In this document: piece by piece, positions 1 to 64,000 of the stretch | How the letters are laid out: every line of letters starts with the position of its first letter | Numbering within the stretch: position 1 is the stretch's first letter | Assembly (NCBI GenBank): GCA_030867685.1 | Contig: JAQOWU010000007.1 | Location: forward strand, 1 to 64,000 | DNA from: Wickerhamiella versatilis | Lineage: Eukaryota | Direction: 5' to 3' | DNA: 64,000 nt | Translations under genes and position numbers: made by a program | The notes under the pieces: generated by a model | Told to the model about the DNA's origin: nothing | The model's input: the letters and a program-made list of their open reading frames with translations, nothing else | Databases searched by the model: none

Positions 1-819
1 CCGTTTCAAGTGAGGCAAACACCTTGGGGAAAGGATTCCACCCTGAATGCGTGGGGGGGGGGGACCAAGGAACCAAGGTTTCAGGCAGTAGGGGGGTTCA
101 TAAGGGGAGGGGGATATGAAGGGGCGTTCCGGTGGGACAGGAAGTAGGCATACAGGATAATGAGTAATTCCAGGGAAGCGATCATATAAAGTGAAGGGCG
201 GGGGGAGGATACCCGGGGGCGCCTCGTATTGAGGTAAAAAGTATGCGTGAAGCATGGGGGCATGAGGTGTGGGAAGAGCTCGGGGAGTGAGCGAAACGCA
301 GACGGGGACAAGGAGCGAAGGGAGTAGAGCCAGCACGGACGGCCAGCGCTGAGAAGAGACGAGGGCACACCGAGGAAGTAATACAGCAAAGACGACGGCA
401 GGCCAAAGGGGGGCAGGAAGGGCCCACGGCACGCCTAGCGGTTGGCGGCAAAGAGAGCCCCTTCACTCCCTAGGACTGGGTGACTGAGGCAGATACCCCG
501 GCCGACAGGACGGGGTGGACGATGGCAAGCAGGCGGTAGATTGGAGGGGTATGAGTCTAACGGATGAAATCGTGCCCAGCGCGCGGGATGACGGATGGGG
601 TGCGAGCTGGTATGGCAATTGAACAAGGCGGATAAGGACGATATAAAATAAATGGCACTGGGGGAGCGGATGGGCTTACTTTATGTGAGTTTAGTGGAGA
701 TTTCCGTTGATCGATTGTCTAGGTGGAGCGAAATGATATTCTGCAATGAGATGCCAAATGTGAACATGAAGTAAGGCCTTAGAACCGAGTACGGCATTAG
801 GAGCAAAGGATTCCGCTTC

Positions 820-1460
820 ACTACCTGGACGGGTGGGTCAGAAGATTGCACCTCCTGCCTGAGACTGGGTTGGCAATTGCAAGATAGCCCACTTGCGGCT
901 ACCTGAGGCTGTTGGACAGACAAAATCAGCCACTCACTTACTGAGACTGGGTACCATTGCCAACATAAGCCTCCCCAGTCCTACCTGAGACTGGTTGACA
1001 CATGCGAATAGCCCTTCACTACTACCTGGAGCGGGTTGGTAAGGCATACCCCTCCCTACCGAGCGGTGGGGGCTGCGCTTGCCAATGCCACTTCGACTAC
1101 ATGAGACGTGTGTTGACATTGCCCCGGCGCGCCGACCTGTGAGCTCTGCACACACCCGGAGGAGGGACAAGAATACGAGTCCGATCTCTGCGTCATTGTC
1201 CGACCGTCTCATATTGAAGTGGGACTATCTGGGCAAATGTGGTCCCCACCCACCAGTCTCGAGTGAAGTGGGGCTATCTTGCATTGTCCACAGTCCGGTG
1301 ATTGGTCTTTTGCTTCCAACGGTCTCAGTGAAGTGGGCTATCTGCATTGTCCACAGTCGCAGTAGTGAGTGGGCTATCTTGCATTGTCCAACCATCTCAG
1401 GTAGTGAGTGGGCTTGCATTGCACCTTTGCTTCCATCCACCAGTCGCAGGTAGGAGTGGA
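820..1460. repeat. Degraded terminal tandem array of the 41-bp unit (minus orientation ~820-1130, plus orientation ~1215-1460); putative telomere
   Basis: Repeated error-laden copies, e.g. GAGACTGGGTTGGCAATTGCAAGATAGCCCACTT (861-894), CTACCTGAGACTGGTTGACA (~980) and AGTGAAGTGGGCTATCTTGCATTGTCCA (~1262-1290, again ~1328 and ~1363). Confidence 0.75.
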
Positions 1461-1759
1461 TATCCGTTGTCCTAGGTCTACTTATCGGGTCTAACGGATC
1501 ATATGGGTCAAATTTGGCATCTCATGTTCACTATACATCTTCGATTACACACGAAAATTCGATCAAAGGAATATCACAATAAACTCACATAAGAGCCCCA
1601 TCCGTATCCACAATGGCCTATTTTTATTTTATATTACGTCTCTTATCCAGCCTTTGTTCTATTCGCATACTCAGCTCGCAACCATACGTCATAACCGCGA
1701 TGGGCCACAGATGGTTATCAGCTTCATAGACTCATATAATCCTACAATTCTACCTGCCT

Positions 1760-1899
1760 TCTTGCATTGTCCAACCAGTCTCAGGTAGTGAAGTGGGCTA
1801 TCTTGCATTGTCCAACCAGTCTCAGGTAGTGAAGTGGGCTATCTGCATTGTCCAACCAGTCTCAGGTAGTGAAGTGGGCTATCTTGCATTGTCCAACCA
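1760..1899 (+). repeat. Tandem array, ~3.4 copies of 41-bp unit TCTTGCATTGTCCAACCAGTCTCAGGTAGTGAAGTGGGCTA
   Basis: Units start at 1760, 1801, 1842 (1-bp deletion) and 1882; otherwise identical. Confidence 0.97.
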
Positions 1900-3328
1900 T
1901 ATGTGGAATGCAGAGTTGCTTGTCATTACTTCTCAGTTGATGCCCTAGTCCCTATTCTCTACCCATACTGATGAAAGTCAGCTGGATATATTCCATTTTA
2001 GCCTAATTGCTAAAGTCTGAGTTTCTGACCTATTCACAGTGCTCACTGTACCCACACATCATGACAACCAGTGATTCAAGAATACTTTTTTTTAAATCAT
2101 ATATGGGCCCCGCGGGTATCCTCCATCCGACATTGCATAATTTTTATTATTTATGCATAGTATCCTCCATCTGACATTACATAATTATCATGTATGCATA
2201 ATTCATGCAAACGGAACCTGCCCCTTAAACCTTACCCTTTATGAATACCCCCTAAGACTAGCAACATTGGTTCCTTTGGTCAAAAAGAATTCATGTTGGT
2301 GGACATAATTTTTCAAAAAGGGGTTTGCTACAATTCTGAACGGTTTAAAGTAGGTTCTATTCGGCCGACATTCCCCGCATCACTAATCAACACAAGGTGT
2401 GGGGCATGCCCATCATTTCGTTTACGACTATACGATCTATCTCCGACGTTATGGTCTAGGTTGACCCATGTCACTTAGCATAAATTAGTAGCATATACTC
2501 CTAATTTAGCACAGAGTACTGGCTCACTAGATGTAATAGAACCGGAAATTCTGGATGCTAAAAAGAGAAAACTATGTTCCAGGTGCCACGAATGATGAGT
2601 GCAAGAGAGCCTATAGATTAATAGGCCAACCTGCAGCATATTCCTCAAGTTAGACGTCACTTCACGGTGCCTGATTGGCTGACCACTTAGAACCCTAACT
2701 CCACACATAAGGTATTTACCAATATGAACAGCCAGAATAAGCAGTTAGTCACATGAAGAACCTGGTTGTCGACCCTTTGGCGATCGGATGTTCTTGATCG
2801 TTGCGAATGAAAAGCAATCACATAATAATCGTTTCAATCAGAACTGTCATATCTATTAGATAGGATCTAGCCCTCAATAACTCCAATATAGACCTGTTCC
2901 ACTTTGTGACAAGCCCCATCGGAAAAGAAAAATTGATTCAGCATGGGTAGGGGCTCAAAGCCTCTACGTGTCTACGTACGTGCCCCACCTTTTCTTTCGG
3001 GTAATATCTCTGAGAATATATATCGCGGCATCCTCTTCTGTGAAAATCCGGCCTGGAATATCCAACAAGAAGTATTCTTGTATTTAGGAGGGCACTGTGC
3101 TTGCTCCGCGGTGTGGTATGATTTACCCTATAAATAATTATTAAGAATAAAGTACATATGCCAACAGCGCCTCGATATCCTTGTAAAAGTCTAGGTACCA
3201 AAATGTTAATGGAATAATTAAGGAAATATGCAGCTTTGTTTTACCCACAAACTTCCAGTTGTAAAATATTTATGAGAAAAATAGCTCGGCTGGGATTGTG
3301 CATCTCTTTCCGACAGTTAAATATTTCG

Positions 3329-3353
3329 TACCTGAGACTGGTTGGACAATGCA
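3329..3353 (-). repeat. Dispersed 41-bp repeat fragment
   Basis: TACCTGAGACTGGTTGGACAATGCA, exact reverse complement of part of the unit. Confidence 0.93.
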
Positions 3354-3489
3354 TGTAGAGATTTCATGCAATGCATTATTACAAAACATCGGCCACAGCA
3401 ATCTGCAGGACCCCACTGGAATGCGCATCCTAGCCGCATCACATTAAATTCAGACGGTTACCCATCGGTGGGCTACTATTTTGGTAAGA

Positions 3490-5586
3490 ATGAAGGCCTT
3501 CCTAACGCTACAAGCTGTAATTCAGTTAGTAGCATGCCAAGATGCGTCTAGCAGCTCGTACTCGCTAGCGTCGTCGACCATTCAATTCACGAGTCCAACT
3601 AGCTCTGATGTAGTTGCTCCTACTGCTACCTCAAGTTGTCAGTGTGAAAATGAAGGGATTTTTGGCGAAATCATTGATAGCCTGGAGAAAGCGGTAGATG
3701 CTGCGGTTAACGCTTTTAAGTCAGGCATTAATGTGTTCGACCTTCCCGACCACATCAACTCACTTCAATCAGTATTCAATGACCTTGCCGAAATATCCGG
3801 TAACATTGACTGCATCAGTTATAACAGTCAGGCCAAATTCTTGAATGCTATTTCCCAGTTACTGGAAATTGACCATCAACTCTTAGAGGGTCTTAATAGC
3901 TTGGGAGTTGTTCAGGTGATCACTCCACTTTTACCAGGTCTGAATATAATAACCGAAGGAATATCGAGTACCATTATTCAGGTTGGCGGTGGACTCTCGC
4001 GTCATCCCTGCTGTGTGTTGTGGGAGGAGGTAAACGCATCTTCAGATTATATCAACGATGTCAACAAGATTATTGACGGGATCAACGAGATACTGCCGCT
4101 TGCTAAGTTGAAGCACATCTCTGGGTTCCATCTTACGGTATCATCAGGTGACTGCTCTACATCCTCCACTTCCTATATCGGCGCTGGGTCGAGTGCAGGC
4201 CTCTCAACTTTTTCGCAAGTGAGCTCTGGATTTACCAGCATAAAGTCCAATAGTCCACCTACTCCTTCGACGGTTGCATCAGTCCATTCTTCAGAAAGCA
4301 TGACCCTGCCACTTTCGTCTTTGAAGCCACGACCCTCTGCATCCATCAGCAGCAGTATGCAGTCAACTGATGTAGGAGTTTCCACCGCGGACACCTCGAG
4401 TACAGGCTCTGTCAATCACGGTGAGGGGGATGCAACCAAAAGCTTGACTACTGCTGGTACATCTACAACACATTCTTCTGGCAAATTTGGGTCTAGTAAA
4501 GACTCAATTGCCAATAGTGGATCTGTGACTATGAGTTCCTCTAGGAGTAGTGGATCATCTTCTGGATCTGGTACTGGGTCTGGATCGTTGATACCGGGAC
4601 CTTCTACCATTACTACTTCGCGACAAGCCCCAGGCTGGACCTCCAAAGTAAGTCCGTCACTCGCTTCGACCAATACAGTAAATTCAGCATCAGTCAGTTC
4701 TAATCTTGCCACCGATGGGGGGTCGAGTGCTACGGGTGCTTCTACTACTGGTACAGAATCAGGTGCTACGGGAACAATTCCCACTAGTTCAGGTGCGATT
4801 ATTACCGGATCAAGTGGTAGAGGTACTAGTACTCCCGTTAAAGAATCGGGTGTCGCTAGTTCTGGTGCAATTAATACTGATTCAAGTGTATCTGGTGCTA
4901 GCGCTACGGGTACTGGTGCTACAGGTACTGGTAAAGGTGCTAACTCTACCGTAACGGCAGGCACGACCTACTTTACGACATACTGTCCATCGCCAACTAC
5001 CTTCACCTATGGTTCTTCCACTTACACTGTGACAAAAGAAACTACGATGTCTATAGAGGAGTGCGATTGTACCGAGAGTAAGAGTGAGGAAAATAATTCA
5101 GTGATTTTGGGCTCTACAAAGACAGCAGAAGCTACTGTCTTCACCACTTACTGTCCTTCACCCACTACTTTCACCCACGGCTCATCTACGTACACTGTTT
5201 CTGGACCCACATCTTTAACAATTGGACAAAGTACATCCGTAACTCCGACTGCTGCTCCGACTGCTGCTCCGACTGCTGCAACCAGTGTACCAACCGCCAA
5301 AACCAACTCTGCTCCACATGCTGCTGCTTCTGCAAGGCCCTCTGAATCTAATGAATCCGTGCTTCCTGATGTTTCAAGTGTAACTACTGCGGCACCGTCT
5401 CAAACTTACAGTGAGTCTAGTCCTATTGCTGCTTCAAGTAGTGCACCTGCCGCAGTCTCTGAATCTCCTAGTTCTGTTGGCACTGCAACAAGTGCCAGTG
5501 CACCAGCTATTGCAAATACTGCAGAGAAGACGAGTCCGCACAGTGCACTTCTGCTAGGTGTGGCTGCTGGGATTCTGCTACTTTAG
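3490..5586 (+). CDS. GPI-anchored Ser/Thr-rich cell wall protein with Sed1/Spi1-like Cys repeats
   Basis: First ATG at 3490 (MKAFLTLQAVIQLVAC signal peptide); Ser/Thr-rich stalk; two TTYCPSPTTFT.GSSTYTV motifs; hydrophobic C-terminal GPI signal. Confidence 0.88.
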   Translation: MKAFLTLQAVIQLVACQDASSSSYSLASSTIQFTSPTSSDVVAPTATSSCQCENEGIFGEIIDSLEKAVDAAVNAFKSGINVFDLPDHINSLQSVFNDLAEISGNIDCISYNSQAKFLNAISQLLEIDHQLLEGLNSLGVVQVITPLLPGLNIITEGISSTIIQVGGGLSRHPCCVLWEEVNASSDYINDVNKIIDGINEILPLAKLKHISGFHLTVSSGDCSTSSTSYIGAGSSAGLSTFSQVSSGFTSIKSNSPPTPSTVASVHSSESMTLPLSSLKPRPSASISSSMQSTDVGVSTADTSSTGSVNHGEGDATKSLTTAGTSTTHSSGKFGSSKDSIANSGSVTMSSSRSSGSSSGSGTGSGSLIPGPSTITTSRQAPGWTSKVSPSLASTNTVNSASVSSNLATDGGSSATGASTTGTESGATGTIPTSSGAIITGSSGRGTSTPVKESGVASSGAINTDSSVSGASATGTGATGTGKGANSTVTAGTTYFTTYCPSPTTFTYGSSTYTVTKETTMSIEECDCTESKSEENNSVILGSTKTAEATVFTTYCPSPTTFTHGSSTYTVSGPTSLTIGQSTSVTPTAAPTAAPTAATSVPTAKTNSAPHAAASARPSESNESVLPDVSSVTTAAPSQTYSESSPIAASSSAPAAVSESPSSVGTATSASAPAIANTAEKTSPHSALLLGVAAGILLL

Positions 5587-5689
5587 ATTTTTTTTTGTCA
5601 CATGTTTTAATTTTGCTAGCCTCATACCTAAGAAATTTGATATCCTTGGTTTAATAAATTACTTTTTTTTGTTGCTTCTTGGAACACAG

Positions 5690-5864
5690 TCAGGTAGTGG
5701 AGTGGGCTATCTTGCATTGTTATGCTCTACGATGGGGGCTCTATAACACTTCCAATTAACAAAAGGGGGGTGGTATCATATATAACCAACAGTGCAATAA
5801 AAATATTTTTATTATTACAAGCCTTAGGCAGTAAAGCGGGTTATCTTGCATTGTCCAACCAGTC
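5690..5864 (+). repeat. Two dispersed 41-bp repeat fragments (5690-5720; 5826-5864)
   Basis: TCAGGTAGTGGAGTGGGCTATCTTGCATTGT and AGGCAGTAAAGCGGGTTATCTTGCATTGTCCAACCAGTCT. Confidence 0.92.
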
Positions 5865-6115
5865 TTATAGTCTTCTCTCAGTAGCAGTCGCCTATGCGGA
5901 GCATATCGATTCAGGGCATCTCAATGCGAGCTGTTCCTCTGTACTTGTTACAAGGATAGTAATAGCTATCAATGCATATTATTTGTCCACATCCGGGAGA
6001 GCGGGCTATCTGTCCGCTAGCTCCGTGAAGTAAATATGATATATATATCTGGGCTGTGAGCACAGTAGATACCACAAGATTTGATCAAGATACCATGATT
6101 CCTTTCAGTGACATT

Positions 6116-7231
6116 CTATTGCAAATATGGATAGTCAATATATCCTTTAGCGCCGCCAGTGTAAAAGGTAGCTTTGTCAGGAGCATTTCGTTTCGGCCGC
6201 TTTTCACGAAATCGCCGCACAAGATCCGGATTAGCCAGGAGCGGTACTCCAATAGCAACAGCATCTACCGCACCACTGTCAACTATTGCCTCTGATTCCT
6301 CCTGCTCGAATCCTCCATTGCTAATCACAGCGCCATGCGTGAAGTGCTCTTTCACTACAGAAGTAATGTCACGCTTGTCCGTTGCATCTATAATATCACG
6401 GCGCTCCACATGAACATATGCGATCTTACGCTCATTTAACTGCTGGCAAATATAAGCAGTATCCGCTATGGGAGACTCATAATTTGCATTGTTGTAAGTA
6501 ACTAATGGTGATATGCGGATACCAGTGCGATCTGCGCCCACCTCAGCTATGACTGCGTCAACCACATCTAGCAGGAACCGTGCTCGTGTCTTGATTGTTG
6601 CGCCGCTATAGTAGCCCGAGGCACGCTTGTTGGCCTGAGGCACCAAAAATTGATTGATCAAGTAGCCGTTCGCACCATGGATCTCAACACCATCAAACCC
6701 AGCGGTCTTGACAGCCCGAGACGCGCCACTTGCGAACATTCTCAAGACATCTCTTGCTTCCTCGTCTGACAATACGCGAGGAACCTCTATCTGCTCCCAC
6801 TTCCCTGTGTCGCGGTTGTGGTAGCGCCATGTCGTTGAAACTGCACTAGGTCCTATAGGGATTTGTCCATCATTAATCGATGCTGGTGCAGTTCGTCCTG
6901 TATGCATCAGTTGGTTGAAAATTTTCCCGCCTGCCTCGTGAATGCTGTTAGTTACTTTGTACCAGCCACGAGCTTGGTTGTCGTTGTAGATACCAGGTTC
7001 TCCATATAACACACTAGTATCCGGTGCTACCAAAGTAGCCTCCGTGATGATCAGACCCACGGTTGCTCGCTGAGTGTAGTACTGTACCATCATATCGGTG
7101 GGAACCTGCGTTGAAGGGTCGTCACTCCTAGCACGTGCCATCGGAGCCATTACAATTCGATTTGCAATGAAGGTGCATCCTAGTTGCAGTGGTGTGTAGA
7201 GCTTGCTTGAATTTGATGCTTGGAATGACAT
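6116..7231 (-). CDS. Old yellow enzyme / NemA-like NADH:flavin oxidoreductase
   Basis: NRIVMAPMARAR, GLIITEAT, AGFDGVEIHGANGYLINQFL and TFYTGGAKGYIDYP motifs; first ATG at 7231 (ORF-track start 7261 is GTG). Confidence 0.93.
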   Translation of the reverse strand: MSFQASNSSKLYTPLQLGCTFIANRIVMAPMARARSDDPSTQVPTDMMVQYYTQRATVGLIITEATLVAPDTSVLYGEPGIYNDNQARGWYKVTNSIHEAGGKIFNQLMHTGRTAPASINDGQIPIGPSAVSTTWRYHNRDTGKWEQIEVPRVLSDEEARDVLRMFASGASRAVKTAGFDGVEIHGANGYLINQFLVPQANKRASGYYSGATIKTRARFLLDVVDAVIAEVGADRTGIRISPLVTYNNANYESPIADTAYICQQLNERKIAYVHVERRDIIDATDKRDITSVVKEHFTHGAVISNGGFEQEESEAIVDSGAVDAVAIGVPLLANPDLVRRFREKRPKRNAPDKATFYTGGAKGYIDYPYLQ

Positions 7232-7551
7232 TGTGTGTTGCTCCAGATAATGGTTCACCACTCAGTAAGCACAAATACAATGTTAGTCGTGTGATGCTTC
7301 ATCTGATTACGTAATATATTAAGCTCCCAAATGATTTCATGAAAGCCTCCTTGTACGCTTCAAATGATTTTGCACCGAGCTAATTGAATCAGCGTTGTCA
7401 CATAGAGATCTTTACAACTACTAGACTATTATATATTAAACGATATATTCGAGTAATATGGATGTAGGGCATAGTTATACCTCGAAATGGCCTCTAGGTT
7501 CCAATTACTTATGTAGCTTAATTAGCCTATATTCCATCATTGTCTGGTTGG

Positions 7552-7578
7552 AGTGGGCTTTCTTGCATTATCCAACCA
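7552..7578 (+). repeat. Dispersed 41-bp repeat fragment
   Basis: AGTGGGCTTTCTTGCATTATCCAACCA. Confidence 0.88.
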
Positions 7579-7623
7579 TGGATCAGATGTCAGCTCCTTT
7601 AACTATATATTGTCTAAGAAAAA

Positions 7624-9006
7624 CTACTTCACAATAGTAGTGTTTGGGAGATGAATCGTCCCAAATGGTGTTTTTGTACCATTGAGTGCCTTTATTTTTT
7701 CTACAGTATCTTTCCCAATCGCATCATATACCCTGGGATCTTGCAGGGTCAATATATCTGTTGCGGCAGTTCCACATTTTACTTTCGGCGTCTCCTTGTG
7801 AAAGAGTTGCTGCAGGAACAGCATACTAGGAATAATACCTTGAATATCAGTCAGGATATGTTCTCCGATTGGATAGACTTGGAATTGGATGTCAGCTCCG
7901 TCCTCGCACCTTTCTCCAACATATTGTCTTACTGGCTCGTAAGGTATAACCTCATCATTTTCTCCATGATAAATCATTCGCGGGAACTTTGGAGTGCTCA
8001 CACCAATGCTGCTCACATTATTTAAGAGACTTTCTTTTCCAAATACTTCCTGTGTTGATGGCACGTCAAGAAGACTATCATAAGGCGATCCCGATATCAC
8101 TTTATCGGTAAAACTTTGAGAGCCATAAGTAAACAATAAGTCATATGCACACTTATCTGGATTCTTGGCAAATTTTACAGCATCCTTTAAAAATTGATTA
8201 CCGTATTTTTGGATCACTGAATTGTTAAAATCTGGGTAAATAGACGCAACTCCAGCCATTCCTCCCACAGCAAAACCTGAAAAAATCGTATTTTGCAAAT
8301 GATTTATAGTTGTTTCCAAGTCCACAGGTGTGCCGCCGTGTACAGCCCCTATTATATTAAGGTCCGGTGCATACGACTCCGCAAGCTGCGACATCCAAAC
8401 TGTTGAGTGACCAGCACCGCTATAGCCGTAAAGTGCGACTTCAGTATCTGAAGGTAGTCCCAATTGGTCCAATCCAGCCCTAATCCCATCCAGACCCGCT
8501 TTCCCTTCCTCATGGCCCACGACGAATCCCGAGTTGGGTCCTTCAATGTCGGATATCACGACATACCAGCCCTGAGCCAAGGCCCATGCTACAAAAATTG
8601 GTACATCCCAAATAACATCGACGTTATTTGAAGAGAATAGACCTTTCACTAGACCATAGCTCGGCGCACAATCAAGGTTGGCCGCATTTTCAAACATTTG
8701 AAACGATAATACCTTCTGTGGATACGAAGTGACTGCACTTGAAAGGGGCTTGAATGTCGTTACTACTGAAAAAGATGGGTCGTTTAACGTGCTATTGGTC
8801 CTGTACATCGATTGAGTAGCCCCACCACTTTCTATGAGTTGTGGATTCACATATACATCGCGTGAACGTATTATTTCTCCCAGTCCGTAGCTCGTTAGGT
8901 TACCTGGATCAGAGTAAAATGGGTCTTCCAAAGGGGTTTGTGAAACATATACGGGGGACCCCAGGACACCTAGAAGAAGGCATATAGTAGCTGCTAGAGT
9001 CCACAT
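7624..9006 (-). CDS. Secreted lipase, LIP/CalA (lipase A)-like family
   Basis: Signal peptide; LDCAPSY, LDGIRA, GYSGAG nucleophile, HGGTPVD, PKFPR..YHGENDEVIP and YPIGEH. Confidence 0.93.
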   Translation of the reverse strand: MWTLAATICLLLGVLGSPVYVSQTPLEDPFYSDPGNLTSYGLGEIIRSRDVYVNPQLIESGGATQSMYRTNSTLNDPSFSVVTTFKPLSSAVTSYPQKVLSFQMFENAANLDCAPSYGLVKGLFSSNNVDVIWDVPIFVAWALAQGWYVVISDIEGPNSGFVVGHEEGKAGLDGIRAGLDQLGLPSDTEVALYGYSGAGHSTVWMSQLAESYAPDLNIIGAVHGGTPVDLETTINHLQNTIFSGFAVGGMAGVASIYPDFNNSVIQKYGNQFLKDAVKFAKNPDKCAYDLLFTYGSQSFTDKVISGSPYDSLLDVPSTQEVFGKESLLNNVSSIGVSTPKFPRMIYHGENDEVIPYEPVRQYVGERCEDGADIQFQVYPIGEHILTDIQGIIPSMLFLQQLFHKETPKVKCGTAATDILTLQDPRVYDAIGKDTVEKIKALNGTKTPFGTIHLPNTTIVK

Positions 9007-9232
9007 TATCTTGGGTGGTAAGTTTCGCCGGATTAGGGAATTAAAACTATTGGCCGGTGGGTATGGTTAGGGTAGGGTTAGGGTTTTACATCCGGATCTC
9101 ACTAAGAGATGAAGTATTCGCGGATTCACCTCCGATTAACAATATCTGAATAGTATAGCTCAAATTTTTAGGAATTAAATTTCTTATAAAGTGGTAGTTA
9201 ATATCTAACTTGGCTTCTCACGAAAATACGCA

Positions 9233-9257
9233 AGTTAGTTAGTTAGTTAGTTAGTTA
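9233..9257 (+). repeat. (AGTT)6 microsatellite
   Basis: AGTTAGTTAGTTAGTTAGTTAGTTA. Confidence 0.9.
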
Positions 9258-9671
9258 TGCTTGCATAATCATCTCGTCAACGTCGATAACTCCCGATGCC
9301 TTTCGTGATGATCTACATCGCCCTCAGCCCGCTATAGTAAAGTGGACTTATTTGGCCAAGCTTCTTATTTTTGGATATCTGTGGTACATTTGAGGCACCT
9401 CGATATCTTCATGAATACACCTGGACTGCCTGTTGTGCATTTACTATGACATTCTGTTGTGTTATATATATGCAAAAGTTCACCTACCAAATGTTATTGT
9501 TCTATACAATTCTGGGCTCGAGCAAATTAGTGATAAGTTACCGGATAAATAAAAAAAATTAGATCCGCATTGAAAGGTGCGGTAAATCATGTTTTCAAAT
9601 GCATTTTGATAAAGATGTTTTGTCTACAGTCTAGAGCAGCAATTAATATCTAACATACCGCTGAAGGTGAT

Positions 9672-10727
9672 TTAGCTATCCGTCCTCCACTTGCTCACCG
9701 AACCATCGCCACTGAGGTAGAAAAAGCTTGAATCATCGATTGCCGTTAGCCCGTTCCATGGTGATGAGGCACCTGCAGCAGTCACCATTGTGCCTTCATC
9801 CCAAGAGTTACCATCTGTAGGCCTATGAATTAGGCGTCCTTCAAGATTACTATAATCGAAATTACCTTGGTCTCGGTTGCAGAAGAAGCTTACTATAAAG
9901 TTACTTCCCACTTTGACTATCTGAGGGGCACCCACTTTGTAACCATCTGCTGGGTCGAGTACATGTTGACGAGTTCCCCATGTTTGTCCTCCATCTGTTG
10001 ACTCAACAGACCCTATATAAGTGTCATCCCCATTTAGAGATTCAAAAACAGCTATTAGGTGCTGGTTATCATCATACTGAGCAACTCCAATCATACCATC
10101 CCGGCGGTTTCCTTCGCCGTCACGCTCGGGATCGCAGACAGTTATGGGATCAGACCAAGTCTTTCCATTGTCACTGGATGTCCTCATGTAATTCTTCTGT
10201 AGATTATTATTGAGTTCATGGGAATAAAAGAGCTGGATAGTCTTACCATCTGGTGCAGTCCTCAGGAAAGGCTCCCAGTTACCATTTTGAACCCCGTTAT
10301 TCTTGTTCACAACAGGATCAGCCAGCCATGACCATTGTCTACCGTTGTACTGGCTAATCGTGATCCTCCACACCTTGTTTGGGTCCCCGTCCTGGCCATG
10401 ATTGCGGTAGGCGACTATGTACGTGCCGTCAGGGCGTTCGTAGGGAAACCCATTGGAAATATCCTGTGTTTTTGCGTCACCAGACACAACTCTTCCCGAA
10501 GGTGTCCAGGAGCTTCCATCCGAAGAATGAAACGCTTGTATGTTTGTGCTTCCAAGAGTACCTAGGAACGTGCTGTCGTCAAGCTTCGTTACTCGAGGGT
10601 AATCACCATTGCCAATACGGCCATTAAAGGATGAGTCCTGAGCCAAATCTCGACGTTGAAGAGTAATAGGATGACTGGTGGTCGAATCAAGGACCGGAAT
10701 AAGTGATATCAGGTTTATCAATTTCAT
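9672..10727 (-). CDS. Secreted BNR/Asp-box beta-propeller glycoside hydrolase (GH93 exo-arabinanase-like)
   Basis: Signal peptide; YPR, SSDGSSWT, WEPFL, FYSHE, SSDNGKTWS, RDGM, AVFES, STDGGQTW and GAPQI motifs typical of fungal GH93/BNR proteins. Confidence 0.82.
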   Translation of the reverse strand: MKLINLISLIPVLDSTTSHPITLQRRDLAQDSSFNGRIGNGDYPRVTKLDDSTFLGTLGSTNIQAFHSSDGSSWTPSGRVVSGDAKTQDISNGFPYERPDGTYIVAYRNHGQDGDPNKVWRITISQYNGRQWSWLADPVVNKNNGVQNGNWEPFLRTAPDGKTIQLFYSHELNNNLQKNYMRTSSDNGKTWSDPITVCDPERDGEGNRRDGMIGVAQYDDNQHLIAVFESLNGDDTYIGSVESTDGGQTWGTRQHVLDPADGYKVGAPQIVKVGSNFIVSFFCNRDQGNFDYSNLEGRLIHRPTDGNSWDEGTMVTAAGASSPWNGLTAIDDSSFFYLSGDGSVSKWRTDS

Positions 10728-10906
10728 TGACGGATCTGAGTAGCAAAAAAAAGCTTATATGTGTATCTACATAAATAAAAAGTGAACTAATCATATGTAT
10801 GTGGAGTAGGGTCTCCTATAAACTGCATAATAGTAATGCCACAAGCTATAAAGAAAAGATCCAGCTGTTTCGAAAAAATTAAATTAGACTAAGTATTGCA
10901 TGTAGA

Positions 10907-10943
10907 AAGTGGGCTTTCTTGCGTTGTCCAACCAGTCTCAGGT
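10907..10943 (+). repeat. Dispersed 41-bp repeat fragment
   Basis: AAGTGGGCTTTCTTGCGTTGTCCAACCAGTCTCAGGT. Confidence 0.93.
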
Positions 10944-11663
10944 TGACGGTTAGGAGCAAAGGTCTGGTGTGCAAGCAGTAGGAAGAGGTTCAGGGTTATG
11001 TAGGCTTGGACACTCGTCGACCCGCTCGCAACTCATCAACGATAGCGTCGGGTTTTGGAGATCATAGGTAGAATAATAGAAATTTTACGACGATATTAGT
11101 CCTTTCAAGATAGTTTTTTGGCCACTCCTGAGAGTATTACTAGGCCCTTGTCTACTAACATGCATGGGGCTTATAGGTTCGGCGGGACGAAGCGAACCGG
11201 CTATTTTGGAGAGACATATAATATGTATCAGCATATCTAGAACAAATTCGATTACTTATACTTCTTCAGGGCTCCATTATTAGGTTTCTAGATATTAAAT
11301 AACGGTACATAGTCCAGCGCCATGCGATAAAACTGCATATAGTGATATTACCCCGACTATACTTACCCAGTTACCCTAGCCCATGTAATGATTAAGGTGC
11401 TCGAGAGACATCGGTATTCTTACATAAAGCGGCTTGTTAGCTGCAGGAATATCGCATAGTCGAACCAAAACGTACACTCGATGTAGTTAATAGCTGGAAT
11501 CTGATGAAAGCAAGTGCTCTAAATCTCAACTTCGTAGTACTATATCTCCATGGCTTTCTGGCTACTAGTCGATGTTGAAAAAGGATGGAAAGCATGGTTA
11601 GTGTATATAGAATTTCTTTTCGGTCCACCTACTCGGCTTCTGGAGTGCTATGGTTTCCTGCTA

Positions 11664-12608
11664 CTAGCTGGACATGAATGGAGCTCCTAGTTGCCTTACA
11701 ACGTCTGCGGCTGGTAGAATTTCATGAATGGCCCCCACACCCTCATCAACCATGACATTGCCATGGCCTTTAGAAAGGTCGCCAATGAGCATTCCATAGT
11801 AGTCACTGCCAGGAATCGTGTCTGGTACGTAGCCGTCATTCCGTTGCACAATACGGCATTCGTTCCCATGCTTCCCCACTTCAATCATATCTTCGGATCG
11901 CGCCTTCACCATGATTTCCTTGACATTATCAGCAGTGGGAGACTCTAACGTGGCAATAAAGCGTGTACCAGCATACACACCCTCTGCACCAAGTGCCCGC
12001 ATCGCATCTGCTGTCTTTGTCGAGACAATGCTTCCAGCAGCGAGCACAGGGATGCTGAGCACATCCGTAATTTGTGGAACAAGAACCAGCGTAGATATAT
12101 GATGTCGAGGTAGACTTCCACCCTCCTCAAACCCTGTCACGACGTATGCATCTATACCCTCCTGCTCAGCCAGGAGTGCTTGCTCGACGGTCGGGCTTAT
12201 ATCTCGGTATAGTACCTTAATACCTGCATCATGGCACCTACTAATGTATGGAATCGCAATATCTAGGTTGAAACTGACCATTGCAGCCACTGGTACACCC
12301 TCTTCGATCATCACTCCGAGAGTAGAGTCTGTGAAATCACTATTGATGAAACCCCCCACTGGTGGTATCAAATTCACAGCAAAGGGTTTTGAAGTGAGTT
12401 GCTTCGTCTTTTGAACCTCTTTGCGTAGCGCATCTCTGAATTCCTTCATGTTTTTCGGTGCTGTACGCTGACCTGCGTGCGGACCCAACACACCCAATCC
12501 ACCTGCCTCACTTACTGAAGCGACTAATTCTGCGCTTGTGTTCCAGAATAGAGGTGCCTGCACGACTGGATACTCGATGCCAAATAAAGACTCAATACGT
12601 TTTCCCAT
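11664..12608 (-). CDS. Nitronate monooxygenase / FabK-like flavoprotein (bacterial type)
   Basis: YPVVQAP, AELVASVSEAGGLGVLG, KPFAVNL, VVTGFEEGG, LVLVPQITD...IPVLAAG and ALGAEGVYAGTRFIAT. Confidence 0.9.
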   Translation of the reverse strand: MGKRIESLFGIEYPVVQAPLFWNTSAELVASVSEAGGLGVLGPHAGQRTAPKNMKEFRDALRKEVQKTKQLTSKPFAVNLIPPVGGFINSDFTDSTLGVMIEEGVPVAAMVSFNLDIAIPYISRCHDAGIKVLYRDISPTVEQALLAEQEGIDAYVVTGFEEGGSLPRHHISTLVLVPQITDVLSIPVLAAGSIVSTKTADAMRALGAEGVYAGTRFIATLESPTADNVKEIMVKARSEDMIEVGKHGNECRIVQRNDGYVPDTIPGSDYYGMLIGDLSKGHGNVMVDEGVGAIHEILPAADVVRQLGAPFMSS

Positions 12609-13069
12609 TCAACCTGGTTATTTCCCCGGGAATATTAGATCTAAGTTACGTAAAAGATCCGTTAACAGGTTGAGCACTTAATCTTTCCGACACTAACAGT
12701 AAAAGCAAAGGGTATCACTGTTTCAAAGCGAAATTTTAAGTGAACCCATAAAAATTGCCACTACGGTCTGCCTCATTTATGCCACTACTTTTGGTGTGAG
12801 CGGTTATGTTTCTCCTTATTTCTTAGAGTACTTCAATCCGCAACTGAACTTTAGTTTCCTTGTCCCACTATGTACTTCTGTAGTCTTTTCTGGGTGTATC
12901 ATCATGGGCAGCTACGAGATTGATCTCCATGATTACGAGAAATTTGAAAATTCACTTGTTTTTGCAAGAGTAGCACTTTTCAATTTATCACTATTTGCGG
13001 TTACTGGTGCTGTCAATCACATTTTTCGTCCGAACCTCGTTAACTTCTTCAAAGTGATGCATCAATCAA

Positions 13070-13118
13070 TGGGCTTATCTTGCATTGTCTAACCAGTCTC
13101 AGGTAGTAAAGTGGGCTA
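13070..13118 (+). repeat. Dispersed 41-bp repeat (~1.2 units)
   Basis: TGGGCTTATCTTGCATTGTCTAACCAGTCTCAGGTAGTAAAGTGGGCTA. Confidence 0.94.
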
Positions 13119-13207
13119 CCCCGCAACATATCATATCAGGGCAGAGGGTTCTTGGTATATATTTACCGCCCTGTGATTTTCCAAGCAAGCGAGCTCCTTT
13201 ATTCTCG

Positions 13208-14410
13208 ATGGATCGTGGGGTTATATCGTTGAGTGAGAGCGGAGCTGAGAAGTTGACCACCATCCTCCAACAGTGCGACGTGCCTGGGGTAGTTGCCGCC
13301 GTAACTAATTCCCGAGGGAACATATTCGTGGGTGCCGAGGGTAAAAGGGATCTGAAAGACGGCGGTGAGATGACTTCAGACACTATTTTTCGAATATTTT
13401 CTTGTACAAAGGCTATCGCAGGTGCGGGAGTGATGAAGCTTGTGGAAACCGGTCGACTGGACCTTGACCTGCCGGCAAAAATCTACGTCCCAGAGCTAGC
13501 AAACGTAAAAGTCATCACGGGATTCGATGATGATGGAGAGCCGCAACTACGGGCACCCAAACAAGATATAACCACTCGTATGTTGATGCTGCATACTGCC
13601 GGCTTTGGATACGCTTTCTTCAACGACGAATACAGACGTCTCTCGGAAACTGGGAGGCTCGCAAACATTATAAATTGCACTTATGAATCAATTAAAGCCC
13701 CTCTCCTTTTTGATCCGGGCGAAAACTGGAATTATGGCCTAAATCTTGACTGGGCTGGAAAGGTTGTTGAGGCTGTTACAGGTAAGTCCTTAGGACTTGC
13801 ATTGAACGAACTGATTCTCGAGCCGCTGGAAATGACGGAAACCACATTTACTTTACCGTCCTCAAAACGTTCTCGTTTAGCCACTATGCATCAGCGTATG
13901 ACTAACGGGAAGCTAGTACCAACTCCTGAAGTCGAATTCCCTGCTGATCCGGAGTCTCATATGGCAGGTCATGGTCTATATGCAACAGTGGGAGATTATA
14001 TGAAATTCATCCGCATGCTTCTAAATAATGGCTTGAGTGACAATGGAACTCGCGTGCTTTCTGCAGATACTGTGGCTAAGATGGCAGAAAATGGTCTATC
14101 TCCAGAAATGAAAGTTGGTGCATTCACTGGTACAATTCCTGAACTCTCGAATGACGTCGAATTTTTCCCGACTGTGTCTAAATCCTGGGCACTAACATTC
14201 ATGACTAATGAGGAGTTAGCACCCACAGGGCGCTCGGCAGGATCCCTTGGTTGGACTGGTTTAGCCAACCTTTTTTACTGGATAGATCGCAAAAGTGGCA
14301 TTGGTGGGTTTTGGGCTACTCAGATTTTCCCTTTCGGAGATAAGGTTTCTCTAAACGGCTGGATGGATTTCGAATCAACTGTATATCAAAACTTGACTCA
14401 GAGTATATAA
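13208..14410 (+). CDS. Beta-lactamase-fold serine hydrolase (family VIII esterase; methyl-acetate hydrolase/LovD-like)
   Basis: FSCTK (SxxK), LMLHTAGFGY, PLLFDPGENWNYG and GSLGWTGLANLFYWID; first ATG at 13208 (the ORF-track start lies within the repeat). Confidence 0.92.
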   Translation: MDRGVISLSESGAEKLTTILQQCDVPGVVAAVTNSRGNIFVGAEGKRDLKDGGEMTSDTIFRIFSCTKAIAGAGVMKLVETGRLDLDLPAKIYVPELANVKVITGFDDDGEPQLRAPKQDITTRMLMLHTAGFGYAFFNDEYRRLSETGRLANIINCTYESIKAPLLFDPGENWNYGLNLDWAGKVVEAVTGKSLGLALNELILEPLEMTETTFTLPSSKRSRLATMHQRMTNGKLVPTPEVEFPADPESHMAGHGLYATVGDYMKFIRMLLNNGLSDNGTRVLSADTVAKMAENGLSPEMKVGAFTGTIPELSNDVEFFPTVSKSWALTFMTNEELAPTGRSAGSLGWTGLANLFYWIDRKSGIGGFWATQIFPFGDKVSLNGWMDFESTVYQNLTQSI

Positions 14411-15185
14411 GCTGCGAGTTATACTGTTTCAATACCTGATTTTTAGGATATACTGCATATTTCACTTTTTTTTTAGTCGCAGGCCCCTATGACAAGTAAA
14501 GTTTTCAAGGATAGACTGTTTCGGTCGGAATCTTCCTCAAATTGTTTGATGTCTCGCTTGTACCACGTATAGCTGTAGTAATGCCTTGCTATCATTTTAT
14601 TTCTCTCCAATCTAGTTAAGTTGGCCTACGATTGGTATGCACACAGATTCTCTAGACAGATAAATACATTAGTCACGTGTGCCAGGTTGCTTATTACGTG
14701 CACGCGAAGTACATCTTTCTTTTATGACGTCACATTGGTCGAAGAGCACTTCTAGCTACTTCTAGATCGTCTCTGTTTCCTTTTGCGTGTTAATTCATAG
14801 AAACTGGGTTTCGCTACGAACTGAATCCTGCGTTTCTTTTCTTAGCATTCTGGCATCCTCTCATGAGGGTATATACGAGTTTTAACTATCTCATCGCAAT
14901 GTCGAATAGATAGATACTTTATATATTTCTGTTGGTTTGATTCTACCCGTGTCATTTTGTGCTTATTGCATCCTTCTGACTGACAGCCCAGATGAATATG
15001 CGACCCAATTTGGCAACATAAAGTTAAAGATACTGTCTGGACTAAAGAATTCCATTGGCAAACCGGTATTAGCTGTGTCAACGAAACCTATTATTTACCT
15101 GCTTATATTGTGCAAGCAGTCTTTTCTAGAGGGAAATTAAACTATTGCATTACTAAAACATAGTTCCCCACGACATTTTTTTTTC

Positions 15186-15231
15186 GCATTGTCCCACCAG
15201 TCTCAGGTAGTGAAGTGGGCTAACTTGCATT
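15186..15231 (+). repeat. Dispersed 41-bp repeat (~1.1 units)
   Basis: GCATTGTCCCACCAGTCTCAGGTAGTGAAGTGGGCTAACTTGCATT. Confidence 0.94.
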
Positions 15232-15517
15232 CACTAATGAAGTTGATGCCATGTATCCTAATATCGTAAGTATTGAAAAAGGTACAATAATCTGATTTTG
15301 GATAAGAGGTATGAGCGCGAAGGCTAAAGATTGAAAAAGCCAGTCGCCGATAACGACAGTGCTGTTAAACCCTTCTATTATGAGGTAACAATCGGTAACG
15401 GTTTCATAGAAAGATTCATACCATTCATCGTAAATAGTCTCATTGGCTCCAGAAAAACCTAACATATGTAATATAATTTATCAGGAGAAGAGAAGTATGC
15501 TCAGTTCTCCATTGCTA

Positions 15518-16075
15518 CTAATAACCCATTCCTCCTACACTCTTAGGTACCTGAGTAGGCATGTCTTCGTAACGGTCAAATGTCTCACCATCTACAATGA
15601 ACTTACCGTCACCCACAGCATGAAGTTTCCGCGTCTCTTTACGATTTTTATCAATATGAGCTCCCACAGCTTTCAACAGGACTAAATGATGCTCCTCTAA
15701 GACCGCAGTAACCTTACACTCGATGTTAACATAGCATTCTCTGATCGACGGAGCACGAACATGCTTCGAAGGTACCGGTGTCAAATTGATCTGGGAAAAT
15801 TTATCCGTATCCCTGCCTGAACAGGTCCCTACCTTCAAAAGCGGGTCAATGAGATCAACGGTCACTATACCGATAACACATTCCCGCTGTTCTACTAAAG
15901 CCTTCCACGAATAGTTCCAAGGACCTGTCATAATAGCGAAAGTGCACTTAAAGCTTGTCACCATGTTCCATGAAATACACATAACATTATCTTTCGAACC
16001 ATCGTTAGTAGTGATAAAGACTATCGGCCCCGGTTCCATGTAAAGGAATGTCCGTTCGACTGGCAATTCCTCCAT
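15518..16075 (-). CDS. Flavin reductase family protein (DIM6/NTAB, bacterial type)
   Basis: EPGPIVFITT, NVMCISW, VGTCSGRDTDKF, APSIRECYVNIECKV and LHAVGDGKF. Confidence 0.9.
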   Translation of the reverse strand: MEELPVERTFLYMEPGPIVFITTNDGSKDNVMCISWNMVTSFKCTFAIMTGPWNYSWKALVEQRECVIGIVTVDLIDPLLKVGTCSGRDTDKFSQINLTPVPSKHVRAPSIRECYVNIECKVTAVLEEHHLVLLKAVGAHIDKNRKETRKLHAVGDGKFIVDGETFDRYEDMPTQVPKSVGGMGY

Positions 16076-16792
16076 ATTGAACTTCTTGCCTCGTATATGG
16101 GGGTGTTCGGTGCTATATATAATCCATTCCCTACGGATCTCACGCTTACATACCGCAGGCGGATAAGGGTTTCGAATTATGCGGAAATGATAATATGCTT
16201 AACGGTTTTTTTTCTTTTGCAATTGGGCAATCCATAGAGCAAAGAAAACCTGTCAATATGCAAACCAGTAATGTCTAGTATGCATGGTTCGTAATCAGAC
16301 TTTCATGGTCAGGTAAAATCGTATGCTGGTATCGTGCAATGTCCAGACAGGCTTTTATGAGCAAACACAAGTATCAGTAATGGGGTAGTCATGCTCAATG
16401 TCTCAGCAAAAAGCTGTCTTGCGCCAGAGGAATGAGAACGCCACAGCGCAATGACGTGGGAATCCCTCACCCATCGCTAACCAACACGAGCTCGAGCTCG
16501 TTAGCCCAAGAAAATCTGCTCCAACACATACGAGCTAAGCCCTACTCTAGTGGAAAATACTGCTGAGCTAGAACTGCCATTGTTGAGATGTCAAACAAAA
16601 GTAATGATCAAAGGTCTTTACATCGTTCAATTGTTCGGCAACCAAGAAAGTCACTTAGTCACAAGTCAGCTCACTATCATGTATACGTATTATCTAATTA
16701 GCTCGCATGAAAATGACTTTGCTTCGGTTTAAAGTATGTTTTTCTTGCAATAAACAAATCAATTGGCAGTTGCTTATTTAAAAGACAATTTC

Positions 16793-16848
16793 GCATTGTC
16801 CAACCAGTCTCAGGTAGTGAAGTGTGCTATCTTGCATTGTCCAACCAG
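16793..16848 (+). repeat. Dispersed 41-bp repeat (~1.4 units)
   Basis: GCATTGTCCAACCAGTCTCAGGTAGTGAAGTGTGCTATCTTGCATTGTCCAACCAG. Confidence 0.95.
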
Positions 16849-17462
16849 GAGCAGCTAGCGCAGGTCCACTGGAATGGGCCCTAGAAGCTGCCGTCTCGCT
16901 AGCAACAGCAGATAAACAACTATTGGCATCAACGCATTTCTTCATTGTGAGGCTGGTCCTGCAACCTCTGTTTAGCTAATGCTCTATTTCCAGGTAAAGT
17001 AAACTGGATACCTCTTAACTTACTACGAGTCCTTTCCCAAGATAGCTAGGTCGGTATCTGTTTCTAACTCTATATACTATGAGAGAGCGAGAAGCAAACA
17101 TATATATATGTGACCAAAATGAAATTACAAAGTGATTACGCTTATCCCAGGCCCCCGGCACCCCACATGTGACATAATGCCCAATCGCAGGTAGTGATGA
17201 TGAGTTCGGGGTACATCCAAGGATGAGTAATACAAACTGGGAAGGCTCAGATCTTCTATGCTCTATATTTATTGACAATTATACGTACATTATCTTACGA
17301 TCTATCGTTATAGTACTGATTATCACCAGTGGTCAAAAATGTTTTGGGTTAAGGGGTGATATAGAAAATCACACCCCCAGTCGCAAGGGTAAGGTTCCAG
17401 ATCATCCTATTTCTAAACCTGAAATCTATATATTTGCATAAGTAGATCTTTCTGAGTGCAAG

Positions 17463-18296
17463 ATGATGAATGGAATTGAGCCACTTTCTCCCTCTAACTC
17501 GCTTGAAAAGGGTACGATAGCACCAGAAAACCCCTCAGAACATGACAATGAGAGCGGCGAGTTGCAAGAAGTTCATACCATAAGAACTTCAGGTCATGAC
17601 CAAGAATTTCTACACATTGGCTCCATGAAAGTCAAACGTAGTGACCTTATTTCAGCCTCTGGTGGAGACCTTTGGCCGTCAATTCATTTTCCTCCACCAC
17701 GTAGATTTGGGAATGCAGCTCCCCTAGGTCTTATGGCGTACGCAAATACCACCTTTTTGGTAGCACTAATCAACATACATGCTCGTCACGTCACTGAACC
17801 AAATATAGGGATTATTCTTGCTTACTCTTTCGGTGGGTTTGCTCAGATCTGCGCGGGCATGTGGGAAATAGCTTGCGAAAACACTTTTGGAGCTACTACT
17901 TTGTCGGGTATGGGTGCTTTTTGGATTGCGTACGGAATTCTGCTCACACCTGGATTTGGCATAGCTGAGGCTTATTCTAAGTACCCTGGCCAATTTGAGA
18001 ATGCTCAAGGACTATTTCTAATTACATGGGCCGTATTTTGTTACATGCTCATGGTTTGCACCATCCGCTCAACAATTGCATTCTTTGGTTTATTTTTTTC
18101 CGCGGGGACCACTTTAGTCTTACAGGCTTGCTATTGTTTTACTGGAAACATAGGTCTTCTAAAGGCTTCTGGATGGGTAGGTATTGTCACAGCCTTTTTT
18201 GCTTATTTTAATGCGATGATGGGGCTAGTCACGTATGAAAACTCTTACATTAAAACAGAAAGACTGAAGATTTATATGCCTGGTGCCATGCGATAG
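17463..18296 (+). CDS. GPR1/FUN34/YaaH (Ato/Ady2) acetate/ammonia transporter
   Basis: FGNAAPLGL signature (cf. FANPAPLGL), GGFAQICAGMWE, ENTFGAT; about six TM segments. Confidence 0.93.
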   Translation: MMNGIEPLSPSNSLEKGTIAPENPSEHDNESGELQEVHTIRTSGHDQEFLHIGSMKVKRSDLISASGGDLWPSIHFPPPRRFGNAAPLGLMAYANTTFLVALINIHARHVTEPNIGIILAYSFGGFAQICAGMWEIACENTFGATTLSGMGAFWIAYGILLTPGFGIAEAYSKYPGQFENAQGLFLITWAVFCYMLMVCTIRSTIAFFGLFFSAGTTLVLQACYCFTGNIGLLKASGWVGIVTAFFAYFNAMMGLVTYENSYIKTERLKIYMPGAMR

Positions 18297-18571
18297 CGTT
18301 GTTCCAGGGTCGGTTAATAAGTTATTAGTCATTTTATTCTTACCCTCGTGCTGAGTTATGCGTTAACGCTTCGAGTTCCCCAGGGTAATTATATTGATAA
18401 CATGTTAAAAAATAGAATCAGAGATGCTGCGCATTATATCACATGCGTGGTGGCATCCTTTCAATGACAAGTATGATACTCACCTTGAATCTAATCGGGG
18501 CGAGAAAGAAGAAACTAAAGAAAAAGACAACCTAAATAATTCGAGAAACAGCATTCCAAGACTACTCAAAT

Positions 18572-18606
18572 AGTAGGCTATCTTGCATTGTCCAACCAGT
18601 CTCAGG
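18572..18606 (+). repeat. Dispersed 41-bp repeat fragment
   Basis: AGTAGGCTATCTTGCATTGTCCAACCAGTCTCAGG. Confidence 0.93.
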
Positions 18607-19814
18607 CACACTGTGGTGAAGGAAAAAACAACAGTGGCGTAACTAGATCAAGCAGTCGACGGCATCGCAACCGTTGAAATTTGGGTATTTGGCACTGCAG
18701 AGATGGAACTGTTGCTCTCTGATGCTGGTGGGGAAGAATAGCCCGGTGACTTGAAAGAAAGAGCAATAGGCTTAGATTAATATTTATATTTATGTGGTTA
18801 AACAGAACTTCCTGAGGACGGTATTGCTGAAGTTGATGTGGATCCGTACTCACGTCATGTGTATGATCAGTCGTTTGCCAATCCAATAACAACGATAACA
18901 ATAATGCGATAAACCTACCCTCTGCCGCCTTAGAGTAATTAGAGGAATATAAGTGAAGGGGCTCCTGGACAAAAGAGAGTTCCTTGGGCCAGCTAGACTT
19001 GATGGGTTCGGCCATAGCCAGTGGTGCATACCTAGTGTTCCTGGCCAAGAGACTTTATATATGTATATACTAAGTTCCATCCGGTAGATTCTGAGACATA
19101 TACCACCTTGTCAATATGATATCAGCACCTTTAGCTTGTGTGGAGATGCTTACTATCGTTATCTTGATCCAATATGACTTATGTAATTTGTTCAAATAGC
19201 GTTAGGTTCGGCGACAAATTCTTAGAATATATCTCAGTCAGTTTGACAAGTAACAATTAAATAAATATCGAAATTTGGGGCCACCATGATTACCTTCGCG
19301 AGCCATGATCTTGTGGCAGTTGACGCAGCCGCAAGACCGGAGGACTGTGCGCACCGCCATCTGAGACTCTTCCGCCCGAATAATTTGCCTGGCATATTTT
19401 GTGAGATTAGGTTCGTGCTGAATTGGAATGATAAGTGATCCCACGGCAGGCTCTTATAGCATGATGCTTTACCTCCTCATTTGCGCCTGCTGTCATTCTG
19501 CACCGAGCCATGCTCGCACAGTGAGTGGGCCAAAGCCAGCTCGCGATTCGAACTCATATATATCAGTACTAATAGGTGCATCATTTCGACGTGTATTCTT
19601 GTCATAGGGCTTTACAAGCGTAGTCTCAGAGGAATTCAAAGGCTGATCAAGGCTTATCAAAAGTGGTATTAATCGTACTCACTATCATCCCATTTATCGT
19701 TACTATCGCTACTCTCGATTTTTTTCTTCCGATTTTGAGCTGCTTAGATGTGAACATACCGAATGCGTAGTAAAGAACTTTACCACTAAATTTTCAATTT
19801 GCTGGAAACTATTT

Positions 19815-19866
19815 ATTGTCCCACCAGTCTCAGGTAGTAAAGTGGGCTGTCTGGCATTGTCCAACC
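19815..19866 (+). repeat. Dispersed 41-bp repeat (~1.3 units)
   Basis: ATTGTCCCACCAGTCTCAGGTAGTAAAGTGGGCTGTCTGGCATTGTCCAACC. Confidence 0.93.
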
Positions 19867-20156
19867 TGGATAAGGAGGATCTTGGGCAGTATGGCCGCCT
19901 AAAGTAGGCATCTTATTATCGGCCAGGACACGCCGGAAGAAAGCGACTATTCTCCTCTATATTTATGTATGCAGAGATTACAATTCAAGCTATAACGACT
20001 ATATAAAATATTTCCCTAAGAGGAAATGTCCTGCCTGTGTCAAGTACGACGAAAACCCTAAGCCATATCCAAACGTCGACCTTTTTTAGTAATGCTATTT
20101 TTATATGACCTCGTATATATAAAACCTGAAGCTTTGTAAATTATTTCGTTCTATCA

Positions 20157-20513
20157 ATGTTTTCTAAATTTGCGCCATTGTTAACTCTTACTCTTCTACT
20201 ACGAACTGCCATGGGAATACCGACACCAGAGGTGTTTTACGCCACACTAGGTGAGACAAATGATCTGGAGCTCGAAGCCAACCCTACCACCGGTTATTCG
20301 TGGATGATCGAGCAGTTACCCAGCAATCTTATACTGGCCGATCAACGGTATCAAGCAGAGGACAATAACGCTGGCGGATTAGGCAGCGGTGGACACACAG
20401 TATATACATTCATCGGCCAAACTCCAGGTACCGGCGAATTAAAACTTATTTATGGGCGAAGATTCCAAAATTCAACCTGGGAACCCAAGTCAATTAGTGT
20501 CCAGGTGAGTTAA
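20157..20513 (+). CDS. Secreted chagasin-family (MEROPS I42) cysteine protease inhibitor
   Basis: Signal peptide; LEANPTTGYSW, GSGG and YGRRF (cf. Y.RPW) motifs; TATATAAA upstream. Confidence 0.88.
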   Translation: MFSKFAPLLTLTLLLRTAMGIPTPEVFYATLGETNDLELEANPTTGYSWMIEQLPSNLILADQRYQAEDNNAGGLGSGGHTVYTFIGQTPGTGELKLIYGRRFQNSTWEPKSISVQVS

Positions 20514-20738
20514 GCTAATTATGATGTCTACGATTGCCCTAGCCAGCTGACAGATATCGGCACTTCTGCTAGGCTCATATGTACGGTATTCTCATAGCGT
20601 ATGAGTATGAAAGTAATAAATATATCCCCTATAGAGCGTTTTGCCGGGGTCTTGTAAGACATTCATGGCCTCCGCACAATCTGATCTTAACTTTAGACTC
20701 TCTTATCTGGTACCATTTGTCATCGAAGTCCCCGAAGG

Positions 20739-21587
20739 ATGTCATCATTCTCGAACCCGAATTATGATGCAAGTGGATACCAAAAATTTCGTCCAGATTA
20801 TCCACACTCGCTTTATGAACACTTAACCAGTTATATTGGTGAGACCAAGCCAAGTGTGGTGGTCGATGTGGCATGTGGGACAGGCCAAGCTACCAGAGTC
20901 CTTGCACAGATGGCGGACAAGGTATACGGTATTGACAGATCTGAGGTAATGGTAAAACAAGCATGTGACCAGAGAGACTTACCTAGCAACATTGAATTCC
21001 TTGTTGGAGAGGATGCTAAACTGGATCACATGTTTCCACCGCATAGCGTTGATTTACTGACAGTGGCCGAGGCATTTCACTACTTGACTCACCCAGACTT
21101 CCTCAATATAGCACACAAGATTTTGAAACCCAATGGAGTCCTAGCTATTTGGTCCTATTACTTGCCGTCAGTGTTTCAGAAAGATACTGGAACGGAACTG
21201 ACAGAAGCACGACAAGTTATTTACAACCTTACTTATGGCGAGTTAGCTCCATATTGGGATAAGGGGCTGGAGATTATACATGATATGTATGCTTCGTTTA
21301 AGCTCCCACCTAGTCAGTTTACGCAAGAAGTCCGGTATGTAAATGATAATGACCGCCTACGTCCACAGGAGACGTTTGAACTTGTCCGAACAAATGCCAA
21401 GCTCAGTGATCTGATAAATTCATTACGAACTTCGGGACCCTATAACAACTGGAAAAAAGCAAATCCCCAGAGCAGAGATATTCTGGATTTAGCTTATAAA
21501 GAAATTAAGCACAAGGCAGGGCTTGAAGACAATAATTTCATCACAGTGAAATGGAATAGCGTCTACATATTTGCGCGTGCCATTTAA
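20739..21587 (+). CDS. SAM-dependent methyltransferase (Tmt1/Crg1-like)
   Basis: MSSFS..YQKFRPDYP, VDVACGTGQAT, VDLLTVAEAFHY and LKPNGVLAIWSY. Confidence 0.88.
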   Translation: MSSFSNPNYDASGYQKFRPDYPHSLYEHLTSYIGETKPSVVVDVACGTGQATRVLAQMADKVYGIDRSEVMVKQACDQRDLPSNIEFLVGEDAKLDHMFPPHSVDLLTVAEAFHYLTHPDFLNIAHKILKPNGVLAIWSYYLPSVFQKDTGTELTEARQVIYNLTYGELAPYWDKGLEIIHDMYASFKLPPSQFTQEVRYVNDNDRLRPQETFELVRTNAKLSDLINSLRTSGPYNNWKKANPQSRDILDLAYKEIKHKAGLEDNNFITVKWNSVYIFARAI

Positions 21588-21631
21588 TATGTAATATAGT
21601 CAAAGGATTTGTGTGGACTTTGTCTCTTTAA

Positions 21632-22111
21632 GACCTAGTTACACAATGCCCTTCACCCACATCCATTACTACCAACAATGCTACCTATACCGTAACTGGG
21701 CTGACGACAGTAACCATCACCGACTGTCCTTGTACCATTACGAATACCGCTAGCCCACGCAGATCTCAGTCATTCTTTACAACTGAAACGGTGAGTGAGC
21801 TGACCACTTATTGACCCTCCCCAACTACCTTCACGATAAATGAGCGTCCTTATACGGTGACAGAGGCTACAAGCCTTACCATCACTGATTGTCCTTGTAC
21901 CCGGTCAAGAGCAATCACAGGCACAGGCCCATCCAAGGAACCCAATAACTCGTCTATTAGTAGTGTCACGCCTACTACTGCCCACTCATCGAAAGACATT
22001 CCTCATGTGGAGAGTTCAATCAGTACAGCACCTGCTGTAGCTAATACGGGCAGTGGTAAAAAGCCGTGGATAGCATTTGAACTCTTTTTGGTAATTGCTG
22101 CCATACTTTAG
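21632..22111 (+). pseudogene. 5'-truncated Sed1-like GPI cell wall protein pseudogene
   Basis: Reads TQCPSPTSITTNNATYTVTGLTTVTITDCPCT...LTTY*PSPTTFTINERPYTVTEATSLTITDCPCT followed by a GPI tail; in-frame TGA at 21812 replaces Cys; no start or signal peptide. Confidence 0.85.
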
Positions 22112-22377
22112 TTTAATTCATAGTTTTCTTTCTATTGATAAGAAAATATTCTGATTATAATATAAATCCTTGTTTTCCTTATTCTTTCAAGTTATCCTAG
22201 CAACATGAGATCCTATCTTATAGTGGCTCTGAAACACCCCCAAGATGGCAAGATGGACCAGGACCTGCTTTTCCCAGACGACTACATATTCCTGATGCAT
22301 TTTTATGCCGGACCTGGATTCCCGATATATAGTTGGAATATGTTGATAGATATCACTATATAAGCAAATAGCGCATA

Positions 22378-22404
22378 GCTATCTTGCATTGACCAACCAG
22401 CCTC
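22378..22404 (+). repeat. Dispersed 41-bp repeat fragment
   Basis: GCTATCTTGCATTGACCAACCAGCCTC. Confidence 0.87.
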
Positions 22405-22480
22405 CATGTACGTAAGCGCTGGGAAACTGATAAAAAGTATATATCATATAAACTATAACTCCCATTGTAAGATCACCGGT

Positions 22481-23383
22481 ATGAGTAGTGTGGAAAAGAA
22501 GCAGTCTAACTTCCTAATTGACTTTCTGTTAGCAGGTGTGTCTGCAACTGTCTCCAAGACGGCTGCGGCCCCTATAGAGCGTATCAAGCTACTTCTACAG
22601 AACCAGGACGAAATGATAAAGCAAGGACGCCTTGAGAGCCGCTATAAAGGCATTGGTGAATGTTTTGTTAGGACTGTGAAGTCTGAGGGTGTGGTTTCCA
22701 TGTGGAACGGAAATCTTGCTAATGTCCTACGTTACTTCCCTACCCAGGCACTTAATTTTGCCTTCAAGGATAAGATTAAGGCCACATTCAAGGAAAATAA
22801 AGATGATACTTTCGTTAAAAAGCTTGGCAAGAACCTCGGTGCTGGTGCTGGTGCTGGTGCACTTTCTTTGCTATTCGTCTACCCTCTGGACTTTGCTCGT
22901 ACTCGACTTGCTGCTACTGCTCGCTCTAAAAGTGGTGAACAGCAGTTCAATGGGTTGTTTGACGTGTTTGGTAAAACCTTTCGCTCGGATGGCATTCGGG
23001 GTCTCTACCGTGGTTTCGGACCATCTGTGGTAGGCATCATGGTTTACCGTGGTTTCTACTTCGGTCTCTATGACTCACTTAAGCCAGTGCTTTTGACAGG
23101 ATCTTTGCGTGATTCCTTTGTAGGTAGCTTTCTCATCGGTTATGCAGGAACTACAGCATCAGGGATCGCTGCATATCCCTTAGACACTGTTCGTCGTCGT
23201 ATGATGATGACTTCAGGAAGTGGTGTTCATTACAAGAGCTCACTTGACTGCTTTAGATCAATTGTTAAGACTTCTGGCGTTTTTTCTCTTTTCAGAGGAG
23301 CTGGTGCTAATATACTTCGAGGTGTTGCTGGTTCCGGAGCGCTTGCACTTTATGACTTATTCAAGAACACTTTGCTCAAGTGA
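22481..23383 (+). CDS. AAC: Mitochondrial ADP/ATP carrier
   Basis: [38 protein letters not shown] and the RRRMMM signature; likely start at 22481 (an in-frame ATG also exists at 22406). Confidence 0.95.
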
Positions 23384-23728
23384 ACCCTTAGAGAGCTATG
23401 AATGCACATCTCCGGGATCAAGGGTACTATATAAGCTTTACAGGTTCAGGTCATGATAATTCTGTTAAGTAAATTCACATAAGATATACTCCTAGATAAG
23501 AAAGATAGTATTTGCATCACATTTTCCAACCAGCTAATTTCAATATCTGGTGGTCACCTATTGTACCATATGAACTGAACTACAGTGCAACCTCAAATAT
23601 AGTGAGGTAATACCCGTAAATAGGACGCATATTGCGGCTCCAAGTATCAGCATGGCAAGGCGTGCGCAGAGCAATCCCAAAATTTTGCTGGAATTAAACT
23701 GGACCAGTCTGGAGATGGTATTTTGTTG

Positions 23729-23754
23729 AGTGGGCTATCTTGCATGGTCCAGCC
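23729..23754 (+). repeat. Dispersed 41-bp repeat fragment
   Basis: AGTGGGCTATCTTGCATGGTCCAGCC. Confidence 0.87.
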
Positions 23755-24188
23755 TTGTTTTACTTAATCAGGAACGCTTACAAGAATTTTTACACACTGT
23801 AAGATAACCCAATTCCTGATCGACTAAGTAGCCTAATTCTTAAAAAGTGACTCAAAGCCATAATAATTATAAAAAAAGGGTGAGGTTCCAGACAAAAGTC
23901 CTCTTCCAGTCATATTGTTTCGTTTTAAGATATTTTGCTATGATACTCATAGTGGATGTTTCGGCAAACACATGATTTACCAAGCGGGACACCAGACAAA
24001 CATATTTTCTGGTCAATGGGTGCAACTGTGAAGTGTGCAGGTAATCTACTCATATAACTTTTCTGCTTAATAGCAGTAAGATGTGGTGATCTTGTGCCCT
24101 TAACCTGCATGTCTTCTAAAGGCTATACACACAACGCAACACAAAAGCAGTTAAATCTTACTCAACCCCAACCCACACTTATCAGTAC

Positions 24189-25796
24189 ATGATTGCTGTG
24201 CCTATGAAACTCGTTTTCTCTAGCTTGGCCTTGCAATTCGTTGCTGCCCTTTTTATTCCCCATGACTTTTCCAGTATCAGTGAAGTTGGACTTGTAGATA
24301 GGCCTGACTTGGCCGATCCAATCACTTCACCCACACTACTTGACCTCGAGGGCAAGTCACCTACGTTAAGTCTGCAAGAGTCTGGCGAGAGAGATGAGAT
24401 TGGAAATTTTGAAACGAAGAGTCGTCTTGGAATGAGGCCTGCTTCGAGCCAAGATACCCTAGAAGATCCCCAAAGTGGCTTGCATACTCTGGAAAATTCT
24501 GATGAGTATGAATCTGGTTTTGAGGCTCCAGACCCCTATATGCCTCCTAATAAGGTTATTGTTGTCTTTCAAGATGATACCACAGCCCAGCAGATTGCCG
24601 AGCATATGGAATTGTTTTTCGATATAAGCGCAGCACATGCACGGCTGCGAGTACACGAGACTGAATACAAGGTAGAGCATGTATTTAACACGGTATTCAA
24701 AGGTTATACGGCTACAATGTCCCCTTTTGTCGTAAACAAGCTGCTAGTGCTTCCCGAGGTTTCCTTTATTGAATATGATCAGAAATGGACCCTCGATGAG
24801 CTTAGTGTTGATAGAAACCTACATAACGTCACTGAGGAAGGTGCACCTTGGGGAATATCTCGCATGTCACAAAGAGATATCCTAGAGCCTGGGATGCTCA
24901 ATGATTATATCTACGATGACGAAGGAGGCCAAGATGTGAATGCATACGTCATTGACACTGGCATATATACCAAACATGATGATTTTGGTGGTCGTGCTTA
25001 TAGAGGTATAACTATTCCTCTCGGTGCCGATGACGAAGATAATATTGGCCATGGCTCGTTTTGTGCAGGCATCATTGCTGGCGACAGATATGGTGTTGCC
25101 AAAAGGGCCCATATCATCGGAGTCAAAGTTATCGATGAGACGAGCGGGTATATCTCGGATGTCATAGCAGGTATAGAATGGACCATCCTCTCTCATCGTC
25201 AGGAAATGAAGAGGAACAAAAAACTCAAAGGGTCTACCGTCAATATATCCCTCTATGGCCTTAAATTTCCAATTCTTGAGCTCGCAGTCAATGCTGCCAT
25301 CGATGCTGGGCTTCATGTGGCCGTGATCGCAGGAAACAGCAACAGAAATGCGTGTGATACCTCCCCTGCTGGTGCCTCGGGCCCAATTACTGTTGGAGCA
25401 ACCGGAATTTTTGATGAGCGCGGGTCCTTCTCTAATTACGGAACCTGTGTCGATATTTTTGCTCCTGGTGTTAATATTACTTCTGTGGGTACATCATCAC
25501 CGAATTCTACTCTTGTGGCATCTGGCACCTCTGCAGCTGCACCACATGTCTGCGGACTTCTTACCTATTTTCTTTCTCTTCAACCTAATACTGACTCTGA
25601 GTATGCTACAAGAGGTCCAGTTACCCCTAAAGAGCTAAAAGAAGCTATAGTTGCCTTTGGATCACAAGGAATGATTTCAGATTTAGATCCTGAGTCGCCT
25701 AACATCCTTGCGTATAATGGTGGTGGCAAGAACTTATCTTCATTTTGGAGTCTTGGTCGTACTAGAATGGACATCGGTTTTGATGGCTCCTTCTAA
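24189..25796 (+). CDS. Subtilisin-like S8 serine protease (proteinase B/Prb1-like) with I9 propeptide
   Basis: Signal peptide, APWGISR, YVIDTG (Asp), GHGSFCAG (His), AGN and SGTSAAAPH (Ser). Confidence 0.93.
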   Translation: MIAVPMKLVFSSLALQFVAALFIPHDFSSISEVGLVDRPDLADPITSPTLLDLEGKSPTLSLQESGERDEIGNFETKSRLGMRPASSQDTLEDPQSGLHTLENSDEYESGFEAPDPYMPPNKVIVVFQDDTTAQQIAEHMELFFDISAAHARLRVHETEYKVEHVFNTVFKGYTATMSPFVVNKLLVLPEVSFIEYDQKWTLDELSVDRNLHNVTEEGAPWGISRMSQRDILEPGMLNDYIYDDEGGQDVNAYVIDTGIYTKHDDFGGRAYRGITIPLGADDEDNIGHGSFCAGIIAGDRYGVAKRAHIIGVKVIDETSGYISDVIAGIEWTILSHRQEMKRNKKLKGSTVNISLYGLKFPILELAVNAAIDAGLHVAVIAGNSNRNACDTSPAGASGPITVGATGIFDERGSFSNYGTCVDIFAPGVNITSVGTSSPNSTLVASGTSAAAPHVCGLLTYFLSLQPNTDSEYATRGPVTPKELKEAIVAFGSQGMISDLDPESPNILAYNGGGKNLSSFWSLGRTRMDIGFDGSF

Positions 25797-25944
25797 CCAT
25801 TTCCCGGTCTGCAGAAATACACCCTGGTGCTGATAAATTCGTTTGGTGATATTTCCAACAGGAAGTTGTAATGATCTATTTCCATATCCTCAAGAAAGTT
25901 TTCCCTGAGAAATCTAGGTAAGCTTTGGGTAGACAGTAAAGTTC

Positions 25945-25970
25945 GTGGGCTATCTAGCATTGACCAACCA
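25945..25970 (+). repeat. Dispersed 41-bp repeat fragment
   Basis: GTGGGCTATCTAGCATTGACCAACCA. Confidence 0.88.
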
Positions 25971-26111
25971 ACACATCTCTTAAACCATTTTCGCATGTGT
26001 AGAGTTCTCAAGTAAGCTATTATTTTAACCTAACACTACCTTCGATGTGAAGATTAACCAAAAAAAAATGAAATCCTTTAAAAAACATAGAGTTTATTTT
26101 TAAGACCTAGA

Positions 26112-28271
26112 CTATGGCAAAGTAGAGCAATTGGGGTTGTGCCCGATATCACAATAATATCTTGCTGATATTTCTGCCTGAGAAAGTGCAGCATCAAAAA
26201 CAAATAGCTCGTCCAATTTACCACGAAAGGACTTATCTGGGCTACCAATTGCTGCCAGTGGTAGAGGGATACTCGATTCCACATTATCAGCAAGTGTTCC
26301 ATTCAAATATAAGCTTATACTAGTGCCATTGTTTATTAATGACACAGCTGTCCATTTACCGTCAGTTAGTCCTGTATTGAATTGTACCACACCGGTCGGT
26401 GTATTAAGTGCCAGATTTCCACTGTATCCTTCATTGAGAATTATAGAGTTCTCGGACCTAGAGCTTAGCAATGTTGCTCCTGGATATTCAAATGCCTGGC
26501 GGAACCACATAGACATTGTCCAAGGTGCTTCCAAGTCCACCCCACCTAGCCCAACGCCCTGCCCGTCATCACTAAATTCCAAAGCGGAACCAATAAAGCC
26601 ATTATCCACAAATTTAGGATTTTTCACGATGTATGTACTCCCACTAAGGTTTCCTGTAATGTCTTGCACATAAACTGTCTGTCCAGGGCTACCTGCCCAA
26701 GTCCAACCTGATGGGTACGGCTCCGGTTCAAAGGGATAATGGTGCAGAGGGTTCATTTCTCCCAATTTTTTTGGCTTTGAAAACACTTTTACTCCAGGTG
26801 CACTACCTATGCTCGAAAGGCGATTGATTAGGGACTCCTTAGAAGTCTTCGTTTGGACATTCCAGGATCTATCCGCCATAGCTGAGCGCAATTCCTTCAT
26901 ATGTTCTTCGAAGAATTCATCCTGTGCCCACATGTTATAGTCAGCCCACACACCAAAACTGGAACCCAACATATCACTCGTAGTCCTCGGCTCCCAGGTC
27001 GAGGCCAGATAGTCAATATTCGGTCTAATATTATGATAATCATTGGGTGTCATATAAGCGTAGTTGCTGTTCATCCAGATTTTCTTATGACCGTCAAATG
27101 CTTTCTCGGTACCATCTCCCTGCCAATCCTGAATAACGATGTCCTTGTTAAGCATTTGCTGCGAAAGGGACATGGCTTCAAATCCATTGTAGATTATGGA
27201 TTGCTTCCCTTGTTGTGCAGCTATTTCAGCTATTGAGTTGATGAACTTGACAAGCATGTCCCCTGCAGAATCGACATCACCCTGGTTAGCAATATAGTCT
27301 TTGATACGACCACAGTTTGAGAGTACGGGAGGTAATTCATCTCCGCCTAGATGTACGTACCTCGAATCAAACCATGGTAAAAATTCCTTCAGTATAGAAC
27401 CCACGTCGTTAAGTGATTTGCTTATGGTCATGTCCACGACCCAATTGGGAGTCAAATACGAGTACATATCATCCTCTGTACACGCGTTATCACCCATGCC
27501 AAAACCGATTCCAAAATGATTGCTAACCACAGTGGCATGTCCTGGAAATTCGAATCCGGGCATGATCTCTACATGATGTGCCGCGGCAAAAGAGACGAGA
27601 TCACTGATCTCCTCTCGACTATAGGAATATGTGGGATCTGCCAGGCCTGGAAATGCCGGACTATATAGACGGAAGCCTTCTGCATCTGCGAAGTGAAGAT
27701 TGAGCATGTTCAGCTTCTGGTAGCCCATCTCTCGGATAAGATCCTTGAGATATTCCACATTCCAGTATTTTCGAGCAGCATCCAGCATTCCGCCACGTAT
27801 GTTTTGTCCCGGCGATTCCATTGTGGAACCACAGGTAATATTTCGTGAACTCCTCAAAAGCTGCAGCAAGGTACGTCCACCGTAATATATTCCAGCAGAA
27901 GATGAAGCCGAGATTACAACACTGTCACTGATATTCAGTGAATAGGCTTCACTGTCTAGTGATTTGTCCAGTTCCAAAACGATATCTCCTTCGCCGGGCT
28001 CTGTTCCCACCGCGAGCTTAGAGTCGAACTTATCCTCATGTAGGTCTCTTATAAGCTGTTCAGCCTCTTCCTTTACTGTACGGTTTTGTAAACCCACTAA
28101 GGCAATCTCATCTGATATTACTATTTGAATGTCCTGAGGAGCGAAAAATGTTCCAGGATGGTTTTCCCAATTAGATAGAGCAGGAATTGCATCTGGAGCT
28201 GACGCTCCAGCAATGGCAGATAATAGAGAGCAGATCACGATAATGGGTGATATGGAACTATATTTCGCCAT
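26112..28271 (-). CDS. Secreted GH20 beta-N-acetylhexosaminidase-like enzyme with C-terminal LamG/ConA-like domain
   Basis: RGGMLDAARKYW, LHFADAEGFR, PGFEFPGH and HLGGDE catalytic pair; C-terminal WTMSMW...LYLNG...FRGKLDELFVFDAALS. Confidence 0.92.
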   Translation of the reverse strand: MAKYSSISPIIVICSLLSAIAGASAPDAIPALSNWENHPGTFFAPQDIQIVISDEIALVGLQNRTVKEEAEQLIRDLHEDKFDSKLAVGTEPGEGDIVLELDKSLDSEAYSLNISDSVVISASSSAGIYYGGRTLLQLLRSSRNITCGSTMESPGQNIRGGMLDAARKYWNVEYLKDLIREMGYQKLNMLNLHFADAEGFRLYSPAFPGLADPTYSYSREEISDLVSFAAAHHVEIMPGFEFPGHATVVSNHFGIGFGMGDNACTEDDMYSYLTPNWVVDMTISKSLNDVGSILKEFLPWFDSRYVHLGGDELPPVLSNCGRIKDYIANQGDVDSAGDMLVKFINSIAEIAAQQGKQSIIYNGFEAMSLSQQMLNKDIVIQDWQGDGTEKAFDGHKKIWMNSNYAYMTPNDYHNIRPNIDYLASTWEPRTTSDMLGSSFGVWADYNMWAQDEFFEEHMKELRSAMADRSWNVQTKTSKESLINRLSSIGSAPGVKVFSKPKKLGEMNPLHHYPFEPEPYPSGWTWAGSPGQTVYVQDITGNLSGSTYIVKNPKFVDNGFIGSALEFSDDGQGVGLGGVDLEAPWTMSMWFRQAFEYPGATLLSSRSENSIILNEGYSGNLALNTPTGVVQFNTGLTDGKWTAVSLINNGTSISLYLNGTLADNVESSIPLPLAAIGSPDKSFRGKLDELFVFDAALSQAEISARYYCDIGHNPNCSTLP

Positions 28272-28919
28272 TTATGCTGGCTTGTCGACGCTAAGGTTCC
28301 AAGCAAGTAAACCGAGATTTGGGATCTCAGATAAATACTAATTACTAATATCAATGTTATGCCTATTAGGGTGAGAACAGGGATACTCAATCTCATCGGT
28401 AATGAAACATATAAATGCATGGAACGAACTAGTTATGTACTGATATATGTCTTGAGAGAAAGGGTCCAATAGCATAGAAGCAGACATATCTACGGAAGAT
28501 CGCACATTCTCTCTGACAAAACATGGAAACAACAGACTCGCTTATCTGAGACATGCCATACTGGGGAGTTTGGAATACCAAGGACCAGTAAACCCCCAGC
28601 TTTCCAGGTTCTTATCAACCAATGTGTGTCTTTATTCAATCGATTAGCTCTGATAGCACCAGAAATCTGGGAAATACTCTACAATATAGCACTATATATT
28701 CAGCGGCCGAACCCTATAATAACTCCTGAAATCCAAGTCAGGCTAATTCAACGGCCAAAACAATTAAAAGTGGTACCCTTGCCCTCAAACTTTATATGCT
28801 GCTTTTGTCTTACCCTAAACTGGTCTCACCGTATGGAACATTACCCGTACCCATTAGTCTTCCCTCTTAGGATCAAGTGGATACGATGTGACTGAACCAG
28901 TTCCAAGAAGAAAAAAAAA

Positions 28920-30365
28920 TCAGATAACACCAATATGGGGTAAACTAGAGTTACCTCCATTGTATGCACCTATATTAATTGTGTCGGTTATTTTATTTCC
29001 CCACAAGTCATGGCTACCATTATCAGGTAATATTTGTCCAGAATACCAGGCAGGACTTTCTTTTTGGAGCTTGTAGCCATCCACGGACGAGAATTCGGTA
29101 TCTTTAGCATAAGGGTCAATAAAAAGCGGATTTGCACTAATCCCAGCATCCTCAGTGGGTAGGTCCACAAATTGGAATATGTTCTTGTGCCACACCGACC
29201 CCGATGGTAAGGAAGAATTATTATTGCCGACAAAGATGTTGTTAACCAAGCTTGTATTAGAAGGTAAGGAAAAGTTAAAGTTCTTCTCATTGCAGAAAAA
29301 TACGTTATTGTACACATCTAGTTGCGCCTCATCTCCAGTGCTTATCGACCGACAGTCATTTTCGAAAACATTATACCTCACAATTTGATGTGCGCCGCCG
29401 ACAATATCGCCACAGCCGTCACAATTGAGGAACCAACCACCTGCGTTATCTCGTCCATAATTGTATTCAACCGCACAGAACCCTTCATTTCCCCAGTCAC
29501 AGTCAAATGCCTCGCTGTCATAAGCGGACATGATTGAGTCATGCACATAGTTGAATCTCATCGTTGAGTCCTTGCAGACCATTACCCATATCCCGGCAAA
29601 GTTACCACCTGTCCAAGGATATGCGCCAAGCCCTAGCCATCCTACGTGATTTTTTTCGATCAAGGGACCTTCAGTGTATTCCACAACAATGCCATCTCCA
29701 CCACAGTATGTAACATCGTTATTATGCACATGCACACCAGATCCACGTCCTTTCGCAACACCACCTCTCACTTTGATTCCTCCACCACCGCAGTCGTGTA
29801 TGGTATTATCAAAAACCTCTATGTCGCTATATGGTGCGCTGCTAGAGACGAAGATACCTGCAGACGACGCAAAGTTTCCGGGCTCTGCAAATTTGTCAGT
29901 AGCACCACCAACATCATAAGCATATATATTTCTCACAGTCAAGCCTTGGTGTGGGTGACTATCATTTGTGCTGGCTACGAACCCTCGGCGTAGCAACCCT
30001 GTCTCGGAGGAAGGGTTGGTCACCATTAAGTCGGATACCTCCCAATAATCGCTGTTTAAAATCTCTAGTGCTGCGTCGTATCCTGAGCCATTCACCACAG
30101 GTGAATTCCCCTGGCCATAAGCAGAAAGCCGGATCCACGACGATTCGGAGCCGCTTCCCTGTAGGAGAAGCTTTCCAGAGCATGTGGTCCCTCTTTTCAG
30201 CAAAATTGCATCGCCAGCACTAAACGATAGAGCATTAACATCACTGACAGAGGAGAATGGAGCATTCAAGGATCCATCACCAGAAGACATTTTACTGCAG
30301 TCAACATACACGCTTGTTGACCCATATGCAACAGCAGAGAACAAGAGAAGTACTATAAGGAACAT
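28920..30365 (-). CDS. Secreted right-handed parallel beta-helix protein (putative carbohydrate-active enzyme)
   Basis: Start MFLIVLLLFSAVAYG; YVDCS..GDGS..APF, GDAILLKRGT, repeated N-x-I/V-H-D/GGDGI coils and DSEAFDCDWG. Confidence 0.85.
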   Translation of the reverse strand: MFLIVLLLFSAVAYGSTSVYVDCSKMSSGDGSLNAPFSSVSDVNALSFSAGDAILLKRGTTCSGKLLLQGSGSESSWIRLSAYGQGNSPVVNGSGYDAALEILNSDYWEVSDLMVTNPSSETGLLRRGFVASTNDSHPHQGLTVRNIYAYDVGGATDKFAEPGNFASSAGIFVSSSAPYSDIEVFDNTIHDCGGGGIKVRGGVAKGRGSGVHVHNNDVTYCGGDGIVVEYTEGPLIEKNHVGWLGLGAYPWTGGNFAGIWVMVCKDSTMRFNYVHDSIMSAYDSEAFDCDWGNEGFCAVEYNYGRDNAGGWFLNCDGCGDIVGGAHQIVRYNVFENDCRSISTGDEAQLDVYNNVFFCNEKNFNFSLPSNTSLVNNIFVGNNNSSLPSGSVWHKNIFQFVDLPTEDAGISANPLFIDPYAKDTEFSSVDGYKLQKESPAWYSGQILPDNGSHDLWGNKITDTINIGAYNGGNSSLPHIGVI

Positions 30366-30918
30366 ATTCAAGACAGAGATAGAGAAAAGGGGCAGGTGTA
30401 TGTCAATGCGATGACAAAACGTTAGCAAACATTCGGATATTGAAACTATAGGGTTTGGGTGTGTTGTTAACCCCTCCACATTGACTTACCTGAAGAAGAG
30501 CTGAGGTGAAAAGTGGCACAAGTACCACTTGAGTACCATGACACATCACTAATAAGACAACCCTTATAACCATAAAGTCCCACATAACCTTGATCTGACT
30601 CTTGATCCCCCACTATCTCCGCTACTTCCTCCACTGCTTCCACTGTTATTGCTGCTTAAGGTGCGGTGATCTTGTGTCCTTTACCCGTATGTCTTCTAAA
30701 GGCTATATAAACAATGGTTTTTGTAATACAACCTTGAAGGGAGGTAGGACTGTATTTCATCGGACGGTATCATGGCAACGGAGTGGGCAACCTTAACAGT
30801 TCTACATTAACACACTGACATATGATAATCCTACTTACCGTGGTAGCTTTACAGACAGCAGGCTGTTGGGAAGGGGTCAGGATTTTTAGGGCCAAACCAT
30901 CATTTGAGGAGGAAATAG

Positions 30919-32291
30919 TCAATGGATCAAGGTCATATTCGTCGTTATGGTCATCTCGAGGTAGTTGCTTGGACGCATAAACCTCGTCACGAGAAGTCGG
31001 TTGCAAAAGATATGCGGCCGAGACAAAAAAAGGTACAATGCGTTTGGAAAGGCATCTGGCAGAAGCCACTTGTATTCCCAGTGTACGTCCAGAGTCTCCT
31101 TAAAGCTGGATAAAAGTCTGTAGAACAGATGGTAAGATATTGAGGCAATTAAACTCAAAGCATACACCAAGATAAGTAATCCCAGGCGTTTGTAGATACC
31201 AGCATTTTAGTATTGTCCTTGTTCGATTAGGTAGGATAGCGATGTAGACAGGCACAGATTTATCCACAGTAAATTTACAAATATCGGTACAGCGAGAACT
31301 GGGATTACTTTCACACCGAATAGCTGAACCTTCGCACCATCACCTGAATTGTAACAAGGTAGAAGAGCGATGTGGTGAAAGTATCAGCACCCAGAGGAGA
31401 CCAATAGAGTAGAGACCTCATACCGATGATTTCCCAGACGAGGGAGTATCCCAGACTCAACAGTAGTAGAAATATCAACCTAAATACAAATTGAGAGGCA
31501 TCTACAACTGCCACGACCCAAAGAAATCCCAGGATTTCCCCATTATGCTGGGCTGGTAAGTAATAGATACCAGTCATCAGCTGTTCAAAAGCCATCAGGA
31601 GCCCTAAACTGGACACGAAATGCTGAATTTTCAGAAAATGGTGGTGCCTTTTAACGATTTTTGCCAACCAAAGAACAGTTGAACCAAAATATAGTCCTGC
31701 ACTAACAAAATGTAACGTCACGAGCGGAGCCTTAGATGCTTCCACGGATTACGAAACCGTACCAGCGCACGAAGCTTAGATGACCATGTCATCGCCTTAG
31801 CTGGTACCTTTTAACGACATTCATGGCCGGACCACCTCAAGTAATACTTGAACGGTATAGAAGCTACGCAATAGCGGCCCGTACTTGGAATATCGTAAGT
31901 AAAATATCTGCCTGAAGGCACTTCAACTCTACCAATAGATATGAGCTCACTCAATTGTCTGTTGGAATCGTTCAGTACCTTCCCATAGTCGTCTGTACTG
32001 CATAATCCTTAACCAACTGCTTCGCTTGTACAAACGTACTCCAAGGGCGTCTATGTCTCTCGCCGCAAACACAACTATTGCCCATTCTGAGTAGAAATCA
32101 GCCCCATCGTGATCGTTATCAGATCCATGAACCTCAATCCGAGGTCCGAATGATCCTTGCCAATCGTGTTGCGAGTAGGCATTAACATAGATCTGCCAAA
32201 TCTGCCAATAACCGGGAATATTTTCGATGTATTTGTTGTAATCATACGCTATTGCACTCGTAGATAGCACAATTACTACCTGTAACAGCAT
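30919..32291 (-). pseudogene. Fragmented PTM1/GPR107-like (lung seven-TM receptor family) gene
   Basis: Collinear fragments in several frames: signal + YSQHDWQGSFGPRIEV, LKIQHFVS..LLLLSLGYSLVW, HWEYKWLLPDAFPNALY and SKQLPRDD; multiple stops and frameshifts. Confidence 0.75.
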
Positions 32292-32374
32292 GGGCGCCTT
32301 GATACATCAAGTCTGCGTCTGAAAGAGACTTGACTAATGCTTATTCCTGTAAATAATCTGGCCCGGCATTAGAA

Positions 32375-33406
32375 AATGCAAGATAGCTGAATTCATTCGC
32401 TACAAAACTCTATGAGCACCTAGGAAAAGTACATTTGCTGGGAAGAATGTTTATTATCATGATTTATTTGTCCAGTGATGTATTTTCTATGTTTATAGGT
32501 GACCATTCATAGCAGGTTATTGTGGTGCTACAAATAAACTGTTCAAACAGCAGCACTCTACTGAATTGTCGCTGCGACAATGCCTCCGCACATTATAACA
32601 AATACACACATCTTTATCGTGAATAAATCTCCAATATGCTTACTAAGCTATTACATCATTAACCAGCAGTGTCGTTCTGGCGGATCATGTCGCGAAGGTT
32701 ATCTTTTGGCAGCAGTTCTTAAATTATTGTGCTCATAGTCGATTGATCAGAATATACTGACATCGGAATCTTTAGCATGCAAAAAACTTTTACGGAGCAC
32801 AATACAACCGGAGCCATGAGTGGAGGCAGGCATGTCTGCGACTGCGTTCTGGCTAGTGGTTTTCCGCCGCGGTGGAAAAATGATTGATTGCCTTGCGGAA
32901 GCTTATCGCTATGTTGATATGACAAATCTGTCATCGGTTATTATTCTCGCAGCAAGTGCGTTGATGACGAACCAAGCTCACAAACCTGGTGATCTCATGG
33001 AAAGAATTCTCTGTCGTGGGACTGGAGAGATCCTACAAACTCCGTGATGTTGCTTGGATCTACAAAGTCGTTAGAATTGATTTGAATTAGGTTCTTCCAT
33101 ATGAGCAATTACTTGGTTATAATCAGTATAAGTTGATGGAATTTTTCACCCTCCATAATGGTCGAGCGTAATAAGAGCTCTCCATTATTTATAAGGTATA
33201 TTGCTACAATGCACGTTGTACGCTTCCTTCTTCTTGGTATAAAGACGCGAATCTCTTCTATGGATAACGAGGGTTTGTCACTTAATACGTCTTGCCAAAG
33301 GGTCAAAAAAGGATATGAAAAGCCTTTTAGGCGGTATACTGTTCATGCGAGATCTCAACAGAATAATCTTATGTAGTACTATTCTGGGCTATCTTGCATT
33401 GTACAA
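32375..33406. repeat. Two 41-bp repeat fragments (32375-32387 minus; 33385-33406 plus)
   Basis: AATGCAAGATAGC; TGGGCTATCTTGCATTGTACAA. Confidence 0.8.
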
Positions 33407-33961
33407 GCTGTCCCAGGGAGTGAAGATGTGACACAATTTGGGCCCAAGGGACACCCTTACCACTATATGTATTATGCTATTATAGGATTCGCTATCGATT
33501 CCCTGCGAATTCTGTACAAGGCTATCCACAACGACCCCATGACTTGAAAAACACGTAGTATCATTTTGCCGATATTGAGCCAAAAAAAAGCTATCTGTTG
33601 TTACGGTTTATATTTGTGTTCGCAATATTTCTGGGTATGGGTGTTTGTTACCGGAGCTATCTGCGGTGTTACGTACCCTTAACCTTGACTATGATTTGCC
33701 ATTGTTATCCGATATCGACAATCACTGACCGGTGTTGGTAAACAAAGATGCTGGTTTTGCGGCTCAGAGGATAACCCAACATTTACAACTAGTCTCCGGG
33801 CATGTCGTGCTAATTTCTCACGGGTTGCCACTATAAATGATATCGCGCTAAACTATCTAAAAAGCCGCTACTGGTAAACAAAGAATTAACAATAATAAGG
33901 TTCAGCAACACCAGAAACATATTTCGTATGTATATCGGCTCATATTTCATTGTCCTAGCGG

Positions 33962-35527
33962 TTATTCACAGTCTTGTTTCCAAGCATAAGGCGAACTAGC
34001 TCGTAGGAATTTCCCAAATCTGTAGAATATAAAGGGAAACGGAAGTGCGAGAACACTCAGGCAACCAAGAAGTGTGCCTGCCCACTGGACACCCAGGTTG
34101 TGGAACAGTTGAGTGGCAAACAACGGAAATGCGGCTGCCATCCCTGCTCTAACAAATGCCGTAGCTGAATTGGCTGATGCAGCAAATTGAATATATACAT
34201 CAGTGATGTAATTCACGGACTGCAAAAACATTTGGAATATCCCATAAGTGACGAATATTTCTCCTACACAGGGAACAAGCCAATGCACTTGTTTAGGGTA
34301 TGCCCCGGACCAACATAGCCAGAATATTCCTATAGGAAAAGAAACAGCACCAGTCATCATAGGGAGGAGACGCGCTTCTGGGATCGATTTGGATTGGCGC
34401 TTCTTTAGAATCCTTGAAAATCTTCGCTCAAAATATAAGAAGCTTATCGAACCAGCAAAAAGAGTTCCCACAAGCAGGCCTATGTATGGGAGGAATTTAA
34501 TGCCCTTGTGGAAGCCAAGACCAGCTTCTTCATAGCCATCAAAAATTATCGGAACCGCTTCTAGACATAAGTATAGAATGCCATACACGTATCCAACATA
34601 TATTGATATGATAAGAAGTACAGGTTCCGTAAAAAGCATTTTGATTGGTCTTAACACATTATTTTGACAAACAGTTTTGAAATCAAAAGAAACGCTTTCT
34701 TGTTCCGCATGGATTCCCCAAATGCCTGTGTGCTGCCGTAACTCATCAGCTTTTGAAATGAGTAGAATGGGGCGATATGTTTCTTCTGCAGCAAATACAA
34801 ACAAAAGTGCTGCTGCACATGAAGGAATTGCCACGATGTACTGGGTCCAACGCCAACCAAGGTAGCTATACGCTATGAAGGCTCCGACAATCGGACTTAC
34901 CAGTGGGCCTGTAATTGTGGCCATTGTGAAAGCCGTCATCACATTGCCTCTTGTCGAGACAGAAAAAAGGTCAGAAATGGTGGCAGGCAGAATTGATACC
35001 GCACCCGCGCCAAATGATCCACCAAAAAAACGCGAGAGCATAAGTGTTTGTACGTTGGGAGCAGTGGCTGATGCAAAAGAACAGCAAATAAATGCAATCT
35101 GGCTAATTATATATGGTGGTCTACGGCCGTAGACCTCTGAAAGTGGGCCCCAGACTATAGGGCCTAAAGCAAATCCCAGAACAAAAAGGCTCACACCTAA
35201 TGCGGCAGGGGTCACTCCAATATTGAACTCATTTTCAACCATAGGCAATGCTGGGCCATAAATGCTGGACATAAATGCGATTAGAATATTCGGGAATATA
35301 TATACCAGTACCTGCCATACTTTTTTTTGAATATTCCAATTGTAAGGTAAGTATGGGTCAAGAGGGTCCTCAAAATGCACTTCATATTGCTCTTTTGGGG
35401 GAAGCGCTGGTGGGAGAGCTATCTCAATGCCCGCTGAGGCCACCGTTTGCAATTTCTGAATAGGACTGGATTCATTTGTAGTTTTCATGTCGATCACTCG
35501 CGGCAGCGGCTTCTCAGTGCCATCCAT
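33962..35527 (-). CDS. MFS DHA1 multidrug/polyamine transporter (Tpo1/Flr1-like)
   Basis: PYNW..KK, GPIVWGPLSEVYGRRP, GWRW, PEARL and FPLFA; about 12 TM segments. Confidence 0.93.
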   Translation of the reverse strand: MDGTEKPLPRVIDMKTTNESSPIQKLQTVASAGIEIALPPALPPKEQYEVHFEDPLDPYLPYNWNIQKKVWQVLVYIFPNILIAFMSSIYGPALPMVENEFNIGVTPAALGVSLFVLGFALGPIVWGPLSEVYGRRPPYIISQIAFICCSFASATAPNVQTLMLSRFFGGSFGAGAVSILPATISDLFSVSTRGNVMTAFTMATITGPLVSPIVGAFIAYSYLGWRWTQYIVAIPSCAAALLFVFAAEETYRPILLISKADELRQHTGIWGIHAEQESVSFDFKTVCQNNVLRPIKMLFTEPVLLIISIYVGYVYGILYLCLEAVPIIFDGYEEAGLGFHKGIKFLPYIGLLVGTLFAGSISFLYFERRFSRILKKRQSKSIPEARLLPMMTGAVSFPIGIFWLCWSGAYPKQVHWLVPCVGEIFVTYGIFQMFLQSVNYITDVYIQFAASANSATAFVRAGMAAAFPLFATQLFHNLGVQWAGTLLGCLSVLALPFPFIFYRFGKFLRASSPYAWKQDCE

Positions 35528-37117
35528 AATATCTGGTAAGCTACAATAAATTCACTAGTGATGATCACTGTTCAGTGAATCGATCAGTCGGGCTAGAGAA
35601 AGTAGAATTCGTTATATAATGATGTGCGGAGACGATCAGTGCCTCCTCATTTCCTGCTCAAAACTATCTCGATTAGCTACCAAAAAAATAATATATGAAC
35701 ATGGATATGGGTATATACCGATATATCAAAGGGCACTGTGACTTTTGTTTTCTCGGCCAGTACCTCATGAGCCTCCCTCCCTCCCCCCAGGAATCAATAT
35801 TCGATGAGCTCTGGAGAGGATATTGTGCTAATGAGCTAAGAAACTAAGTAGCACATTCTTATGGTATGTAGATGATCTCAGTGGTAGTTTAAAGAAATGA
35901 AATCGGAAAATGTTTTCCGATTTGCCACAAGCTTAAACTCTTCAAGAACCGCATAGAATATCCCACTCCCCTTCGGATCTAGGTAGTGAAATAGAATAAT
36001 TTGTCTGTCAAAATAAAGTGTAAAATCTTACACAAGTATGCTACTATTATTTATCTTCATAGGAACACAATAAATGATGATGATTATCTTGGGTTTGACA
36101 TGGACTCAATACCATGGACTCGTACCCAGAATTTCAAGAAAATATTGAATCGTTCTCCCTACTCTATGGAAAACAGAGTCTCGACTTCCGGGTATCAATT
36201 TCTCATTGTTCCAACCTGATGGAGACTGAATTAGAGACCGTAAAAGCTGCTTCGAATTGAAAATATGTACCGAATCAACGGAAATATCTTTATTTGAGAG
36301 GGTATCCCGATTATCTCTACCAGCAACTGCGCCACTAGCCTCCGAGGGTCCATTGGCCTGCTCCCGAAAAGACCTCAACACGTATCCAGGCCTACTACCC
36401 GGAATTGCAGAATCTTCGCGACCAGGCATATTCCACAATATAATTTTCAGATCTTTGCGGAAATACAAGCTTTCCACGGTAAATCTTTTGGTCATATATA
36501 TGTATACATTACAATAGATAACCTAGCCCTCCTCTCGGATGCTCTGCGGTCTGCACTCAGACAGCAACCCTTATATTAGCCCTAGCATTTATCCAATTAC
36601 CAAGAATTATGCCCGAATAGGGGTTAAATGGAAGTCAACCACCTCTGTCGCGCGATTGATGTTCATCTATCGGCGACTTCCGAGCTAGTACCTTGAACCC
36701 TAGGTAAACTTAGATAAAAAACCGATTTTAGGTAACCGTTAACGTTGAACGCGAAAGACAAAAGCGGTGGGTATGATAGTTGCAAATAAATAATTAATTT
36801 CCTCAACACTATTTAAATTCCCTTTCAGCTTCTTGCGGGATGATATGAGCTCTTGTAATACAACATCCGCAACATGTGTACCCACACTCTCGGTATTAGG
36901 CTGAACTAATATGCGCTGATCCGATAAAAAATACAGAAATGGAATCCTCGGAAAACACAATATCCTCTTGTTTACCCTGCAAATGCTTTTCCATAGTGTT
37001 GCTCCTGTCCTAAATATATAAGGATCTTAGCCTAAGCTTGGTAACGATGCCCGTCGATAGGAATTCGGCTCAGTTCAACGGGCGCTTCTTTAGGATAGGG
37101 GTATTACTGAAGCTATA

Positions 37118-37663
37118 ATGATAACAAACCGCATACACCAGACCTCTAATGGAATAGTCCAAAAAGCAATCCACGAAAATATTTGTTCCGGCGGTGATCT
37201 TCTTGTCATTAATGAAGTAGACCCTACGAGTGCGCCAGCTCAAAAATGCCTGGATGCTTACTATGAGGAGATAAACTGTCGACTTAACGGTCAATATAAT
37301 GTGAATCTTTCGCGAGTACCGGCTAATGAAGATATGCAGAGCCCCCGCGGTATGTTTCTAGTAGCAACTATTAGTGGCTTGTCAGTTGGATGTGCCGGCC
37401 TTAGCGGTACAGATAAGGGCTACGCGGAGGTAAAAAGAGTCTGGGTTTCCCCCCAGTTCCGAAGGTGTCGCATCTGTAGCATGATGTTACAGTGTCTAGA
37501 ACTTTCTGCCCGCAGATTGGGTTACAAGCTGCTGAGACTAGATACGAATAGCGTCTTGCATGAAGCAATCGCGCTCTATTCTAGATTTGGGTGGCACCAA
37601 ATCGAAAGATTCAACGAGGATCCTTATCCTGATCATTTCTTCGAAAAGCCCTTGGACCAGTGA
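37118..37663 (+). CDS. GNAT family N-acetyltransferase (bacterial type)
   Basis: AEVKRVWVSPQFR, LRLDTNSVLHEAIALY and IERFNEDPYPDHFFEKPL. Confidence 0.88.
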   Translation: MITNRIHQTSNGIVQKAIHENICSGGDLLVINEVDPTSAPAQKCLDAYYEEINCRLNGQYNVNLSRVPANEDMQSPRGMFLVATISGLSVGCAGLSGTDKGYAEVKRVWVSPQFRRCRICSMMLQCLELSARRLGYKLLRLDTNSVLHEAIALYSRFGWHQIERFNEDPYPDHFFEKPLDQ

Positions 37664-38273
37664 GCTTCTGTGTGAAAATTCATCAAGTAGTTGACGTGAG
37701 CTGCTACAACTTAGAGTTGACCAACAATGTCGGGTGTTATTTAGAAGAGTTTCTCACTATAACTCTTGGACGAGTTGAGCCATTTAAAGTATAGATCCAT
37801 TCCTACTTGAGGTAGTCTTAGAAGCCCTATAAGTTGCATTTTCGAATTTTATTTTTAGTAAAGTGTTCTATATGATGACGTTTCCCATAGGAGTGCAGAT
37901 AAATTAAAAACTGCAGCATTGTGTGGTCCGCATAACACACCGGGAAAGTAGTTAGGTCAAGAAAAATGAAAGATAGGAAAGTCTATTTGGGTAGATTAAG
38001 CTGTCAATTAGAGCGAAAAGTACTTCTAGCAGTGGTATACTGTACTTAGAAGAAGTTAAGCTATATGGAATGAAAATATGGTATGGTCAGATTCAAGGGA
38101 GCACCATATCCAGATGACCCTCCTCAGTGTACTGGTCCATATAAGGACGTGGAAAACATGTATCAAGTTAATAGCACTGATATTACATATAGCACAGTGA
38201 ATTACCATGACAATGAGGACATCGCTACTCCCATTATTTCATCCATATACTCTAGTTGCAGTGAACTACAAAG

Positions 38274-39629
38274 AAATGCGCAATATAATGTGAAATCAAG
38301 GCAAAAGAGTAATTTATGTTGCACTATCCACCAGTAGTACCTGAGACTGGTTCATTTGCGTAGTCAACCCTGGGTTAGCTCTTCGTCAGAAAGTGTTGGT
38401 TTAGCAGCAAACTGCTGTTCAGATTCAACCAGTCATTCCAATCGTATGATCCTTTACCCTACCGAAGCACCTCTTACTCGTCGGGAAATATTTATTGGAG
38501 CATCCCAGTCAAGAAACTCATCTGTCTTTATTGGTCGACGGATTAAAATTGGCTTAATAGCTGGTTCTTAAGTATGAGCGAGCCATCCTGCAATGAAATC
38601 AGCCACTATAGGCATAACTCGCACGACTAGGCCTACATGAACTTGTCACATCAAACGATTTGCGGAAAGGGGCTTCCATAGTAGACGCATGGAATTATAA
38701 TACCCGCTAATATTTCTTGAGTCAAGCCAGGGTAAACCTACTTATACAACTTTCTTAACCAGTATTAGGCAGCATTAAAGCTTGCCATCTCAGATGGTCG
38801 ACAATGTCGGAGGTTGAAAATTCAGATGCCGGAAAAAAATAGCCTATGGTCTCGCATGGACAAAAGAAAAAGATTCTGATTATTTATATTTTTTTCCCAT
38901 GTATTTTAGATTTTTTTAGCGATGTTATACCCTCACCTCGCTGACAAACACTCACGTGAAATTCTCTTTAACGTGATTCACTACAACCGTTATTAAACAG
39001 TTTAAAATAGAAAATCTATGGGTCTAGTCACTGCTTTACGTGCTACTATGAAATTACCTGGTCCTCAGGCTTCAATTAAGCGCCAATAACAGAGTTCATT
39101 ATTTTCAGTTTAGGACGGAGGGTTATGCATAATTGGGTAATCTATCCGGTAGATAGCACGTCGCATAAATGGTGGGTATTTTCCTGCCATGTAGGTATAA
39201 CTAAGATAAACCATGATCGCACAATACTACTTCCTACTCGAAAACAACCAGAAGTACTCTCCATCTAATCAATGTGTCTTTAGCAGCGTGATGTCGCCTT
39301 CATGGTCCGGCAGCTCAAACATGTCGAAGCACTCAAAAAAGTTGATTTCTAAAATTAAGGATCATTTTTCCTGAATCAGCTACAGTGATAAACGGTAGAA
39401 CTCATTCAGAATGGTATTTTCCTGTATCTTCACCCCCAACGCGAAGTGCCCCATTACGTCTATATAGTAGAACCCACGGACTCATCCCAGGGGGAGGAAG
39501 TGTTGGCCGAGATAGAATTGATAGATGTACCGGGATCTACTTGCAGATAACAGCAAAAAAATGCGCAATATAATGTGACATCAACGTAGACTAAGAGTAA
39601 TTTATCTTGCATTGTCCACCAGTAGTACC
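38274..39629 (+). repeat. Pair of ~70-bp direct repeats (38274-38341; 39559-39629), each containing a 41-bp-unit fragment; first copy abuts an inverted fragment (38338-38352)
   Basis: AAATGCGCAATATAATGTGA.ATCAA...AAGAGTAATTTAT.TTGCA.T.TCCACCAGTAGTACC at both sites. Confidence 0.85.
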
Positions 39630-39650
39630 CTGGGGTTTAGGACAATGATA

Positions 39651-41642
39651 TTAAATTATCGTACATTGATCATTTTCGTAAGTAAATTGCTCTTGATCTA
39701 ATAGCAATTCACCGAAATTACTTACCGGAGGAAGTTCGGTATTGCTTGAACTCTGTAGCTGAGAAATAATGTTCATTAGAACTTCCCAGATTTTTGTTTC
39801 CGGGACTAAAGTGTTCATTGTTGGCCAAGTAGTATGGTATTTGAAATTGCTCAAATTCGCTTGTAGGTATAAAATTTCCGCATCATTTGATTCGTCGTGG
39901 GGATAGCGAAGTTGCTTATACAGCAGCGTGCACAGGGCAGTGGTGATATTCACATTGGTAAGATTTGTGCATAGTCCCTTGCGGTCATGCAACATTAATG
40001 CAAACTCAAAAATGGCCCTTCCAGCTTCGGTTATCTTTTCCAAAGATCTAGGCACCGTCTTTGGTAAAAACTGCGGATTGAAAGCACCAATTGAATGTAC
40101 CGCTATGATGGTATGATAATACTTATTTTGCAAATCTCCCGCTCGGCATTGCCTGAGGATCACGGAAAGATTAGGATTTTCATTAACAGAAAGGTTCCAT
40201 ATATGTGCAGGCACTTTATTGCGCCACTCAGTCAGCTCCCGATCCATTGAAATTATCTCCTCGTAAACCTTGTCAGGATCACAATTCTGTAGAAAAAGAG
40301 AGAAAAAAGTATGTCTAGCCCTGTGATACAAGCCATTTACAGTCCAAGAATAACGAAGATACTCGTACTCAGGGCGGTTAGCGAATTCTTCGCCCAGGGG
40401 TTCGACAGTTGCATAGTCAAGCAGTGGCTTCAAGTACAAATTGGCACATATAGAGTACTGAAAATCCACAGCAATTTTCCAAACAATATGCCTCCACTCC
40501 GCTTCACTTTTCGTCAGACTTCTATCACTGATAGCGTGATCTATTCCAAGCACCCTCGCCATATCTAGCATAGGTCTCATGAACGAAAGAAGCGAGGGAA
40601 TTGACGAAAACATGCGAAGGAGCCAAAAAAGTAACATCGAAACCCTTAGCTGAAGAAAGGAAGGTTTAGAGAAGTGGATTGAATTTAGGGTACGAATCGC
40701 TTGGAAATAAGCAGAACTTACCTGAGTCATCACAAAATCTTCAGAGAACTGTTCGAAATCTGATCCAAAGTACATAGAAAGCCCACCAAAAATCAAAGCT
40801 GCCGCATGAATCCCATCGCGAATAGAATTGTGCAACTCAGGTTGCTTTTTCGGGTCTAAATCCGTAATTGTCAGAAGCCGTAATTTGAACGTATATTTCG
40901 TAGAGAAATATATGTCAAGCGATCGCTCAAGCAAAGCGGGGTCAGGAAGAAAATCGGTCGAGGATGGAACAAAAGAGGACAGTGAAGAATTGGTTAGTTT
41001 CCATATTTCATACGACACTTCCTCTAGTTTCTTGCTGAAGTAAGGATCTGCCAGTCTAAAGGATAGTTTTTCGATATCTGTTGGGCTTAAGATAGAGAAA
41101 AACGCATTAGAAATATAAATAGTACAGTCCCTACTTTCACCCCCAACGCAAGCTTTTATTCGCGCCAATCTGTCATTGAAGGTCGGAACTGGTCCTGTGT
41201 CCCTCCTTGGCTTCAGAGAATATTGCTGTAAACGCTGATGCGTTGACGTCACGCTCTCGCCACTAACCTGTGACCTATCATCATCATCTGCCGCATCCGA
41301 ATCTTCGAAAGAGGCAGAACCAGAGTTTTGCTGGATTATTGATTCTAATAAAGCAACTCGGCTCTCTAATGCGGCAATCCGAGAAGGCTTCGGGGCACGT
41401 TGGAGAGCATCTGGCGCTTCGGCATAAACACAAGCTTTGCCTAACCTCAAGCAGGTACCACATGCAGGTTTGACCCCATCACAGCGTGTTTTACGTCTTC
41501 TGCAATTGTTACAGGCAGTTATTACCCGGCTTTCTTTGCGCTTTCTCATTTTACTCATCGCTCGAACTCGTACTACACTAACGGTAAGCTGACAAATATT
41601 ATTTATTCGGCGACGAAATGGTCCGATCCGATAGAAAGGCAT
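39651..41642 (-). CDS. Zn(II)2Cys6 fungal transcription factor
   Basis: ACNNCRRRKTRCDGVKPACGTCLRLGKACVY, coiled coil and fungal TF middle region; alternative start at 41558. Confidence 0.93.
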   Translation of the reverse strand: MPFYRIGPFRRRINNICQLTVSVVRVRAMSKMRKRKESRVITACNNCRRRKTRCDGVKPACGTCLRLGKACVYAEAPDALQRAPKPSRIAALESRVALLESIIQQNSGSASFEDSDAADDDDRSQVSGESVTSTHQRLQQYSLKPRRDTGPVPTFNDRLARIKACVGGESRDCTIYISNAFFSILSPTDIEKLSFRLADPYFSKKLEEVSYEIWKLTNSSLSSFVPSSTDFLPDPALLERSLDIYFSTKYTFKLRLLTITDLDPKKQPELHNSIRDGIHAAALIFGGLSMYFGSDFEQFSEDFVMTQVSSAYFQAIRTLNSIHFSKPSFLQLRVSMLLFWLLRMFSSIPSLLSFMRPMLDMARVLGIDHAISDRSLTKSEAEWRHIVWKIAVDFQYSICANLYLKPLLDYATVEPLGEEFANRPEYEYLRYSWTVNGLYHRARHTFFSLFLQNCDPDKVYEEIISMDRELTEWRNKVPAHIWNLSVNENPNLSVILRQCRAGDLQNKYYHTIIAVHSIGAFNPQFLPKTVPRSLEKITEAGRAIFEFALMLHDRKGLCTNLTNVNITTALCTLLYKQLRYPHDESNDAEILYLQANLSNFKYHTTWPTMNTLVPETKIWEVLMNIISQLQSSSNTELPPVSNFGELLLDQEQFTYENDQCTII

Positions 41643-41841
41643 TCACTCGGTTTCCAAACATGTTCTGATTGGCATTATATTTCCCTAAATCGTTTGACTA
41701 TATTTCTACTCGTCCCCTTCATTTATCTAACGAGCCGCTAATATCGGACTGAATGAATTAGATCCGATCCGATCAGCGATCTTAAAACGAGTGAGAATCA
41801 CCTCGCTGATTTCAAAGATTCTGCAAAATAAAATAACCAGC

Positions 41842-43344
41842 ATGTCTGGCTTGACGTACGATTCTCTCGGTCCAGGAGAGCCTTTGCCACCTATTCCAGG
41901 CAAAGAAGCTTCATACGACGTTAAATTTATAGAAAACGATGAAGAAAATCCCAAGAATTGGAGCACTACAGAAGTGAACTTCACAATAGTTCTTGCTGCA
42001 GCTATCGTTTTTTTATCCACATGGGGCTCGTCAGTGGTAGCACCTGCCATCGTTGAAATTACCAAAGAGTTCCAGGTCGGCTTTGTTGTCGCCACTTTAT
42101 GCATTTCACTGTACGTAGTTGGATATGCGGTTGGGCCTGTCCTTTGGGGACCGGCCAGTGAGCATTATGGCCGTCGTCCTATTCTTCTTGTAGGTGTTTT
42201 TGGATTCACCGTGTTCAGCTTTGCATCCGCAACAGCAAAGGATTTTCAGACATTGGTGATCACTCGATTCTTTACAGGTGCTTTCGGCTCTTCGCCACTT
42301 TCCGTATCTCCATCTATGGGTGTGGACTGTTTAAATCAGAATAAACTTGGCGCAGCCATGGGTATTGTCATTAGTATGGTAATCACGGGTGCATTGATAT
42401 CGCCTGTGGTCGCCAGTTATATCACGACATCATATCTCGGGTGGCGCTGGACAGAATATATTACAGGGATTATGGGATCGTTTGTCCTTGTGATTTCTTT
42501 ATTTTTTTTGAAGGAAACTTATCCACCGCGGATTCTAGCTGCTAGAGCAGAGGTTATTCGCAAAGAAACAGGAAATTGGGCTATCGCAGCGCCAATAGAA
42601 CGCATTGGCATGGACTTTCGTGGAATTGTTCGAAATTTAATGTTAACACCCATGATTATGTTGGCAGTCGAACCTATTCTTCTCCTGGTAAGCCTGCATC
42701 TCGGATTTATATATGGAATACTCTACCTCTGTCTGGATGCAGTACCTATTATCTTCGAGACATATGGCTGGCCCCAGGAGAATCTGTTTCTACCGTACTT
42801 AGGAATGGTCGTTGGAGATGTATTAGTAGTGATGTGCCACCTGTTATACTTCGAGAAACGGTATAATAGGCTAGTGGCCAAGAGTGGAAAGCCTTTCCTT
42901 CCAGAGGAGCGCCTTCAGCTGATGATTCTCTCAAGTATTTTATTTCCCATAGGCATTTTTTTGATGTGCTGGGCAGGAGCCTATCAGGTACATTGGATTG
43001 TTCCCACAATAGGACTTTCCATTATAGGATTCGGGCTGACTGGAATATTCATTTCTGCATTCACTTATATTGTGAGTTGTTATTTAACATTATCTGCATC
43101 AGCGATAGCAGCAAATACTTTCGTGCGTTCGAGTTTCGGATGTTCATTCCCCCTCTTCGCACGTGCTTTGTTCCATAATTTAGGGACCCAATGGGCAGGA
43201 ACTCTGCTCGGCTGTTTAGCTGCTTTACTAGCTGTGGCTCCCATACTCTTCTATTGGCTTGGGGCAGAATTGCGGACAAAATCAAAGTTTGCAATCAACC
43301 TAGAAAGCCTTCAAGGAAAGTCAGTGCGCCATGAAAAGACATAG
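41842..43344 (+). CDS. MFS DHA1 multidrug/polyamine transporter
   Basis: ENPKNWS, GPVLWGPASEHYGRRP, GWRW, PEERL and FPLFA; first ATG at 41842. Confidence 0.93.
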   Translation: MSGLTYDSLGPGEPLPPIPGKEASYDVKFIENDEENPKNWSTTEVNFTIVLAAAIVFLSTWGSSVVAPAIVEITKEFQVGFVVATLCISLYVVGYAVGPVLWGPASEHYGRRPILLVGVFGFTVFSFASATAKDFQTLVITRFFTGAFGSSPLSVSPSMGVDCLNQNKLGAAMGIVISMVITGALISPVVASYITTSYLGWRWTEYITGIMGSFVLVISLFFLKETYPPRILAARAEVIRKETGNWAIAAPIERIGMDFRGIVRNLMLTPMIMLAVEPILLLVSLHLGFIYGILYLCLDAVPIIFETYGWPQENLFLPYLGMVVGDVLVVMCHLLYFEKRYNRLVAKSGKPFLPEERLQLMILSSILFPIGIFLMCWAGAYQVHWIVPTIGLSIIGFGLTGIFISAFTYIVSCYLTLSASAIAANTFVRSSFGCSFPLFARALFHNLGTQWAGTLLGCLAALLAVAPILFYWLGAELRTKSKFAINLESLQGKSVRHEKT

Positions 43345-43848
43345 TAATTGGAAAGTCACGAGTATAATAATAATAGTAATTTTAATAGTATAAAAAATAT
43401 GAATCTCGATATCGCCGAGCACAAAGAATTAGACTATACTATCTTGCACCTTTTAACATAGGAGCGGCAGACAGATAACGTGTCTGATCCATCCATGTAG
43501 AGCCTGACACTGAAGAATTCGACGCTATCTTTAGCCTGAAGGTCCTAAATTAGCCTGCTCTGCTTGTCCGTGCTCTAACATAATAAGTAAAGCCCAGGTC
43601 CCTCCGTCCTTGCTTAGATTCTAAGCAAACTCAGATATCTATTCACAACTTTTTTCAGAGTTTCTGACGAGGAAGCTCCACCTGAAAAGAAAAGATTAAC
43701 CTGAATATTGGCTCATCTCTATAAATTGCTGCTTATCACTCTTACTAAGATAGTAGATCGGATACTTCGTTATATAATCAGGCACCATATATAACTATTT
43801 AAGAATATATAAATCTGTAAGACTAGCAAGTCACATTGATTGCAAACC

Positions 43849-44490
43849 ATAGGACTGCTTTTGAACAAAGCTGCACTTGTAACTGGCGCAAGTGAAGACA
43901 TTGGTTTAACCACGACCAAGTGCATAGTGGAATAAGGTGCTACCTGAGTTTTCATAACTTGCCGGCGATCGGAAAAATTGGAGAAAGCTGCACCCAACAT
44001 AGGCGAAATTACCGCAGATCCGTCTGACGCCACTGATCTTGATGATGATTTCAAAGTTGTCCAAGAAAAGCACGGAAGGTTAGATGACATCTTTGTGAAT
44101 GCTGGAGTTGCAGCTATGGCTCCGCTGTAACTGAAGACTCCATCAGCAAAATGTAGTCTATCAATTTAAAAGGCGTAGTTGTAACGATTAAGAATGCCCT
44201 CAAACTGCTAGTGGATGGGGGATCAGCAATCATTAACGCATCCACGGGTGGGACTTCTGTCGTGGAGGGCGAATCAATATACGCCTCTATTACTGCTGTG
44301 GTTCACTTGGCTAGAGATTAGTATCTTGATCTAAAGTCGAGAAGAACTCGTATTAATACCGTGAGGCCGGGTCCACGAGGATACTATAAAACATATAGCG
44401 GATAGGGTTTCCCTTGGGCGCCCTGCCAGACCCGATGAAATAGCGAGTGCTATCAACGGCATTGATTTCAGGACTGACAGCAGAATGGAA
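43849..44490 (+). pseudogene. Degraded short-chain dehydrogenase/reductase (bacterial type)
   Basis: Reads (ATA)GLLLNKAALVTGASEDIGL..VE*GAT*VFITCRR..HGRLDDIFVNAGV..*; later GGSAIINAS, RINTVRPGP and PLGRPARPDEIA; several stops and frameshifts. Confidence 0.85.
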
Positions 44491-45126
44491 GAGGGGGTTT
44501 ATGGACCAACATACTTATCACCTTTATGTTTTCTATTTAGATTTTAGCAGAACCGACACATGAAGAGGTTGTATTTAACGGTTGTTTCATATATGTGATA
44601 TTTATTAGGCTATGAAATCTGGGCCATCATCTATATACTCTCGTTCAGAGTAGTACTGTATGGCTTACGGACTTGGTAAGTGCTCGAATACAATGTAATG
44701 TATGTACTTCGACTTTATCATTGCATTCACAAAGAAACCAGCATAAATCTTATTTTCCCCTCCTTATGCTGGTTGGACATAATAATTCATTTACCATGAT
44801 TTCATGTTAATCATGTGTAAGTATCCAATCAGGTAGTGAAGTAGAAACTTTGATCAATAGAAATACTGTCTGTTCTAAACGTATCTTCAGTTATTGCATT
44901 AAGTTTCTGTTGTCAATCGCGATTTTGAGGTTTATTCCTTTATTTATTTATACACGTATAGCTAGTCTGTGTGCTGTTTGTATTCGATAGACTCATGCTT
45001 AAATGCTGAAGCGTTAGAAGACTAATATTGGATGAATATTTTGAACAGAGACATTGGCTTCTTTTTAGATACGGCTGTTGTCCGTACTTTAATAAAGCTG
45101 CTTGGGACTAAGGACTATCGCGTGAA

Positions 45127-46098
45127 TCAGCCTGGCAAGCCGGCACCACCAACAATACCTAATATTTGACCCGTATAGTAGCTACTTTCTGTCGTAGCCA
45201 AAAGCACGTACGTACTTGCGATCTCTGCTGGCTGCCCAGGTCTTCCTATTGGGACATCGCTTCCATACTTTTCTACCGCAGACATAGGCTGCCCACCAGA
45301 TACTTGAAGGGGAGTCCAGAATGGACCTGGCGCCACTGCGTTAACTCGAATTCCCTTAGGTATGAGCTGCTTTGCCATGCTCTTAGTGAAATCAGCAATG
45401 GCTGCTTTCGTCAAACTGTAGTCAACAATGATCTGACTAGGGTCGTAGGCATTCGACGAGGCAGTGTTGACTATCGAGCTTCCAGGGGGCATGTGGGGTA
45501 TAGCTGCTTTCGTCAGCCAGAATAAAGCATACAGATTGGTACGCAGCGTCCAATCGAAATCTTCGGTCGTCAAATTTAAAATGCTTTCGTGGTAAAGCTG
45601 CCTTCCCGCGACATTTACCAATCCGTCCAAGCCACCAAGAGTATTTACCGCAGTCTCAATTAGGTCTTCGCAAAATGATTCATTACGAAGATCACCAGGG
45701 TAACCAACAGCTTTTCTTCCGGCTGCTCTGATCAAGTCTAATACCTCTTGGGCATCTTCTTCCTCCTGAGGCAGATAATTTATCACGACGTCTGCTCCCT
45801 CTCTCGCGATGGCAATTGCGGCAGCTCGTCCAATTCCCGAGTCACCACCAGTAATGACAACCCTGCGGCCAGCCATTTTTCCGGTTCCTTGGTAAGATCC
45901 TTCACCATGGTCCGGTCGCGGATCCATCTTAGATGCAAGTCCAGGCCATTCTTGGGGTTGCGACCGAAATGATGCTGGATGGTACAACTTAAATGGGTCT
46001 GATAACCCAGGGGAATCTGTGATATTGTATAAGTTGGACTCAGCACTGACTCTAGTAGTCAATAACGCAAAAAATAGTCCAAATGTTGTAAAGAACAT
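45127..46098 (-). CDS. YghA/YdaD-like SDR oxidoreductase with N-terminal signal peptide
   Basis: PRPDHGEGSYQGTGK, ITGGDSGIGRAAAIA, DYSLTK (YxxxK), GIRVNAVAPGPFWTPLQ and GRPGQPAE; hydrophobic leader MFFTTFGLFFALLTTRVSA. Confidence 0.93.
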   Translation of the reverse strand: MFFTTFGLFFALLTTRVSAESNLYNITDSPGLSDPFKLYHPASFRSQPQEWPGLASKMDPRPDHGEGSYQGTGKMAGRRVVITGGDSGIGRAAAIAIAREGADVVINYLPQEEEDAQEVLDLIRAAGRKAVGYPGDLRNESFCEDLIETAVNTLGGLDGLVNVAGRQLYHESILNLTTEDFDWTLRTNLYALFWLTKAAIPHMPPGSSIVNTASSNAYDPSQIIVDYSLTKAAIADFTKSMAKQLIPKGIRVNAVAPGPFWTPLQVSGGQPMSAVEKYGSDVPIGRPGQPAEIASTYVLLATTESSYYTGQILGIVGGAGLPG

Positions 46099-46400
46099 TT
46101 TATTTTAAAAACTAGTGAGAGGCTCAGCAGTTAAGTACCTTTCAAATTTGAAGCAATTCCTAACCCGCATCGCTTACTCAATGACACATTTTAGGAGCGT
46201 TGTCTCAGGAGAATCGGTGATATTGTATGAGTTGGACTCAGCAGCCCTGATTATAATAGCCAATAACACTAAAATAATAGCCCAAATACTATATAGAAAT
46301 TTTTACTTGAAAAGCCAGTGAGAAGTTCAGCAATTAAGTACCTTTCAAATCCGAGCAAAACCCCAACCCAATTATCTCACTCAAGAATACTTCCTAGGAA
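46012..46400. repeat. Diverged ~195-bp tandem duplication of SDR 5' end and promoter
   Basis: GTGATATTGTAT.AGTTGGACTCAGCA at ~46019 and ~46217; AGTGAGA.G.TCAGCA.TTAAGTACCTTTCAAAT at ~46114 and ~46317. Confidence 0.87.
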
Positions 46401-47627
46401 AGTTGACGATCCCGAATCGGGCTAGTAGGACATTGCAAGATAAAACAAGAACGTAAATAGGATAACAGTAAAGCTAGATGCCTATTAGAGACTTAGTTAT
46501 ACTACCGATCTCTCATCACTCAGCTGTGCCCTGGTAGACTCGAGGATTGCAGTTGACTATGATCACCGCGCCGATGAAACCTTATTAAGTACCTCTTATC
46601 TTAGTAAATTGTCGCGGAACATGCCTAATCGTTGGAACAAGAAGCCTCATTCGATCTATAATGGCTTTGAATATTTAATGGCATTTCACGTCATCTCCTG
46701 TGATTTTTGGTAACTGTGATGCGCGATAATCATATTTTGCAGCATGTTATAGTCTCGGATAGCATGATAACATTCTAGACCTATAATTCCTGAGTAATGC
46801 AGTGGGCTCCTTCTAGGTGTATGTCAAGTAGAGATACCAATTAGAATGCTAGGTATTTCTCGGAGTCTAATAGAATCTATTTTGCTTCATTACAGACTCA
46901 TTCACTAAATTGCAATGGAGAACTGCCAGAGCTTCAAGACGCTCTTCATACACGTGATAAGGTGTCCATTCCAACTACGGACGAGTATTAGCGGCCTGAT
47001 ATACTCTATTAGTGGGCATATTCCCATTTATAACGTTCCATTCAGACCTTGCACACTTCTGTTGTCGCGATCTGTAGGTTACCACCGAAAGCATTGAAGC
47101 GCACAACCCTTACCACGTTGCTTGGTGACGTCGAGATCTTCCGGGATAAATCATCGCGGTGATTGTTCCGATGAGATCGCCATGTCGTCGAACAAATCAT
47201 GAAAGCATCAATCCTAAGTTGTGGCGAGAACTTTGAGGTATTCAATTGCGGAGAAAAGTGTTCGAAACGATACTTTGGTGATCGAAGTTGGAGCGTAGGC
47301 GATTTGTAGTGCACTTACAGTAGACCCTTGAGTGCATTTTAGAGAGAGTCTTCGATTTGGTGGCATGACCTTGATAAAGCAGACATGTCGAACCTAGAGA
47401 AGCTTGCTATTTGACTATTTCCATTTACGCTTCTGAGCAGGGGTTTTGATAATTTTGCTAGAAATAAATAGCAGCGTTTAGTCGGTGTCTACGACCCTCT
47501 TTGACGAATTGAACCAGCAGCTGAAAATTTGGTCGCTCGCAGCTAATTATCTTGTTGTCTAATTATTTTTACGCTCGTCGCCGGAACACCCTGTCCGCAT
47601 ATGGTATCTGTATCAAGTAAATTAAGT

Positions 47628-49307
47628 TTAGCTAAGCGGGCTGCCTAGCCAGTTGATGTGGTCAGTGACAGTCTCCGAGGTCGACTGATTGTAATTCCAG
47701 TAGAAGTCGAAGTAAGCCGGCACATTGCTGCTCTCGGGTTTGCAAGTCGCGTTGTAGTTGTTCGCAGCAGCCTGCGCAGAGACATGGGCAGTCCAGTCCT
47801 CAAGTGAACAGCTGTAGCCGGGACCCTCGTAGCAGAAGTCAAGCGGCACGACGGCTTCGTTAAGCAGCAGTCGCACGAAGTACGAGTCATTCAGCTCCGC
47901 ACCGTCGGTGGAACCGGCGGTGATGTTGTAGCCGTAAACACTCGTTGTATTGGAGTCCGAGACAGAGCCGTTCGTCAGACTCACCGTCGTGCTGTTCTTG
48001 TAGTTCGGCGAGAAATACGAGGTGTTGCTCTTCACGGGCTGACCATAACTCGCATTCAAGTATGAGTTTGGGAGCGTTGCGTTTGCAGAAATGAAGTCAC
48101 TGCTGTTCGTCAGATCAGGTGCACGGCACTTCAATCTCTCAAGTGTGAGCTGCGCACCCATCGGCACGATGTCGCTGATATCCCAGAGAGTATCGAATGT
48201 AACCTTGTCAGCACGGAGCTCCTTAAGCGGCGAAAGAATATCGAGACCGCCGAGAAAACTCGTAATGTCAGTGTCGTGTAGGAAGTTCAGCAGCAGGGGC
48301 AGGCCCGAGCCTCCGGGGCCCTGGTTCAGGACGGTCGTCGTCGCGTTCGCGAGGTTGGTGCCGAATGCACGACCCTTTTTCGACCCACCACCGAAGTTGC
48401 AGTAGAACCAGAGACCTTTCTGGTACTCATACGCGTTCCACTCGTCGCGAGTGAACACATCGAGCCAGGGAGAGTCGCCGTGGGCGCTCACATCGAAGCT
48501 GGCGATCTCAAAGAGCTGGAAGATATCTGCTGCTGTGAGGTGCAGACCATGCTCCGTGTTCAAGCGTATTGCCGCCTCGTCGTATTCGGGATACGCGATG
48601 TCGTACAGTGAATTCAATTGTGTGTTGTCAGGCACACTGCATTCTGTCCACTCATCAAGTTCGCAAAAGTACGGCGATAACGAGTTTCCGCCAGCCTTCG
48701 GCGACTCGCTGATCACATTGACCTCCGCAATATCGGTGTAATTGTAGCCAGCAAAGCCCCGCCCCCAAGAGCGGGCCGTCTGGATAACACGTTCCGAACC
48801 AGATACAAAGAAGGGAACACCGCTCTGTCTGTCCCACAGGTGGCCATAGCGGCCAAAGAATGTGCTGCCCTTCTCGAAGGCGTCGGCGGTTCCGGCATAG
48901 GGACCCTTTGTGATCTCGAGGCCAGCATCGCCTTCAGACTCGAGGAAGTACTCCCAAGAGTTCAAGAAGGTGAGGTCACCGGTGTAGGGGCCAGACGTCG
49001 AGTCCGCAATCTTCTCGAGCACGGAACGCTGGGCCTTCGCATCGGAAGCGCTAGGGTAGCGCTCGCCATGGCGCTGCAAGAGCACGACCTGGTCGATTTC
49101 GCATCCAGCAGGGACATCTGTGGAAATTCCATTGCCTGAACGAGAGCTGTACGGGCCGAGGCCACCAAGGTACTTCAAAGGCGAATACCGGTCAGTAAAC
49201 TTTTGGTCGTACGGCTTGTTGACAGGGACCGATTTGCCGGAGGGCTTGAAAGCATGGGAATCACCAGTAAGAGCTATAAGTATCAGCGACAGTGAAATGA
49301 CATACAT
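47628..49307 (-). CDS. Secreted histidine acid phosphatase / 3-phytase
   Basis: Signal peptide; RHGERYP and FLHDTDI motifs; VPMGA; VRLLLNEAVVPL..C..GPGYSC. Confidence 0.94.
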   Translation of the reverse strand: MYVISLSLILIALTGDSHAFKPSGKSVPVNKPYDQKFTDRYSPLKYLGGLGPYSSRSGNGISTDVPAGCEIDQVVLLQRHGERYPSASDAKAQRSVLEKIADSTSGPYTGDLTFLNSWEYFLESEGDAGLEITKGPYAGTADAFEKGSTFFGRYGHLWDRQSGVPFFVSGSERVIQTARSWGRGFAGYNYTDIAEVNVISESPKAGGNSLSPYFCELDEWTECSVPDNTQLNSLYDIAYPEYDEAAIRLNTEHGLHLTAADIFQLFEIASFDVSAHGDSPWLDVFTRDEWNAYEYQKGLWFYCNFGGGSKKGRAFGTNLANATTTVLNQGPGGSGLPLLLNFLHDTDITSFLGGLDILSPLKELRADKVTFDTLWDISDIVPMGAQLTLERLKCRAPDLTNSSDFISANATLPNSYLNASYGQPVKSNTSYFSPNYKNSTTVSLTNGSVSDSNTTSVYGYNITAGSTDGAELNDSYFVRLLLNEAVVPLDFCYEGPGYSCSLEDWTAHVSAQAAANNYNATCKPESSNVPAYFDFYWNYNQSTSETVTDHINWLGSPLS

Positions 49308-49881
49308 CGCAGAGAATGCAAGATGTTATGATATTTAGGAATCATGTTATTAATGACTATGTGCATTAGATGACATAACCTTGTTATTAGTACGTAATGC
49401 TGAGACGCATGCCAATAGTATTCTAGTATAACTGGGGGAAATATGCATGCTCAGGGTAGCTATCGCTACTATGAAGGCATGCATTCTACCGTAACTGTTG
49501 CTTGAGAGCCGCTGTGCGTTAAATGCGAAGAGAAAGAGAGATAAATACACAGTATTTACGTACAGTAATAAATAACGTCACTTGCTAACAAATACTACCC
49601 AAAAAGGCTTAATGGTATGTCATACGAAGATAAGGATAAAGATAAGACCCCTCACTTACTCGTACCATTTACCTTTTGACACTGGCGAGTAGCCAAGCTT
49701 GTATGTGAATGTATTCGCTCGTAACTTGGCCCATTTGTCAGTATTCTGCTTCAAGAAAAAAAGGGCATATGGTGGAATGATTAAGGAATGTACCTCAATT
49801 TAGTATAAATATAAGTATTTATCTTAAGATGATCATGCATTAGATTTACAATACGGACCGAAATATGTGAAATGTGGTTAT

Positions 49882-50680
49882 TGGTTGGACAATGCAAGAT
49901 AGCCCACTTGTCAATAACAGCTTATTTATATCATCGGCGTTCTATGCTTAAGATAATAAAACATGAAGTTCAGCCTATACACAAATACAGATCAGCTCAA
50001 CAAAATCTTTATCCGAGATCCCAATAATATTGTCGAATTTTTTGCCCCCTTTAGAGCTTGGTCTGGTCCACTCTTGTAACCCACTAGTCGAGGAAGAAAT
50101 AACCGTTCCGCGAGGCAATGCAAGATAGCCCACTGCTTAAGTGGGCGGACGACCTGTACATTTCTACTTAAATGTTTGTCTTCACTGATATGTTCTTTAG
50201 TAGGCACTTTTACTATGTAAGATTTAATGTATTTTTAATTTGGTATTACAATCAAAATTGATTCATCTAGGGAGTTCGTGATTAAGATTATTGCATATCT
50301 TTAGCGAAGCCGTCTTATTCATGTAATGTAAAGTAGAGAGAGATTTCGCAAGAGAGATATCAGCTACCAGACCTTTAAGCGTGCAATGTTCGAAGGTTCT
50401 AATAGACAGACGGATAGCACACCATACCACCCGAGAAGTGCGTGTAAGAACATAAAGGAAGAGCACTTGTGTAATCTATATGTTATCATCCATCCGTGAT
50501 TTGTCTGCTCAGAGGACTTCTGCGGGCTATCTTGCATTAGTAGGCTAACGGTGTGTTCCAATATCTTCTCTAAGCTAAGGACATAAATGTTTGGTAAGAA
50601 CACGGTGACTCTCATTTCGCTTAATGCATCAAAGAAAATTGGTTTGGGCTTGATTGTATAGTTCAACCGGTCTCAGGTAG
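49882..50680. repeat. Cluster of 41-bp repeat fragments (49882-49909 and 50116-50134 minus; 50524-50538 and 50664-50680 plus)
   Basis: TGGTTGGACAATGCAAGATAGCCCACTT; CAATGCAAGATAGCCCACT; GGGCTATCTTGCATT; CAACCGGTCTCAGGTAG. Confidence 0.88.
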
Positions 50681-50742
50681 CAATGACGTAGGTATAGCAG
50701 ATAATGACCGATTAATCATCCGAGCACTTTTGCACAAGTCCC

Positions 50743-51681
50743 ATGTATCTCGGTCGTCTGCAGATACTACTCAGCGCGTGCACCATTTTGCCATGTATTG
50801 CTGTTTTTTTCGAAACTGTAGGGTCTCTCAGAGACACTACGGAGGCGGGTGACACGGCAAGACTGATGTTTGTTTTTGCAATAATTACAGCTATCGTCTG
50901 TCTTACTGATATCGCTATCAGTGCATCATTGTTGCTATTTGATAACCTGAGTTATAACACTAGGTCTGCTTTGGCTTTTATAAGCTATATTTTGAGATAC
51001 TCATTTGGTTGCGGTATGTTAGCATTAGCAAGTGTGATTGGGAGCGTGGCCTACTGGCTCATTCAAGCACTTCTCATGGTGAACTCCTTCTTAAGGGCCT
51101 GCCAGTTTATAATGGAAAAAGTTGAGGAAGTAAGGGCCAAGAGAAATAGTGGGAATGTGGCTAATTATGACAATTATAAGTCGACACCCGGTGAGGTCAG
51201 GGCACTACACGTGACCGAAAACATATTATTGGCACTTAGTGGAGTATTCTTGCTGTTTTCTTTGTCAGTTGGCTTCAAAGTGTGCTCCAATGCAACTAAG
51301 GACCTCGTGGCTGGAAGCGAGCTTGGCTGCGCTGTATTTGCATCTATGTACAATTTGGCCAACATAGGTATAATCAGGTTCTTGAAAGATCCAATTTCCC
51401 AGAATCCTGACCTGCGCAGAACTAGGCTCTCTTTAAATTATGAGTCTATCATGAGACCCCTTATGGGAACGACTGGTCTGGGAACGCTTGGTTTACTACT
51501 TGGAGGTCGCATCAGGAATGAAGCAACAACATATTGGGCATTTCTTATACTCTTCACCACATCTCTTGTCTTACAGGTTCTCCGCTTGATCGTGGAAAAC
51601 CTGAAATATATGAAAAATAATGGAAATGTTACTGGCACTGATCAAGGCCGTTATGAGCTGGTCTCAGGCGAGCAGCATTAG
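50743..51681 (+). CDS. Hypothetical multi-pass membrane protein
   Basis: 312-aa ORF with ATG start and about 7-8 hydrophobic segments; no family recognised. Confidence 0.72.
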   Translation: MYLGRLQILLSACTILPCIAVFFETVGSLRDTTEAGDTARLMFVFAIITAIVCLTDIAISASLLLFDNLSYNTRSALAFISYILRYSFGCGMLALASVIGSVAYWLIQALLMVNSFLRACQFIMEKVEEVRAKRNSGNVANYDNYKSTPGEVRALHVTENILLALSGVFLLFSLSVGFKVCSNATKDLVAGSELGCAVFASMYNLANIGIIRFLKDPISQNPDLRRTRLSLNYESIMRPLMGTTGLGTLGLLLGGRIRNEATTYWAFLILFTTSLVLQVLRLIVENLKYMKNNGNVTGTDQGRYELVSGEQH

Positions 51682-52034
51682 CATAAGCTCCCAGGGCTTT
51701 TTTCCATGAGTCGCCATACCACACATTTTGCTGATATGACTTACGCACGAAAAATAGCATAATAAAATGAAAGTTATAGTCCCCTATGAACTACGGTTGG
51801 ATTTCAATATCCGATAAGCATTCAATCTTGTGAGTCTTTTTTCAATCAAACAAACTATGCAGAACCTATCGCCATTCAGCAAGTGTCAGAGAAGGCTACT
51901 AAAGATTGCTACTTAATTTTCAAATACTTTTTATTTGGAGCACCTATTCTTGCATTTTCTACAACGATTGCGGTATATGAATTTGGGTAACACATAACAT
52001 GTTGGAGTATAATAACGTATAACGATACTTATGG

Positions 52035-52210
52035 GGGCTATCTTGCATTGTCCAACCAGACAAGATCTCTACCATAGTACCGGCCCCTTCATCAATCCGG
52101 CTGTTTATAAAAAAGACGATTAAAAAAAGTCGATGAATATCTTGCATTATCCAACCCAAAACTACATAACCATGAGGGGCCGAAATTGGTTGGACGATGC
52201 AAGGTAGCCC
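52035..52210. repeat. Three 41-bp repeat fragments; 52138-52156 (+) and 52187-52210 (-) form an inverted pair
   Basis: GGGCTATCTTGCATTGTCCAACCAG; TATCTTGCATTATCCAACC; TGGTTGGACGATGCAAGGTAGCCC. Confidence 0.88.
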
Positions 52211-52301
52211 CCAGGTAAGAAAAATCAGAAAAAATATAACAGCAGACTTATCTAGATCTAATGTCACTTCGCTCAAGGAAAGTGGATTGATATTGATCCA
52301 T

Positions 52302-55300
52302 CTAAAAGACTACAAGGAAAAACGTTACAATAACACCAAGAGCTCCAAAAGGTGTCTTCCTACAAGCAGCGTTGGCGACAGCTAGTGAAGTCTCACTTGG
52401 TTGTGACTCCGGAGAAGAACTGGCACTTTGCAATGGTACTGTCGTTGGACGTACAGCGCCAGTAGAAGATTTAAGAGTCTTACTTCCACCATTATCAGAT
52501 GATGTTTCAAAGCCATCTTGTTCTGGCACTGTAGCAGTACTACTCAACTTGGTTGTGGTCGGTACCGCAGAACTAGACTCCCTAGTGCCCCCATTTGTCT
52601 CAGTAAATGTAACTGAACCGCGAACGCTTGTTGGATTGATGTCCGAAAGGGATTCTGAGCTGATACTAGGTCCACTACTTGGCGTCACAATTGATGGGCT
52701 GGGGGTAATACTGGACAGAGAAGAACTTTCGGCGACGGTAATAGACGAAATGCTAATAGGTTGAAATGCACTTGAAAAGATACCAATATCGGAGCTTGAC
52801 GAAGAGGAGCTACCTGCGGTGGCACTAGATGAAACCACAACTGAGGAGGTATCAGGAACGATACTTGCCGAGATGCCGGGGGAGACAAACCGTGATGATA
52901 TGTTCCAGCCAGCAAATGAGCTTGGGGTCAGAGCTGGCTGGGAGATAGAAGTTGATTGGCTGGCACCTAATGAGCCAGAGGTGCTACTAGCCTGTTTTGG
53001 CAGTTGAGAACTAGTGCTTGATTTCACCAACTTGGGCTGTGCGGATTTACTTGTGCTGGATGACTTCGTAGAAGATCCAGAAATTGAGGAGGTACTGGTC
53101 TTGACTCTGGACGAAGAGAGAGCATTCTTCGAGCTAGCCGGGCTTGTAGCAGTGGATTCGGAAACTGTACTCGCTGGCGTCTCAACAGTCACCTGTGGCA
53201 CAGTGTACGTATGGTCATCTGTTGTAATGGTTTTTGATCCATTAATGGTGGTTGCTACTGTGCCACTCCACGGAACAGTGGTGGTCTCACCAGGCAAAGT
53301 TGTTGGAGTCTCCACTGTCACCTGTGGCACAGTGTACGTATGGTCATTTGTTGTAATAGTCTCTTCACCAGTAACAGTAGTTGCTGCTGTGCCACTCCAA
53401 GGGATAGTGGTAGCCGCACCAGGGAAAGTTGTTGGTGTCTCCACCGTCACCTGTGGCACAGTGTACGTATGGTCATCTGTTGTAATAGTTTTTGATCCAT
53501 TAATAGTGGTTGCTACTGTGCCACTCCAAGGAACAGTGGTGGTCTCACCAGGGAGACTTGTTGGTGTCTCCACAGTAACCGCTGGTATAGTGTACGTATT
53601 ATCATCTGTTGTGATAGTTTTTGATCCATTGATAGTGGTTGCTACTGTGCCACTCCAAGGAACAGTGGTGGTCTCACCAGGGAGACTTGTTGGTGTCTCC
53701 ACAGTAACCGCTGGTATAGTGTACGTATTATCATCTGTTGTGATAGTTTTTGATCCATTGATAGTGGTTGCTACTGTGCCACTCCAAGGAACAGTGGTGG
53801 TTTCACCAGGGAGACTTGTTGGTGTCTCCACTGTCACCTGTGGCACAGTGTACGTATGGTCATCTGTTGTGATAGTTTTTGATCCATTAATAGTGGTTGC
53901 TACTGTACCACTCCACGGAACAGTGGTGGTTTCACCAGGGAGACTTGTTGGTGTCTCCACCGTCACCTGTGGCACAGTGTACGTATGGTCATCTGTTGTA
54001 ATAGTTTTTGATCCATTAATAGTGGTTGCTACTGTGCCACTCCAAGGAACAGTGGTGGTCTCACCAGGGAGACTTGTTGGTGTCTCCACTGTCACCTGTG
54101 GTACAGTGTACGTATGGTCATTTGTCGTGATAGTTTTTGATCCATTAATAGTGGTTGCTACTGTACCACTCCACGGAACAGTGGTGGTCTCACCAGGGAG
54201 ACTTGTTGGTGTCTCCACAGTAACCGCTGGCACAGTGTACGTATGGTCATCTGTTGTGATAGTTTTTGATCCATTAATAGTGGTTGCTACTGTACCACTC
54301 CACGGAACAGTGGTGGTCTCACCAGGGAGACTAGTTGGAGTCTCCACCGTCACCTGTGGCACAGTGTACGTATGGTCATCTGTTGTGATAGTTTTTGATT
54401 CATTAATAGTGGTTGCTACTGTACCACTCCACGGAACAGTGGTGGTCTCACCAGGGAGACTTGTTGGAGTCTCCACCGTCACCTGTGGCACAGTGTACGT
54501 ATGGTCATCTGTTGTGATAGTTTTTGATCCATTAATAGTGGTTGCTACTGTACCACTCCACGGAACAGTGGTAGTCTCACCAGGGAGACTTGTTGGAGTC
54601 TCCACCGTCACCTGTGGCACAGTGTACGTATGGTCATTTGTTGTAATAGTCTCTTCGCCAGTAACAGTAGTTGCTACTGTGCCACTCCACGGAGCAGTGG
54701 TGGTATCACCAGGGAGACTTGTTGGTGTCTCCACCGTCACCTGTGGCACAGTGTACGTATGGCCATATTTTGTGATAGTCTCTTCGCCAGTAACAGTAGT
54801 TGCTACTGTACCACTCCACGGAACAGTGGTAGTCTCACCAGGGAGACTTTTTGGTGTCTCTACAGTCACCTCTGGCACAATGTATGTGTGAGTATTTGTT
54901 GCAATAGTCTCTATACCAGTAACAGTAGTTGCTACCGTGCCACTCCAAGGAATAGCAGTGGATATTGTGCATAAATCATCACCACCTTCAAGCTTTTGAT
55001 ATATGTTCGAGAGCTCTTCATATTTATTGCTTCCAGGTGTTTTCTGCTTCACTGTGAGTGTCATACCGTAAAGATTGTTGATGAAGGCAATCTGGACAGG
55101 GTACCAGCGGCCAGCTTCTAGATATACAGAAGCCTCAGCAACATTTTTTGTCGGATCGACTCCTGGGGAATCTGCGCATCCGTTTACTCCACACGTAGAC
55201 AAATAGAGGATAAAGTTGTCATCAATCACATTGCTCACATCGCCACAGCAATAATCAGAAAGAGTACTGCCTATCCGGAAACTCATCGTATCATCGGCAT

Positions 55301-55724
55301 CTCCAGTGAATTCATATATTCCAGAAACAGGGGGCACGTAGTACCCTGTAAGGTTTAATGAGATGTTATTGTTCACTGGAACAGGGACACCATATATTTC
55401 ATGTTGACCATCATTAAATCCGAAATTAAACGACACGGGTGGTCCTCCATCTCCTGCAACGTTAGAAGCTTTAGCTTGCTTACCGTCGATTTCGTAAGGG
55501 CCATAGAAAGTAAAATTGGTCCTGACATCGTTCAATTTATAATCGTCAGAAGCATCTCCCCATTGCCATTTCCAGTAATCAACGTTGAATCCTGAGCGTC
55601 CAGTAGAAGTAGGATTGGGACAACCCCATACGCTTTGTGCAGTCGCTGTTTCTGTGGGCGTTGCCTGTGCCTGGGCAACCGAGGCTAACACAGCACACAC
55701 CAGTCCGCAAGAAAAACTTCTCAT
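52302..55724 (-). CDS. GPI-anchored adhesin/flocculin with PA14/GLEYA lectin domain and tandem repeats
   Basis: Signal peptide MRSFSCGLVCAVLASVAQA; LTGYYVPPVSGIYEF, ADD and YLEAGRWYPVQIAFINN; Thr-rich repeats; Ser-rich stalk; GPI tail. Confidence 0.93.
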   Translation of the reverse strand: MRSFSCGLVCAVLASVAQAQATPTETATAQSVWGCPNPTSTGRSGFNVDYWKWQWGDASDDYKLNDVRTNFTFYGPYEIDGKQAKASNVAGDGGPPVSFNFGFNDGQHEIYGVPVPVNNNISLNLTGYYVPPVSGIYEFTGDADDTMSFRIGSTLSDYCCGDVSNVIDDNFILYLSTCGVNGCADSPGVDPTKNVAEASVYLEAGRWYPVQIAFINNLYGMTLTVKQKTPGSNKYEELSNIYQKLEGGDDLCTISTAIPWSGTVATTVTGIETIATNTHTYIVPEVTVETPKSLPGETTTVPWSGTVATTVTGEETITKYGHTYTVPQVTVETPTSLPGDTTTAPWSGTVATTVTGEETITTNDHTYTVPQVTVETPTSLPGETTTVPWSGTVATTINGSKTITTDDHTYTVPQVTVETPTSLPGETTTVPWSGTVATTINESKTITTDDHTYTVPQVTVETPTSLPGETTTVPWSGTVATTINGSKTITTDDHTYTVPAVTVETPTSLPGETTTVPWSGTVATTINGSKTITTNDHTYTVPQVTVETPTSLPGETTTVPWSGTVATTINGSKTITTDDHTYTVPQVTVETPTSLPGETTTVPWSGTVATTINGSKTITTDDHTYTVPQVTVETPTSLPGETTTVPWSGTVATTINGSKTITTDDNTYTIPAVTVETPTSLPGETTTVPWSGTVATTINGSKTITTDDNTYTIPAVTVETPTSLPGETTTVPWSGTVATTINGSKTITTDDHTYTVPQVTVETPTTFPGAATTIPWSGTAATTVTGEETITTNDHTYTVPQVTVETPTTLPGETTTVPWSGTVATTINGSKTITTDDHTYTVPQVTVETPASTVSESTATSPASSKNALSSSRVKTSTSSISGSSTKSSSTSKSAQPKLVKSSTSSQLPKQASSTSGSLGASQSTSISQPALTPSSFAGWNISSRFVSPGISASIVPDTSSVVVSSSATAGSSSSSSSDIGIFSSAFQPISISSITVAESSSLSSITPSPSIVTPSSGPSISSESLSDINPTSVRGSVTFTETNGGTRESSSAVPTTTKLSSTATVPEQDGFETSSDNGGSKTLKSSTGAVRPTTVPLQSASSSPESQPSETSLAVANAACRKTPFGALGVIVTFFLVVF
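53170..54965 (-). repeat. Intragenic tandem repeat, ~14 x 129 bp (43 aa)
   Basis: Unit PGETTTVPWSGTVATTINGSKTITTDDHTYTVPQVTVETPTSL; CCACTCCAAG recurs at 53521 and 53650. Confidence 0.95.
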
Positions 55725-55871
55725 TTGACCGATGCGGAGTGTTTCTTCATCCCAAGGAGAAGGTCCGCGACTTTTAAAAGGTGCCATGACATCTTGCGGC
55801 AAGGTTATACACGCTTAGCATTCCAATACGGTTTTAGGGTTAGTCGCACGGGACCTACCTACCCTAACCTT

Positions 55872-55901
55872 GACTAGTTGGACAGCGCAAGATAGCCCAC
55901 T
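55872..55901 (-). repeat. Dispersed 41-bp repeat fragment
   Basis: GACTAGTTGGACAGCGCAAGATAGCCCACT. Confidence 0.87.
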
Positions 55902-57960
55902 CTCACTCTAGGCGTATGCTACGAAGGCCGCTGGCCGTCGGTTTGATATTCAATACTTTGATTACATCTATATTCGCTGCCATGTTCCATGGTTACGAGG
56001 AACAAGCTACTCTATCTTCTCAATATCTGGGTTAGAGGCGGATCTGTCCGGAAGTATATGCATGTCTGTATATGCATACATGACCAGAAGTAGTCGAACA
56101 AACTTCTAGCAATGTCACGTGTTAGTGGGCGGACACTGGGCAGGAATGCCATGATGTTGAATATCATTTGACGGCTCGGAACTGAATCCACGGCGAGGAA
56201 GGAATGAACAACTTCCAGCGAAACCTGATCTAGAAGGGCCCATGTTTGGCTTATAGAGAAGTAGGTGGGGCGGACGCGCATCCAAAAAGTGACACTTACA
56301 TCTTCTGGAGCCTAAAGGTAGTTCGCCTAGCCTACTTTTGAGCTGCCTAACATTTCCATCCATTTGACAGACAGACTTACGTTTGATAGACACTAAACGT
56401 GAAGGACGTAGTAGGCATAAGATTAGAAATAAAGGCACTTGCAGGTAAATGTTTTAGTGCATAATGGAGACAGAAGCCATTTAAATAACACTGGGTGTCG
56501 AATATAGAGAGTTAAGCAAAATAGCCCAATCAGCAGTTGGGGCTTTGGCTAATAGCTCTGCAACTAAAGATCGAACTATAAATTGTTAGCTCTATCGAAA
56601 CGAAAGCCTGTCTTACTGCGTACGCCACCAGTGGCCTATCTCACATACGTGTCTGCAGACTTTACGTCATTACATTGGAGGCTCCCTACCTTTTGCCCAT
56701 ATAGTCAGAACTCATTGCATCATGCGCTTTTTTTTTGATTATCGTGATCATCCTCAGTGAATATTATACGTTAACCTCAAGGTTTGCGCTGCTGAGACTA
56801 CTAGGAAAGTAATGGTAGTCGATCAAGAAATATACATATGTAGGGTAAGATATTGCTTATGCTATGCAGAGCACTATTCCGCCAGGACCGGAAAAATTTC
56901 ATGGTCAGAGATCGATCGGTCACGCATTGTGGATGGGACCATGACTTATCATTCTCCAATGGGATATCTTGCATGGCCCTCCTAGTTACAGCTAGTGAAG
57001 TGGGAATGATTGGACCAACTCTCACATCTTTCTGGATACTTATATATTATGTAATCGGGTTAAAAAGCTGCAAACATGGTCTAGAAGCCTGATATCTCGT
57101 AATCAATGACATGGGCATATGCATTACGAAATACCGAAGACACCTTGTGTAATGTGGTAGGGTTTCAGGTCGGGTAGGTACGCTAGGTGTGATTTGTCTC
57201 AGTGATACCCATCAAATCCTCACCATCAAACGCATATATTGCAAATGTAGATCCTCACCGCCATCGGGCGTATGGTGATCGCATCTAGCCGCACATTGGT
57301 ATCTTCTTAAGTGCGGCTTTTCCTGCATTGAACAACCAACCAAATACATGTCGGGGTTCAGAACAGTATACTGTTTCAGGAGATACCTGATATAAACATA
57401 TAGCATACGTATATCAAGAATAGTATGAAAAGTGAGCCGCCCACGTATGTATCAAAGGACAAGGGTTCTTTACTTCGCATTCCGAGCAAACATGAAAGCA
57501 CCAGAATGGCCCACGATTCTGATTGAATGTAAATCCTTGAGATTCGTAATTAGGGTAAATCGTTTATCAAACTTTCCTCATGTGTTATATCATCGAAGAC
57601 GGTCCGATGCCTGGAGGTAATCTTGAGAGCTTCCTTCAGATTATCCCACCAAATTACTTTGGTTTCCCTCACTATGCTTCGCGGGAGAGGAAGACAAAGT
57701 CGCTGTTTTCAGTTTGTTTTGCGGAAATTGGCATAGGTTTGAATGCTTGTAAATTTCTCCTTGTACGATTTTTTACCTAAACACTGAATTCGCGATTGAG
57801 GCTAAATTCGAGGAGCTGTATGTGATCTATAGTCGTAAAATAATAGCCCTGGCTTGAGCGATCAAGAAAAAAAATATCACAACCGTACCGGGAATCCATT
57901 CTGCTGGCTGAATAACCTTGAATTGTAGCCCTACATCAGAGCCTTGCTGTTCCCGGACAA

Positions 57961-57994
57961 AGTGAAGTGGGCTATCTTGCATTGTCCAACCAGT
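57961..57994 (+). repeat. Dispersed 41-bp repeat fragment
   Basis: AGTGAAGTGGGCTATCTTGCATTGTCCAACCAGT, exact match to the unit. Confidence 0.95.
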
Positions 57995-59485
57995 ATCCCG
58001 AAGGGCACTTCGACTGAGCGAATCTTAAAGTAATATTCATAAAGCTAGAGGTCGATGAAAGTTCATCTATTTAATGTAGTTTCACCCTACATAGCACAGG
58101 CAGGAGGAAGTACACAATTGCACCCTCTTTCACAGAATTTTGGAATTATTGAACTCCTAGCAATACGAACTTTTTTGAAAAAGGCGTTATAGGGGGAGCC
58201 GTGCAGTTAAGATAGTATACTCACTTCTCTTAGTTGGTGAGGCAGTGCGGTGAAATAGCGACAAATAGGGCTTGGGTTTTGTGTCTACCAACTTAAAGCC
58301 TATACGCGGCCAGCATTCGCAGAAACCCATATTTAAGGAAAATTATTTGAGAATTGGATGTTTTCCGTTACAACATGTTTCAAATGAAGAACAGTTTTTC
58401 ACTCGATCGCTTCGTTCGGCCTTTGCCTGGTTGCCGAATGCAAGGTGCCCACGGTCTAGATTTTTTCTGACGTTCTATTTTTGGGCTCAAATGCATCCTT
58501 ACCATGCCCTGCATATGCCCTGCATGTGTCTTACCTATGCAGAAGCTCTGAACGATTTGCTGGATGTGGTTTTCAATTTACTAAAAACAATTCCTAGAAG
58601 CTCTCTGTATAGTTCATTTGAAAATATCTACACATCACATCACGGTATATCCCAGATTCTCTAGGTATCCTCCGAGGTTGCAAGCACACACCCTATCAGG
58701 CAGGACTCGAGAATTTAGTAACCTTCCATCTTCTTCACGATGTCAAAGTTAGAACAGCTTGCATAGTATTAACATGACGAAAAGTCTACAGGTTTATATG
58801 ACCAACAGCCATAACCTTTCCTTACAATGTGCCACTTTGTGCTCAAAACACCCACTGGTGACACACCCACGATTTTCATGGCCATGTAGTCTTTACCCTG
58901 ATTTAAGCGTTTCTTCCTTCACTTCATCGTTATGCAGGGAACAACCTCAGTGCCCGTTGCTGGTATTAGGGACAACTAGCGCCTCCCACACTGCCCACAC
59001 CGAATCACCCGCAATTATGGGATTCACGGATGTTATAGCAGGGTCTAAAGATTGGAATTAAGAGGTACTATCTTAAACAATTTCCATTTAGGATGGGGTA
59101 GAATGCAGAACAAAAACTCGCCATTCATAAGAGCGAGTAAAACCTCAGATAAGTCATATCATAGCCAATCATATTTTAATCTATTTCCTTTGCAAAGTGA
59201 ACGAAGGCGTAGTTTTGGGTCTGTCATGGCGGTAATCGCATAATTAAGGTTTGGGGAGGAAAATGGCGAGGTACGATGGGCATGCATGCATTATTGCAAG
59301 TATTGTAGAATATCTAGGAAGCGGCAAAGCTCTTAAATGGATCTTCGAATTTCAACTTTGAAATTATCTGTCCTAAATGGCCTTTATGAAACTCTGACAG
59401 AAGCCGCATTATCATACCTAGTGGCATTGTCCAACAGCGGATATTCTGTAGTATTACTAATTCATGACTGAAATTCGCTCGCGGC

Positions 59486-59514
59486 AAGTGGGCTATCTTG
59501 CATTGTACAACCAG
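59486..59514 (+). repeat. Dispersed 41-bp repeat fragment
   Basis: AAGTGGGCTATCTTGCATTGTACAACCAG. Confidence 0.92.
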
Positions 59515-59569
59515 CAAAAATCTTAACTGTAAAAGACAAATATACATCAACGAGGCGTCTCAAAGTATT

Positions 59570-60175
59570 ATGGATTTGTCGGCGATCGTCGAGGGGTTCT
59601 CTTATCGCAATGAAGGGGGGCTCAATAGCCCTGACAGGGCAGAAGAATTGATGACAAGTATGAGAAGAATTGAACACCAACTCGCGTCTTATTTACTTTC
59701 AAGAGAGCAGAATCTTGGTATGGACGTTAGGCATTTCCCTTCACGTTCGAATATAGCGCCATTTACTAGGCGTTCTGAGGTAATACCTGAAGAATCCTCT
59801 AATAAAGACATAATATACAGCACGATCAATGGTGGTGAGGAGCCTAGCAGTACTCTACTACCAGGATCAATCGAGAGAGAAATCATATGTCTACCTGATA
59901 ATGAGAAAATGGAACTGGTAAAAACCTTGAGTATGTCCAGGATCCGCACGAATGGACATGCTATCTGTGTCATATGTCATCGAGAGTTCAGGAAAAGATA
60001 TGATCTTTTGAGGCACTTATGTATTCATCTTGATTTGCGCCCTTACAGATGTAAAATCTGTGCAAAACGTTTCGTGCAGAAGGGGGCGGCTATGGTGCAC
60101 ATGAAGACTCACGTACGCCAACAAGTTCGAAGTTCCATGCATAATGCATGGCTCACTTTAGACAGAAGTAAGTGA
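59570..60175 (+). CDS. C2H2 zinc-finger protein (two fingers)
   Basis: CVICHREFRKRYDLLRHLCIH-LDLRPY-RCKICAKRFVQKGAAMVHMKTH; first ATG at 59570. Confidence 0.88.
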   Translation: MDLSAIVEGFSYRNEGGLNSPDRAEELMTSMRRIEHQLASYLLSREQNLGMDVRHFPSRSNIAPFTRRSEVIPEESSNKDIIYSTINGGEEPSSTLLPGSIEREIICLPDNEKMELVKTLSMSRIRTNGHAICVICHREFRKRYDLLRHLCIHLDLRPYRCKICAKRFVQKGAAMVHMKTHVRQQVRSSMHNAWLTLDRSK

Positions 60176-60346
60176 GTTTAATCTTTTCTTATAGAAGCTA
60201 GTAGCGATATAGATGCAGTAATTATGTAGGTTCCTTATATCACAAAAAATAGCCTTTCTATCCTTCACTGTGACCAACCAGTCTGAGGCAATGCATTACT
60301 TGCTCCTTGAATTGAAGAAAAAGTCAGAAGAGAAAACATAAACTTT

Positions 60347-60720
60347 CTACCTTCTGGGTAGACGATTGTCGCTCAGAGGACCACCACTGAATGGAACATA
60401 CCCTATCCCAAAAACCACTCCTGCATCAGCCAAATCTGCATCTTCCACGATACCTTCTTTCGCCAGTTGACGTGTAACTTGTAACGTGTAACGTGGTTCA
60501 ACAAGATTTGTAGTGAATCCTAAGCCAAGTGCTCCTGAGTACGTATGTATTTTTTCCCTCTGAATTACCTTTTTTCCAGGTGTAAAATCCCAATAGAAGA
60601 TGCGTAATAACCTTAACAATTAAACTAAGATCATCTTGTTACCTAATTGTTTACTCCACGCTAGTTGATAAAAACACGTTTACTATCTGGTCTTCCAGTG
60701 GCCCCATAGTACTTTTGGTG
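60347..60720 (-). pseudogene. Remnant of bacterial FadJ/FadB-type 3-hydroxyacyl-CoA dehydrogenase C-terminus
   Basis: LAKEGIVEDADLADAGVVFGIGYVPFSGGPL; degraded MGPLE and FYW..GK segments upstream; no ATG-led full gene. Confidence 0.65.
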
Positions 60721-60960
60721 ATTCCAATATGTATGCTCCTACGGGTCGTTTACTCGCGATATGCCTTGTTTTAATATCTGGGACTGTTCAGGTGATGCCG
60801 CAAAATTAGCTCGTTTTTGAGCATTAATGGAAAGCAAATAAGCAATTAACATTAAAAACAAGCATGTTAGTAAAGGTATATTCGAATCCGTTGGATCAAA
60901 CCTATGGCATGAGCGTGTTACGCGGTAAGTAGTATATTACGGCATATATGTGAAATCACT

Positions 60961-61087
60961 AAGTGGGCTATCTTCCAATGCCTAACCATGAGGGGCTGAG
61001 ATATACACCTCATGTCATTAGTTTGTTTTCCATCCCTACCTAGATACAAATAAATATGAGTGGGCTATCTTGTACTGTACAACCAGT
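60961..61087 (+). repeat. Two 41-bp repeat fragments (60961-60988; 61059-61087)
   Basis: AAGTGGGCTATCTTCCAATGCCTAACCA; AGTGGGCTATCTTGTACTGTACAACCAGT. Confidence 0.85.
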
Positions 61088-61112
61088 TGAAGAAGTGATG
61101 CACTTTTCACCA

Positions 61113-62357
61113 TTAGCTGTTGTGATACTGATTGAATAGTCTCTTCCCCCCTCCAAGGATGGGAAGTAGATCATAAAGTAGACATTCATGGTACTCCAGC
61201 TGAAACTTATCACGGTTCTTCTCACACTGGCACCGGCATCCAACCCCATTCACTCTTACTGAATCAGGAACCATGCCGTCTTCGTTAAGTAAAGTGATTT
61301 GTCTATTTGGTGCGTTTCCAGGACAAAGTCCGAGTGTTGAGTGCGAATATCCAATGTCACGGAAGTAATGTATCTGACTCGCATTCAGCATCATAGCAAC
61401 CGCGAGTGTATGTACGGGTGCATCTCCCCAGCGCTCTCTCCAGAAGCCCCCAGCTTCATCCAAACTCCTGAAATACTCAGCATATAAGGGATTGTCCCAC
61501 AAGTCTACCCGGGCGATCTCAAAATTTGACCAGAAATGGCACATATTGAACACTTCATTCCCCATCGGCTCACTAAATTCTGGATTAGAATCTTTTCTGG
61601 CATCCTGGGTACATAATGCAACCGTCTCCCACAAATCCGTCTCAGGGAGATTCCAAGTTCTCTTGAATGCCTGTGCATACCGAAAAAGACTTTCCACAGT
61701 GTTTCTTCTTTCGCGTATAAATGCATTGAATCCATACCATTTGTCATGACGCTCCATTTCAGTAAAGACATCATAGGTTGTATCACAAAGATATTGAACA
61801 TCCGGTTCAACTCTCCAGTACCACCTATATTTCGAAACGAGCGGATGCTTGAAGAAAAAGCCGCTGAAAAAACGACACATTTGGTGGTAAGACTTCTGGT
61901 CTCCATATTTTACATTGTGTTTAGCTTGATATGCTAGCGCCTCTGTAATCCAACTCTCATCAATCTCTCTGGGAAATTCCCAATGCTCTGCAGGAATGAC
62001 CCCAAATTCGCATTTAGATTCGGTCTCCTGTTGTATGCGATAGATAAACTCCTCTGTAAAAGGCTCATCATTTAGAAAAGTCCACGGGTAATGAAACCAA
62101 TGGTTGAAATGAACTTCCATTGATCTCACACTCTGAATTATCCCTTCAAGATCTGAGTTACGAGACAGGACAAGAAGAGTTGCGTTTGCACGCGGTCCTG
62201 ACACATCGGGCTCGCGGCAGCCCACCACAAAAGGTTCATCCCACTTCCCACCCATGCCCGGATGTCTCCATATCCACAACCTATATGCATAAATTCCACA
62301 AAAAGCTACAGTCATAAACAAGAGCAGTTCCAAACAACTTCGTTTCCGCCATCTCAT
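61113..62357 (-). CDS. GT15 (KRE2/KTR family) alpha-1,2-mannosyltransferase, Ktr5/7-like
   Basis: Type II anchor; YPWTFLNDEPF, SYHQMCRFFSG, YWRVEPD, CHFWSNFEIA and ERWGDAPVH. Confidence 0.94.
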   Translation of the reverse strand: MRWRKRSCLELLLFMTVAFCGIYAYRLWIWRHPGMGGKWDEPFVVGCREPDVSGPRANATLLVLSRNSDLEGIIQSVRSMEVHFNHWFHYPWTFLNDEPFTEEFIYRIQQETESKCEFGVIPAEHWEFPREIDESWITEALAYQAKHNVKYGDQKSYHQMCRFFSGFFFKHPLVSKYRWYWRVEPDVQYLCDTTYDVFTEMERHDKWYGFNAFIRERRNTVESLFRYAQAFKRTWNLPETDLWETVALCTQDARKDSNPEFSEPMGNEVFNMCHFWSNFEIARVDLWDNPLYAEYFRSLDEAGGFWRERWGDAPVHTLAVAMMLNASQIHYFRDIGYSHSTLGLCPGNAPNRQITLLNEDGMVPDSVRVNGVGCRCQCEKNRDKFQLEYHECLLYDLLPILGGGKRLFNQYHNS

Positions 62358-63195
62358 TCGCAAATAGTGTTACTAATCATTGCAAATTCTACCGACTACT
62401 TCTCCAAGCATTTGACACTTTGCCCTCTGAGAAGAAGGCTGAATTCACAATTACGGCAGTTTCTGCTTCATATTCTTGACAGTGATATAAGTTAGATTCT
62501 TCAATAGCCATAGCTGAGTTCCGTGACCTCATTTGTCCTTGAAACAGCCGCTAATCAGGTGCTACATGTAATATATTAAGTTACTGTAAGTGGCGCAACT
62601 TCAACTGCTAAAGTGGAAATGATATCCTTTATACTATTTTTGGTGCTTGGGCATACTAGGCGACAATACTATATACTGCATAGAAAATGCCTTGGCTTTT
62701 AATCCTTTGAATTTAGCGAATTGTCGAATGTCGCAAGCGTGACAGCTCAGAAATTATATTTCCAGTGAAATAGCAAATGATTTGGGGGTGCTTTGTTTGA
62801 TTTCGAAAGCTTATACAGAAACATCAACTTAGTCCTGACGCAATTATGGCTTAAATATTTTCCCTGGCTCGAACACTTCTACAAACATACGTACCCCGGG
62901 GGACGGTAAACCACCCGAGTAGTCATCCACTCACCCTTAGTATGAGGAAAGCGGCAGCGGCAGCGGCAGAGAGTCAAGCGCTGAACCCCCAATCAATTTT
63001 GGCTCAGGTTTTCATGAGAGCGTCTACTTTTCTCACGCGGCTTTGATCGCAGATATGAATTTTATCTTGAAAAGTCGACACAACTATCGTGAAAAGTATA
63101 TGGCCTGCAAATTATTCTTGCGGTAGTGTTAGCGTACCAGTATTTGGAGAAATTTTGCCTCGGTCTGGGGTCGATTAGCGAGAGCAAAAGGGTTC

Positions 63196-63492
63196 GACAA
63201 TGCAAGATATCTCTTAGTAATCCGGCGAGTAAGAATGGTCAGGTAACCTGGGAATAAGAGGAGTTCTTTCTCCGTAATAAATTTTTTTGGCATCAATAAC
63301 AATATCTTATCTTCTTAGTTACCTTTCAGCATTTATACTTACTTGTTTACCAATACCATAATCATATATCACATTCATTGCGTTACCTTCTCCCCCGTGG
63401 TGTCGTAGGTTCCTTGATCCCTCTGCCGCAACCACTATCGAGATTTTGGGCTATCTTGCGACTAAAGTGGCTATCTTGCATTGTCCAGCCAG
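63196..63492. repeat. 41-bp repeat fragments (63196-63209 minus; 63448-63459 and 63465-63492 plus)
   Basis: GACAATGCAAGATA; GGGCTATCTTGC; AAGTGGCTATCTTGCATTGTCCAGCCAG. Confidence 0.85.
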
Positions 63493-63802
63493 GCTTGAAA
63501 TAGCATCATTGCAGTTCTCCTGGCGGAAGCTTCTAAACATCTATATTTTCGTGTTAGATTATCTATTACGAAGCATCATATCAGTGGTGATCAGAACAAT
63601 ATAGCCCACTACCATTTACACTACCATTTTAGCATACTCTTATTAGGCTAGTTCCTACAGCTTTCCTAAGCTGACCTCTCGGAGTTTCAGGCATAATTTC
63701 ATCCTGTATGGCCCTATTAGTGTCAAATGCTGGCACGAGGTGTAAAATGACGCATGTTGTTTCTTGCTTTCAACATTAATAATCCGTAGTCCCCCGCGAA
63801 GC

Positions 63803-64000
63803 ATGACCACTCAAGATAACGATTTATCCGAGAAAAAGGATATTCCGCCCACGTATGTAGAGGCAACTAAGATACGACCCTTGGTTTTTTACCCTATTGA
63901 CGGATCGCTGCCTCATGACATTGTCACCACGAAGACTGTATCATCCGACGAGTGCATTGCCCACCTCAAGCTCATCAGCATTTTTTCAGACTTACGGGAA
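63803..64000 (+). CDS. Partial ORF running off the window end; conserved fungal protein (possibly GRDP/DUF1399-like)
   Basis: MTTQDNDLSEKKDIPPTY...DECIAHLKLISIFSDLRE, open to the end of the window. Confidence 0.6.
   Translation, partial: MTTQDNDLSEKKDIPPTYVEATKIRPLVFYPIDGSLPHDIVTTKTVSSDECIAHLKLISIFSDLRE

What the first reader, a model, noticed from the sequence alone, without database searches (positions are those of the whole stretch)
820..1899. Candidate 41-bp telomeric repeat, far longer than typical yeast units
Seen: tandem copies occupy the apparent contig terminus (the fold-back centre) and a second array ~300 bp inward. Established: budding-yeast telomerase repeats are variable, with the long ones around 23-26 bp (Candida, Kluyveromyces). 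This unit is 41 bp and lacks G/C strand skew (11 G vs 9 C). Inference: either a telomerase with an exceptionally long template or telomerase-independent end maintenance.
Basis: partly seen in the sequence, partly recalled or inferred. Interest (0 to 1): 0.85.

Follow-up and report, generated by a model that had tools for sequence, protein, structure and literature searches.

The report
Long 41-bp yeast chromosome-end repeat
A 41-base repeat sits at the very end of this yeast chromosome piece and fragments of it lie between nearly all neighbouring genes, so it is probably an unusually long (but not unprecedented) telomere repeat that also has an unexplained presence inside the chromosome.

Summary
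A 41-bp unit (11 G, 9 C) forms a noisy terminal tract (~1160-1472), a 288-bp spacer, then a clean 3.4-copy array (1760-1899). Bases 1-1157 are a low-quality reverse-complement mirror of the same end, most likely a fold-back long-read artefact, so the copies at 813-1039 are not separate sequence.

The unit is probably this budding yeast's telomeric repeat (confidence 0.6). It is extreme but not unprecedented: published yeast units run from 5 to a putative 43 nt.

Telomerase involvement, other chromosome ends, TERT and the RNA template could not be tested, because no genome is held.

- From 2 to 26 kb, 12 of 13 copies share the terminal array's orientation and reach beyond a 29-nt core, like interstitial telomeric tracts between single genes. 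One of those genes is clearly bacterial in origin.
- Further in, only the 29-nt core survives, with sharp edges and mixed orientation.

A dispersed-element or minisatellite reading remains a serious rival.

The parts
1..1157 (.). Low-quality reverse-complement mirror of about 1157-2343: the fold-back arm, most likely a long-read assembly artefact and not separate genomic sequence
   Evidence: Alignment at 57-76% identity per bin. G 35% against C 21%, and four G runs of 6-11 bases with no C-run counterpart in the other arm. GC skew +0.39 to +0.53 over 1-800.
813..1039 (-). Mirror image of the terminal array inside the fold-back arm
   Evidence: BLAST of 3 units: 813-918 at 78% and 930-1039 at 73% on the - strand.
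1160..1472 (+). Terminal tract of the 41-bp unit, roughly 7-10 noisy units, running up to the turn-around of the fold-back, which is the physical end of the molecule
   Evidence: BLAST hits at 1194-1295 (76%), 1315-1414 (87.5%) and 1439-1472 (77.5%). A lenient alignment gives 9.5-10.6 units at 69-70% identity across the centre. About 60 bases around the centre are unreadable.
1473..1759 (+). Spacer of 288 bp between the two arrays; a telomere-associated sequence that occurs in several variants in other assemblies
   Evidence: Contigs of all 4 laid runs cover 1507-1775 and join a unit to position 1507. There are 2-3 further variant contigs at 1690-1744. Seven single-base gaps at 1532-1593 show uncorrected errors in the window (tables 3, 4, 5, 8).
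1760..1899 (+). Clean inner array, 3.4 units of 41 bp, ending at unit position 18
   Evidence: TRF 98% matches, score 273. Contigs of X1 and X2 cover 1870-3606 with 0 differences (table 8).
3329..3353 (-). Partial unit, 25 of 25 identical; the only inverted copy within 2-26 kb
5690..5865 (+). Two partial units (5690-5720 and 5817-5865) in the convergent intergenic region between ORF 3490-5586 and the OYE gene
   Evidence: 31 nt at 97% and 49 nt at 86%.
7549..7578 (+). Partial unit between the OYE and lipase genes
   Evidence: 30 nt at 90%.
10899..10943 (+). Partial unit (1.1 units) between the BNR and NMO genes
   Evidence: 46 columns at 89%.
13070..13118 (+). Partial unit (1.2 units) ending 89 nt upstream of the bacterial-type hydrolase gene
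   Evidence: 49 columns at 94%.
13208..14410 (+). Serine hydrolase gene of bacterial origin (AcmB-like), lying between two co-oriented unit copies
   Evidence: Every named hit among the 120 best homologues is bacterial, with Gluconacetobacter sacchari best at 64%. NCBIfam AcmB scores 544.6 bits against a cut-off of 550. The exact protein was seen on 8 contigs.
15186..15231 (+). Partial unit (1.1 units) between the hydrolase and flavin reductase genes
   Evidence: 46 nt at 96%.
16793..16848 (+). Partial unit (1.4 units) in a 1.4-kb non-coding interval. Considered as a telomerase RNA template and rejected, because it carries a G-to-T difference that no array copy has.
   Evidence: 56 nt at 98%.
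18572..18606 (+). Partial unit between the GPR1/FUN34 gene and a 137-aa ORF
   Evidence: 35 nt at 97%.
19815..19866 (+). Partial unit (1.3 units)
   Evidence: 52 nt at 92%.
22378..25970 (+). Three core-type copies (22378-22404, 23729-23754, 25945-25970), one in each intergenic interval around the ADP/ATP carrier and subtilase genes
   Evidence: 26-27 nt at 92-93%.
33385..63495 (.). Fourteen further aligned copies, mostly the 29-nt core alone. On +: 33385, 39603, 50645, 52035, 56960, 57961, 59486, 60961, 61059, 63465. On -: 49882, 50116, 52187, 55872.
   Evidence: Agreement of their flanks with the array is 0.26 and 0.32, which is the random level.

Best explanation
The 41-bp unit is most likely this budding yeast's telomeric repeat. 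The assembled molecule ends in a tract of about 7-10 units. A fold-back long read then ran back along the other strand, which produced the noisy mirror in bases 1-1157. Behind the terminal tract lie a 288-bp telomere-associated spacer and a second, short array, much as short telomeric tracts separate subtelomeric elements in other yeasts. By analogy with other budding yeasts that have long, complex, homogeneous units, I infer that the repeat is copied from a telomerase RNA template longer than 41 nt. This was not shown. The strand ending 3' at the terminus would read as the reverse complement of the unit given in the window. The many internal partial copies are best read as two things. Near the end (2-26 kb) they are interstitial telomeric tracts, co-oriented with the terminal array, left where earlier chromosome ends were extended. 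Further in, only a 29-nt core persists, probably because it is the binding site of the double-strand telomere-binding factor. Such factors also bind internal sites in other yeasts. Shown: the arrays, their position at the fold-back centre, and the number, orientation and placement of the internal copies. Inferred: telomerase, the template, the binding protein, and the origin of the internal copies.
For: (1) The array lies at the turn-around of the fold-back at the start of the window.
(2) In all 4 laid assemblies (3 studies) a contig joins a unit to the spacer start at 1507. The spacer exists in 2-3 additional variant contigs per run, as expected of a sequence shared by several chromosome ends (tables 3 and 5).
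(3) Summed word depth over the array bins is 2064-9061, against about 11-29 in the next single-copy bin. This fits a few hundred array-type copies, though the tool warns that summed depth is not a copy number (table 2).
(4) 156-235 contigs per run were laid, and 86-103 of them lay only partly on the stretch. Their loose ends differ in sequence (agreement 0.43-0.64), so the unit adjoins many different sequences (tables 1 and 7).
(5) 12 of 13 copies between 2 and 26 kb have the orientation of the terminal array whatever the gene orientation (p = 0.003). They also extend into the 12-nt part of the unit outside the core, with flank agreement 0.56 and 0.48 against 0.25 by chance. They therefore derive from tandem units.
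(6) The copies share no flanking homology, so they are not parts of a longer mobile element.
(7) The gene content is subtelomere-like: a GLEYA adhesin, transporters, Zn2Cys6, and a bacterial xenolog.
(8) Published yeast units reach 28 bp and a putative 43 nt.
(9) Telomere-binding proteins Rap1, Tay1 and Teb1 also act at promoters (passages of PMC12449055).
Against: - The strand that would end 3' at the terminus has 9 G and 11 C and no G run; the only GGG is on the other strand. This is atypical for telomerase products.
- The unit shows no similarity to the P. kudriavzevii 28-mer beyond shuffles on either strand (163 and 454 of 500 shuffles reach the observed score).
- Beyond 20 kb the copies are a discrete 29-nt element with sharp edges, random flanks (0.26 and 0.32) and mixed orientation (10 on + against 4 on -, p = 0.18). 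Decayed random telomere fragments would not look like this.
- Copy length and identity do not fall significantly with distance from the end (Spearman -0.21, p = 0.30, and -0.27, p = 0.17).
- About 60 bases at the turn-around are unreadable, so a different short terminal tract cannot be excluded.
- Only one chromosome end was seen. No TERT, no RNA template and no other ends could be examined.
Confidence: 0.6

Rival explanations
1. The primary entity is a dispersed 29-nt intergenic element: a protein-binding site, or the remnant of a mobile or repair-inserted sequence. It has expanded locally into 41-bp minisatellite arrays in the subtelomere. The true telomere is another repeat that was lost in the unreadable turn-around or never assembled.
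For: The core occurs 37 times at 20 or more of 29 matches, against 0.2 expected. It lies in 20 of 24 intergenic intervals, including convergent ones without promoters. 31 of 32 copies are outside ORFs (p = 1e-8). Beyond 20 kb the edges are sharp, the flanks random and the orientation mixed. The unit has no G-rich 3' strand. The centre of the fold-back is unreadable.
Against: The tandem tract reaches the turn-around itself. The copies nearest the end carry the non-core 12 nt and cross unit junctions in variable phase, so they derive from tandem arrays and not from solo cores. 12 of 13 of them share the terminal array's orientation. The element has no terminal inverted repeats, no target duplications and no shared flanks, and no Rfam or tRNA match.
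Confidence: 0.2
2. The array is the functional chromosome end but is kept up without telomerase, by recombination or rolling-circle copying (ALT-like). This is proposed for naturally telomerase-negative Microstromatales yeasts with noncanonical terminal arrays.
For: The unit is long and lacks a G-rich 3' strand. There is a precedent in the abstract of PMC13234504. The array-spacer-array layout and the many internal copies could serve as recombination templates.
Against: In that precedent the motifs are mostly specific to single chromosome ends. Here the same unit lies on 156-235 contigs per assembly. The clean array is 98% homogeneous. Long homogeneous units are made by telomerase in other budding yeasts (PMC7857110 passage). 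No gene-content test was possible.
Confidence: 0.12
3. The fold-back is biological: the chromosome really ends in a covalently closed hairpin or a terminal palindrome, which a long read would traverse from one strand to the other.
For: The inverted duplication is centred in the array. Fold-back reads are what a hairpin end would give.
Against: The mirror arm is only 57-76% identical, with strong G excess and G runs that have no counterpart in the other arm. That is the signature of poor base-calling. The unit has no hairpin-forming tendency: z = +1.0 on the + strand and +2.35 on the - strand, where all 200 shuffles fold at least as well. Nuclear hairpin telomeres are unknown in fungi (recalled).
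Confidence: 0.03

Closest known systems
Long, complex telomerase-templated repeats of budding yeasts (23-25 bp in Candida albicans and Kluyveromyces lactis, recalled; 28 bp in Pichia kudriavzevii; putative 43 nt in Pichia norvegensis)
   Same: A homogeneous tandem unit of tens of bases at a chromosome end, with no resemblance to TTAGGG. Its length falls inside the published 5-43 nt range (PMC7857110 passage; PMC12424327 and PMC5592916 passages).
   Different: The presumed 3' strand is not G-rich (9 G against 11 C). The unit shows no detectable similarity to the P. kudriavzevii unit. The organism does not look like a Pichia: the best named hits of its KTR protein are only 44-54% identical, to Trichomonascus, Lipomyces and Tortispora. 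Telomerase and the template were not examined.
Interstitial telomeric tracts at subtelomeric element boundaries (yeast X-TG1-3-Y', human subtelomeric duplicons; recalled)
   Same: Short tracts identical to the terminal unit, co-oriented with the telomere, between blocks of subtelomeric DNA.
   Different: The density is about one per intergenic interval over tens of kb. The blocks are single genes and not duplicated elements (one search finds no shared flanks). Further in, only a fixed 29-nt core remains.
Internal binding sites of telomere-binding factors (Rap1, Tbf1, Tay1, Teb1 sites; plant telo-boxes, recalled)
   Same: A piece of the telomeric unit recurs at internal, non-coding sites. Such proteins are known to serve both telomeres and promoters (PMC12449055 passages).
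   Different: The copies have no preferred distance to start codons and are as frequent in convergent, promoter-free intervals. A conserved length of 29 nt is long for one factor. No protein was tested.
Chromosome 'end' domains rich in horizontally acquired genes in Wickerhamiella/Starmerella yeasts, and foreign genes in subtelomeres of bdelloid rotifers
   Same: A bacterial-type gene sits in a chromosome-end region of a roughly 10-Mb food-fermentation yeast. Xenologs accumulate near chromosome ends in those yeasts (PMC13376923 passages) and in rotifers (PMC8494291 passages).
   Different: Membership of this organism in that yeast clade was not established. The main text of PMC13376923 has no occurrence of 'interstitial' or 'telomere-like'. 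Its supplementary data, which may list the telomere motifs, could not be read.
Noncanonical terminal arrays of telomerase-negative Microstromatales yeasts
   Same: Tandem non-TTAGGG motifs at chromosome ends (abstract of PMC13234504).
   Different: There the motifs are mostly end-specific and TERT is absent. Here one unit recurs on many contigs, and TERT status is unknown.

Membership tests
Telomerase-made telomeric repeat | Tandem array at the physical end of the chromosome | tested here: met
   The array runs up to the fold-back centre at about 1157 at the start of the window. This covers one end only, and the last 60 or so bases are unreadable.
Telomerase-made telomeric repeat | Same unit and same polarity at all chromosome ends | tested here: inconclusive
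   No genome is held. Indirect evidence only: unit-to-spacer joints in all 4 laid runs, 2-3 spacer variants, and 156-235 contigs per run carrying the unit.
Telomerase-made telomeric repeat | G-rich or G-clustered strand running 5' to 3' towards the end (typical, not absolute, in yeasts) | tested here: not met
   The strand ending 3' at the terminus has 9 G, 11 C and no GGG.
Telomerase-made telomeric repeat | Telomerase RNA locus with a template of slightly more than one permuted unit | not testable with these tools
   No genome is held. The only in-window candidate (16793-16848, 1.4 units in a non-coding interval) has a G-to-T change absent from all array copies, and it resembles its neighbouring interstitial copies.
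Telomerase-made telomeric repeat | TERT (EST2) gene present | not testable with these tools
   No genome is held. Pfam on the 22 window ORFs gives no reverse transcriptase.
Telomerase-made telomeric repeat | Terminal location shown biochemically (BAL31 sensitivity, length heterogeneity) | not testable with these tools
   Needs bench work.
Interstitial telomeric sequences | Identity to the terminal unit across unit junctions, in variable phase | tested here: met
   The copies at 2-20 kb start at unit positions 4, 22, 15, 30, 23, 35, 5, 5, 33 and 7, and are 86-100% identical.
Interstitial telomeric sequences | Orientation the same as the adjacent telomere | tested here: met
   12 of 13 between 2 and 26 kb (p = 0.003); 10 of 14 beyond that (p = 0.18).
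Interstitial telomeric sequences | Fragments of arbitrary extent, with no fixed boundaries | tested here: not met
   All 17 aligned copies beyond 20 kb start at unit positions 28-40, and 11 of 17 end at positions 17-23. Their flanks agree with the array at the random level.
Fold-back long-read assembly artefact | Inverted duplication at a contig end, with one arm of poor quality and skewed composition | tested here: met
   57-76% identity between the arms. G 35% against C 21%, and G runs of 6-11 in the left arm only. Residual single-base errors reach position 1593 (table 4).
Mobile element (MITE, solo LTR, transposon end) | Shared sequence beyond the repeat, terminal inverted repeats or target-site duplications | tested here: not met
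   Self-BLAST of 1151-27000 against the window finds only the unit itself shared between copies. There are two tail-to-tail pairs with 27-29-nt spacers, but they are weak.
ALT-type noncanonical telomeres (Microstromatales type) | Motif specific to one chromosome end, and TERT absent | tested here: inconclusive
   The unit lies on many contigs with different flanks, which argues against end-specificity. TERT status is unknown.

The most novel reading that the evidence does not exclude
The first 26 kb or so is a chain of single-gene segments. Each was added to the chromosome end as a separate DNA fragment: the fragment was joined to the old, short telomere, and a new telomere was seeded on its free end. 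Every junction therefore keeps a co-oriented telomere remnant. At least one fragment (13208-14410), and possibly its neighbour (15518-16075), came from bacteria. If so, telomere-end capture would be a mechanism of horizontal gene acquisition in a yeast. The 29-nt cores further in would be the oldest such scars, preserved because a telomere-binding factor still uses them.
Probability: 0.2. Interest if true: 0.8.

Novelty: new variant of a known kind. Interest (0 to 1): 0.55.

Why it matters
If it is telomeric, this unit is among the longest known in fungi, and it lacks the G-rich 3' strand on which end-binding proteins usually depend. It would therefore be a useful extreme for studying how telomerase templates and capping proteins co-evolve. 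The dense, oriented remnants between single genes, one of them bacterial, offer a concrete and testable mechanism for how foreign genes pile up at yeast chromosome ends. If the rival is right, the window instead shows an abundant 29-nt intergenic element of unknown function.

Tried and rejected
- **No genome.** A whole-genome search was impossible: no genome is held.
- **No cover on the mirror arm.** Laying contigs of 4 runs gave no cover on 1-835 and next to none up to 1169 (table 2).
- **Collection scans found nothing.** Exact-pattern scans found nothing with a 25-mer in metagenome and genome contigs or with a 22-mer core in metagenome contigs.
- **Bacterial context not recovered.** The search for related loci with the hydrolase protein found no relative. 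I could not see whether the hydrolase and flavin reductase genes are neighbours in a donor genome.
- **Not in print.** Four substrings of the unit searched in the paper library gave one unrelated hit for one of the four strings. The unit is not printed in any held main text. Supplementary tables of PMC7857110 and PMC13376923, which may list it, were not readable.
- **No homology to the P. kudriavzevii 28-mer.** The resemblance I thought I saw by eye is not above shuffles.
- **Template candidate rejected.** I considered 16793-16848 as a telomerase RNA template and rejected it, because of a G-to-T change absent from the arrays.
- **Not a promoter or terminator element.** The copies have no preferred distance to start or stop codons, and they occur in convergent intervals too.
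- **No age gradient.** Copy length and identity do not decline significantly with distance.
- **TTAGGG not the telomere.** It occurs 12 times on + and 10 on -, against 14.5 expected per strand. It is not enriched apart from one cluster at 9033-9083.
- **No RNA family or tRNA.** Rfam and tRNA scans found nothing.
- **No hairpin tendency.** DNA folding shows none.
- **Uninformative plasmid matches.** OYE (45%) and NMO (41%) against bacterial plasmids say nothing about origin.
- **Earlier notes and Atlas.** Earlier findings of this scan for this genome and this sequence: none.
- **Organism not placed.** The nearest relatives of two window proteins are unnamed (84% and 77%); named ones reach only 70% and 54%.

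Full report
**What is there**

The window opens with 1157 bases that are a poor reverse-complement copy of the next 1200 or so. The reverse complement of 1-1200 aligns with 1115-2343 at 57-76% identity per 100-base bin, which puts the centre at about 1157.

The left arm is compositionally abnormal. It has G 35% against C 21%, four G runs of 6-11 bases with no C-run counterpart in the right arm, and GC skew +0.39 to +0.53 over 1-800. I read it as a fold-back long read that extended the contig past the physical end of the molecule and was never corrected. The right arm still carries seven single-base gaps at 1532-1593 relative to short-read contigs of four runs (tables 4 and 8).

From the centre inward the real arm has three parts:
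- a noisy tract of the unit, with BLAST hits at 1194-1295, 1315-1414 and 1439-1472 at 76-87.5% identity;
- a 288-bp spacer;
- a clean array at 1760-1899, with period 41, 3.4 copies and 98% matches.

However, the copies at 813-1039 are only the mirror of the terminal tract.

**Is it the telomere?**

No genome is held for this window.

Indirect evidence comes from laying Logan contigs of two metagenome runs and two isolate runs (3 studies) on 1-5000:
- In all four runs a contig joins a unit to the start of the spacer at 1507.
- The spacer exists in 2-3 further variants per run.
- 156-235 contigs per run were laid, and 86-103 of them lay only partly on the stretch, with loose ends of low mutual agreement (0.43-0.64).
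- Summed word depth over the array bins is 2064-9061, against about 11-29 in the next bin. The tool warns that this is not a copy number.

This is what a unit shared by several chromosome ends and many internal sites would give. It is not proof.

The gene content is subtelomere-like: a GLEYA adhesin with a 129-bp internal repeat, MFS transporters and a Zn2Cys6 factor.

Against a classical telomerase repeat, the strand ending 3' at the terminus has 9 G, 11 C and no G run. About 60 bases at the turn-around are unreadable.

**Literature**

A review of 204 yeast species states that predicted units range from 5 nt to a putative 43 nt in Pichia norvegensis. I saw the passage in PMC7857110, not its supplementary table. 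A 28-bp unit is reported for P. kudriavzevii (passages of PMC12424327 and PMC5592916). So 41 bp is extreme but not beyond what is in print.

Substrings of the unit are not printed in any held main text. The unit is not similar to the P. kudriavzevii unit beyond shuffles.

The nearest relatives of two of its proteins are unnamed sequences (84% and 77%), and named ones reach only 70% and 54%. Sixteen of the 24 listed runs hold at least half of the sampled words. They are food-fermentation, food, sediment and unspecified metagenomes, plus isolates with about 10.2 Mb of contigs.

**The unexpected part**

The unit is not confined to the end. A BLAST of three units finds hits over the whole 64 kb. 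An ungapped scan with a 29-nt core (unit positions 32-41 plus 1-19) gives 37 matches at 20 or more of 29 positions (28 on +, 9 on -), against a mean of 0.2 and a maximum of 1 in 30 shuffles.

Of the 32 copies I tabulated beyond 1900, 31 lie wholly outside ORFs, which fill 49% of that span (p = 1e-8). Twenty of 24 intergenic intervals hold at least one copy: 19 by strict containment, plus one copy that runs 5 bases into a 137-aa ORF. These include convergent intervals without promoters. There is no preferred distance to start or stop codons. The copies share nothing beyond the unit itself. Rfam and tRNA scans are empty.

**Two classes of copy**

*Between 2 and 26 kb.* Twelve of 13 aligned copies have the orientation of the terminal array whatever the gene orientation (p = 0.003). 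At 2-20 kb they start at scattered unit positions and are up to 1.4 units long. They also agree with the array outside the core, at 0.56 and 0.48 against 0.25 by chance (n = 9). These behave like interstitial telomeric tracts derived from tandem units.

*Beyond 20 kb.* All 17 aligned copies start at unit positions 28-40, and 11 of the 17 end at positions 17-23. Their flanks agree with the array at the random level, 0.26 and 0.32 (n = 21). Core agreement there is inflated by how the copies were chosen; the flank values are not. Beyond 26 kb the orientation is 10 on + against 4 on - (p = 0.18). These are a discrete 29-nt element.

A decline of length or identity with distance is not significant.

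**Genes between the copies**

From 3.3 to 26 kb, almost every segment between consecutive copies holds one gene.

ORF 13208-14410 is bacterial in origin. Every named hit among its 120 best homologues is bacterial, with Gluconacetobacter sacchari best at 64%. It scores 544.6 bits on NCBIfam AcmB against a cut-off of 550. The exact protein was seen on 8 contigs.

Its neighbour, the flavin reductase gene 15518-16075, is 55% identical over 96% of its length to alphaproteobacterial plasmid genes. No fungal comparison was possible for it. OYE (45%) and NMO (41%) are uninformative.

A paper on Wickerhamiella/Starmerella yeasts reports three chromosomes, 'end' domains rich in horizontally acquired genes, and telomere motifs searched with words of 5-60 nt (passages of PMC13376923). 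Its main text has no occurrence of 'interstitial' or 'telomere-like', and I could not read its supplements. I did not establish that the window's organism belongs to that clade.

**Reading**

| Reading | Confidence |
|---|---|
| Telomeric repeat, presumably telomerase-templated. Near-end copies are interstitial telomeric tracts; the 29-nt core is the site of a telomere-binding factor that also binds internally, as Rap1, Tay1 and Teb1 do elsewhere (passages of PMC12449055). | 0.6 |
| A dispersed 29-nt element that expanded into subtelomeric minisatellites, with the true telomere unseen. | 0.2 |
| A functional end maintained without telomerase, as in Microstromatales (abstract of PMC13234504). 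| 0.12 |
| A real hairpin or palindromic end. | 0.03 |

The boldest reading not excluded (0.2) is that gene-sized fragments, some bacterial, were captured one after another at the chromosome end, each junction keeping a telomere seed. This parallels what is discussed for bdelloid rotifer subtelomeres (passages of PMC8494291) and earlier notes of this scan on other genomes (unchecked).

**Verdict**

The length claim is deflated by the literature. The missing G-richness and the dense, oriented, gene-by-gene internal copies are the features that deserve follow-up with the whole genome and raw long reads.

Noticed in passing
window 9033-9085: The only cluster of TTAGGG-like units in the window (about three to four units, G-rich on the + strand). 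It lies 27-79 nt upstream of the start of the secretory-lipase ORF 7624-9006 (-), in one of the four intergenic intervals that lack a 41-bp-unit copy. TTAGGG is not enriched elsewhere (12 on + and 10 on -, against 14.5 expected per strand). Possibly a Tbf1/Tay1-type promoter site.
   Followed up: partly
window 13208-14410 and 15518-16075: A bacterial-type AcmB-like serine hydrolase gene: every named hit among the 120 best is bacterial, with an Acetobacteraceae member best at 64%. Next to it, a flavin reductase gene is 55% identical to alphaproteobacterial plasmid genes. These are likely horizontally acquired genes in a yeast chromosome end.
   Followed up: partly
window 23729-23814 and 52130-52214: Two tail-to-tail inverted pairs of the 29-nt core, separated by 29 and 27 nt. 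One partner of each pair is weak (20 of 29 matches). Too few to interpret.
   Followed up: no
window 53175-54952: A 129-bp tandem repeat, 13.8 copies at 91% matches, inside the 1161-aa GLEYA/PA14 adhesin-like ORF 52302-55787 (-). This is typical of yeast adhesins.
   Followed up: no
window 46013-46420: A 203-bp direct repeat, 2.0 copies at 74% matches, spanning the 5' end of the SDR gene 45127-46098 (-) and its upstream region.
   Followed up: no
window 1760-1841, - strand: The presumed 3'-end strand of the unit folds worse than expected as single-stranded DNA (z = +2.35): all 200 dinucleotide shuffles fold at least as well. It is unusually free of secondary structure.
   Followed up: no
window 3571-4138: Part of ORF 3490-5586 (698 aa, no Pfam family) has 2-4 times the summed contig depth of its surroundings, and variant contigs, in all four laid runs. 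This suggests a small gene family.
   Followed up: no
window 24077-24134 and 30657-30714: A 58-nt stretch shared at 86% identity by two intergenic regions, unrelated to the 41-bp unit.
   Followed up: no

Follow-up and report, generated by a model that had tools for sequence, protein, structure and literature searches.

Why do pieces of one 41-nt repeat lie between unrelated genes over about 60 kb beside the end of a yeast contig? In the window, the 64,000-nt stretch of Wickerhamiella versatilis DNA analyzed here, the initial annotation had described an integron-like array of gene cassettes, and had explained it either by growth of the chromosome end through capture of DNA at telomere-repeat stubs or by a recombination site at which cassettes are inserted and shuffled.

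The 41-nt unit at the contig start

A clean plus-strand tandem array with a period of 41 nt, 3.4 copies and 98% matches was identified at 1760-1899 using Tandem Repeats Finder. Its right, centromere-side end lies at unit position 18, in the same register as the dispersed fragments. Allowing up to 3 mismatches, the complete 41-mer was found six times, three times within the array and at 13078, 15182 and 16789, versus 0 in 100 shuffles. G-richness was not clear on either strand. The unit is putatively the chromosome-end (telomere-type) repeat of this yeast.

The array does not begin at the first base of the contig, as had been assumed, since bases 1 to approximately 1140 are a noisy inverted duplicate of approximately 1140-2276. 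The arm pairs of this fold-back (67-95/2248-2276, 194-219/2109-2134, 681-714/1559-1592 and 746-763/1508-1525) are 76-94% complementary with all centers near 1135-1171, and 509-763 matched 1780-1508 at 73%. The fold-back is most likely a long-read assembly artifact. Adjoining its center, a draft-quality plus-strand run of about six unit copies was found at 1194-1460 by periodicity (period 37 at 86% in 1327-1414) and by blast (76-93% identity to the clean array), and this run is probably a terminal (telomere-type) array. Between the two arrays lies an AT-rich element (1461-1759) that occurs at several loci in isolates. Its summed depth in isolate contigs was 117.6 at 1657 and 283.9 at 1664 versus around 25-29 for single-copy sequence, a ratio of around 4-11, and the joints 7578>1634 and 14729>1634 give it other left neighbors. 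These features suggest a chromosome-end element common to several ends. Isolate contigs carry seven extra single letters relative to the window at 1532-1593, indicating that the window is unpolished here. The position of the unit run next to the fold-back center supports placement of the array at the physical chromosome end; since the contig start is a noisy draft-quality fold-back, this placement is only likely.

Fragments of the unit and the genes between them

The window was searched using blastn-short with the tripled unit as the query, which gave 54 merged hits. Counting matches of at least 28 bits (at least 14 nt) beyond 2 kb, 30 fragments were obtained versus approximately 0.02 expected by chance (arithmetic estimate). 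Another 13 or so matches of 10-13 nt were close to the chance level of approximately 6, and with this reservation the earlier figure of about 40 fragments is fair. The fragments derive from the repeat that forms the arrays beside the contig end. Of the 30, 23 are plus-strand and 7 minus-strand (binomial vs 0.5, one-sided p ~0.003), which agrees with the earlier estimate of three quarters in array orientation. From 5690 to 33385 all 13 fragments are on the plus strand, so that the uniform run reported for 5.7-26 kb was confirmed and goes past 26 kb.

The fragment nearest the array covers unit positions 4-28 (3329-3353, minus strand, 25 nt, 100%). The plus-strand run then comprises a 31-nt fragment of unit positions 22-41 plus 1-11 (5690-5720), a 24-nt fragment at 5842-5865 (core copy 5835-5862, 2 mismatches), a 28-nt core copy with both ends sharp (7552-7578), and a rightward extended core copy of 37 nt with a sharp left end (10907-10943). 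Longer copies follow, including a full unit of 43 nt (13076-13118, 41-mer with 2 mismatches), 46 nt starting at unit position 5 (15186-15231), 56 nt running from unit position 5 to 41 and then to 19 (16793-16848, 98%), and 52 nt from unit position 7 to 17-19 (19815-19866, 92%). A rightward extended core copy of 31 nt (18576-18606, 100%) runs into the final 5 nt of an orphan ORF. The run is completed by two 23-nt core fragments, one 6 nt ahead of the first ATG of the carrier ORF (22378-22400) and one with a sharp left end (23729-23751), a 28-nt core copy with both ends sharp in a 3'-3' spacer (25945-25970), and a degenerate full unit of 41 nt (33385-33425, 88%).

Farther from the contig start, fragments of 15 nt (38338-38352, minus) and 16 nt (39603-39618, plus) lie at the end of a 95-nt direct repeat and within its second copy, respectively; this direct repeat (38251-38341 and 39536-39629, 83% identical) holds the motif. 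A 14-nt plus-strand fragment of the spacer part of the unit lies at 44829-44842. Near 50 kb there are a minus-strand 28-nt core copy with 1 mismatch and both ends sharp (49882-49909) and core fragments of 19 nt (50116-50134, minus, left end sharp) and 15 nt (50524-50538, plus). One spacer holds a 25-nt exact core copy with a sharp right end (52035-52059, plus), a 19-nt core fragment (52138-52156, plus) and a 24-nt core copy in the opposite orientation to these two (52187-52210, minus). A minus-strand core copy with 3 mismatches and both ends sharp (55872-55901) lies 87 nt upstream of the adhesin ATG, and a 34-nt plus-strand copy at 57961-57994, 58 kb from the contig start, is perfect with 0 core mismatches. 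The remaining fragments are 28-nt core copies with both ends sharp at 59486-59514 (plus, 1 mismatch) and 61059-61087 (plus, 3 mismatches), a core fragment at 60961-60974 (plus; core copy 60962-60989, 5 mismatches, both ends sharp), a 19-nt core fragment at 63191-63209 (minus), and a 24-nt core copy with a sharp right end at 63469-63492 (plus).

Most fragments correspond to one discrete 28-nt core consisting of unit positions 33-41 plus 1-19. The 30 fragments cover unit positions 1-17 with 25-30 copies and positions 33-41 with 17-28, versus 8-13 at positions 20-31. Among 25 core copies, the left end fell at unit position 33 in 12 copies, 15 ended on the right at position 19, and seven had both ends sharp. 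A less common class of about 52-56 nt has its centromere-side end at position 18-19, as in the 3.4-unit array. This common register indicates that the fragments are not random pieces. Near-perfect copies at 49881, 52032, 57966 and 59487 have unrelated flanks; their ends are thus original rather than produced by decay.

All but one of the 30 fragments lie wholly outside the 25 CDSs used for placement, the exception being the overlap with the orphan ORF, and all 25 core copies are noncoding, with 51% of the window coding (0.49^25 ~2e-8), in line with the earlier statement that fragments avoid intact genes. Eight of the 25 core copies lie in convergent 3'-3' spacers, and consequently the motif is not a promoter element. 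Core pieces were found at most module boundaries over about 60 kb regardless of gene direction, as had been proposed, and several spacers hold two to four copies, some of them inverted.

The genes were identified by a Pfam scan of 30 ORFs, which confirmed the annotated modules from the oxidoreductase through the beta-helix protein. A plus-strand ORF of 698 aa (3490-5586), which has short internal repeats, matches no Pfam family and was previously called a wall protein, is followed on the minus strand by an Old-yellow-enzyme type NADH:flavin oxidoreductase (6116-7231; PF00724, 9.7e-73), a secretory lipase of the LIP family (7624-9006; PF03583, 6.2e-50), a BNR-repeat protein previously assigned to GH93 (9672-10727; PF13088, 3.9e-11) and a nitronate monooxygenase (11664-12608; PF03060, 1.8e-47). 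Next are a beta-lactamase-fold esterase (13208-14410, plus; PF00144, 2.5e-54), a bacterial-type flavin reductase (15518-16075, minus; PF01613) and an ATO/Gpr1/Fun34 family transporter (17463-18296, plus; PF01184, 2.6e-68). Plus-strand genes encode a chagasin-family (I42) peptidase inhibitor (20157-20513; PF09394, 2.8e-18), a class I methyltransferase (20739-21587; Pfam), an ADP/ATP carrier paralogue (22406-23383) and a subtilase (S8) with an I9 propeptide (24189-25796). The nearest atlas clusters of the chagasin gene were bacterial, which is a lead only. A GH20 hexosaminidase with a Laminin_G_3 domain (26112-28271), a right-handed beta-helix protein (28920-30365) and an MFS transporter (33962-35527) lie on the minus strand. 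Beyond them are a GNAT acetyltransferase (37118-37663, plus), a Zn2Cys6 transcription factor (39651-41642, minus), a second MFS transporter (41842-43344, plus), a short-chain dehydrogenase (45127-46098, minus), a histidine acid phosphatase with an outlying GC3 of 0.68 (47628-49307, minus), a 312-aa ORF with no Pfam family (50743-51681, plus), a GLEYA/PA14 adhesin with 13.8 repeats of 129 nt (52302-55787, minus), a C2H2 zinc-finger protein (59570-60175, plus) and a KTR-type alpha-1,2-mannosyltransferase (61113-62357, minus; PF01793, 3.6e-95).

The claim of bacterial-type cargo holds for at least one gene. The flavin reductase had 112 matches, and the named ones were all bacterial, at 40-56% identity, with none fungal; by these matches it is a bacterial-type cargo gene. 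Its GC3 of 0.45 is host-like, yet the flanking repeat copies are 96-98% intact, so that these tags are either younger than the transfer or maintained.

The repeat is also found beyond the window. Loose ends before 1792-1794 were seen in 15, 12, 9 and 9 contigs in four runs (isolate and metagenome), which indicates that this left end recurs at many loci elsewhere. In a 10.2-Mb isolate, 252 of 4683 contigs matched a 20-kb stretch with seven copies of at least 30 nt plus the arrays, versus the thousands that an even spread would predict (arithmetic estimate); by this rough count from isolate contigs, the motif is not spread uniformly through the genome.

Origin of the fragments

We tentatively favor, at somewhat below even probability, the explanation that the dispersed pieces represent short interstitial tracts of telomere type, added in a fixed register where subtelomeric ends had broken and retained where blocks join. 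A subtelomeric chromosome end would break or erode, and an end-maintenance enzyme, most likely telomerase, would start at a preferred template register and add at most one round. The end, still uncapped, would then be joined to other DNA or copy it by end joining or break-induced replication, so that blocks with separate histories would end up divided by a tag oriented like the chromosome end. The tags may be kept similar by conversion against terminal arrays, by binding of telomere proteins, or by both. What is observed is that the tags match the array in sequence, share a fixed register and sharp ends, lie between genes, favor one orientation and occur at many loci, and that one cargo gene is of bacterial type; that the array is the true telomere, that telomerase made the tags, and that these mark junctions of separately acquired blocks, is what we infer. 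Of the capture of DNA at telomere-repeat stubs proposed earlier, the array-derived pieces at module borders in array orientation stand, and the random, eroded nature of the stubs does not, given the shared end positions of the core copies and the near-perfect copies as far in as 58 kb.

Several results count against this explanation. With a 41-nt template, one round should not halt at 28 nt; the stop needs an internal default start or pause, an assumption that is ad hoc. Neither strand is clearly G-rich, 7 of 30 copies are inverted, and spacers with two to four copies occur. No age gradient was found, with a perfect copy at 58 kb and 4-6 mismatches in copies at 22-26 kb, and neighboring copies shared variants no more often than by chance (p 0.43 and 0.14). 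The host-like GC3 of the flavin reductase gene beside largely intact tags also counts against it, as does the draft-quality fold-back at the contig start, which leaves the terminal place of the array no more than likely.

The absence of an age gradient would fit an alternative that we consider unlikely, in which the main role of the core is to bind a protein, such as a telomere-repeat-binding protein, and to act as a boundary, silencing or anchoring element; selection would keep it in subtelomeric spacers, its arrival being secondary. Conservation is seen in the core but not in the 13-nt spacer part of the unit (per-position identity 0.64-1.00 in the core vs 0.28-0.56 in the flanks), a profile that is biased because the copies were picked by their match to the core; furthermore, the shortest fragments all center on the same 15 nt or so, and all 25 core copies are noncoding. 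The subtelomeres of S. cerevisiae carry Tbf1 sites, which favors this alternative. So do telomere-like motifs that telomere proteins bind in subtelomeres and promoters; teloboxes are mentioned in one source (PMC8211666). However, selection accounts neither for the way in which a sharp-ended 28-nt site with unrelated flanks came to occupy some 30 spacers nor for the bias in orientation, and 28 fully conserved nucleotides are long for one site. Still less probable is a reading without telomerase, in which the unit would be a subtelomeric or dispersed micro-repeat: a minisatellite whose scattered seeds were distributed through ectopic conversion or by some small mobile element, with the terminal position an artifact of where the assembly stopped. 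The draft-quality fold-back, the presence of just 3.4 clean copies, the lack of clear G-richness and the motif within the 95-nt direct repeat favor it. Against it, the flanks are unrelated in nearly all copies, neither target duplications nor terminal inverted repeats were seen at the copies by eye, and 28 nt is shorter than any known mobile element. Moreover, a unit run of around 270-320 nt adjoins the fold-back center, as expected at a physical DNA end, the neighboring 1461-1759 element is multicopy with varied neighbors like a chromosome-end element, and a putative telomere motif of 43 nt is on record for the yeast Pichia norvegensis (PMC7857110), a precedent for long units.

The integron analogy did not hold as a mechanism, and cassettes inserted, excised and shuffled at the repeat by a dedicated recombinase encoded elsewhere are very improbable. 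A discrete site of fixed length and register at most module boundaries, its uniform orientation over 5.7-34 kb (13 of 13) and the mixed cargo with a bacterial-type gene would suit such a system. However, no recombinase, integrase or transposase was detected among the 30 ORFs of the window scanned with Pfam, in agreement with the initial annotation. Neither dyad symmetry nor a hairpin was found in the 41-nt unit, which formed poorer folds than its shuffled versions (z +1.2 and +2.0). The genes face both ways, six on the plus and six on the minus strand between 5.7 and 26 kb, as already noted for the cargo; some modules hold two or three genes, several spacers contain multiple and partly inverted copies, and the same sequence is tandemly arrayed at the contig end, unlike recombination sites.

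Comparison with known systems

Telomere-repeat tracts are known from the X-Y' and Y'-Y' junctions of S. cerevisiae and from the borders of human subtelomere duplicons. There, as here, degenerate telomere repeats in end orientation mark the borders of blocks that move among ends; the blocks, however, are multi-kb shared elements with tracts of variable length, whereas mostly single unrelated genes and a discrete 28-mer are found here. In bdelloid rotifers, foreign genes are interspersed with telomeric repeat stretches near chromosome ends. Subtelomeric telomere repeats beside horizontally acquired genes, read as traces of repeated end healing, are common to both cases, but the rotifer is an animal with a short repeat tied to telomere-associated retroelements, and no such retroelement was seen in the window. 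Bacterial integrons share the repeated discrete site between unrelated single-gene modules and the uniform orientation over a long stretch. In contrast to their attC-bounded cassettes and IntI, the window has no recombinase and no palindromic or folded site, its genes face both ways, several spacers contain more than one site, and the site doubles as the tandem repeat of the end.

In vertebrates, short interstitial telomeric sequences are described as insertions made by telomerase during double-strand-break repair (PMC2246262, PMC8537989, PMC7215372), the enzyme having acted on the broken end ahead of its rejoining. These tracts likewise consist of the telomere repeat of the organism itself, lie internally, are short and meet unrelated flanks at sharp junctions. 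Unlike them, the unit here is 41 nt, so that each tract spans part of a unit in fixed register, and the fragments occur about once per 2 kb in one chromosome-end domain with one orientation favored. In yeast, interstitial telomere sequences are described to stop break-induced replication and to seed telomeres (PMC7736798); this work and the telomerase-made tracts at repair sites (PMC2246262, PMC8537989) are precedents for the mechanism favored here. The yeast tracts were engineered from the short repeat of S. cerevisiae; by analogy, same-orientation internal tracts could let an end re-form at a module border after distal loss.

Wickerhamiella and Starmerella yeasts from food and flowers are described as having xenolog-rich chromosome "end" domains that are long and poorly expressed, with very few classified transposons (PMC13376923). 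The window resembles these domains, in which bacterial and other-fungal genes accumulate beside telomeres; the description of the domains in that source mentions no repeat between genes, whereas one is present here. If they arose as we favor, the tags could later act as short homologies or telomere seeds.

Repeat arrays at the contig end

At 1760–1899, Tandem Repeats Finder located 3.4 copies of the 41-nt unit (98% matches), and at 1327–1414 a second, poorer period of 37 nt. About six degraded copies of the unit lie at ~1194–1460, adjoining the center of a fold-back in which ~1–1140 is a noisy inverted copy of ~1140–2276, with low sequence quality. The four pairs of fold-back arms were 76–94% complementary and all had their centers at 1135–1171, and in the self-comparison 509–763 matched 1780–1508 at 73%. 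Since the isolate contigs have seven additional single letters relative to the window at 1532–1593, its first ~1.7 kb is unpolished long-read sequence. Single-base deletions relative to the isolate contigs occur up to ~1.6 kb, so that before 1760 neither the coordinates nor the copies of the unit are reliable. The fold-back at the contig start is most likely an assembly artefact, and a run of units next to its center is the pattern that reading through a physical end of the DNA would produce.

Between the two arrays, an element of 300 nt had summed depths of 117.6 and 283.9, compared with ~25–29 for single-copy sequence, and the isolate contigs join it to other left neighbors (joints 7578>1634 and 14729>1634). 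The bin 1335–2001 reached a depth of ~3002 in the sequencing runs X11 and X15, where single-copy bins have ~25–28; this value does not give a copy number, since contigs were possibly counted at each place they fit. The unit array is likely to be located at a chromosome end. The dispersed copies share the sequence of the arrays at 1194–1460 and 1760–1899, and these arrays, next to a fold-back of draft sequence, are likely to be the true telomere.

As a telomere repeat, the 41-nt unit would rank with the longest recorded for yeasts. In Saccharomycetaceae, a 28-bp unit has been termed one of the longest known (PMC8211666), and Pichia norvegensis has a putative 43-nt telomere motif (PMC7857110), so a unit of 41 nt is not out of range. 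The core of the putative Pichia kudriavzevii repeat, as given in the part of PMC6510891 covered, differs from the unit of the window. No Rfam family was matched within the window.

Distribution and register of the dispersed copies

With up to three mismatches, the 41-mer occurred six times in the window, compared with zero occurrences in 100 shuffles. The 25-nt core with up to three mismatches occurred 21 times (0 in 20 shuffles), and the 28-nt core, comprising unit positions 33–41 followed by 1–19, occurred 30 times with up to seven mismatches, 25 of them beyond 2 kb, with none in each of five shuffles. A blastn-short search with the tripled unit as the query returned 54 merged hits, including 30 fragments beyond 2 kb with at least 28 bits. 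A perfect 34-nt copy is located at 57961. The copies were also present in independent runs; for example, one X11 contig spans 5691–13105 and includes the copies at 7552 and 10907.

The initial annotation had described the fragments as lying outside the coding sequences and mostly in the orientation of the terminal array, and both statements held. The plus strand carries 23 of the 30 fragments and all 13 of those between 5690 and 33385, while the seven inverted copies are found at 3.3 kb and past 38 kb. Twenty-nine fragments are fully outside the 25 CDSs, the remaining one overlapping an orphan ORF by 5 nt, and all 25 core copies are noncoding in a window that is 51% coding. Core copies occupy promoter-side, tandem, and convergent spacers, with 8 of the 25 in 3′–3′ spacers. 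Their orientation tracks the chromosome end and not the genes, of which six are on the plus and six on the minus strand between 5.7 and 26 kb. Two to four copies share a spacer at 5.7, 16.8, 50, 52, 56–59.5, and 61 kb, with an inverted pair in the 52-kb spacer, and copy density does not drop across the 64 kb.

One inference of the initial annotation was that DNA had been captured at stubs of telomere repeat. The fragments are not random pieces of the array, being mostly one discrete 28-mer. Unit positions 1–17 were covered by 25–30 of the 30 fragments and positions 33–41 by 17–28, compared with only 8–13 at positions 20–31. Of the 25 core copies, 12 have their left end at position 33 (AGTGGGC...), five continue into the unit, seven lack the end of the core, and one is ambiguous. 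On the right, 15 end at position 19 (...CCAACCAG), four continue, and six lack the core end. Both ends are sharp in seven. The flanks of copies with zero to two mismatches (49881, 52032, 57966, and 59487) are related neither to the unit nor to one another, indicating that the copy ends are original and not products of decay. The four longer copies (3329, 15186, 16793, and 19815) begin at unit positions 4–7, and those at 16793 and 19815 reach the common right end at position 17–19, giving 52–56 nt. The inner end of the clean array is at unit position 18.

The same left end was observed in the isolate and metagenome runs, where loose contig ends "before" 1792–1794 were found in 15 contigs of X8, 12 of X9, nine of X11, and nine of X15. 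Their flanks differ among contigs, with a consensus agreement of ~0.45–0.62, and this left end is thus present at other places in the genome.

In the self-comparison, the only longer pair containing a divergent motif was one 95-nt direct repeat (38251–38341 and 39536–39629, 83% identical), which brackets ~1.2 kb without a long ORF and both copies of which end in a divergent core motif. Relatives have no counterpart of codons 1–25 of the ADP/ATP-carrier ORF (22406–22480), so the second Met is probably its true start, which would place the core copy ~80 nt upstream of the start and not 6 nt. A 203-nt tandem duplication (two copies, 74% matches) lies at 46013–46420, directly upstream of a short-chain dehydrogenase gene.

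Gene content and variation among isolates

The Pfam families agree with the gene families that the initial annotation had assigned to the modules. The window is yeast nuclear DNA with the standard code: CTG accounts for 126 of 10256 codons, as common as other codons for Leu, and in the ADP/ATP carrier it aligns with conserved Leu or Met. Since CTG is read as Leu, the host is not a CTG-clade yeast. Two protein searches returned no close relative with a name.

The flavin reductase (15518–16075) had one 99% match followed by 111 further hits. Its named hits were all bacterial (Novosphingobium, Nitrospirillum, Methylocystis, and others) with 40–56% identity, none being fungal, and its GC3 of 0.45 is host-like, making it a candidate for an old horizontal transfer. 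The protein atlas taxa were likewise bacterial, which by itself is no sign of transfer. A gene for a chagasin-family (I42) cysteine-peptidase inhibitor, a family unusual for budding yeast, is located at 20157–20513; its nearest protein-atlas clusters are bacterial, a lead only and no sign of transfer. The histidine acid phosphatase (47628–49307) has a GC3 of 0.68, compared with 0.37–0.45 in the other 22 ORFs measured, and this compositional outlier is either foreign or highly expressed. The GLEYA/PA14 adhesin gene (52302–55787) contains 13.8 tandem 129-nt (43-aa) repeats at 53175–54952, and the opposite strand carries a spurious 554-aa ORF.

The isolate contigs total 10.2 Mb, and window sequence was also present in runs labeled as food-fermentation metagenome. 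All run data were assembled contigs, and k-mer contigs break by construction at each copy of at least 31 nt; the contig ends at copies (5691, 13078/13105, 16819, and 19844) were therefore rejected as strain breakpoints. In X11, 252 of 4683 contigs (10.2 Mb) were placed anywhere on positions 1–20000, 115 of them fitting two places. This interval holds seven interstitial copies of at least 30 nt in addition to the arrays, and by simple arithmetic an even spread at that density would give several thousand such loci. Long copies would thus be at least ~18-fold concentrated here, as a rough estimate from contig counts under assumptions and not a map, and a count of this order would be expected with a domain of this kind at each of about ten chromosome ends. 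The exact 28-mer was not found in public metagenome contigs. One 20-mer match there (L001) was taken as chance, its contig having 36–38% GC and no other similarity.

The bin 17343–18009, covering the ATO module, had a depth of 0 in X9, X11, and X15, while X8 covers 17491–18605. Among the pieces listed, those of X11 and X15 end at 16819 and restart at 19020; among the joints listed none spans this gap, which is not evidence that the ATO module is absent. X11 differed from the window, among the pieces listed, by 49 of 7401 letters at 5691–13105 (0.7%) and by 47 of 3745 at 13078–16819 (1.3%), and at 19020–19844 an X11 and an X15 contig differed from it by 46 of 825 (5.6%). This sharp change in divergence between adjacent blocks hints at a mosaic history.

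Origin of the copies and its implications

The likeness to an integron suggested by the initial annotation is one of pattern only. An integron carries a tyrosine recombinase gene beside its array, whereas a Pfam scan of 30 window ORFs revealed no integrase, recombinase, or transposase family, bearing out the earlier observation that no recombinase is encoded here. The attC site is an imperfect inverted repeat that folds as a single strand, but the unit of the window has no dyad or hairpin: 54 nt of core plus spacer gave folding energies of −1.9 and −0.4 kcal/mol, in both cases weaker than those of shuffled sequence (z +1.2 and +2.0), and the only palindromic part, judged by eye, is a central TGCA. 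Integrons have one co-oriented site per cassette and co-oriented genes; the sites here are uniform (13 of 13 at 5.7–34 kb), but the genes run both ways, several spacers hold two to four copies, and the unit also forms arrays at the end. Homologies of 28–56 nt could nevertheless support exchange among ends by ordinary recombination. A miniature transposon, solo LTR, or other mobile-element footprint was rejected, as the flanks are unrelated and the 95-nt pair is the only longer shared sequence seen in the self-comparison to hold the motif; by eye, no target duplication of at least 3 nt was seen at the seven copies with both ends sharp. A promoter telobox or general-regulatory-factor site, which would be placed at promoter distance upstream of genes, was also rejected, since the copies are oriented by the chromosome end and since the 3′–3′ spacers that hold 8 of the 25 core copies have no promoter; the motif is therefore not a promoter element.

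The reading we favor is that the copies are interstitial telomere-type tracts left at broken subtelomeric ends. As expected of such tracts, internal junctions to unrelated DNA are abrupt (left end sharp in 12 and right end in 15 of the 25 core copies) and the tracts run head-to-tail with the array, in 23 of 30 cases overall and in all 13 in the distal 34 kb. A discrete tract of fixed register, oriented by the chromosome end and with abrupt junctions, is the product expected of templated end-addition. Telomerase would begin on a broken end at a preferred register and add no more than one round, after which the end would join, or copy, other DNA and leave a tag between the blocks. Telomerase-made interstitial tracts have been recorded at break-repair sites in vertebrates (PMC2246262, PMC8537989), and in yeast, interstitial telomere tracts halt break-induced replication and seed telomeres (PMC7736798).

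A weak point of the telomerase reading is that it offers no explanation for a stop after 28 nt of the 41-nt cycle. The lack of an age gradient among the copies also counts against it. On either side of a foreign gene that is old and compositionally adapted, the copies are 96–98% intact, so they are either younger than the transfer or maintained, and the sharing of variants between neighboring copies, which would serve as a clock for stepwise accretion, was not above chance (p 0.43 and 0.14). These weak points would be reconciled if the copies were maintained, either through conversion against the terminal arrays or through the binding of a telomere protein, and the need for maintenance shifts part of the weight to the main rival reading, in which the core is itself a site bound by a telomere protein.

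We consider it improbable, although worth stating, that chromosome ends grow and reshuffle by means of telomerase tags, through capture at tagged ends and tag-mediated exchange of modules among ends. Each break would receive a discrete tag of 28 nt (or ~56 nt) in fixed register, and the tagged, uncapped end would capture loose DNA, in many cases just one gene and at times a gene of bacteria. Tags in the same orientation would then serve as portable homology and as telomere-seed sites, by which all chromosome ends would lose, regain, and exchange single-gene modules. Such a system would function as an integron-like capture platform that needs no dedicated recombinase and runs on the machinery of end maintenance and repair.

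None of the papers searched contains any of six 13–14-nt pieces of the unit, and the literature searches gave no account of a motif like this one between the subtelomeric genes of a yeast. The unit may be listed among the telomere motifs in Supplementary Data 12 of PMC13376923 or supplementary table 1 of PMC7857110. Wickerhamiella and Starmerella have xenolog-rich "end" domains with few, unclassified transposons (PMC13376923); unlike in the window, no repeat between genes is mentioned for these domains in the text covered.

Subtelomeric interstitial telomere tracts are already known, and those described here are notable for their density, their fixed 28-nt register, and their link to single-gene modules. 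Yeasts use their subtelomeres to gain, lose, and diversify genes for their niche, some of them acquired horizontally, and to our knowledge the entry and movement of foreign single genes there are poorly known. With a 41-nt telomere unit, each telomerase or telomere-recombination event leaves a readable register tag, which is not possible with repeats of 6–8 nt. Tags that mark break, healing, and capture would make the genome a readable record of chromosome-end construction and would permit a direct test of whether telomerase takes part in gene capture. Were the 28-mer a bound site instead, telomere-protein sites would be densely arrayed from the end to at least 60 kb inward, with a bearing on the way in which long silent "end" domains are established. 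Either reading is directly testable.

What the first reader, a model, noticed from the sequence alone, without database searches (positions are those of the whole stretch)
1899..63492. Repeat fragments end in a shared register on the inward side
Seen: right-hand boundaries of plus-strand copies cluster just after (C)CAACC(A/AG/AGT) at 1899, 7578, 16848, 19866, 23754, 25970, 52059, 57994, 59514, 60988, 61087 and 63492, while left ends vary more. Inference: on the minus strand synthesis would start repeatedly at (AC)TGGTTGGACAATGC. That is the pattern expected for de novo telomere addition from a fixed template register, or for a fixed crossover point, making each fragment a fossil of a former chromosome end.
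Basis: partly seen in the sequence, partly recalled or inferred. Interest (0 to 1): 0.75.

Follow-up and report, generated by a model that had tools for sequence, protein, structure and literature searches.

The report
Two-RNA relay telomerase in yeast
This yeast seems to build its 41-base chromosome-end repeat by alternating between two telomerase RNAs that each carry only half of the template, and short scars of that process scattered between its genes record where each half starts and stops.

Summary
The 41-mer is the telomere repeat of a Wickerhamiella-type yeast (arrays at 4 contig ends). The listed right ends are real (30 of 155 fragments end at unit 17-20; null 10%). 'Left ends vary more' is wrong: 72 of 155 left ends fall at 32-35.

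No intact template of 42 nt or more was found. The one interior candidate is a recent clean insertion, absent in three other runs. Instead, two paralogous telomerase-RNA-like genes on this contig carry perfect half-templates: A (unit 33→18) and B (10/11→37). Both have a pseudoknot, core-enclosing helix and splice-type 3' signals. Neither half can re-prime itself (self-overlap 1 nt), but each primes on the other's product (5 and 8-9 nt), and alternation yields exactly the 41-mer.

Fragments are telomerase scars at breaks: some former ends, some internal insertions. Expression and function are untested, and a third RNA in an assembly gap is not excluded. The scan noted this repeat before in two other windows of this genome, not the two RNAs.

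The parts
1..1140 (.). Noisy inverted copy of about 1140-2300 (fold-back read artefact at the contig end); not analysed
   Evidence: 68-79% inverted matches symmetric about ~1140-1170
1194..1453 (+). Error-rich terminal telomere array of the 41-bp unit; + strand is the template-sense (C) strand
   Evidence: clean arrays of the same unit at C1, C4, C8 ends
1454..1759 (.). 306-bp unique segment distal to the 3.4-unit tract; its last 40 nt match (85%) the outer flank of a fragment at C7:2627200
1760..1899 (+). Internalised 3.4-unit telomere tract (a former end); innermost 27 nt (1873-1899) equal the template of RNA A, inner end at unit 18
3329..3353 (-). Fragment, outer 4 / inner 28 (B then partial A)
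5690..5720 (+). Fragment, outer 22 / inner 11
5817..5865 (+). Fragment, outer 15 / inner 22
7549..7578 (+). Fragment, outer 30 / inner 18 (single pass of A)
10907..10943 (+). Fragment, outer 32 / inner 27 (B then A)
13070..13118 (+). Fragment, outer 35 / inner 41 (A, B, A)
15186..15231 (+). Fragment, outer 5 / inner 9
16793..16848 (+). Fragment, outer 5 / inner 19 (A, B, partial A)
18572..18606 (+). Fragment, outer 33 / inner 26 (B then A)
19815..19866 (+). Fragment, outer 7 / inner 17; the next 7 nt match the 3' flank of RNA A after a 4-nt gap; marks the edge of a duplicated module
19867..21649 (.). 1.8-kb module (chagasin-like I42 inhibitor + methyltransferase) duplicated at C8:4590897-4589112 (89%); homology starts at a fragment in both copies and the DNA beyond differs
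22378..22404 (+). Fragment, outer 38 / inner 23
23729..23754 (+). Fragment, outer 33 / inner 17 (single pass of A)
25945..25970 (+). Fragment, outer 34 / inner 18 (single pass of A)
33385..33425 (+). Fragment, outer 35 / inner 34 (B then A)
39603..39623 (+). Fragment, outer 40 / inner 20
49882..49909 (-). Perfect fragment, outer 32 / inner 18 (single pass of A), opposite orientation
50116..50134 (-). Fragment, outer 33 / inner 10, added where a duplicate of C4:84339-84433 / C5:6843-6722 breaks off
50645..50680 (+). Fragment, outer 35 / inner 29
52035..52059 (+). Fragment, outer 36 / inner 19
52187..52210 (-). Fragment, outer 36 / inner 18
55872..55907 (-). Fragment, outer 28 / inner 21
56960..57004 (+). 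Decayed fragment, outer 35 / inner 38 (full B then A)
57961..57997 (+). Fragment, outer 28 / inner 20-23
59486..59514 (+). Fragment, outer 32 / inner 19 (single pass of A)
60961..60988 (+). Fragment, outer 32 / inner 18 (single pass of A)
61059..61098 (+). Fragment, outer 33 / inner 20 (weak run-on to 32)
63465..63495 (+). Fragment, outer 32 / inner 19-22

Best explanation
The 41-bp telomere repeat is written by one TERT that alternates between two paralogous telomerase RNAs. RNA A has its template at G000:C7:1992145-1992171 (+), unit 33→18, 27 nt. RNA B has its template at C7:1162747-1162774 (-), unit 10/11→37, 27-28 nt. B primes on the 5 nt that A has just finished and adds 22 nt, stopping at 11. 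A primes on the 8 nt that B finished and adds 19 nt, stopping at 33. One A+B cycle gives 41 nt. Neither RNA can translocate on itself. The dispersed 20-60 bp fragments are one to three such passes added at DNA breaks, after which the end was rejoined: to its own partner (clean insertion) or, mostly near chromosome ends, to other DNA. There the fragments also act as crossover points for shuffling gene modules. SHOWN: the repeat is terminal; the registers; the two paralogous loci, their predicted structure and exact complementarity; capture of RNA B flank in fragments; one empty allele; junction association. INFERRED: that the loci are transcribed and used by TERT; strict alternation in vivo; that ends pile up at 33 because the 5-nt hand-off is slower than the 8-nt one; the joining pathway.
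For: (1) The two loci share a 100-nt block (73%, E 5e-7) 69-80 nt 3' of their templates. It is the only homologous pair among 1891 pairs of 62 fragment flanks, apart from one trivial overlap. Two shared motifs have 2 and 3 exact genome hits; the extra hits have no repeat or further homology. (2) Both fold as fungal telomerase RNA: PK1, PK2 with shifted bulge, U-rich and A-rich loops, a PK2.1 hairpin of different sequence, and a core-enclosing helix (cognate duplex -21.9/-19.6, crossed -15.0/-9.0 kcal/mol). Both also have GTAAGT followed by a branch-point motif about 300 nt downstream (chance 0.0015 each) (architecture as in PMC3592445 passages). (3) Self-overlap is 1 and 1 nt, cross-overlap 9 (8 from position 11) and 5 nt, and the relay product equals the unit. 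(4) Templates match the repeat 27/27 and 28/28 while the best-conserved flank block is 73% identical. (5) Fragment ends match the template ends: outer 32-35 in 72 of 155; among 49 outer ends at positions 4-27, position 11 has 8 (p 0.0009; p 0.048 if 10 and 11 are pooled); inner peaks at 17-19 and 37. (6) Fragments at C4:67377 and C4:81967 continue for 10 and 8 nt identical to RNA B's non-telomeric 3' flank (2 of 39 ends), the first for 21 nt with 4 differences. A weaker excess exists for RNA A's flank (12 of 125 vs 4.6%, p 0.014). (7) TERT is intact, 766 aa. (8) Empty allele at C8:309256 in runs X18, X24, X20. (9) Duplication edges lie within 25 nt of a fragment in 28 of 88 cases (9.5 expected), in both copies in 10 (0.27 expected).
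Against: Transcription of A and B was not tested. Rfam does not recognise either locus, and the Ascomycota family search was uninformative. Whole-strand folding z-scores are only -1.4 and -1.9. For A the best duplex partner of the 5' flank in 2 kb was a coding stretch (-24.0); the expected partner came second. In B the 5' flank can pair with template positions 15-20. The structure rests on two sequences; no other species could be examined. Outer ends at 10-12 are few (6 of 155), and that class was first noticed in motif-selected loci. The inner 17-20 cluster did not replicate in the 25-fragment hold-out. In-register microhomology at priming sites was not significant (3 of 9 events >=3 nt vs 14% null). 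The assembly has 8 contigs and indel errors in arrays, so a third RNA could be missing.
Confidence: 0.8

Rival explanations
1. A conventional single telomerase RNA with a template of about 46 nt or more exists but is missing or mis-assembled; A and B are truncated duplicates or helpers, and the registers reflect pause sites in one long template.
For: The assembly is fragmented and has array indels. Three flank motifs from RNA reads of another strain were not found in this assembly. The list of 1-3-mismatch core matches was shown only in part (100 of 230).
Against: All exact hits of three motifs tiling the unit were inspected, and only three perfect non-array copies over 41 nt exist. Two are subtelomeric junction copies and one is a polymorphic insertion. 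Shared pseudoknot motifs find only A and B. Dead duplicates would not both keep perfect templates that overlap exactly into the unit while their helices change in a compensatory way. RNA B flank is fused directly after position 37 in two fragments.
Confidence: 0.1
2. The fragments are collapsed remnants of long telomere arrays or products of recombination with telomeres, not direct telomerase additions at breaks; the registers are inherited from array ends.
For: True for some: the 3.4-unit tract at 1760-1899 and the 12-unit tract at C8:3142-3635 have non-telomeric DNA distal to them. 122 of 153 arm copies face the telomere, and mismatch rate rises with distance from the end, 0.070 to 0.117 (rho 0.16, p 0.044). 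Loci share one flank and differ in the other.
Against: It cannot explain the clean 49-nt insertion with both flanks contiguous in other runs, random orientation in the interior (22 of 40), or RNA flank sequence inside fragments. It does not bear on how the repeat itself is made.
Confidence: 0.15
3. The fragments are selected binding sites for a telomere protein (Tay1-like), and both boundaries mark the footprint.
For: Both ends cluster, giving a 27-29-bp core. A two-Myb TRF-like protein is encoded. Fragments avoid ORFs (2 of 131). The core is slightly better kept (8.6% vs 10.8% mismatches, p 0.02), and G positions differ in rate.
Against: There is no invariant core and the spectrum is transition-rich, like neutral decay. 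Fragments occur in convergent gaps (28 of 50) as often as in divergent ones (25 of 48). The boundaries equal the two template ends. A binding role cannot create 25-50-bp exact copies, although it could help retain them.
Confidence: 0.04

Closest known systems
Fungal telomerase RNAs (Neurospora crassa TER, PMC3592445; Yarrowia-clade TERs, PMC6746865)
   Same: Intergenic gene; template next to a core-enclosing helix; pseudoknot PK1/PK2 with extra helix PK2.1 and U-rich loop; splice-type 3' signals as in deeper-branching yeasts (PMC6115765 passage).
   Different: Two paralogs. Each template is shorter than the repeat (27-28 vs 41 nt) and has no terminal redundancy, whereas known templates are longer than the unit with a 1-10-nt annealing repeat (PMC8211666 passages). 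The predicted RNAs are short (about 400 nt vs about 950 nt in Y. lipolytica). P6.1/TWJ was not resolved.
Telomerase RNA paralogs or alleles with different templates (Mimulus lewisii, PMC10723376 abstract; Zygosaccharomyces sapae, PMC8211666; Candida tropicalis alleles, PMC7857110)
   Same: More than one telomerase RNA with different templates in one cell, both contributing to telomeres.
   Different: There each RNA is described as specifying its own repeat and telomeres are heterogeneous. Here arrays are nearly uniform 41-mers, and each RNA can only follow the other.
Short interstitial telomeric sequences inserted by telomerase at double-strand breaks in mammals, including TERC-ITS (PMC2246262)
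   Same: One-step insertion at an empty site, decay with age, and occasional copying of nucleotides 3' of the template.
   Different: A yeast; at least 155 fragments, about one per two intergenic gaps in the arms (99 of 176). The long unit resolves start and stop to the base. In-register microhomology was not significant here.
Internalised telomere relics with duplicative capture in Pyricularia oryzae (PMC8381367) and ITS-driven rearrangement in S. cerevisiae (PMC11626172 abstract)
   Same: Relics lie in subterminal regions at the edges of segmental duplications; former ends captured DNA from other ends.
   Different: No retrotransposon is involved; relics are mostly under 1.3 units (140 of 155 are 50 nt or shorter) and carry template-defined ends.
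Long yeast telomere repeats (Pichia norvegensis 43 nt, W. domercqiae 30 nt; PMC7857110 supplement)
   Same: Comparable unit length; 41 nt is not a record.
   Different: Those table rows give only the motif; whether they are also built from two half-templates is untested.

Membership tests
Telomere repeat | Tandem arrays at chromosome ends in end-facing orientation | tested here: met
   Arrays at or near 4 contig ends, + on left ends and - on right ends. Published tract lengths for W. versatilis (410, 410, 329, 206, 121) fit a 41-nt unit (PMC13376923 supplement 16).
Telomere repeat | Telomerase dependence | not testable with these tools
   TERT gene intact; needs a knockout.
Fungal telomerase RNA | Template identical to the telomere repeat | tested here: met
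   27/27 and 28/28.
Fungal telomerase RNA | Template longer than one unit with a terminal alignment repeat | tested here: not met
   Self-overlap 1 nt in each; the requirement is met only by the pair. This is the point of novelty, so A and B are not filed as ordinary TERs.
Fungal telomerase RNA | Pseudoknot with U-rich loop 3' of the template | tested here: met
   PK1 5 of 6 pairs, PK2 8 pairs with one bulge, PK2.1 hairpin in both; prediction from two sequences.
Fungal telomerase RNA | Core-enclosing helix / template boundary element | tested here: met
   The helix ends 5-8 nt 5' of each template; cognate pairing beats crossed pairing. For A it was the second-best partner in 2 kb.
Fungal telomerase RNA | Three-way junction with P6.1 | tested here: inconclusive
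   A shared motif sits 199/210 nt past the templates, but the folds of the distal region disagree.
Fungal telomerase RNA | 3' processing signal (Sm site or 5' splice site plus branch point) | tested here: met
   5' splice-site motif at +298/+310 and branch-point motif at +337/+341; no clear Sm site in B.
Fungal telomerase RNA | Match to a curated Rfam telomerase model | tested here: inconclusive
   No match; the control rang nowhere.
Fungal telomerase RNA | Transcribed and bound by TERT | not tested
Telomerase-inserted ITS (mammalian type) | Empty orthologous site | tested here: met
   1 of 1 locus tested: skip of 49 nt in X18 and X24, 53 nt (7 ambiguous) in X20; X14 did not bridge the site.
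Telomerase-inserted ITS (mammalian type) | In-register microhomology at the break | tested here: inconclusive
   3 of 9 distinct events had >=3 nt vs 14% null; 1 nt at the empty-site locus.
Telomerase-inserted ITS (mammalian type) | Capture of RNA sequence beyond the template | tested here: met
   2 of 39 ends with 8-10 identical nt of RNA B flank.
Telomere relics (Pyricularia type) | Association with duplication edges and subterminal, end-facing position | tested here: met
   28 of 88 edges; homology resumed beyond the fragment in 1 of 26 testable edges; 122 of 153 end-facing.
Protein-binding element | Invariant core under selection | tested here: not met
   Per-column mismatch 3-21%, no invariant block.

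The most novel reading that the evidence does not exclude
An obligate two-RNA relay telomerase: each RNA holds a non-redundant half-template, so repeat addition needs a hand-off between two different ribonucleoproteins (or a heterodimer) at every pass. The same non-processive enzyme often acts at ordinary breaks, and its scars serve as joints by which gene modules, including horizontally acquired ones, accrete and shuffle in the large chromosome-end domains of this yeast. Other very long yeast repeats may be composites of the same kind.
Probability: 0.72. Interest if true: 0.95.

Novelty: categorically new. Interest (0 to 1): 0.92.

Why it matters
Telomerase templates are described as longer than the repeat unit, with a terminal repeat for realignment (PMC8211666 passage). 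A pair of half-templates that only work in alternation would be a new catalytic cycle. It offers a route by which yeast repeats reach 40+ nt: duplication of the RNA gene and complementary loss or divergence of template halves. It also gives a natural system in which primer release and re-binding, or telomerase dimers, can be tested with a built-in readout (+22/+19 steps). Separately, more than 150 base-resolved scars give a genomic record of telomerase acting at breaks. They suggest a physical mechanism for the gene-transfer-rich 'end' domains described in this clade (PMC13376923), whose main text has no occurrence of 'telomerase' or 'interstitial'. I found no two-template relay in the library searched. 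That library lacks most subscription papers, and the supplementary PDFs of PMC12449055 and PMC13376923 could not be read.

Tried and rejected
(1) C8:309256-309305 as the telomerase RNA: it is a perfect 50-mer with plausible ends, but it is absent from the same site in X18, X24 and X20, so it is an insertion.
(2) Three flank consensus motifs from X24 RNA reads as RNA candidates: 0 hits each in this assembly; unexplained.
(3) Loose-end counts (15 contigs behind position 1550) were not used as register evidence, because the reference itself stops there.
(4) Loss of repair genes as the cause: two Pif1-family helicases and both Ku subunits are present. XRS2/NEJ1 losses reported for the clade (PMC12629084 passage) were not checked here.
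(5) G/T-rich seeds inward of fragments: no compositional difference (p 0.15).
(6) Linked variants recording an older repeat: best p 0.005 among 135 pairs, not significant.
(7) Read-through past the 5' boundaries into RNA flanks: none.
(8) Metagenome scan: 1 hit, in a contig with bacterial capsule-type ORFs, taken as chance.
(9) Rfam: nothing.
(10) The run search listed no RNA holder for the first candidate.
(11) Protein searches gave only a weak clade lead (W. sorbophila 70%) and an unnamed 73% TERT relative.
(12) My early note of '28 of 29' for non-resumption is corrected to 25 of 26 testable edges; several edges are the same locus in different pairs.
Full report
SETTING. The window is the left end of contig C7 (2.64 Mb) of a 9.88-Mb, 8-contig yeast assembly. 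Contig overlaps give three chromosomes, C4+C3+C1, C7 and C8+C5. The best named yeast hit of one window protein is Wickerhamiella sorbophila (70%). Published telomere tracts of W. versatilis (410, 410, 329, 206, 121 bp) fit a 41-nt unit and its karyotype is similar, so the organism is inferred to be that species or very close. The unit (position 1 = window 1801) forms arrays at or near four contig ends in end-facing orientation. The + strand at this end is the template-sense strand, so right ends are inner (priming side) and left ends outer (stopping side). A 21-nt core has 230 matches with up to 3 mismatches genome-wide, array units included, control 0. TERT is intact, 766 aa.

OBSERVATION. 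The 12 coordinates are as described, but they are 12 of 28 plus-strand copies; 11 of 28 end at unit 17-20 and 13 of 28 start at 32-35. In 446 kb of arms, 130 fragments remained after the exclusions listed under the observation check. Outer ends at 32-35 numbered 58 and inner ends at 17-20 numbered 27, against a simulated null of 9-12% (p 2e-21 and 0.002). A later unselected set gave 14 and 3 of 25; pooled, 72 and 30 of 155.

DISTRIBUTION. Density at score >=36 is 27 in the window, 42 in the last 80 kb of the other arm, 11 in 60 kb at 64-124 kb, 1 in 20 kb at 200 kb and 0 in 60 kb sampled between 300 and 1310 kb. Within 130 kb of an end, 122 of 153 face the telomere. Among motif-selected interior copies, 22 of 40 face the nearer end (Fisher p 0.002). 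Mismatches rise from 0.070 to 0.117 with distance (rho 0.16, p 0.044). Only 2 of 131 lie in long ORFs; 99 of 176 intergenic gaps hold one. Decay is transition-rich with no invariant core.

JUNCTIONS AND AN EMPTY SITE. With fragments masked, 45 duplicated segments were found. Of 88 segment edges, 28 lie within 25 nt of a fragment (9.5 expected) and 10 do so in both copies (0.27 expected). Homology resumed beyond the fragment in 1 of 26 testable edges; 3 of 29 shown were untestable, and some loci recur. In the window, 19867-21649 is such a module. The tract at 1760-1899 is itself internal: 306 bp of unique DNA and the true, noisy terminal array lie distal to it, and positions 1-1140 are a fold-back artefact. 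By contrast, the perfect 50-mer at C8:309256 is a clean insertion. A 15-kb contig of run X18 and 20 reads of X24 skip 49 nt with 1 nt ambiguity, and X20 skips 53 with 7 ambiguous. So fragments are both former ends or junctions and internal insertions.

THE TEMPLATE PROBLEM. A conventional RNA needs a perfect copy longer than 41 nt. I inspected the exact hits of three motifs tiling the unit. Outside arrays only three such copies exist: two subtelomeric junction copies and the polymorphic insertion. Loci picked by the third motif showed a second class, with outer ends at 11-13 in 10 of 13 loci (selected set). In the unselected arms, position 11 holds 8 of the 49 outer ends between 4 and 27 (p 0.0009). 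The classes 33→18 and 11→37 are overlapping halves of the unit.

TWO RNAs. One perfect interior copy of each half sits in an intergenic gap of about 800 bp on C7: A at 1992145-1992171 (+) and B at 1162747-1162774 (-). They share a 100-nt block at nearly the same offset (73%, E 5e-7). That is the only homologous pair among 1891 pairs of 62 fragment flanks, bar one trivial overlap. The block is an H-type pseudoknot with U-rich loop, bulged PK2, A-rich loop and a PK2.1 hairpin whose sequence differs between paralogs. It is followed by a strand that pairs with each template's 5' flank (cognate -21.9 and -19.6, crossed -15.0 and -9.0 kcal/mol). Both loci have a 5' splice-site motif and a branch-point motif about 300-340 nt past the template. 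This is the core architecture described for fungal TERs (PMC3592445; PMC6746865). Shared motifs find no third paralog. Against: Rfam is blank, folding z-scores are modest, the three-way junction is unresolved, and expression was not tested.

THE RELAY. Each template overlaps itself by 1 nt. A's 3' end overlaps B's 5' end by 9 nt (8 from position 11), B's 3' end overlaps A's 5' end by 5 nt, and joining them regenerates the 41-mer exactly. So B adds 22 nt after A, and A adds 19 nt after B (inference). This accounts for all four registers: outer 33 and 11 (5' boundaries), inner 18 and 37 (3' limits). Two fragments on C4 run on into B's non-telomeric 3' flank for 10 and 8 identical nt (2 of 39 ends), which ties locus B to the making of fragments. 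Several copies read G instead of T one base past position 18, which would explain ends at 19-20 if A formerly had that base (inference). Candida telomerases copy one round without repeat-addition processivity in vitro (PMC8096264), so release after each pass is plausible. The excess of stops at 33 over 11 (72 vs 6 of 155) may reflect the shorter 5-nt hand-off (inference). Arrays are regular: apart from boundary units, 4 variant units (small indels) were seen in the four tracts, and no A-A or B-B doubling.

COMPARISON. It works like fungal telomerase plus mammalian-type ITS insertion (PMC2246262) plus Pyricularia-type relic capture (PMC8381367). A and B fail one defining TER feature singly (terminal redundancy; PMC8211666) and meet it only as a pair. 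Known paralog cases give mixed repeats (PMC10723376 abstract; PMC8211666; PMC7857110). Searches found no two-template relay. A 41-nt unit is not a record (43 nt) and is not among the rows I saw.

PAPERS SEEN. PMC13376923: passages, section 9 part 1, supplement search, file 16 whole, file 1 part 1; its supplementary PDF was unreadable and may print the repeat. PMC7857110: passages, table search and part 2 of 3. PMC6746865: passages and section 8. Passages only: PMC2246262, PMC8381367, PMC8096264, PMC3592445, PMC8211666, PMC6115765, PMC12629084, PMC12983215, PMC12449055 (supplement unreadable). Abstract and outline only: PMC10723376, PMC11626172. Gene labels for neighbours of A and B and for ORFs cut by arrays are my recalled readings of the translations, not database hits.

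VERDICT. Observation partly confirmed; interpretation partly supported; the underlying cause is more unusual than proposed. Two-RNA relay 0.8, hidden single RNA 0.1; the origin of individual fragments is mixed. Interest 0.92.

Noticed in passing
G000:C7:2636558-2639608 and G000:C8:91-3141: An identical 3.05-kb segment lies distal to a 50-nt fragment on one chromosome and to a 12-unit array on another, joined at the same base (unit 33); a very recent end capture or an assembly join.
   Followed up: partly
G000:C4:85228 and G000:C8:3635: Telomere arrays start inside ORFs (by my reading a short-chain dehydrogenase and a flavin amine oxidase), i.e. recent healing of broken genes.
   Followed up: no
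G000:C3:83594-83646 and L161:1483-1525: Back-to-back fragment pairs with inner ends touching, as if a tiny piece was extended in both directions.
   Followed up: no
run X24 on L016:1501-1550: 286 reads of an RNA-labelled library contain tandem 41-nt repeats (telomeric transcripts or DNA carry-over); several repeat-bearing read sets have flanks not found in this assembly.
   Followed up: partly
window 11664-37663: Run of small genes of families common in bacteria: nitronate monooxygenase, beta-lactamase-family hydrolase, flavin reductase, I42 inhibitor, GH20, beta-helix protein, GNAT, mostly separated by one fragment each; origin not tested.
   Followed up: no
window 52302-55787 (-): 1161-aa GLEYA/PA14 adhesin with 13.8 copies of a 129-bp repeat.
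   Followed up: no
window 3490-5586 (+): Ser/Thr-rich secreted-type protein without Pfam match; paralogous N-terminal blocks occur three times at C7:2609-2611 kb and near the C8 right end.
   Followed up: no
window 46013-46420: Two-copy 203-bp tandem duplication, 74% identical.
   Followed up: no
L149:694-2097 (G000:C8:2920 kb): Two-Myb protein whose best solved-structure matches are TRF1/TRF2 Myb domains (Tay1-like), although the repeat lacks TTAGGG.
   Followed up: partly
L151:1709-4009 (-) (G000:C7:1744-1746 kb): TERT is short (766 aa) and very divergent: apart from itself, only a 73% relative and a 24% plant TERT passed 1e-20 among 7999 candidates scored.
   Followed up: no
L016:1080-1860: Low, discrete RNA coverage (depth about 12-25 per strand) across the intergenic gap that holds the polymorphic insertion; an unannotated transcript.
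   Followed up: no
PMC7857110 supplement (Pichia norvegensis, 43 nt): Candidate for the same two-half-template test.
   Followed up: no
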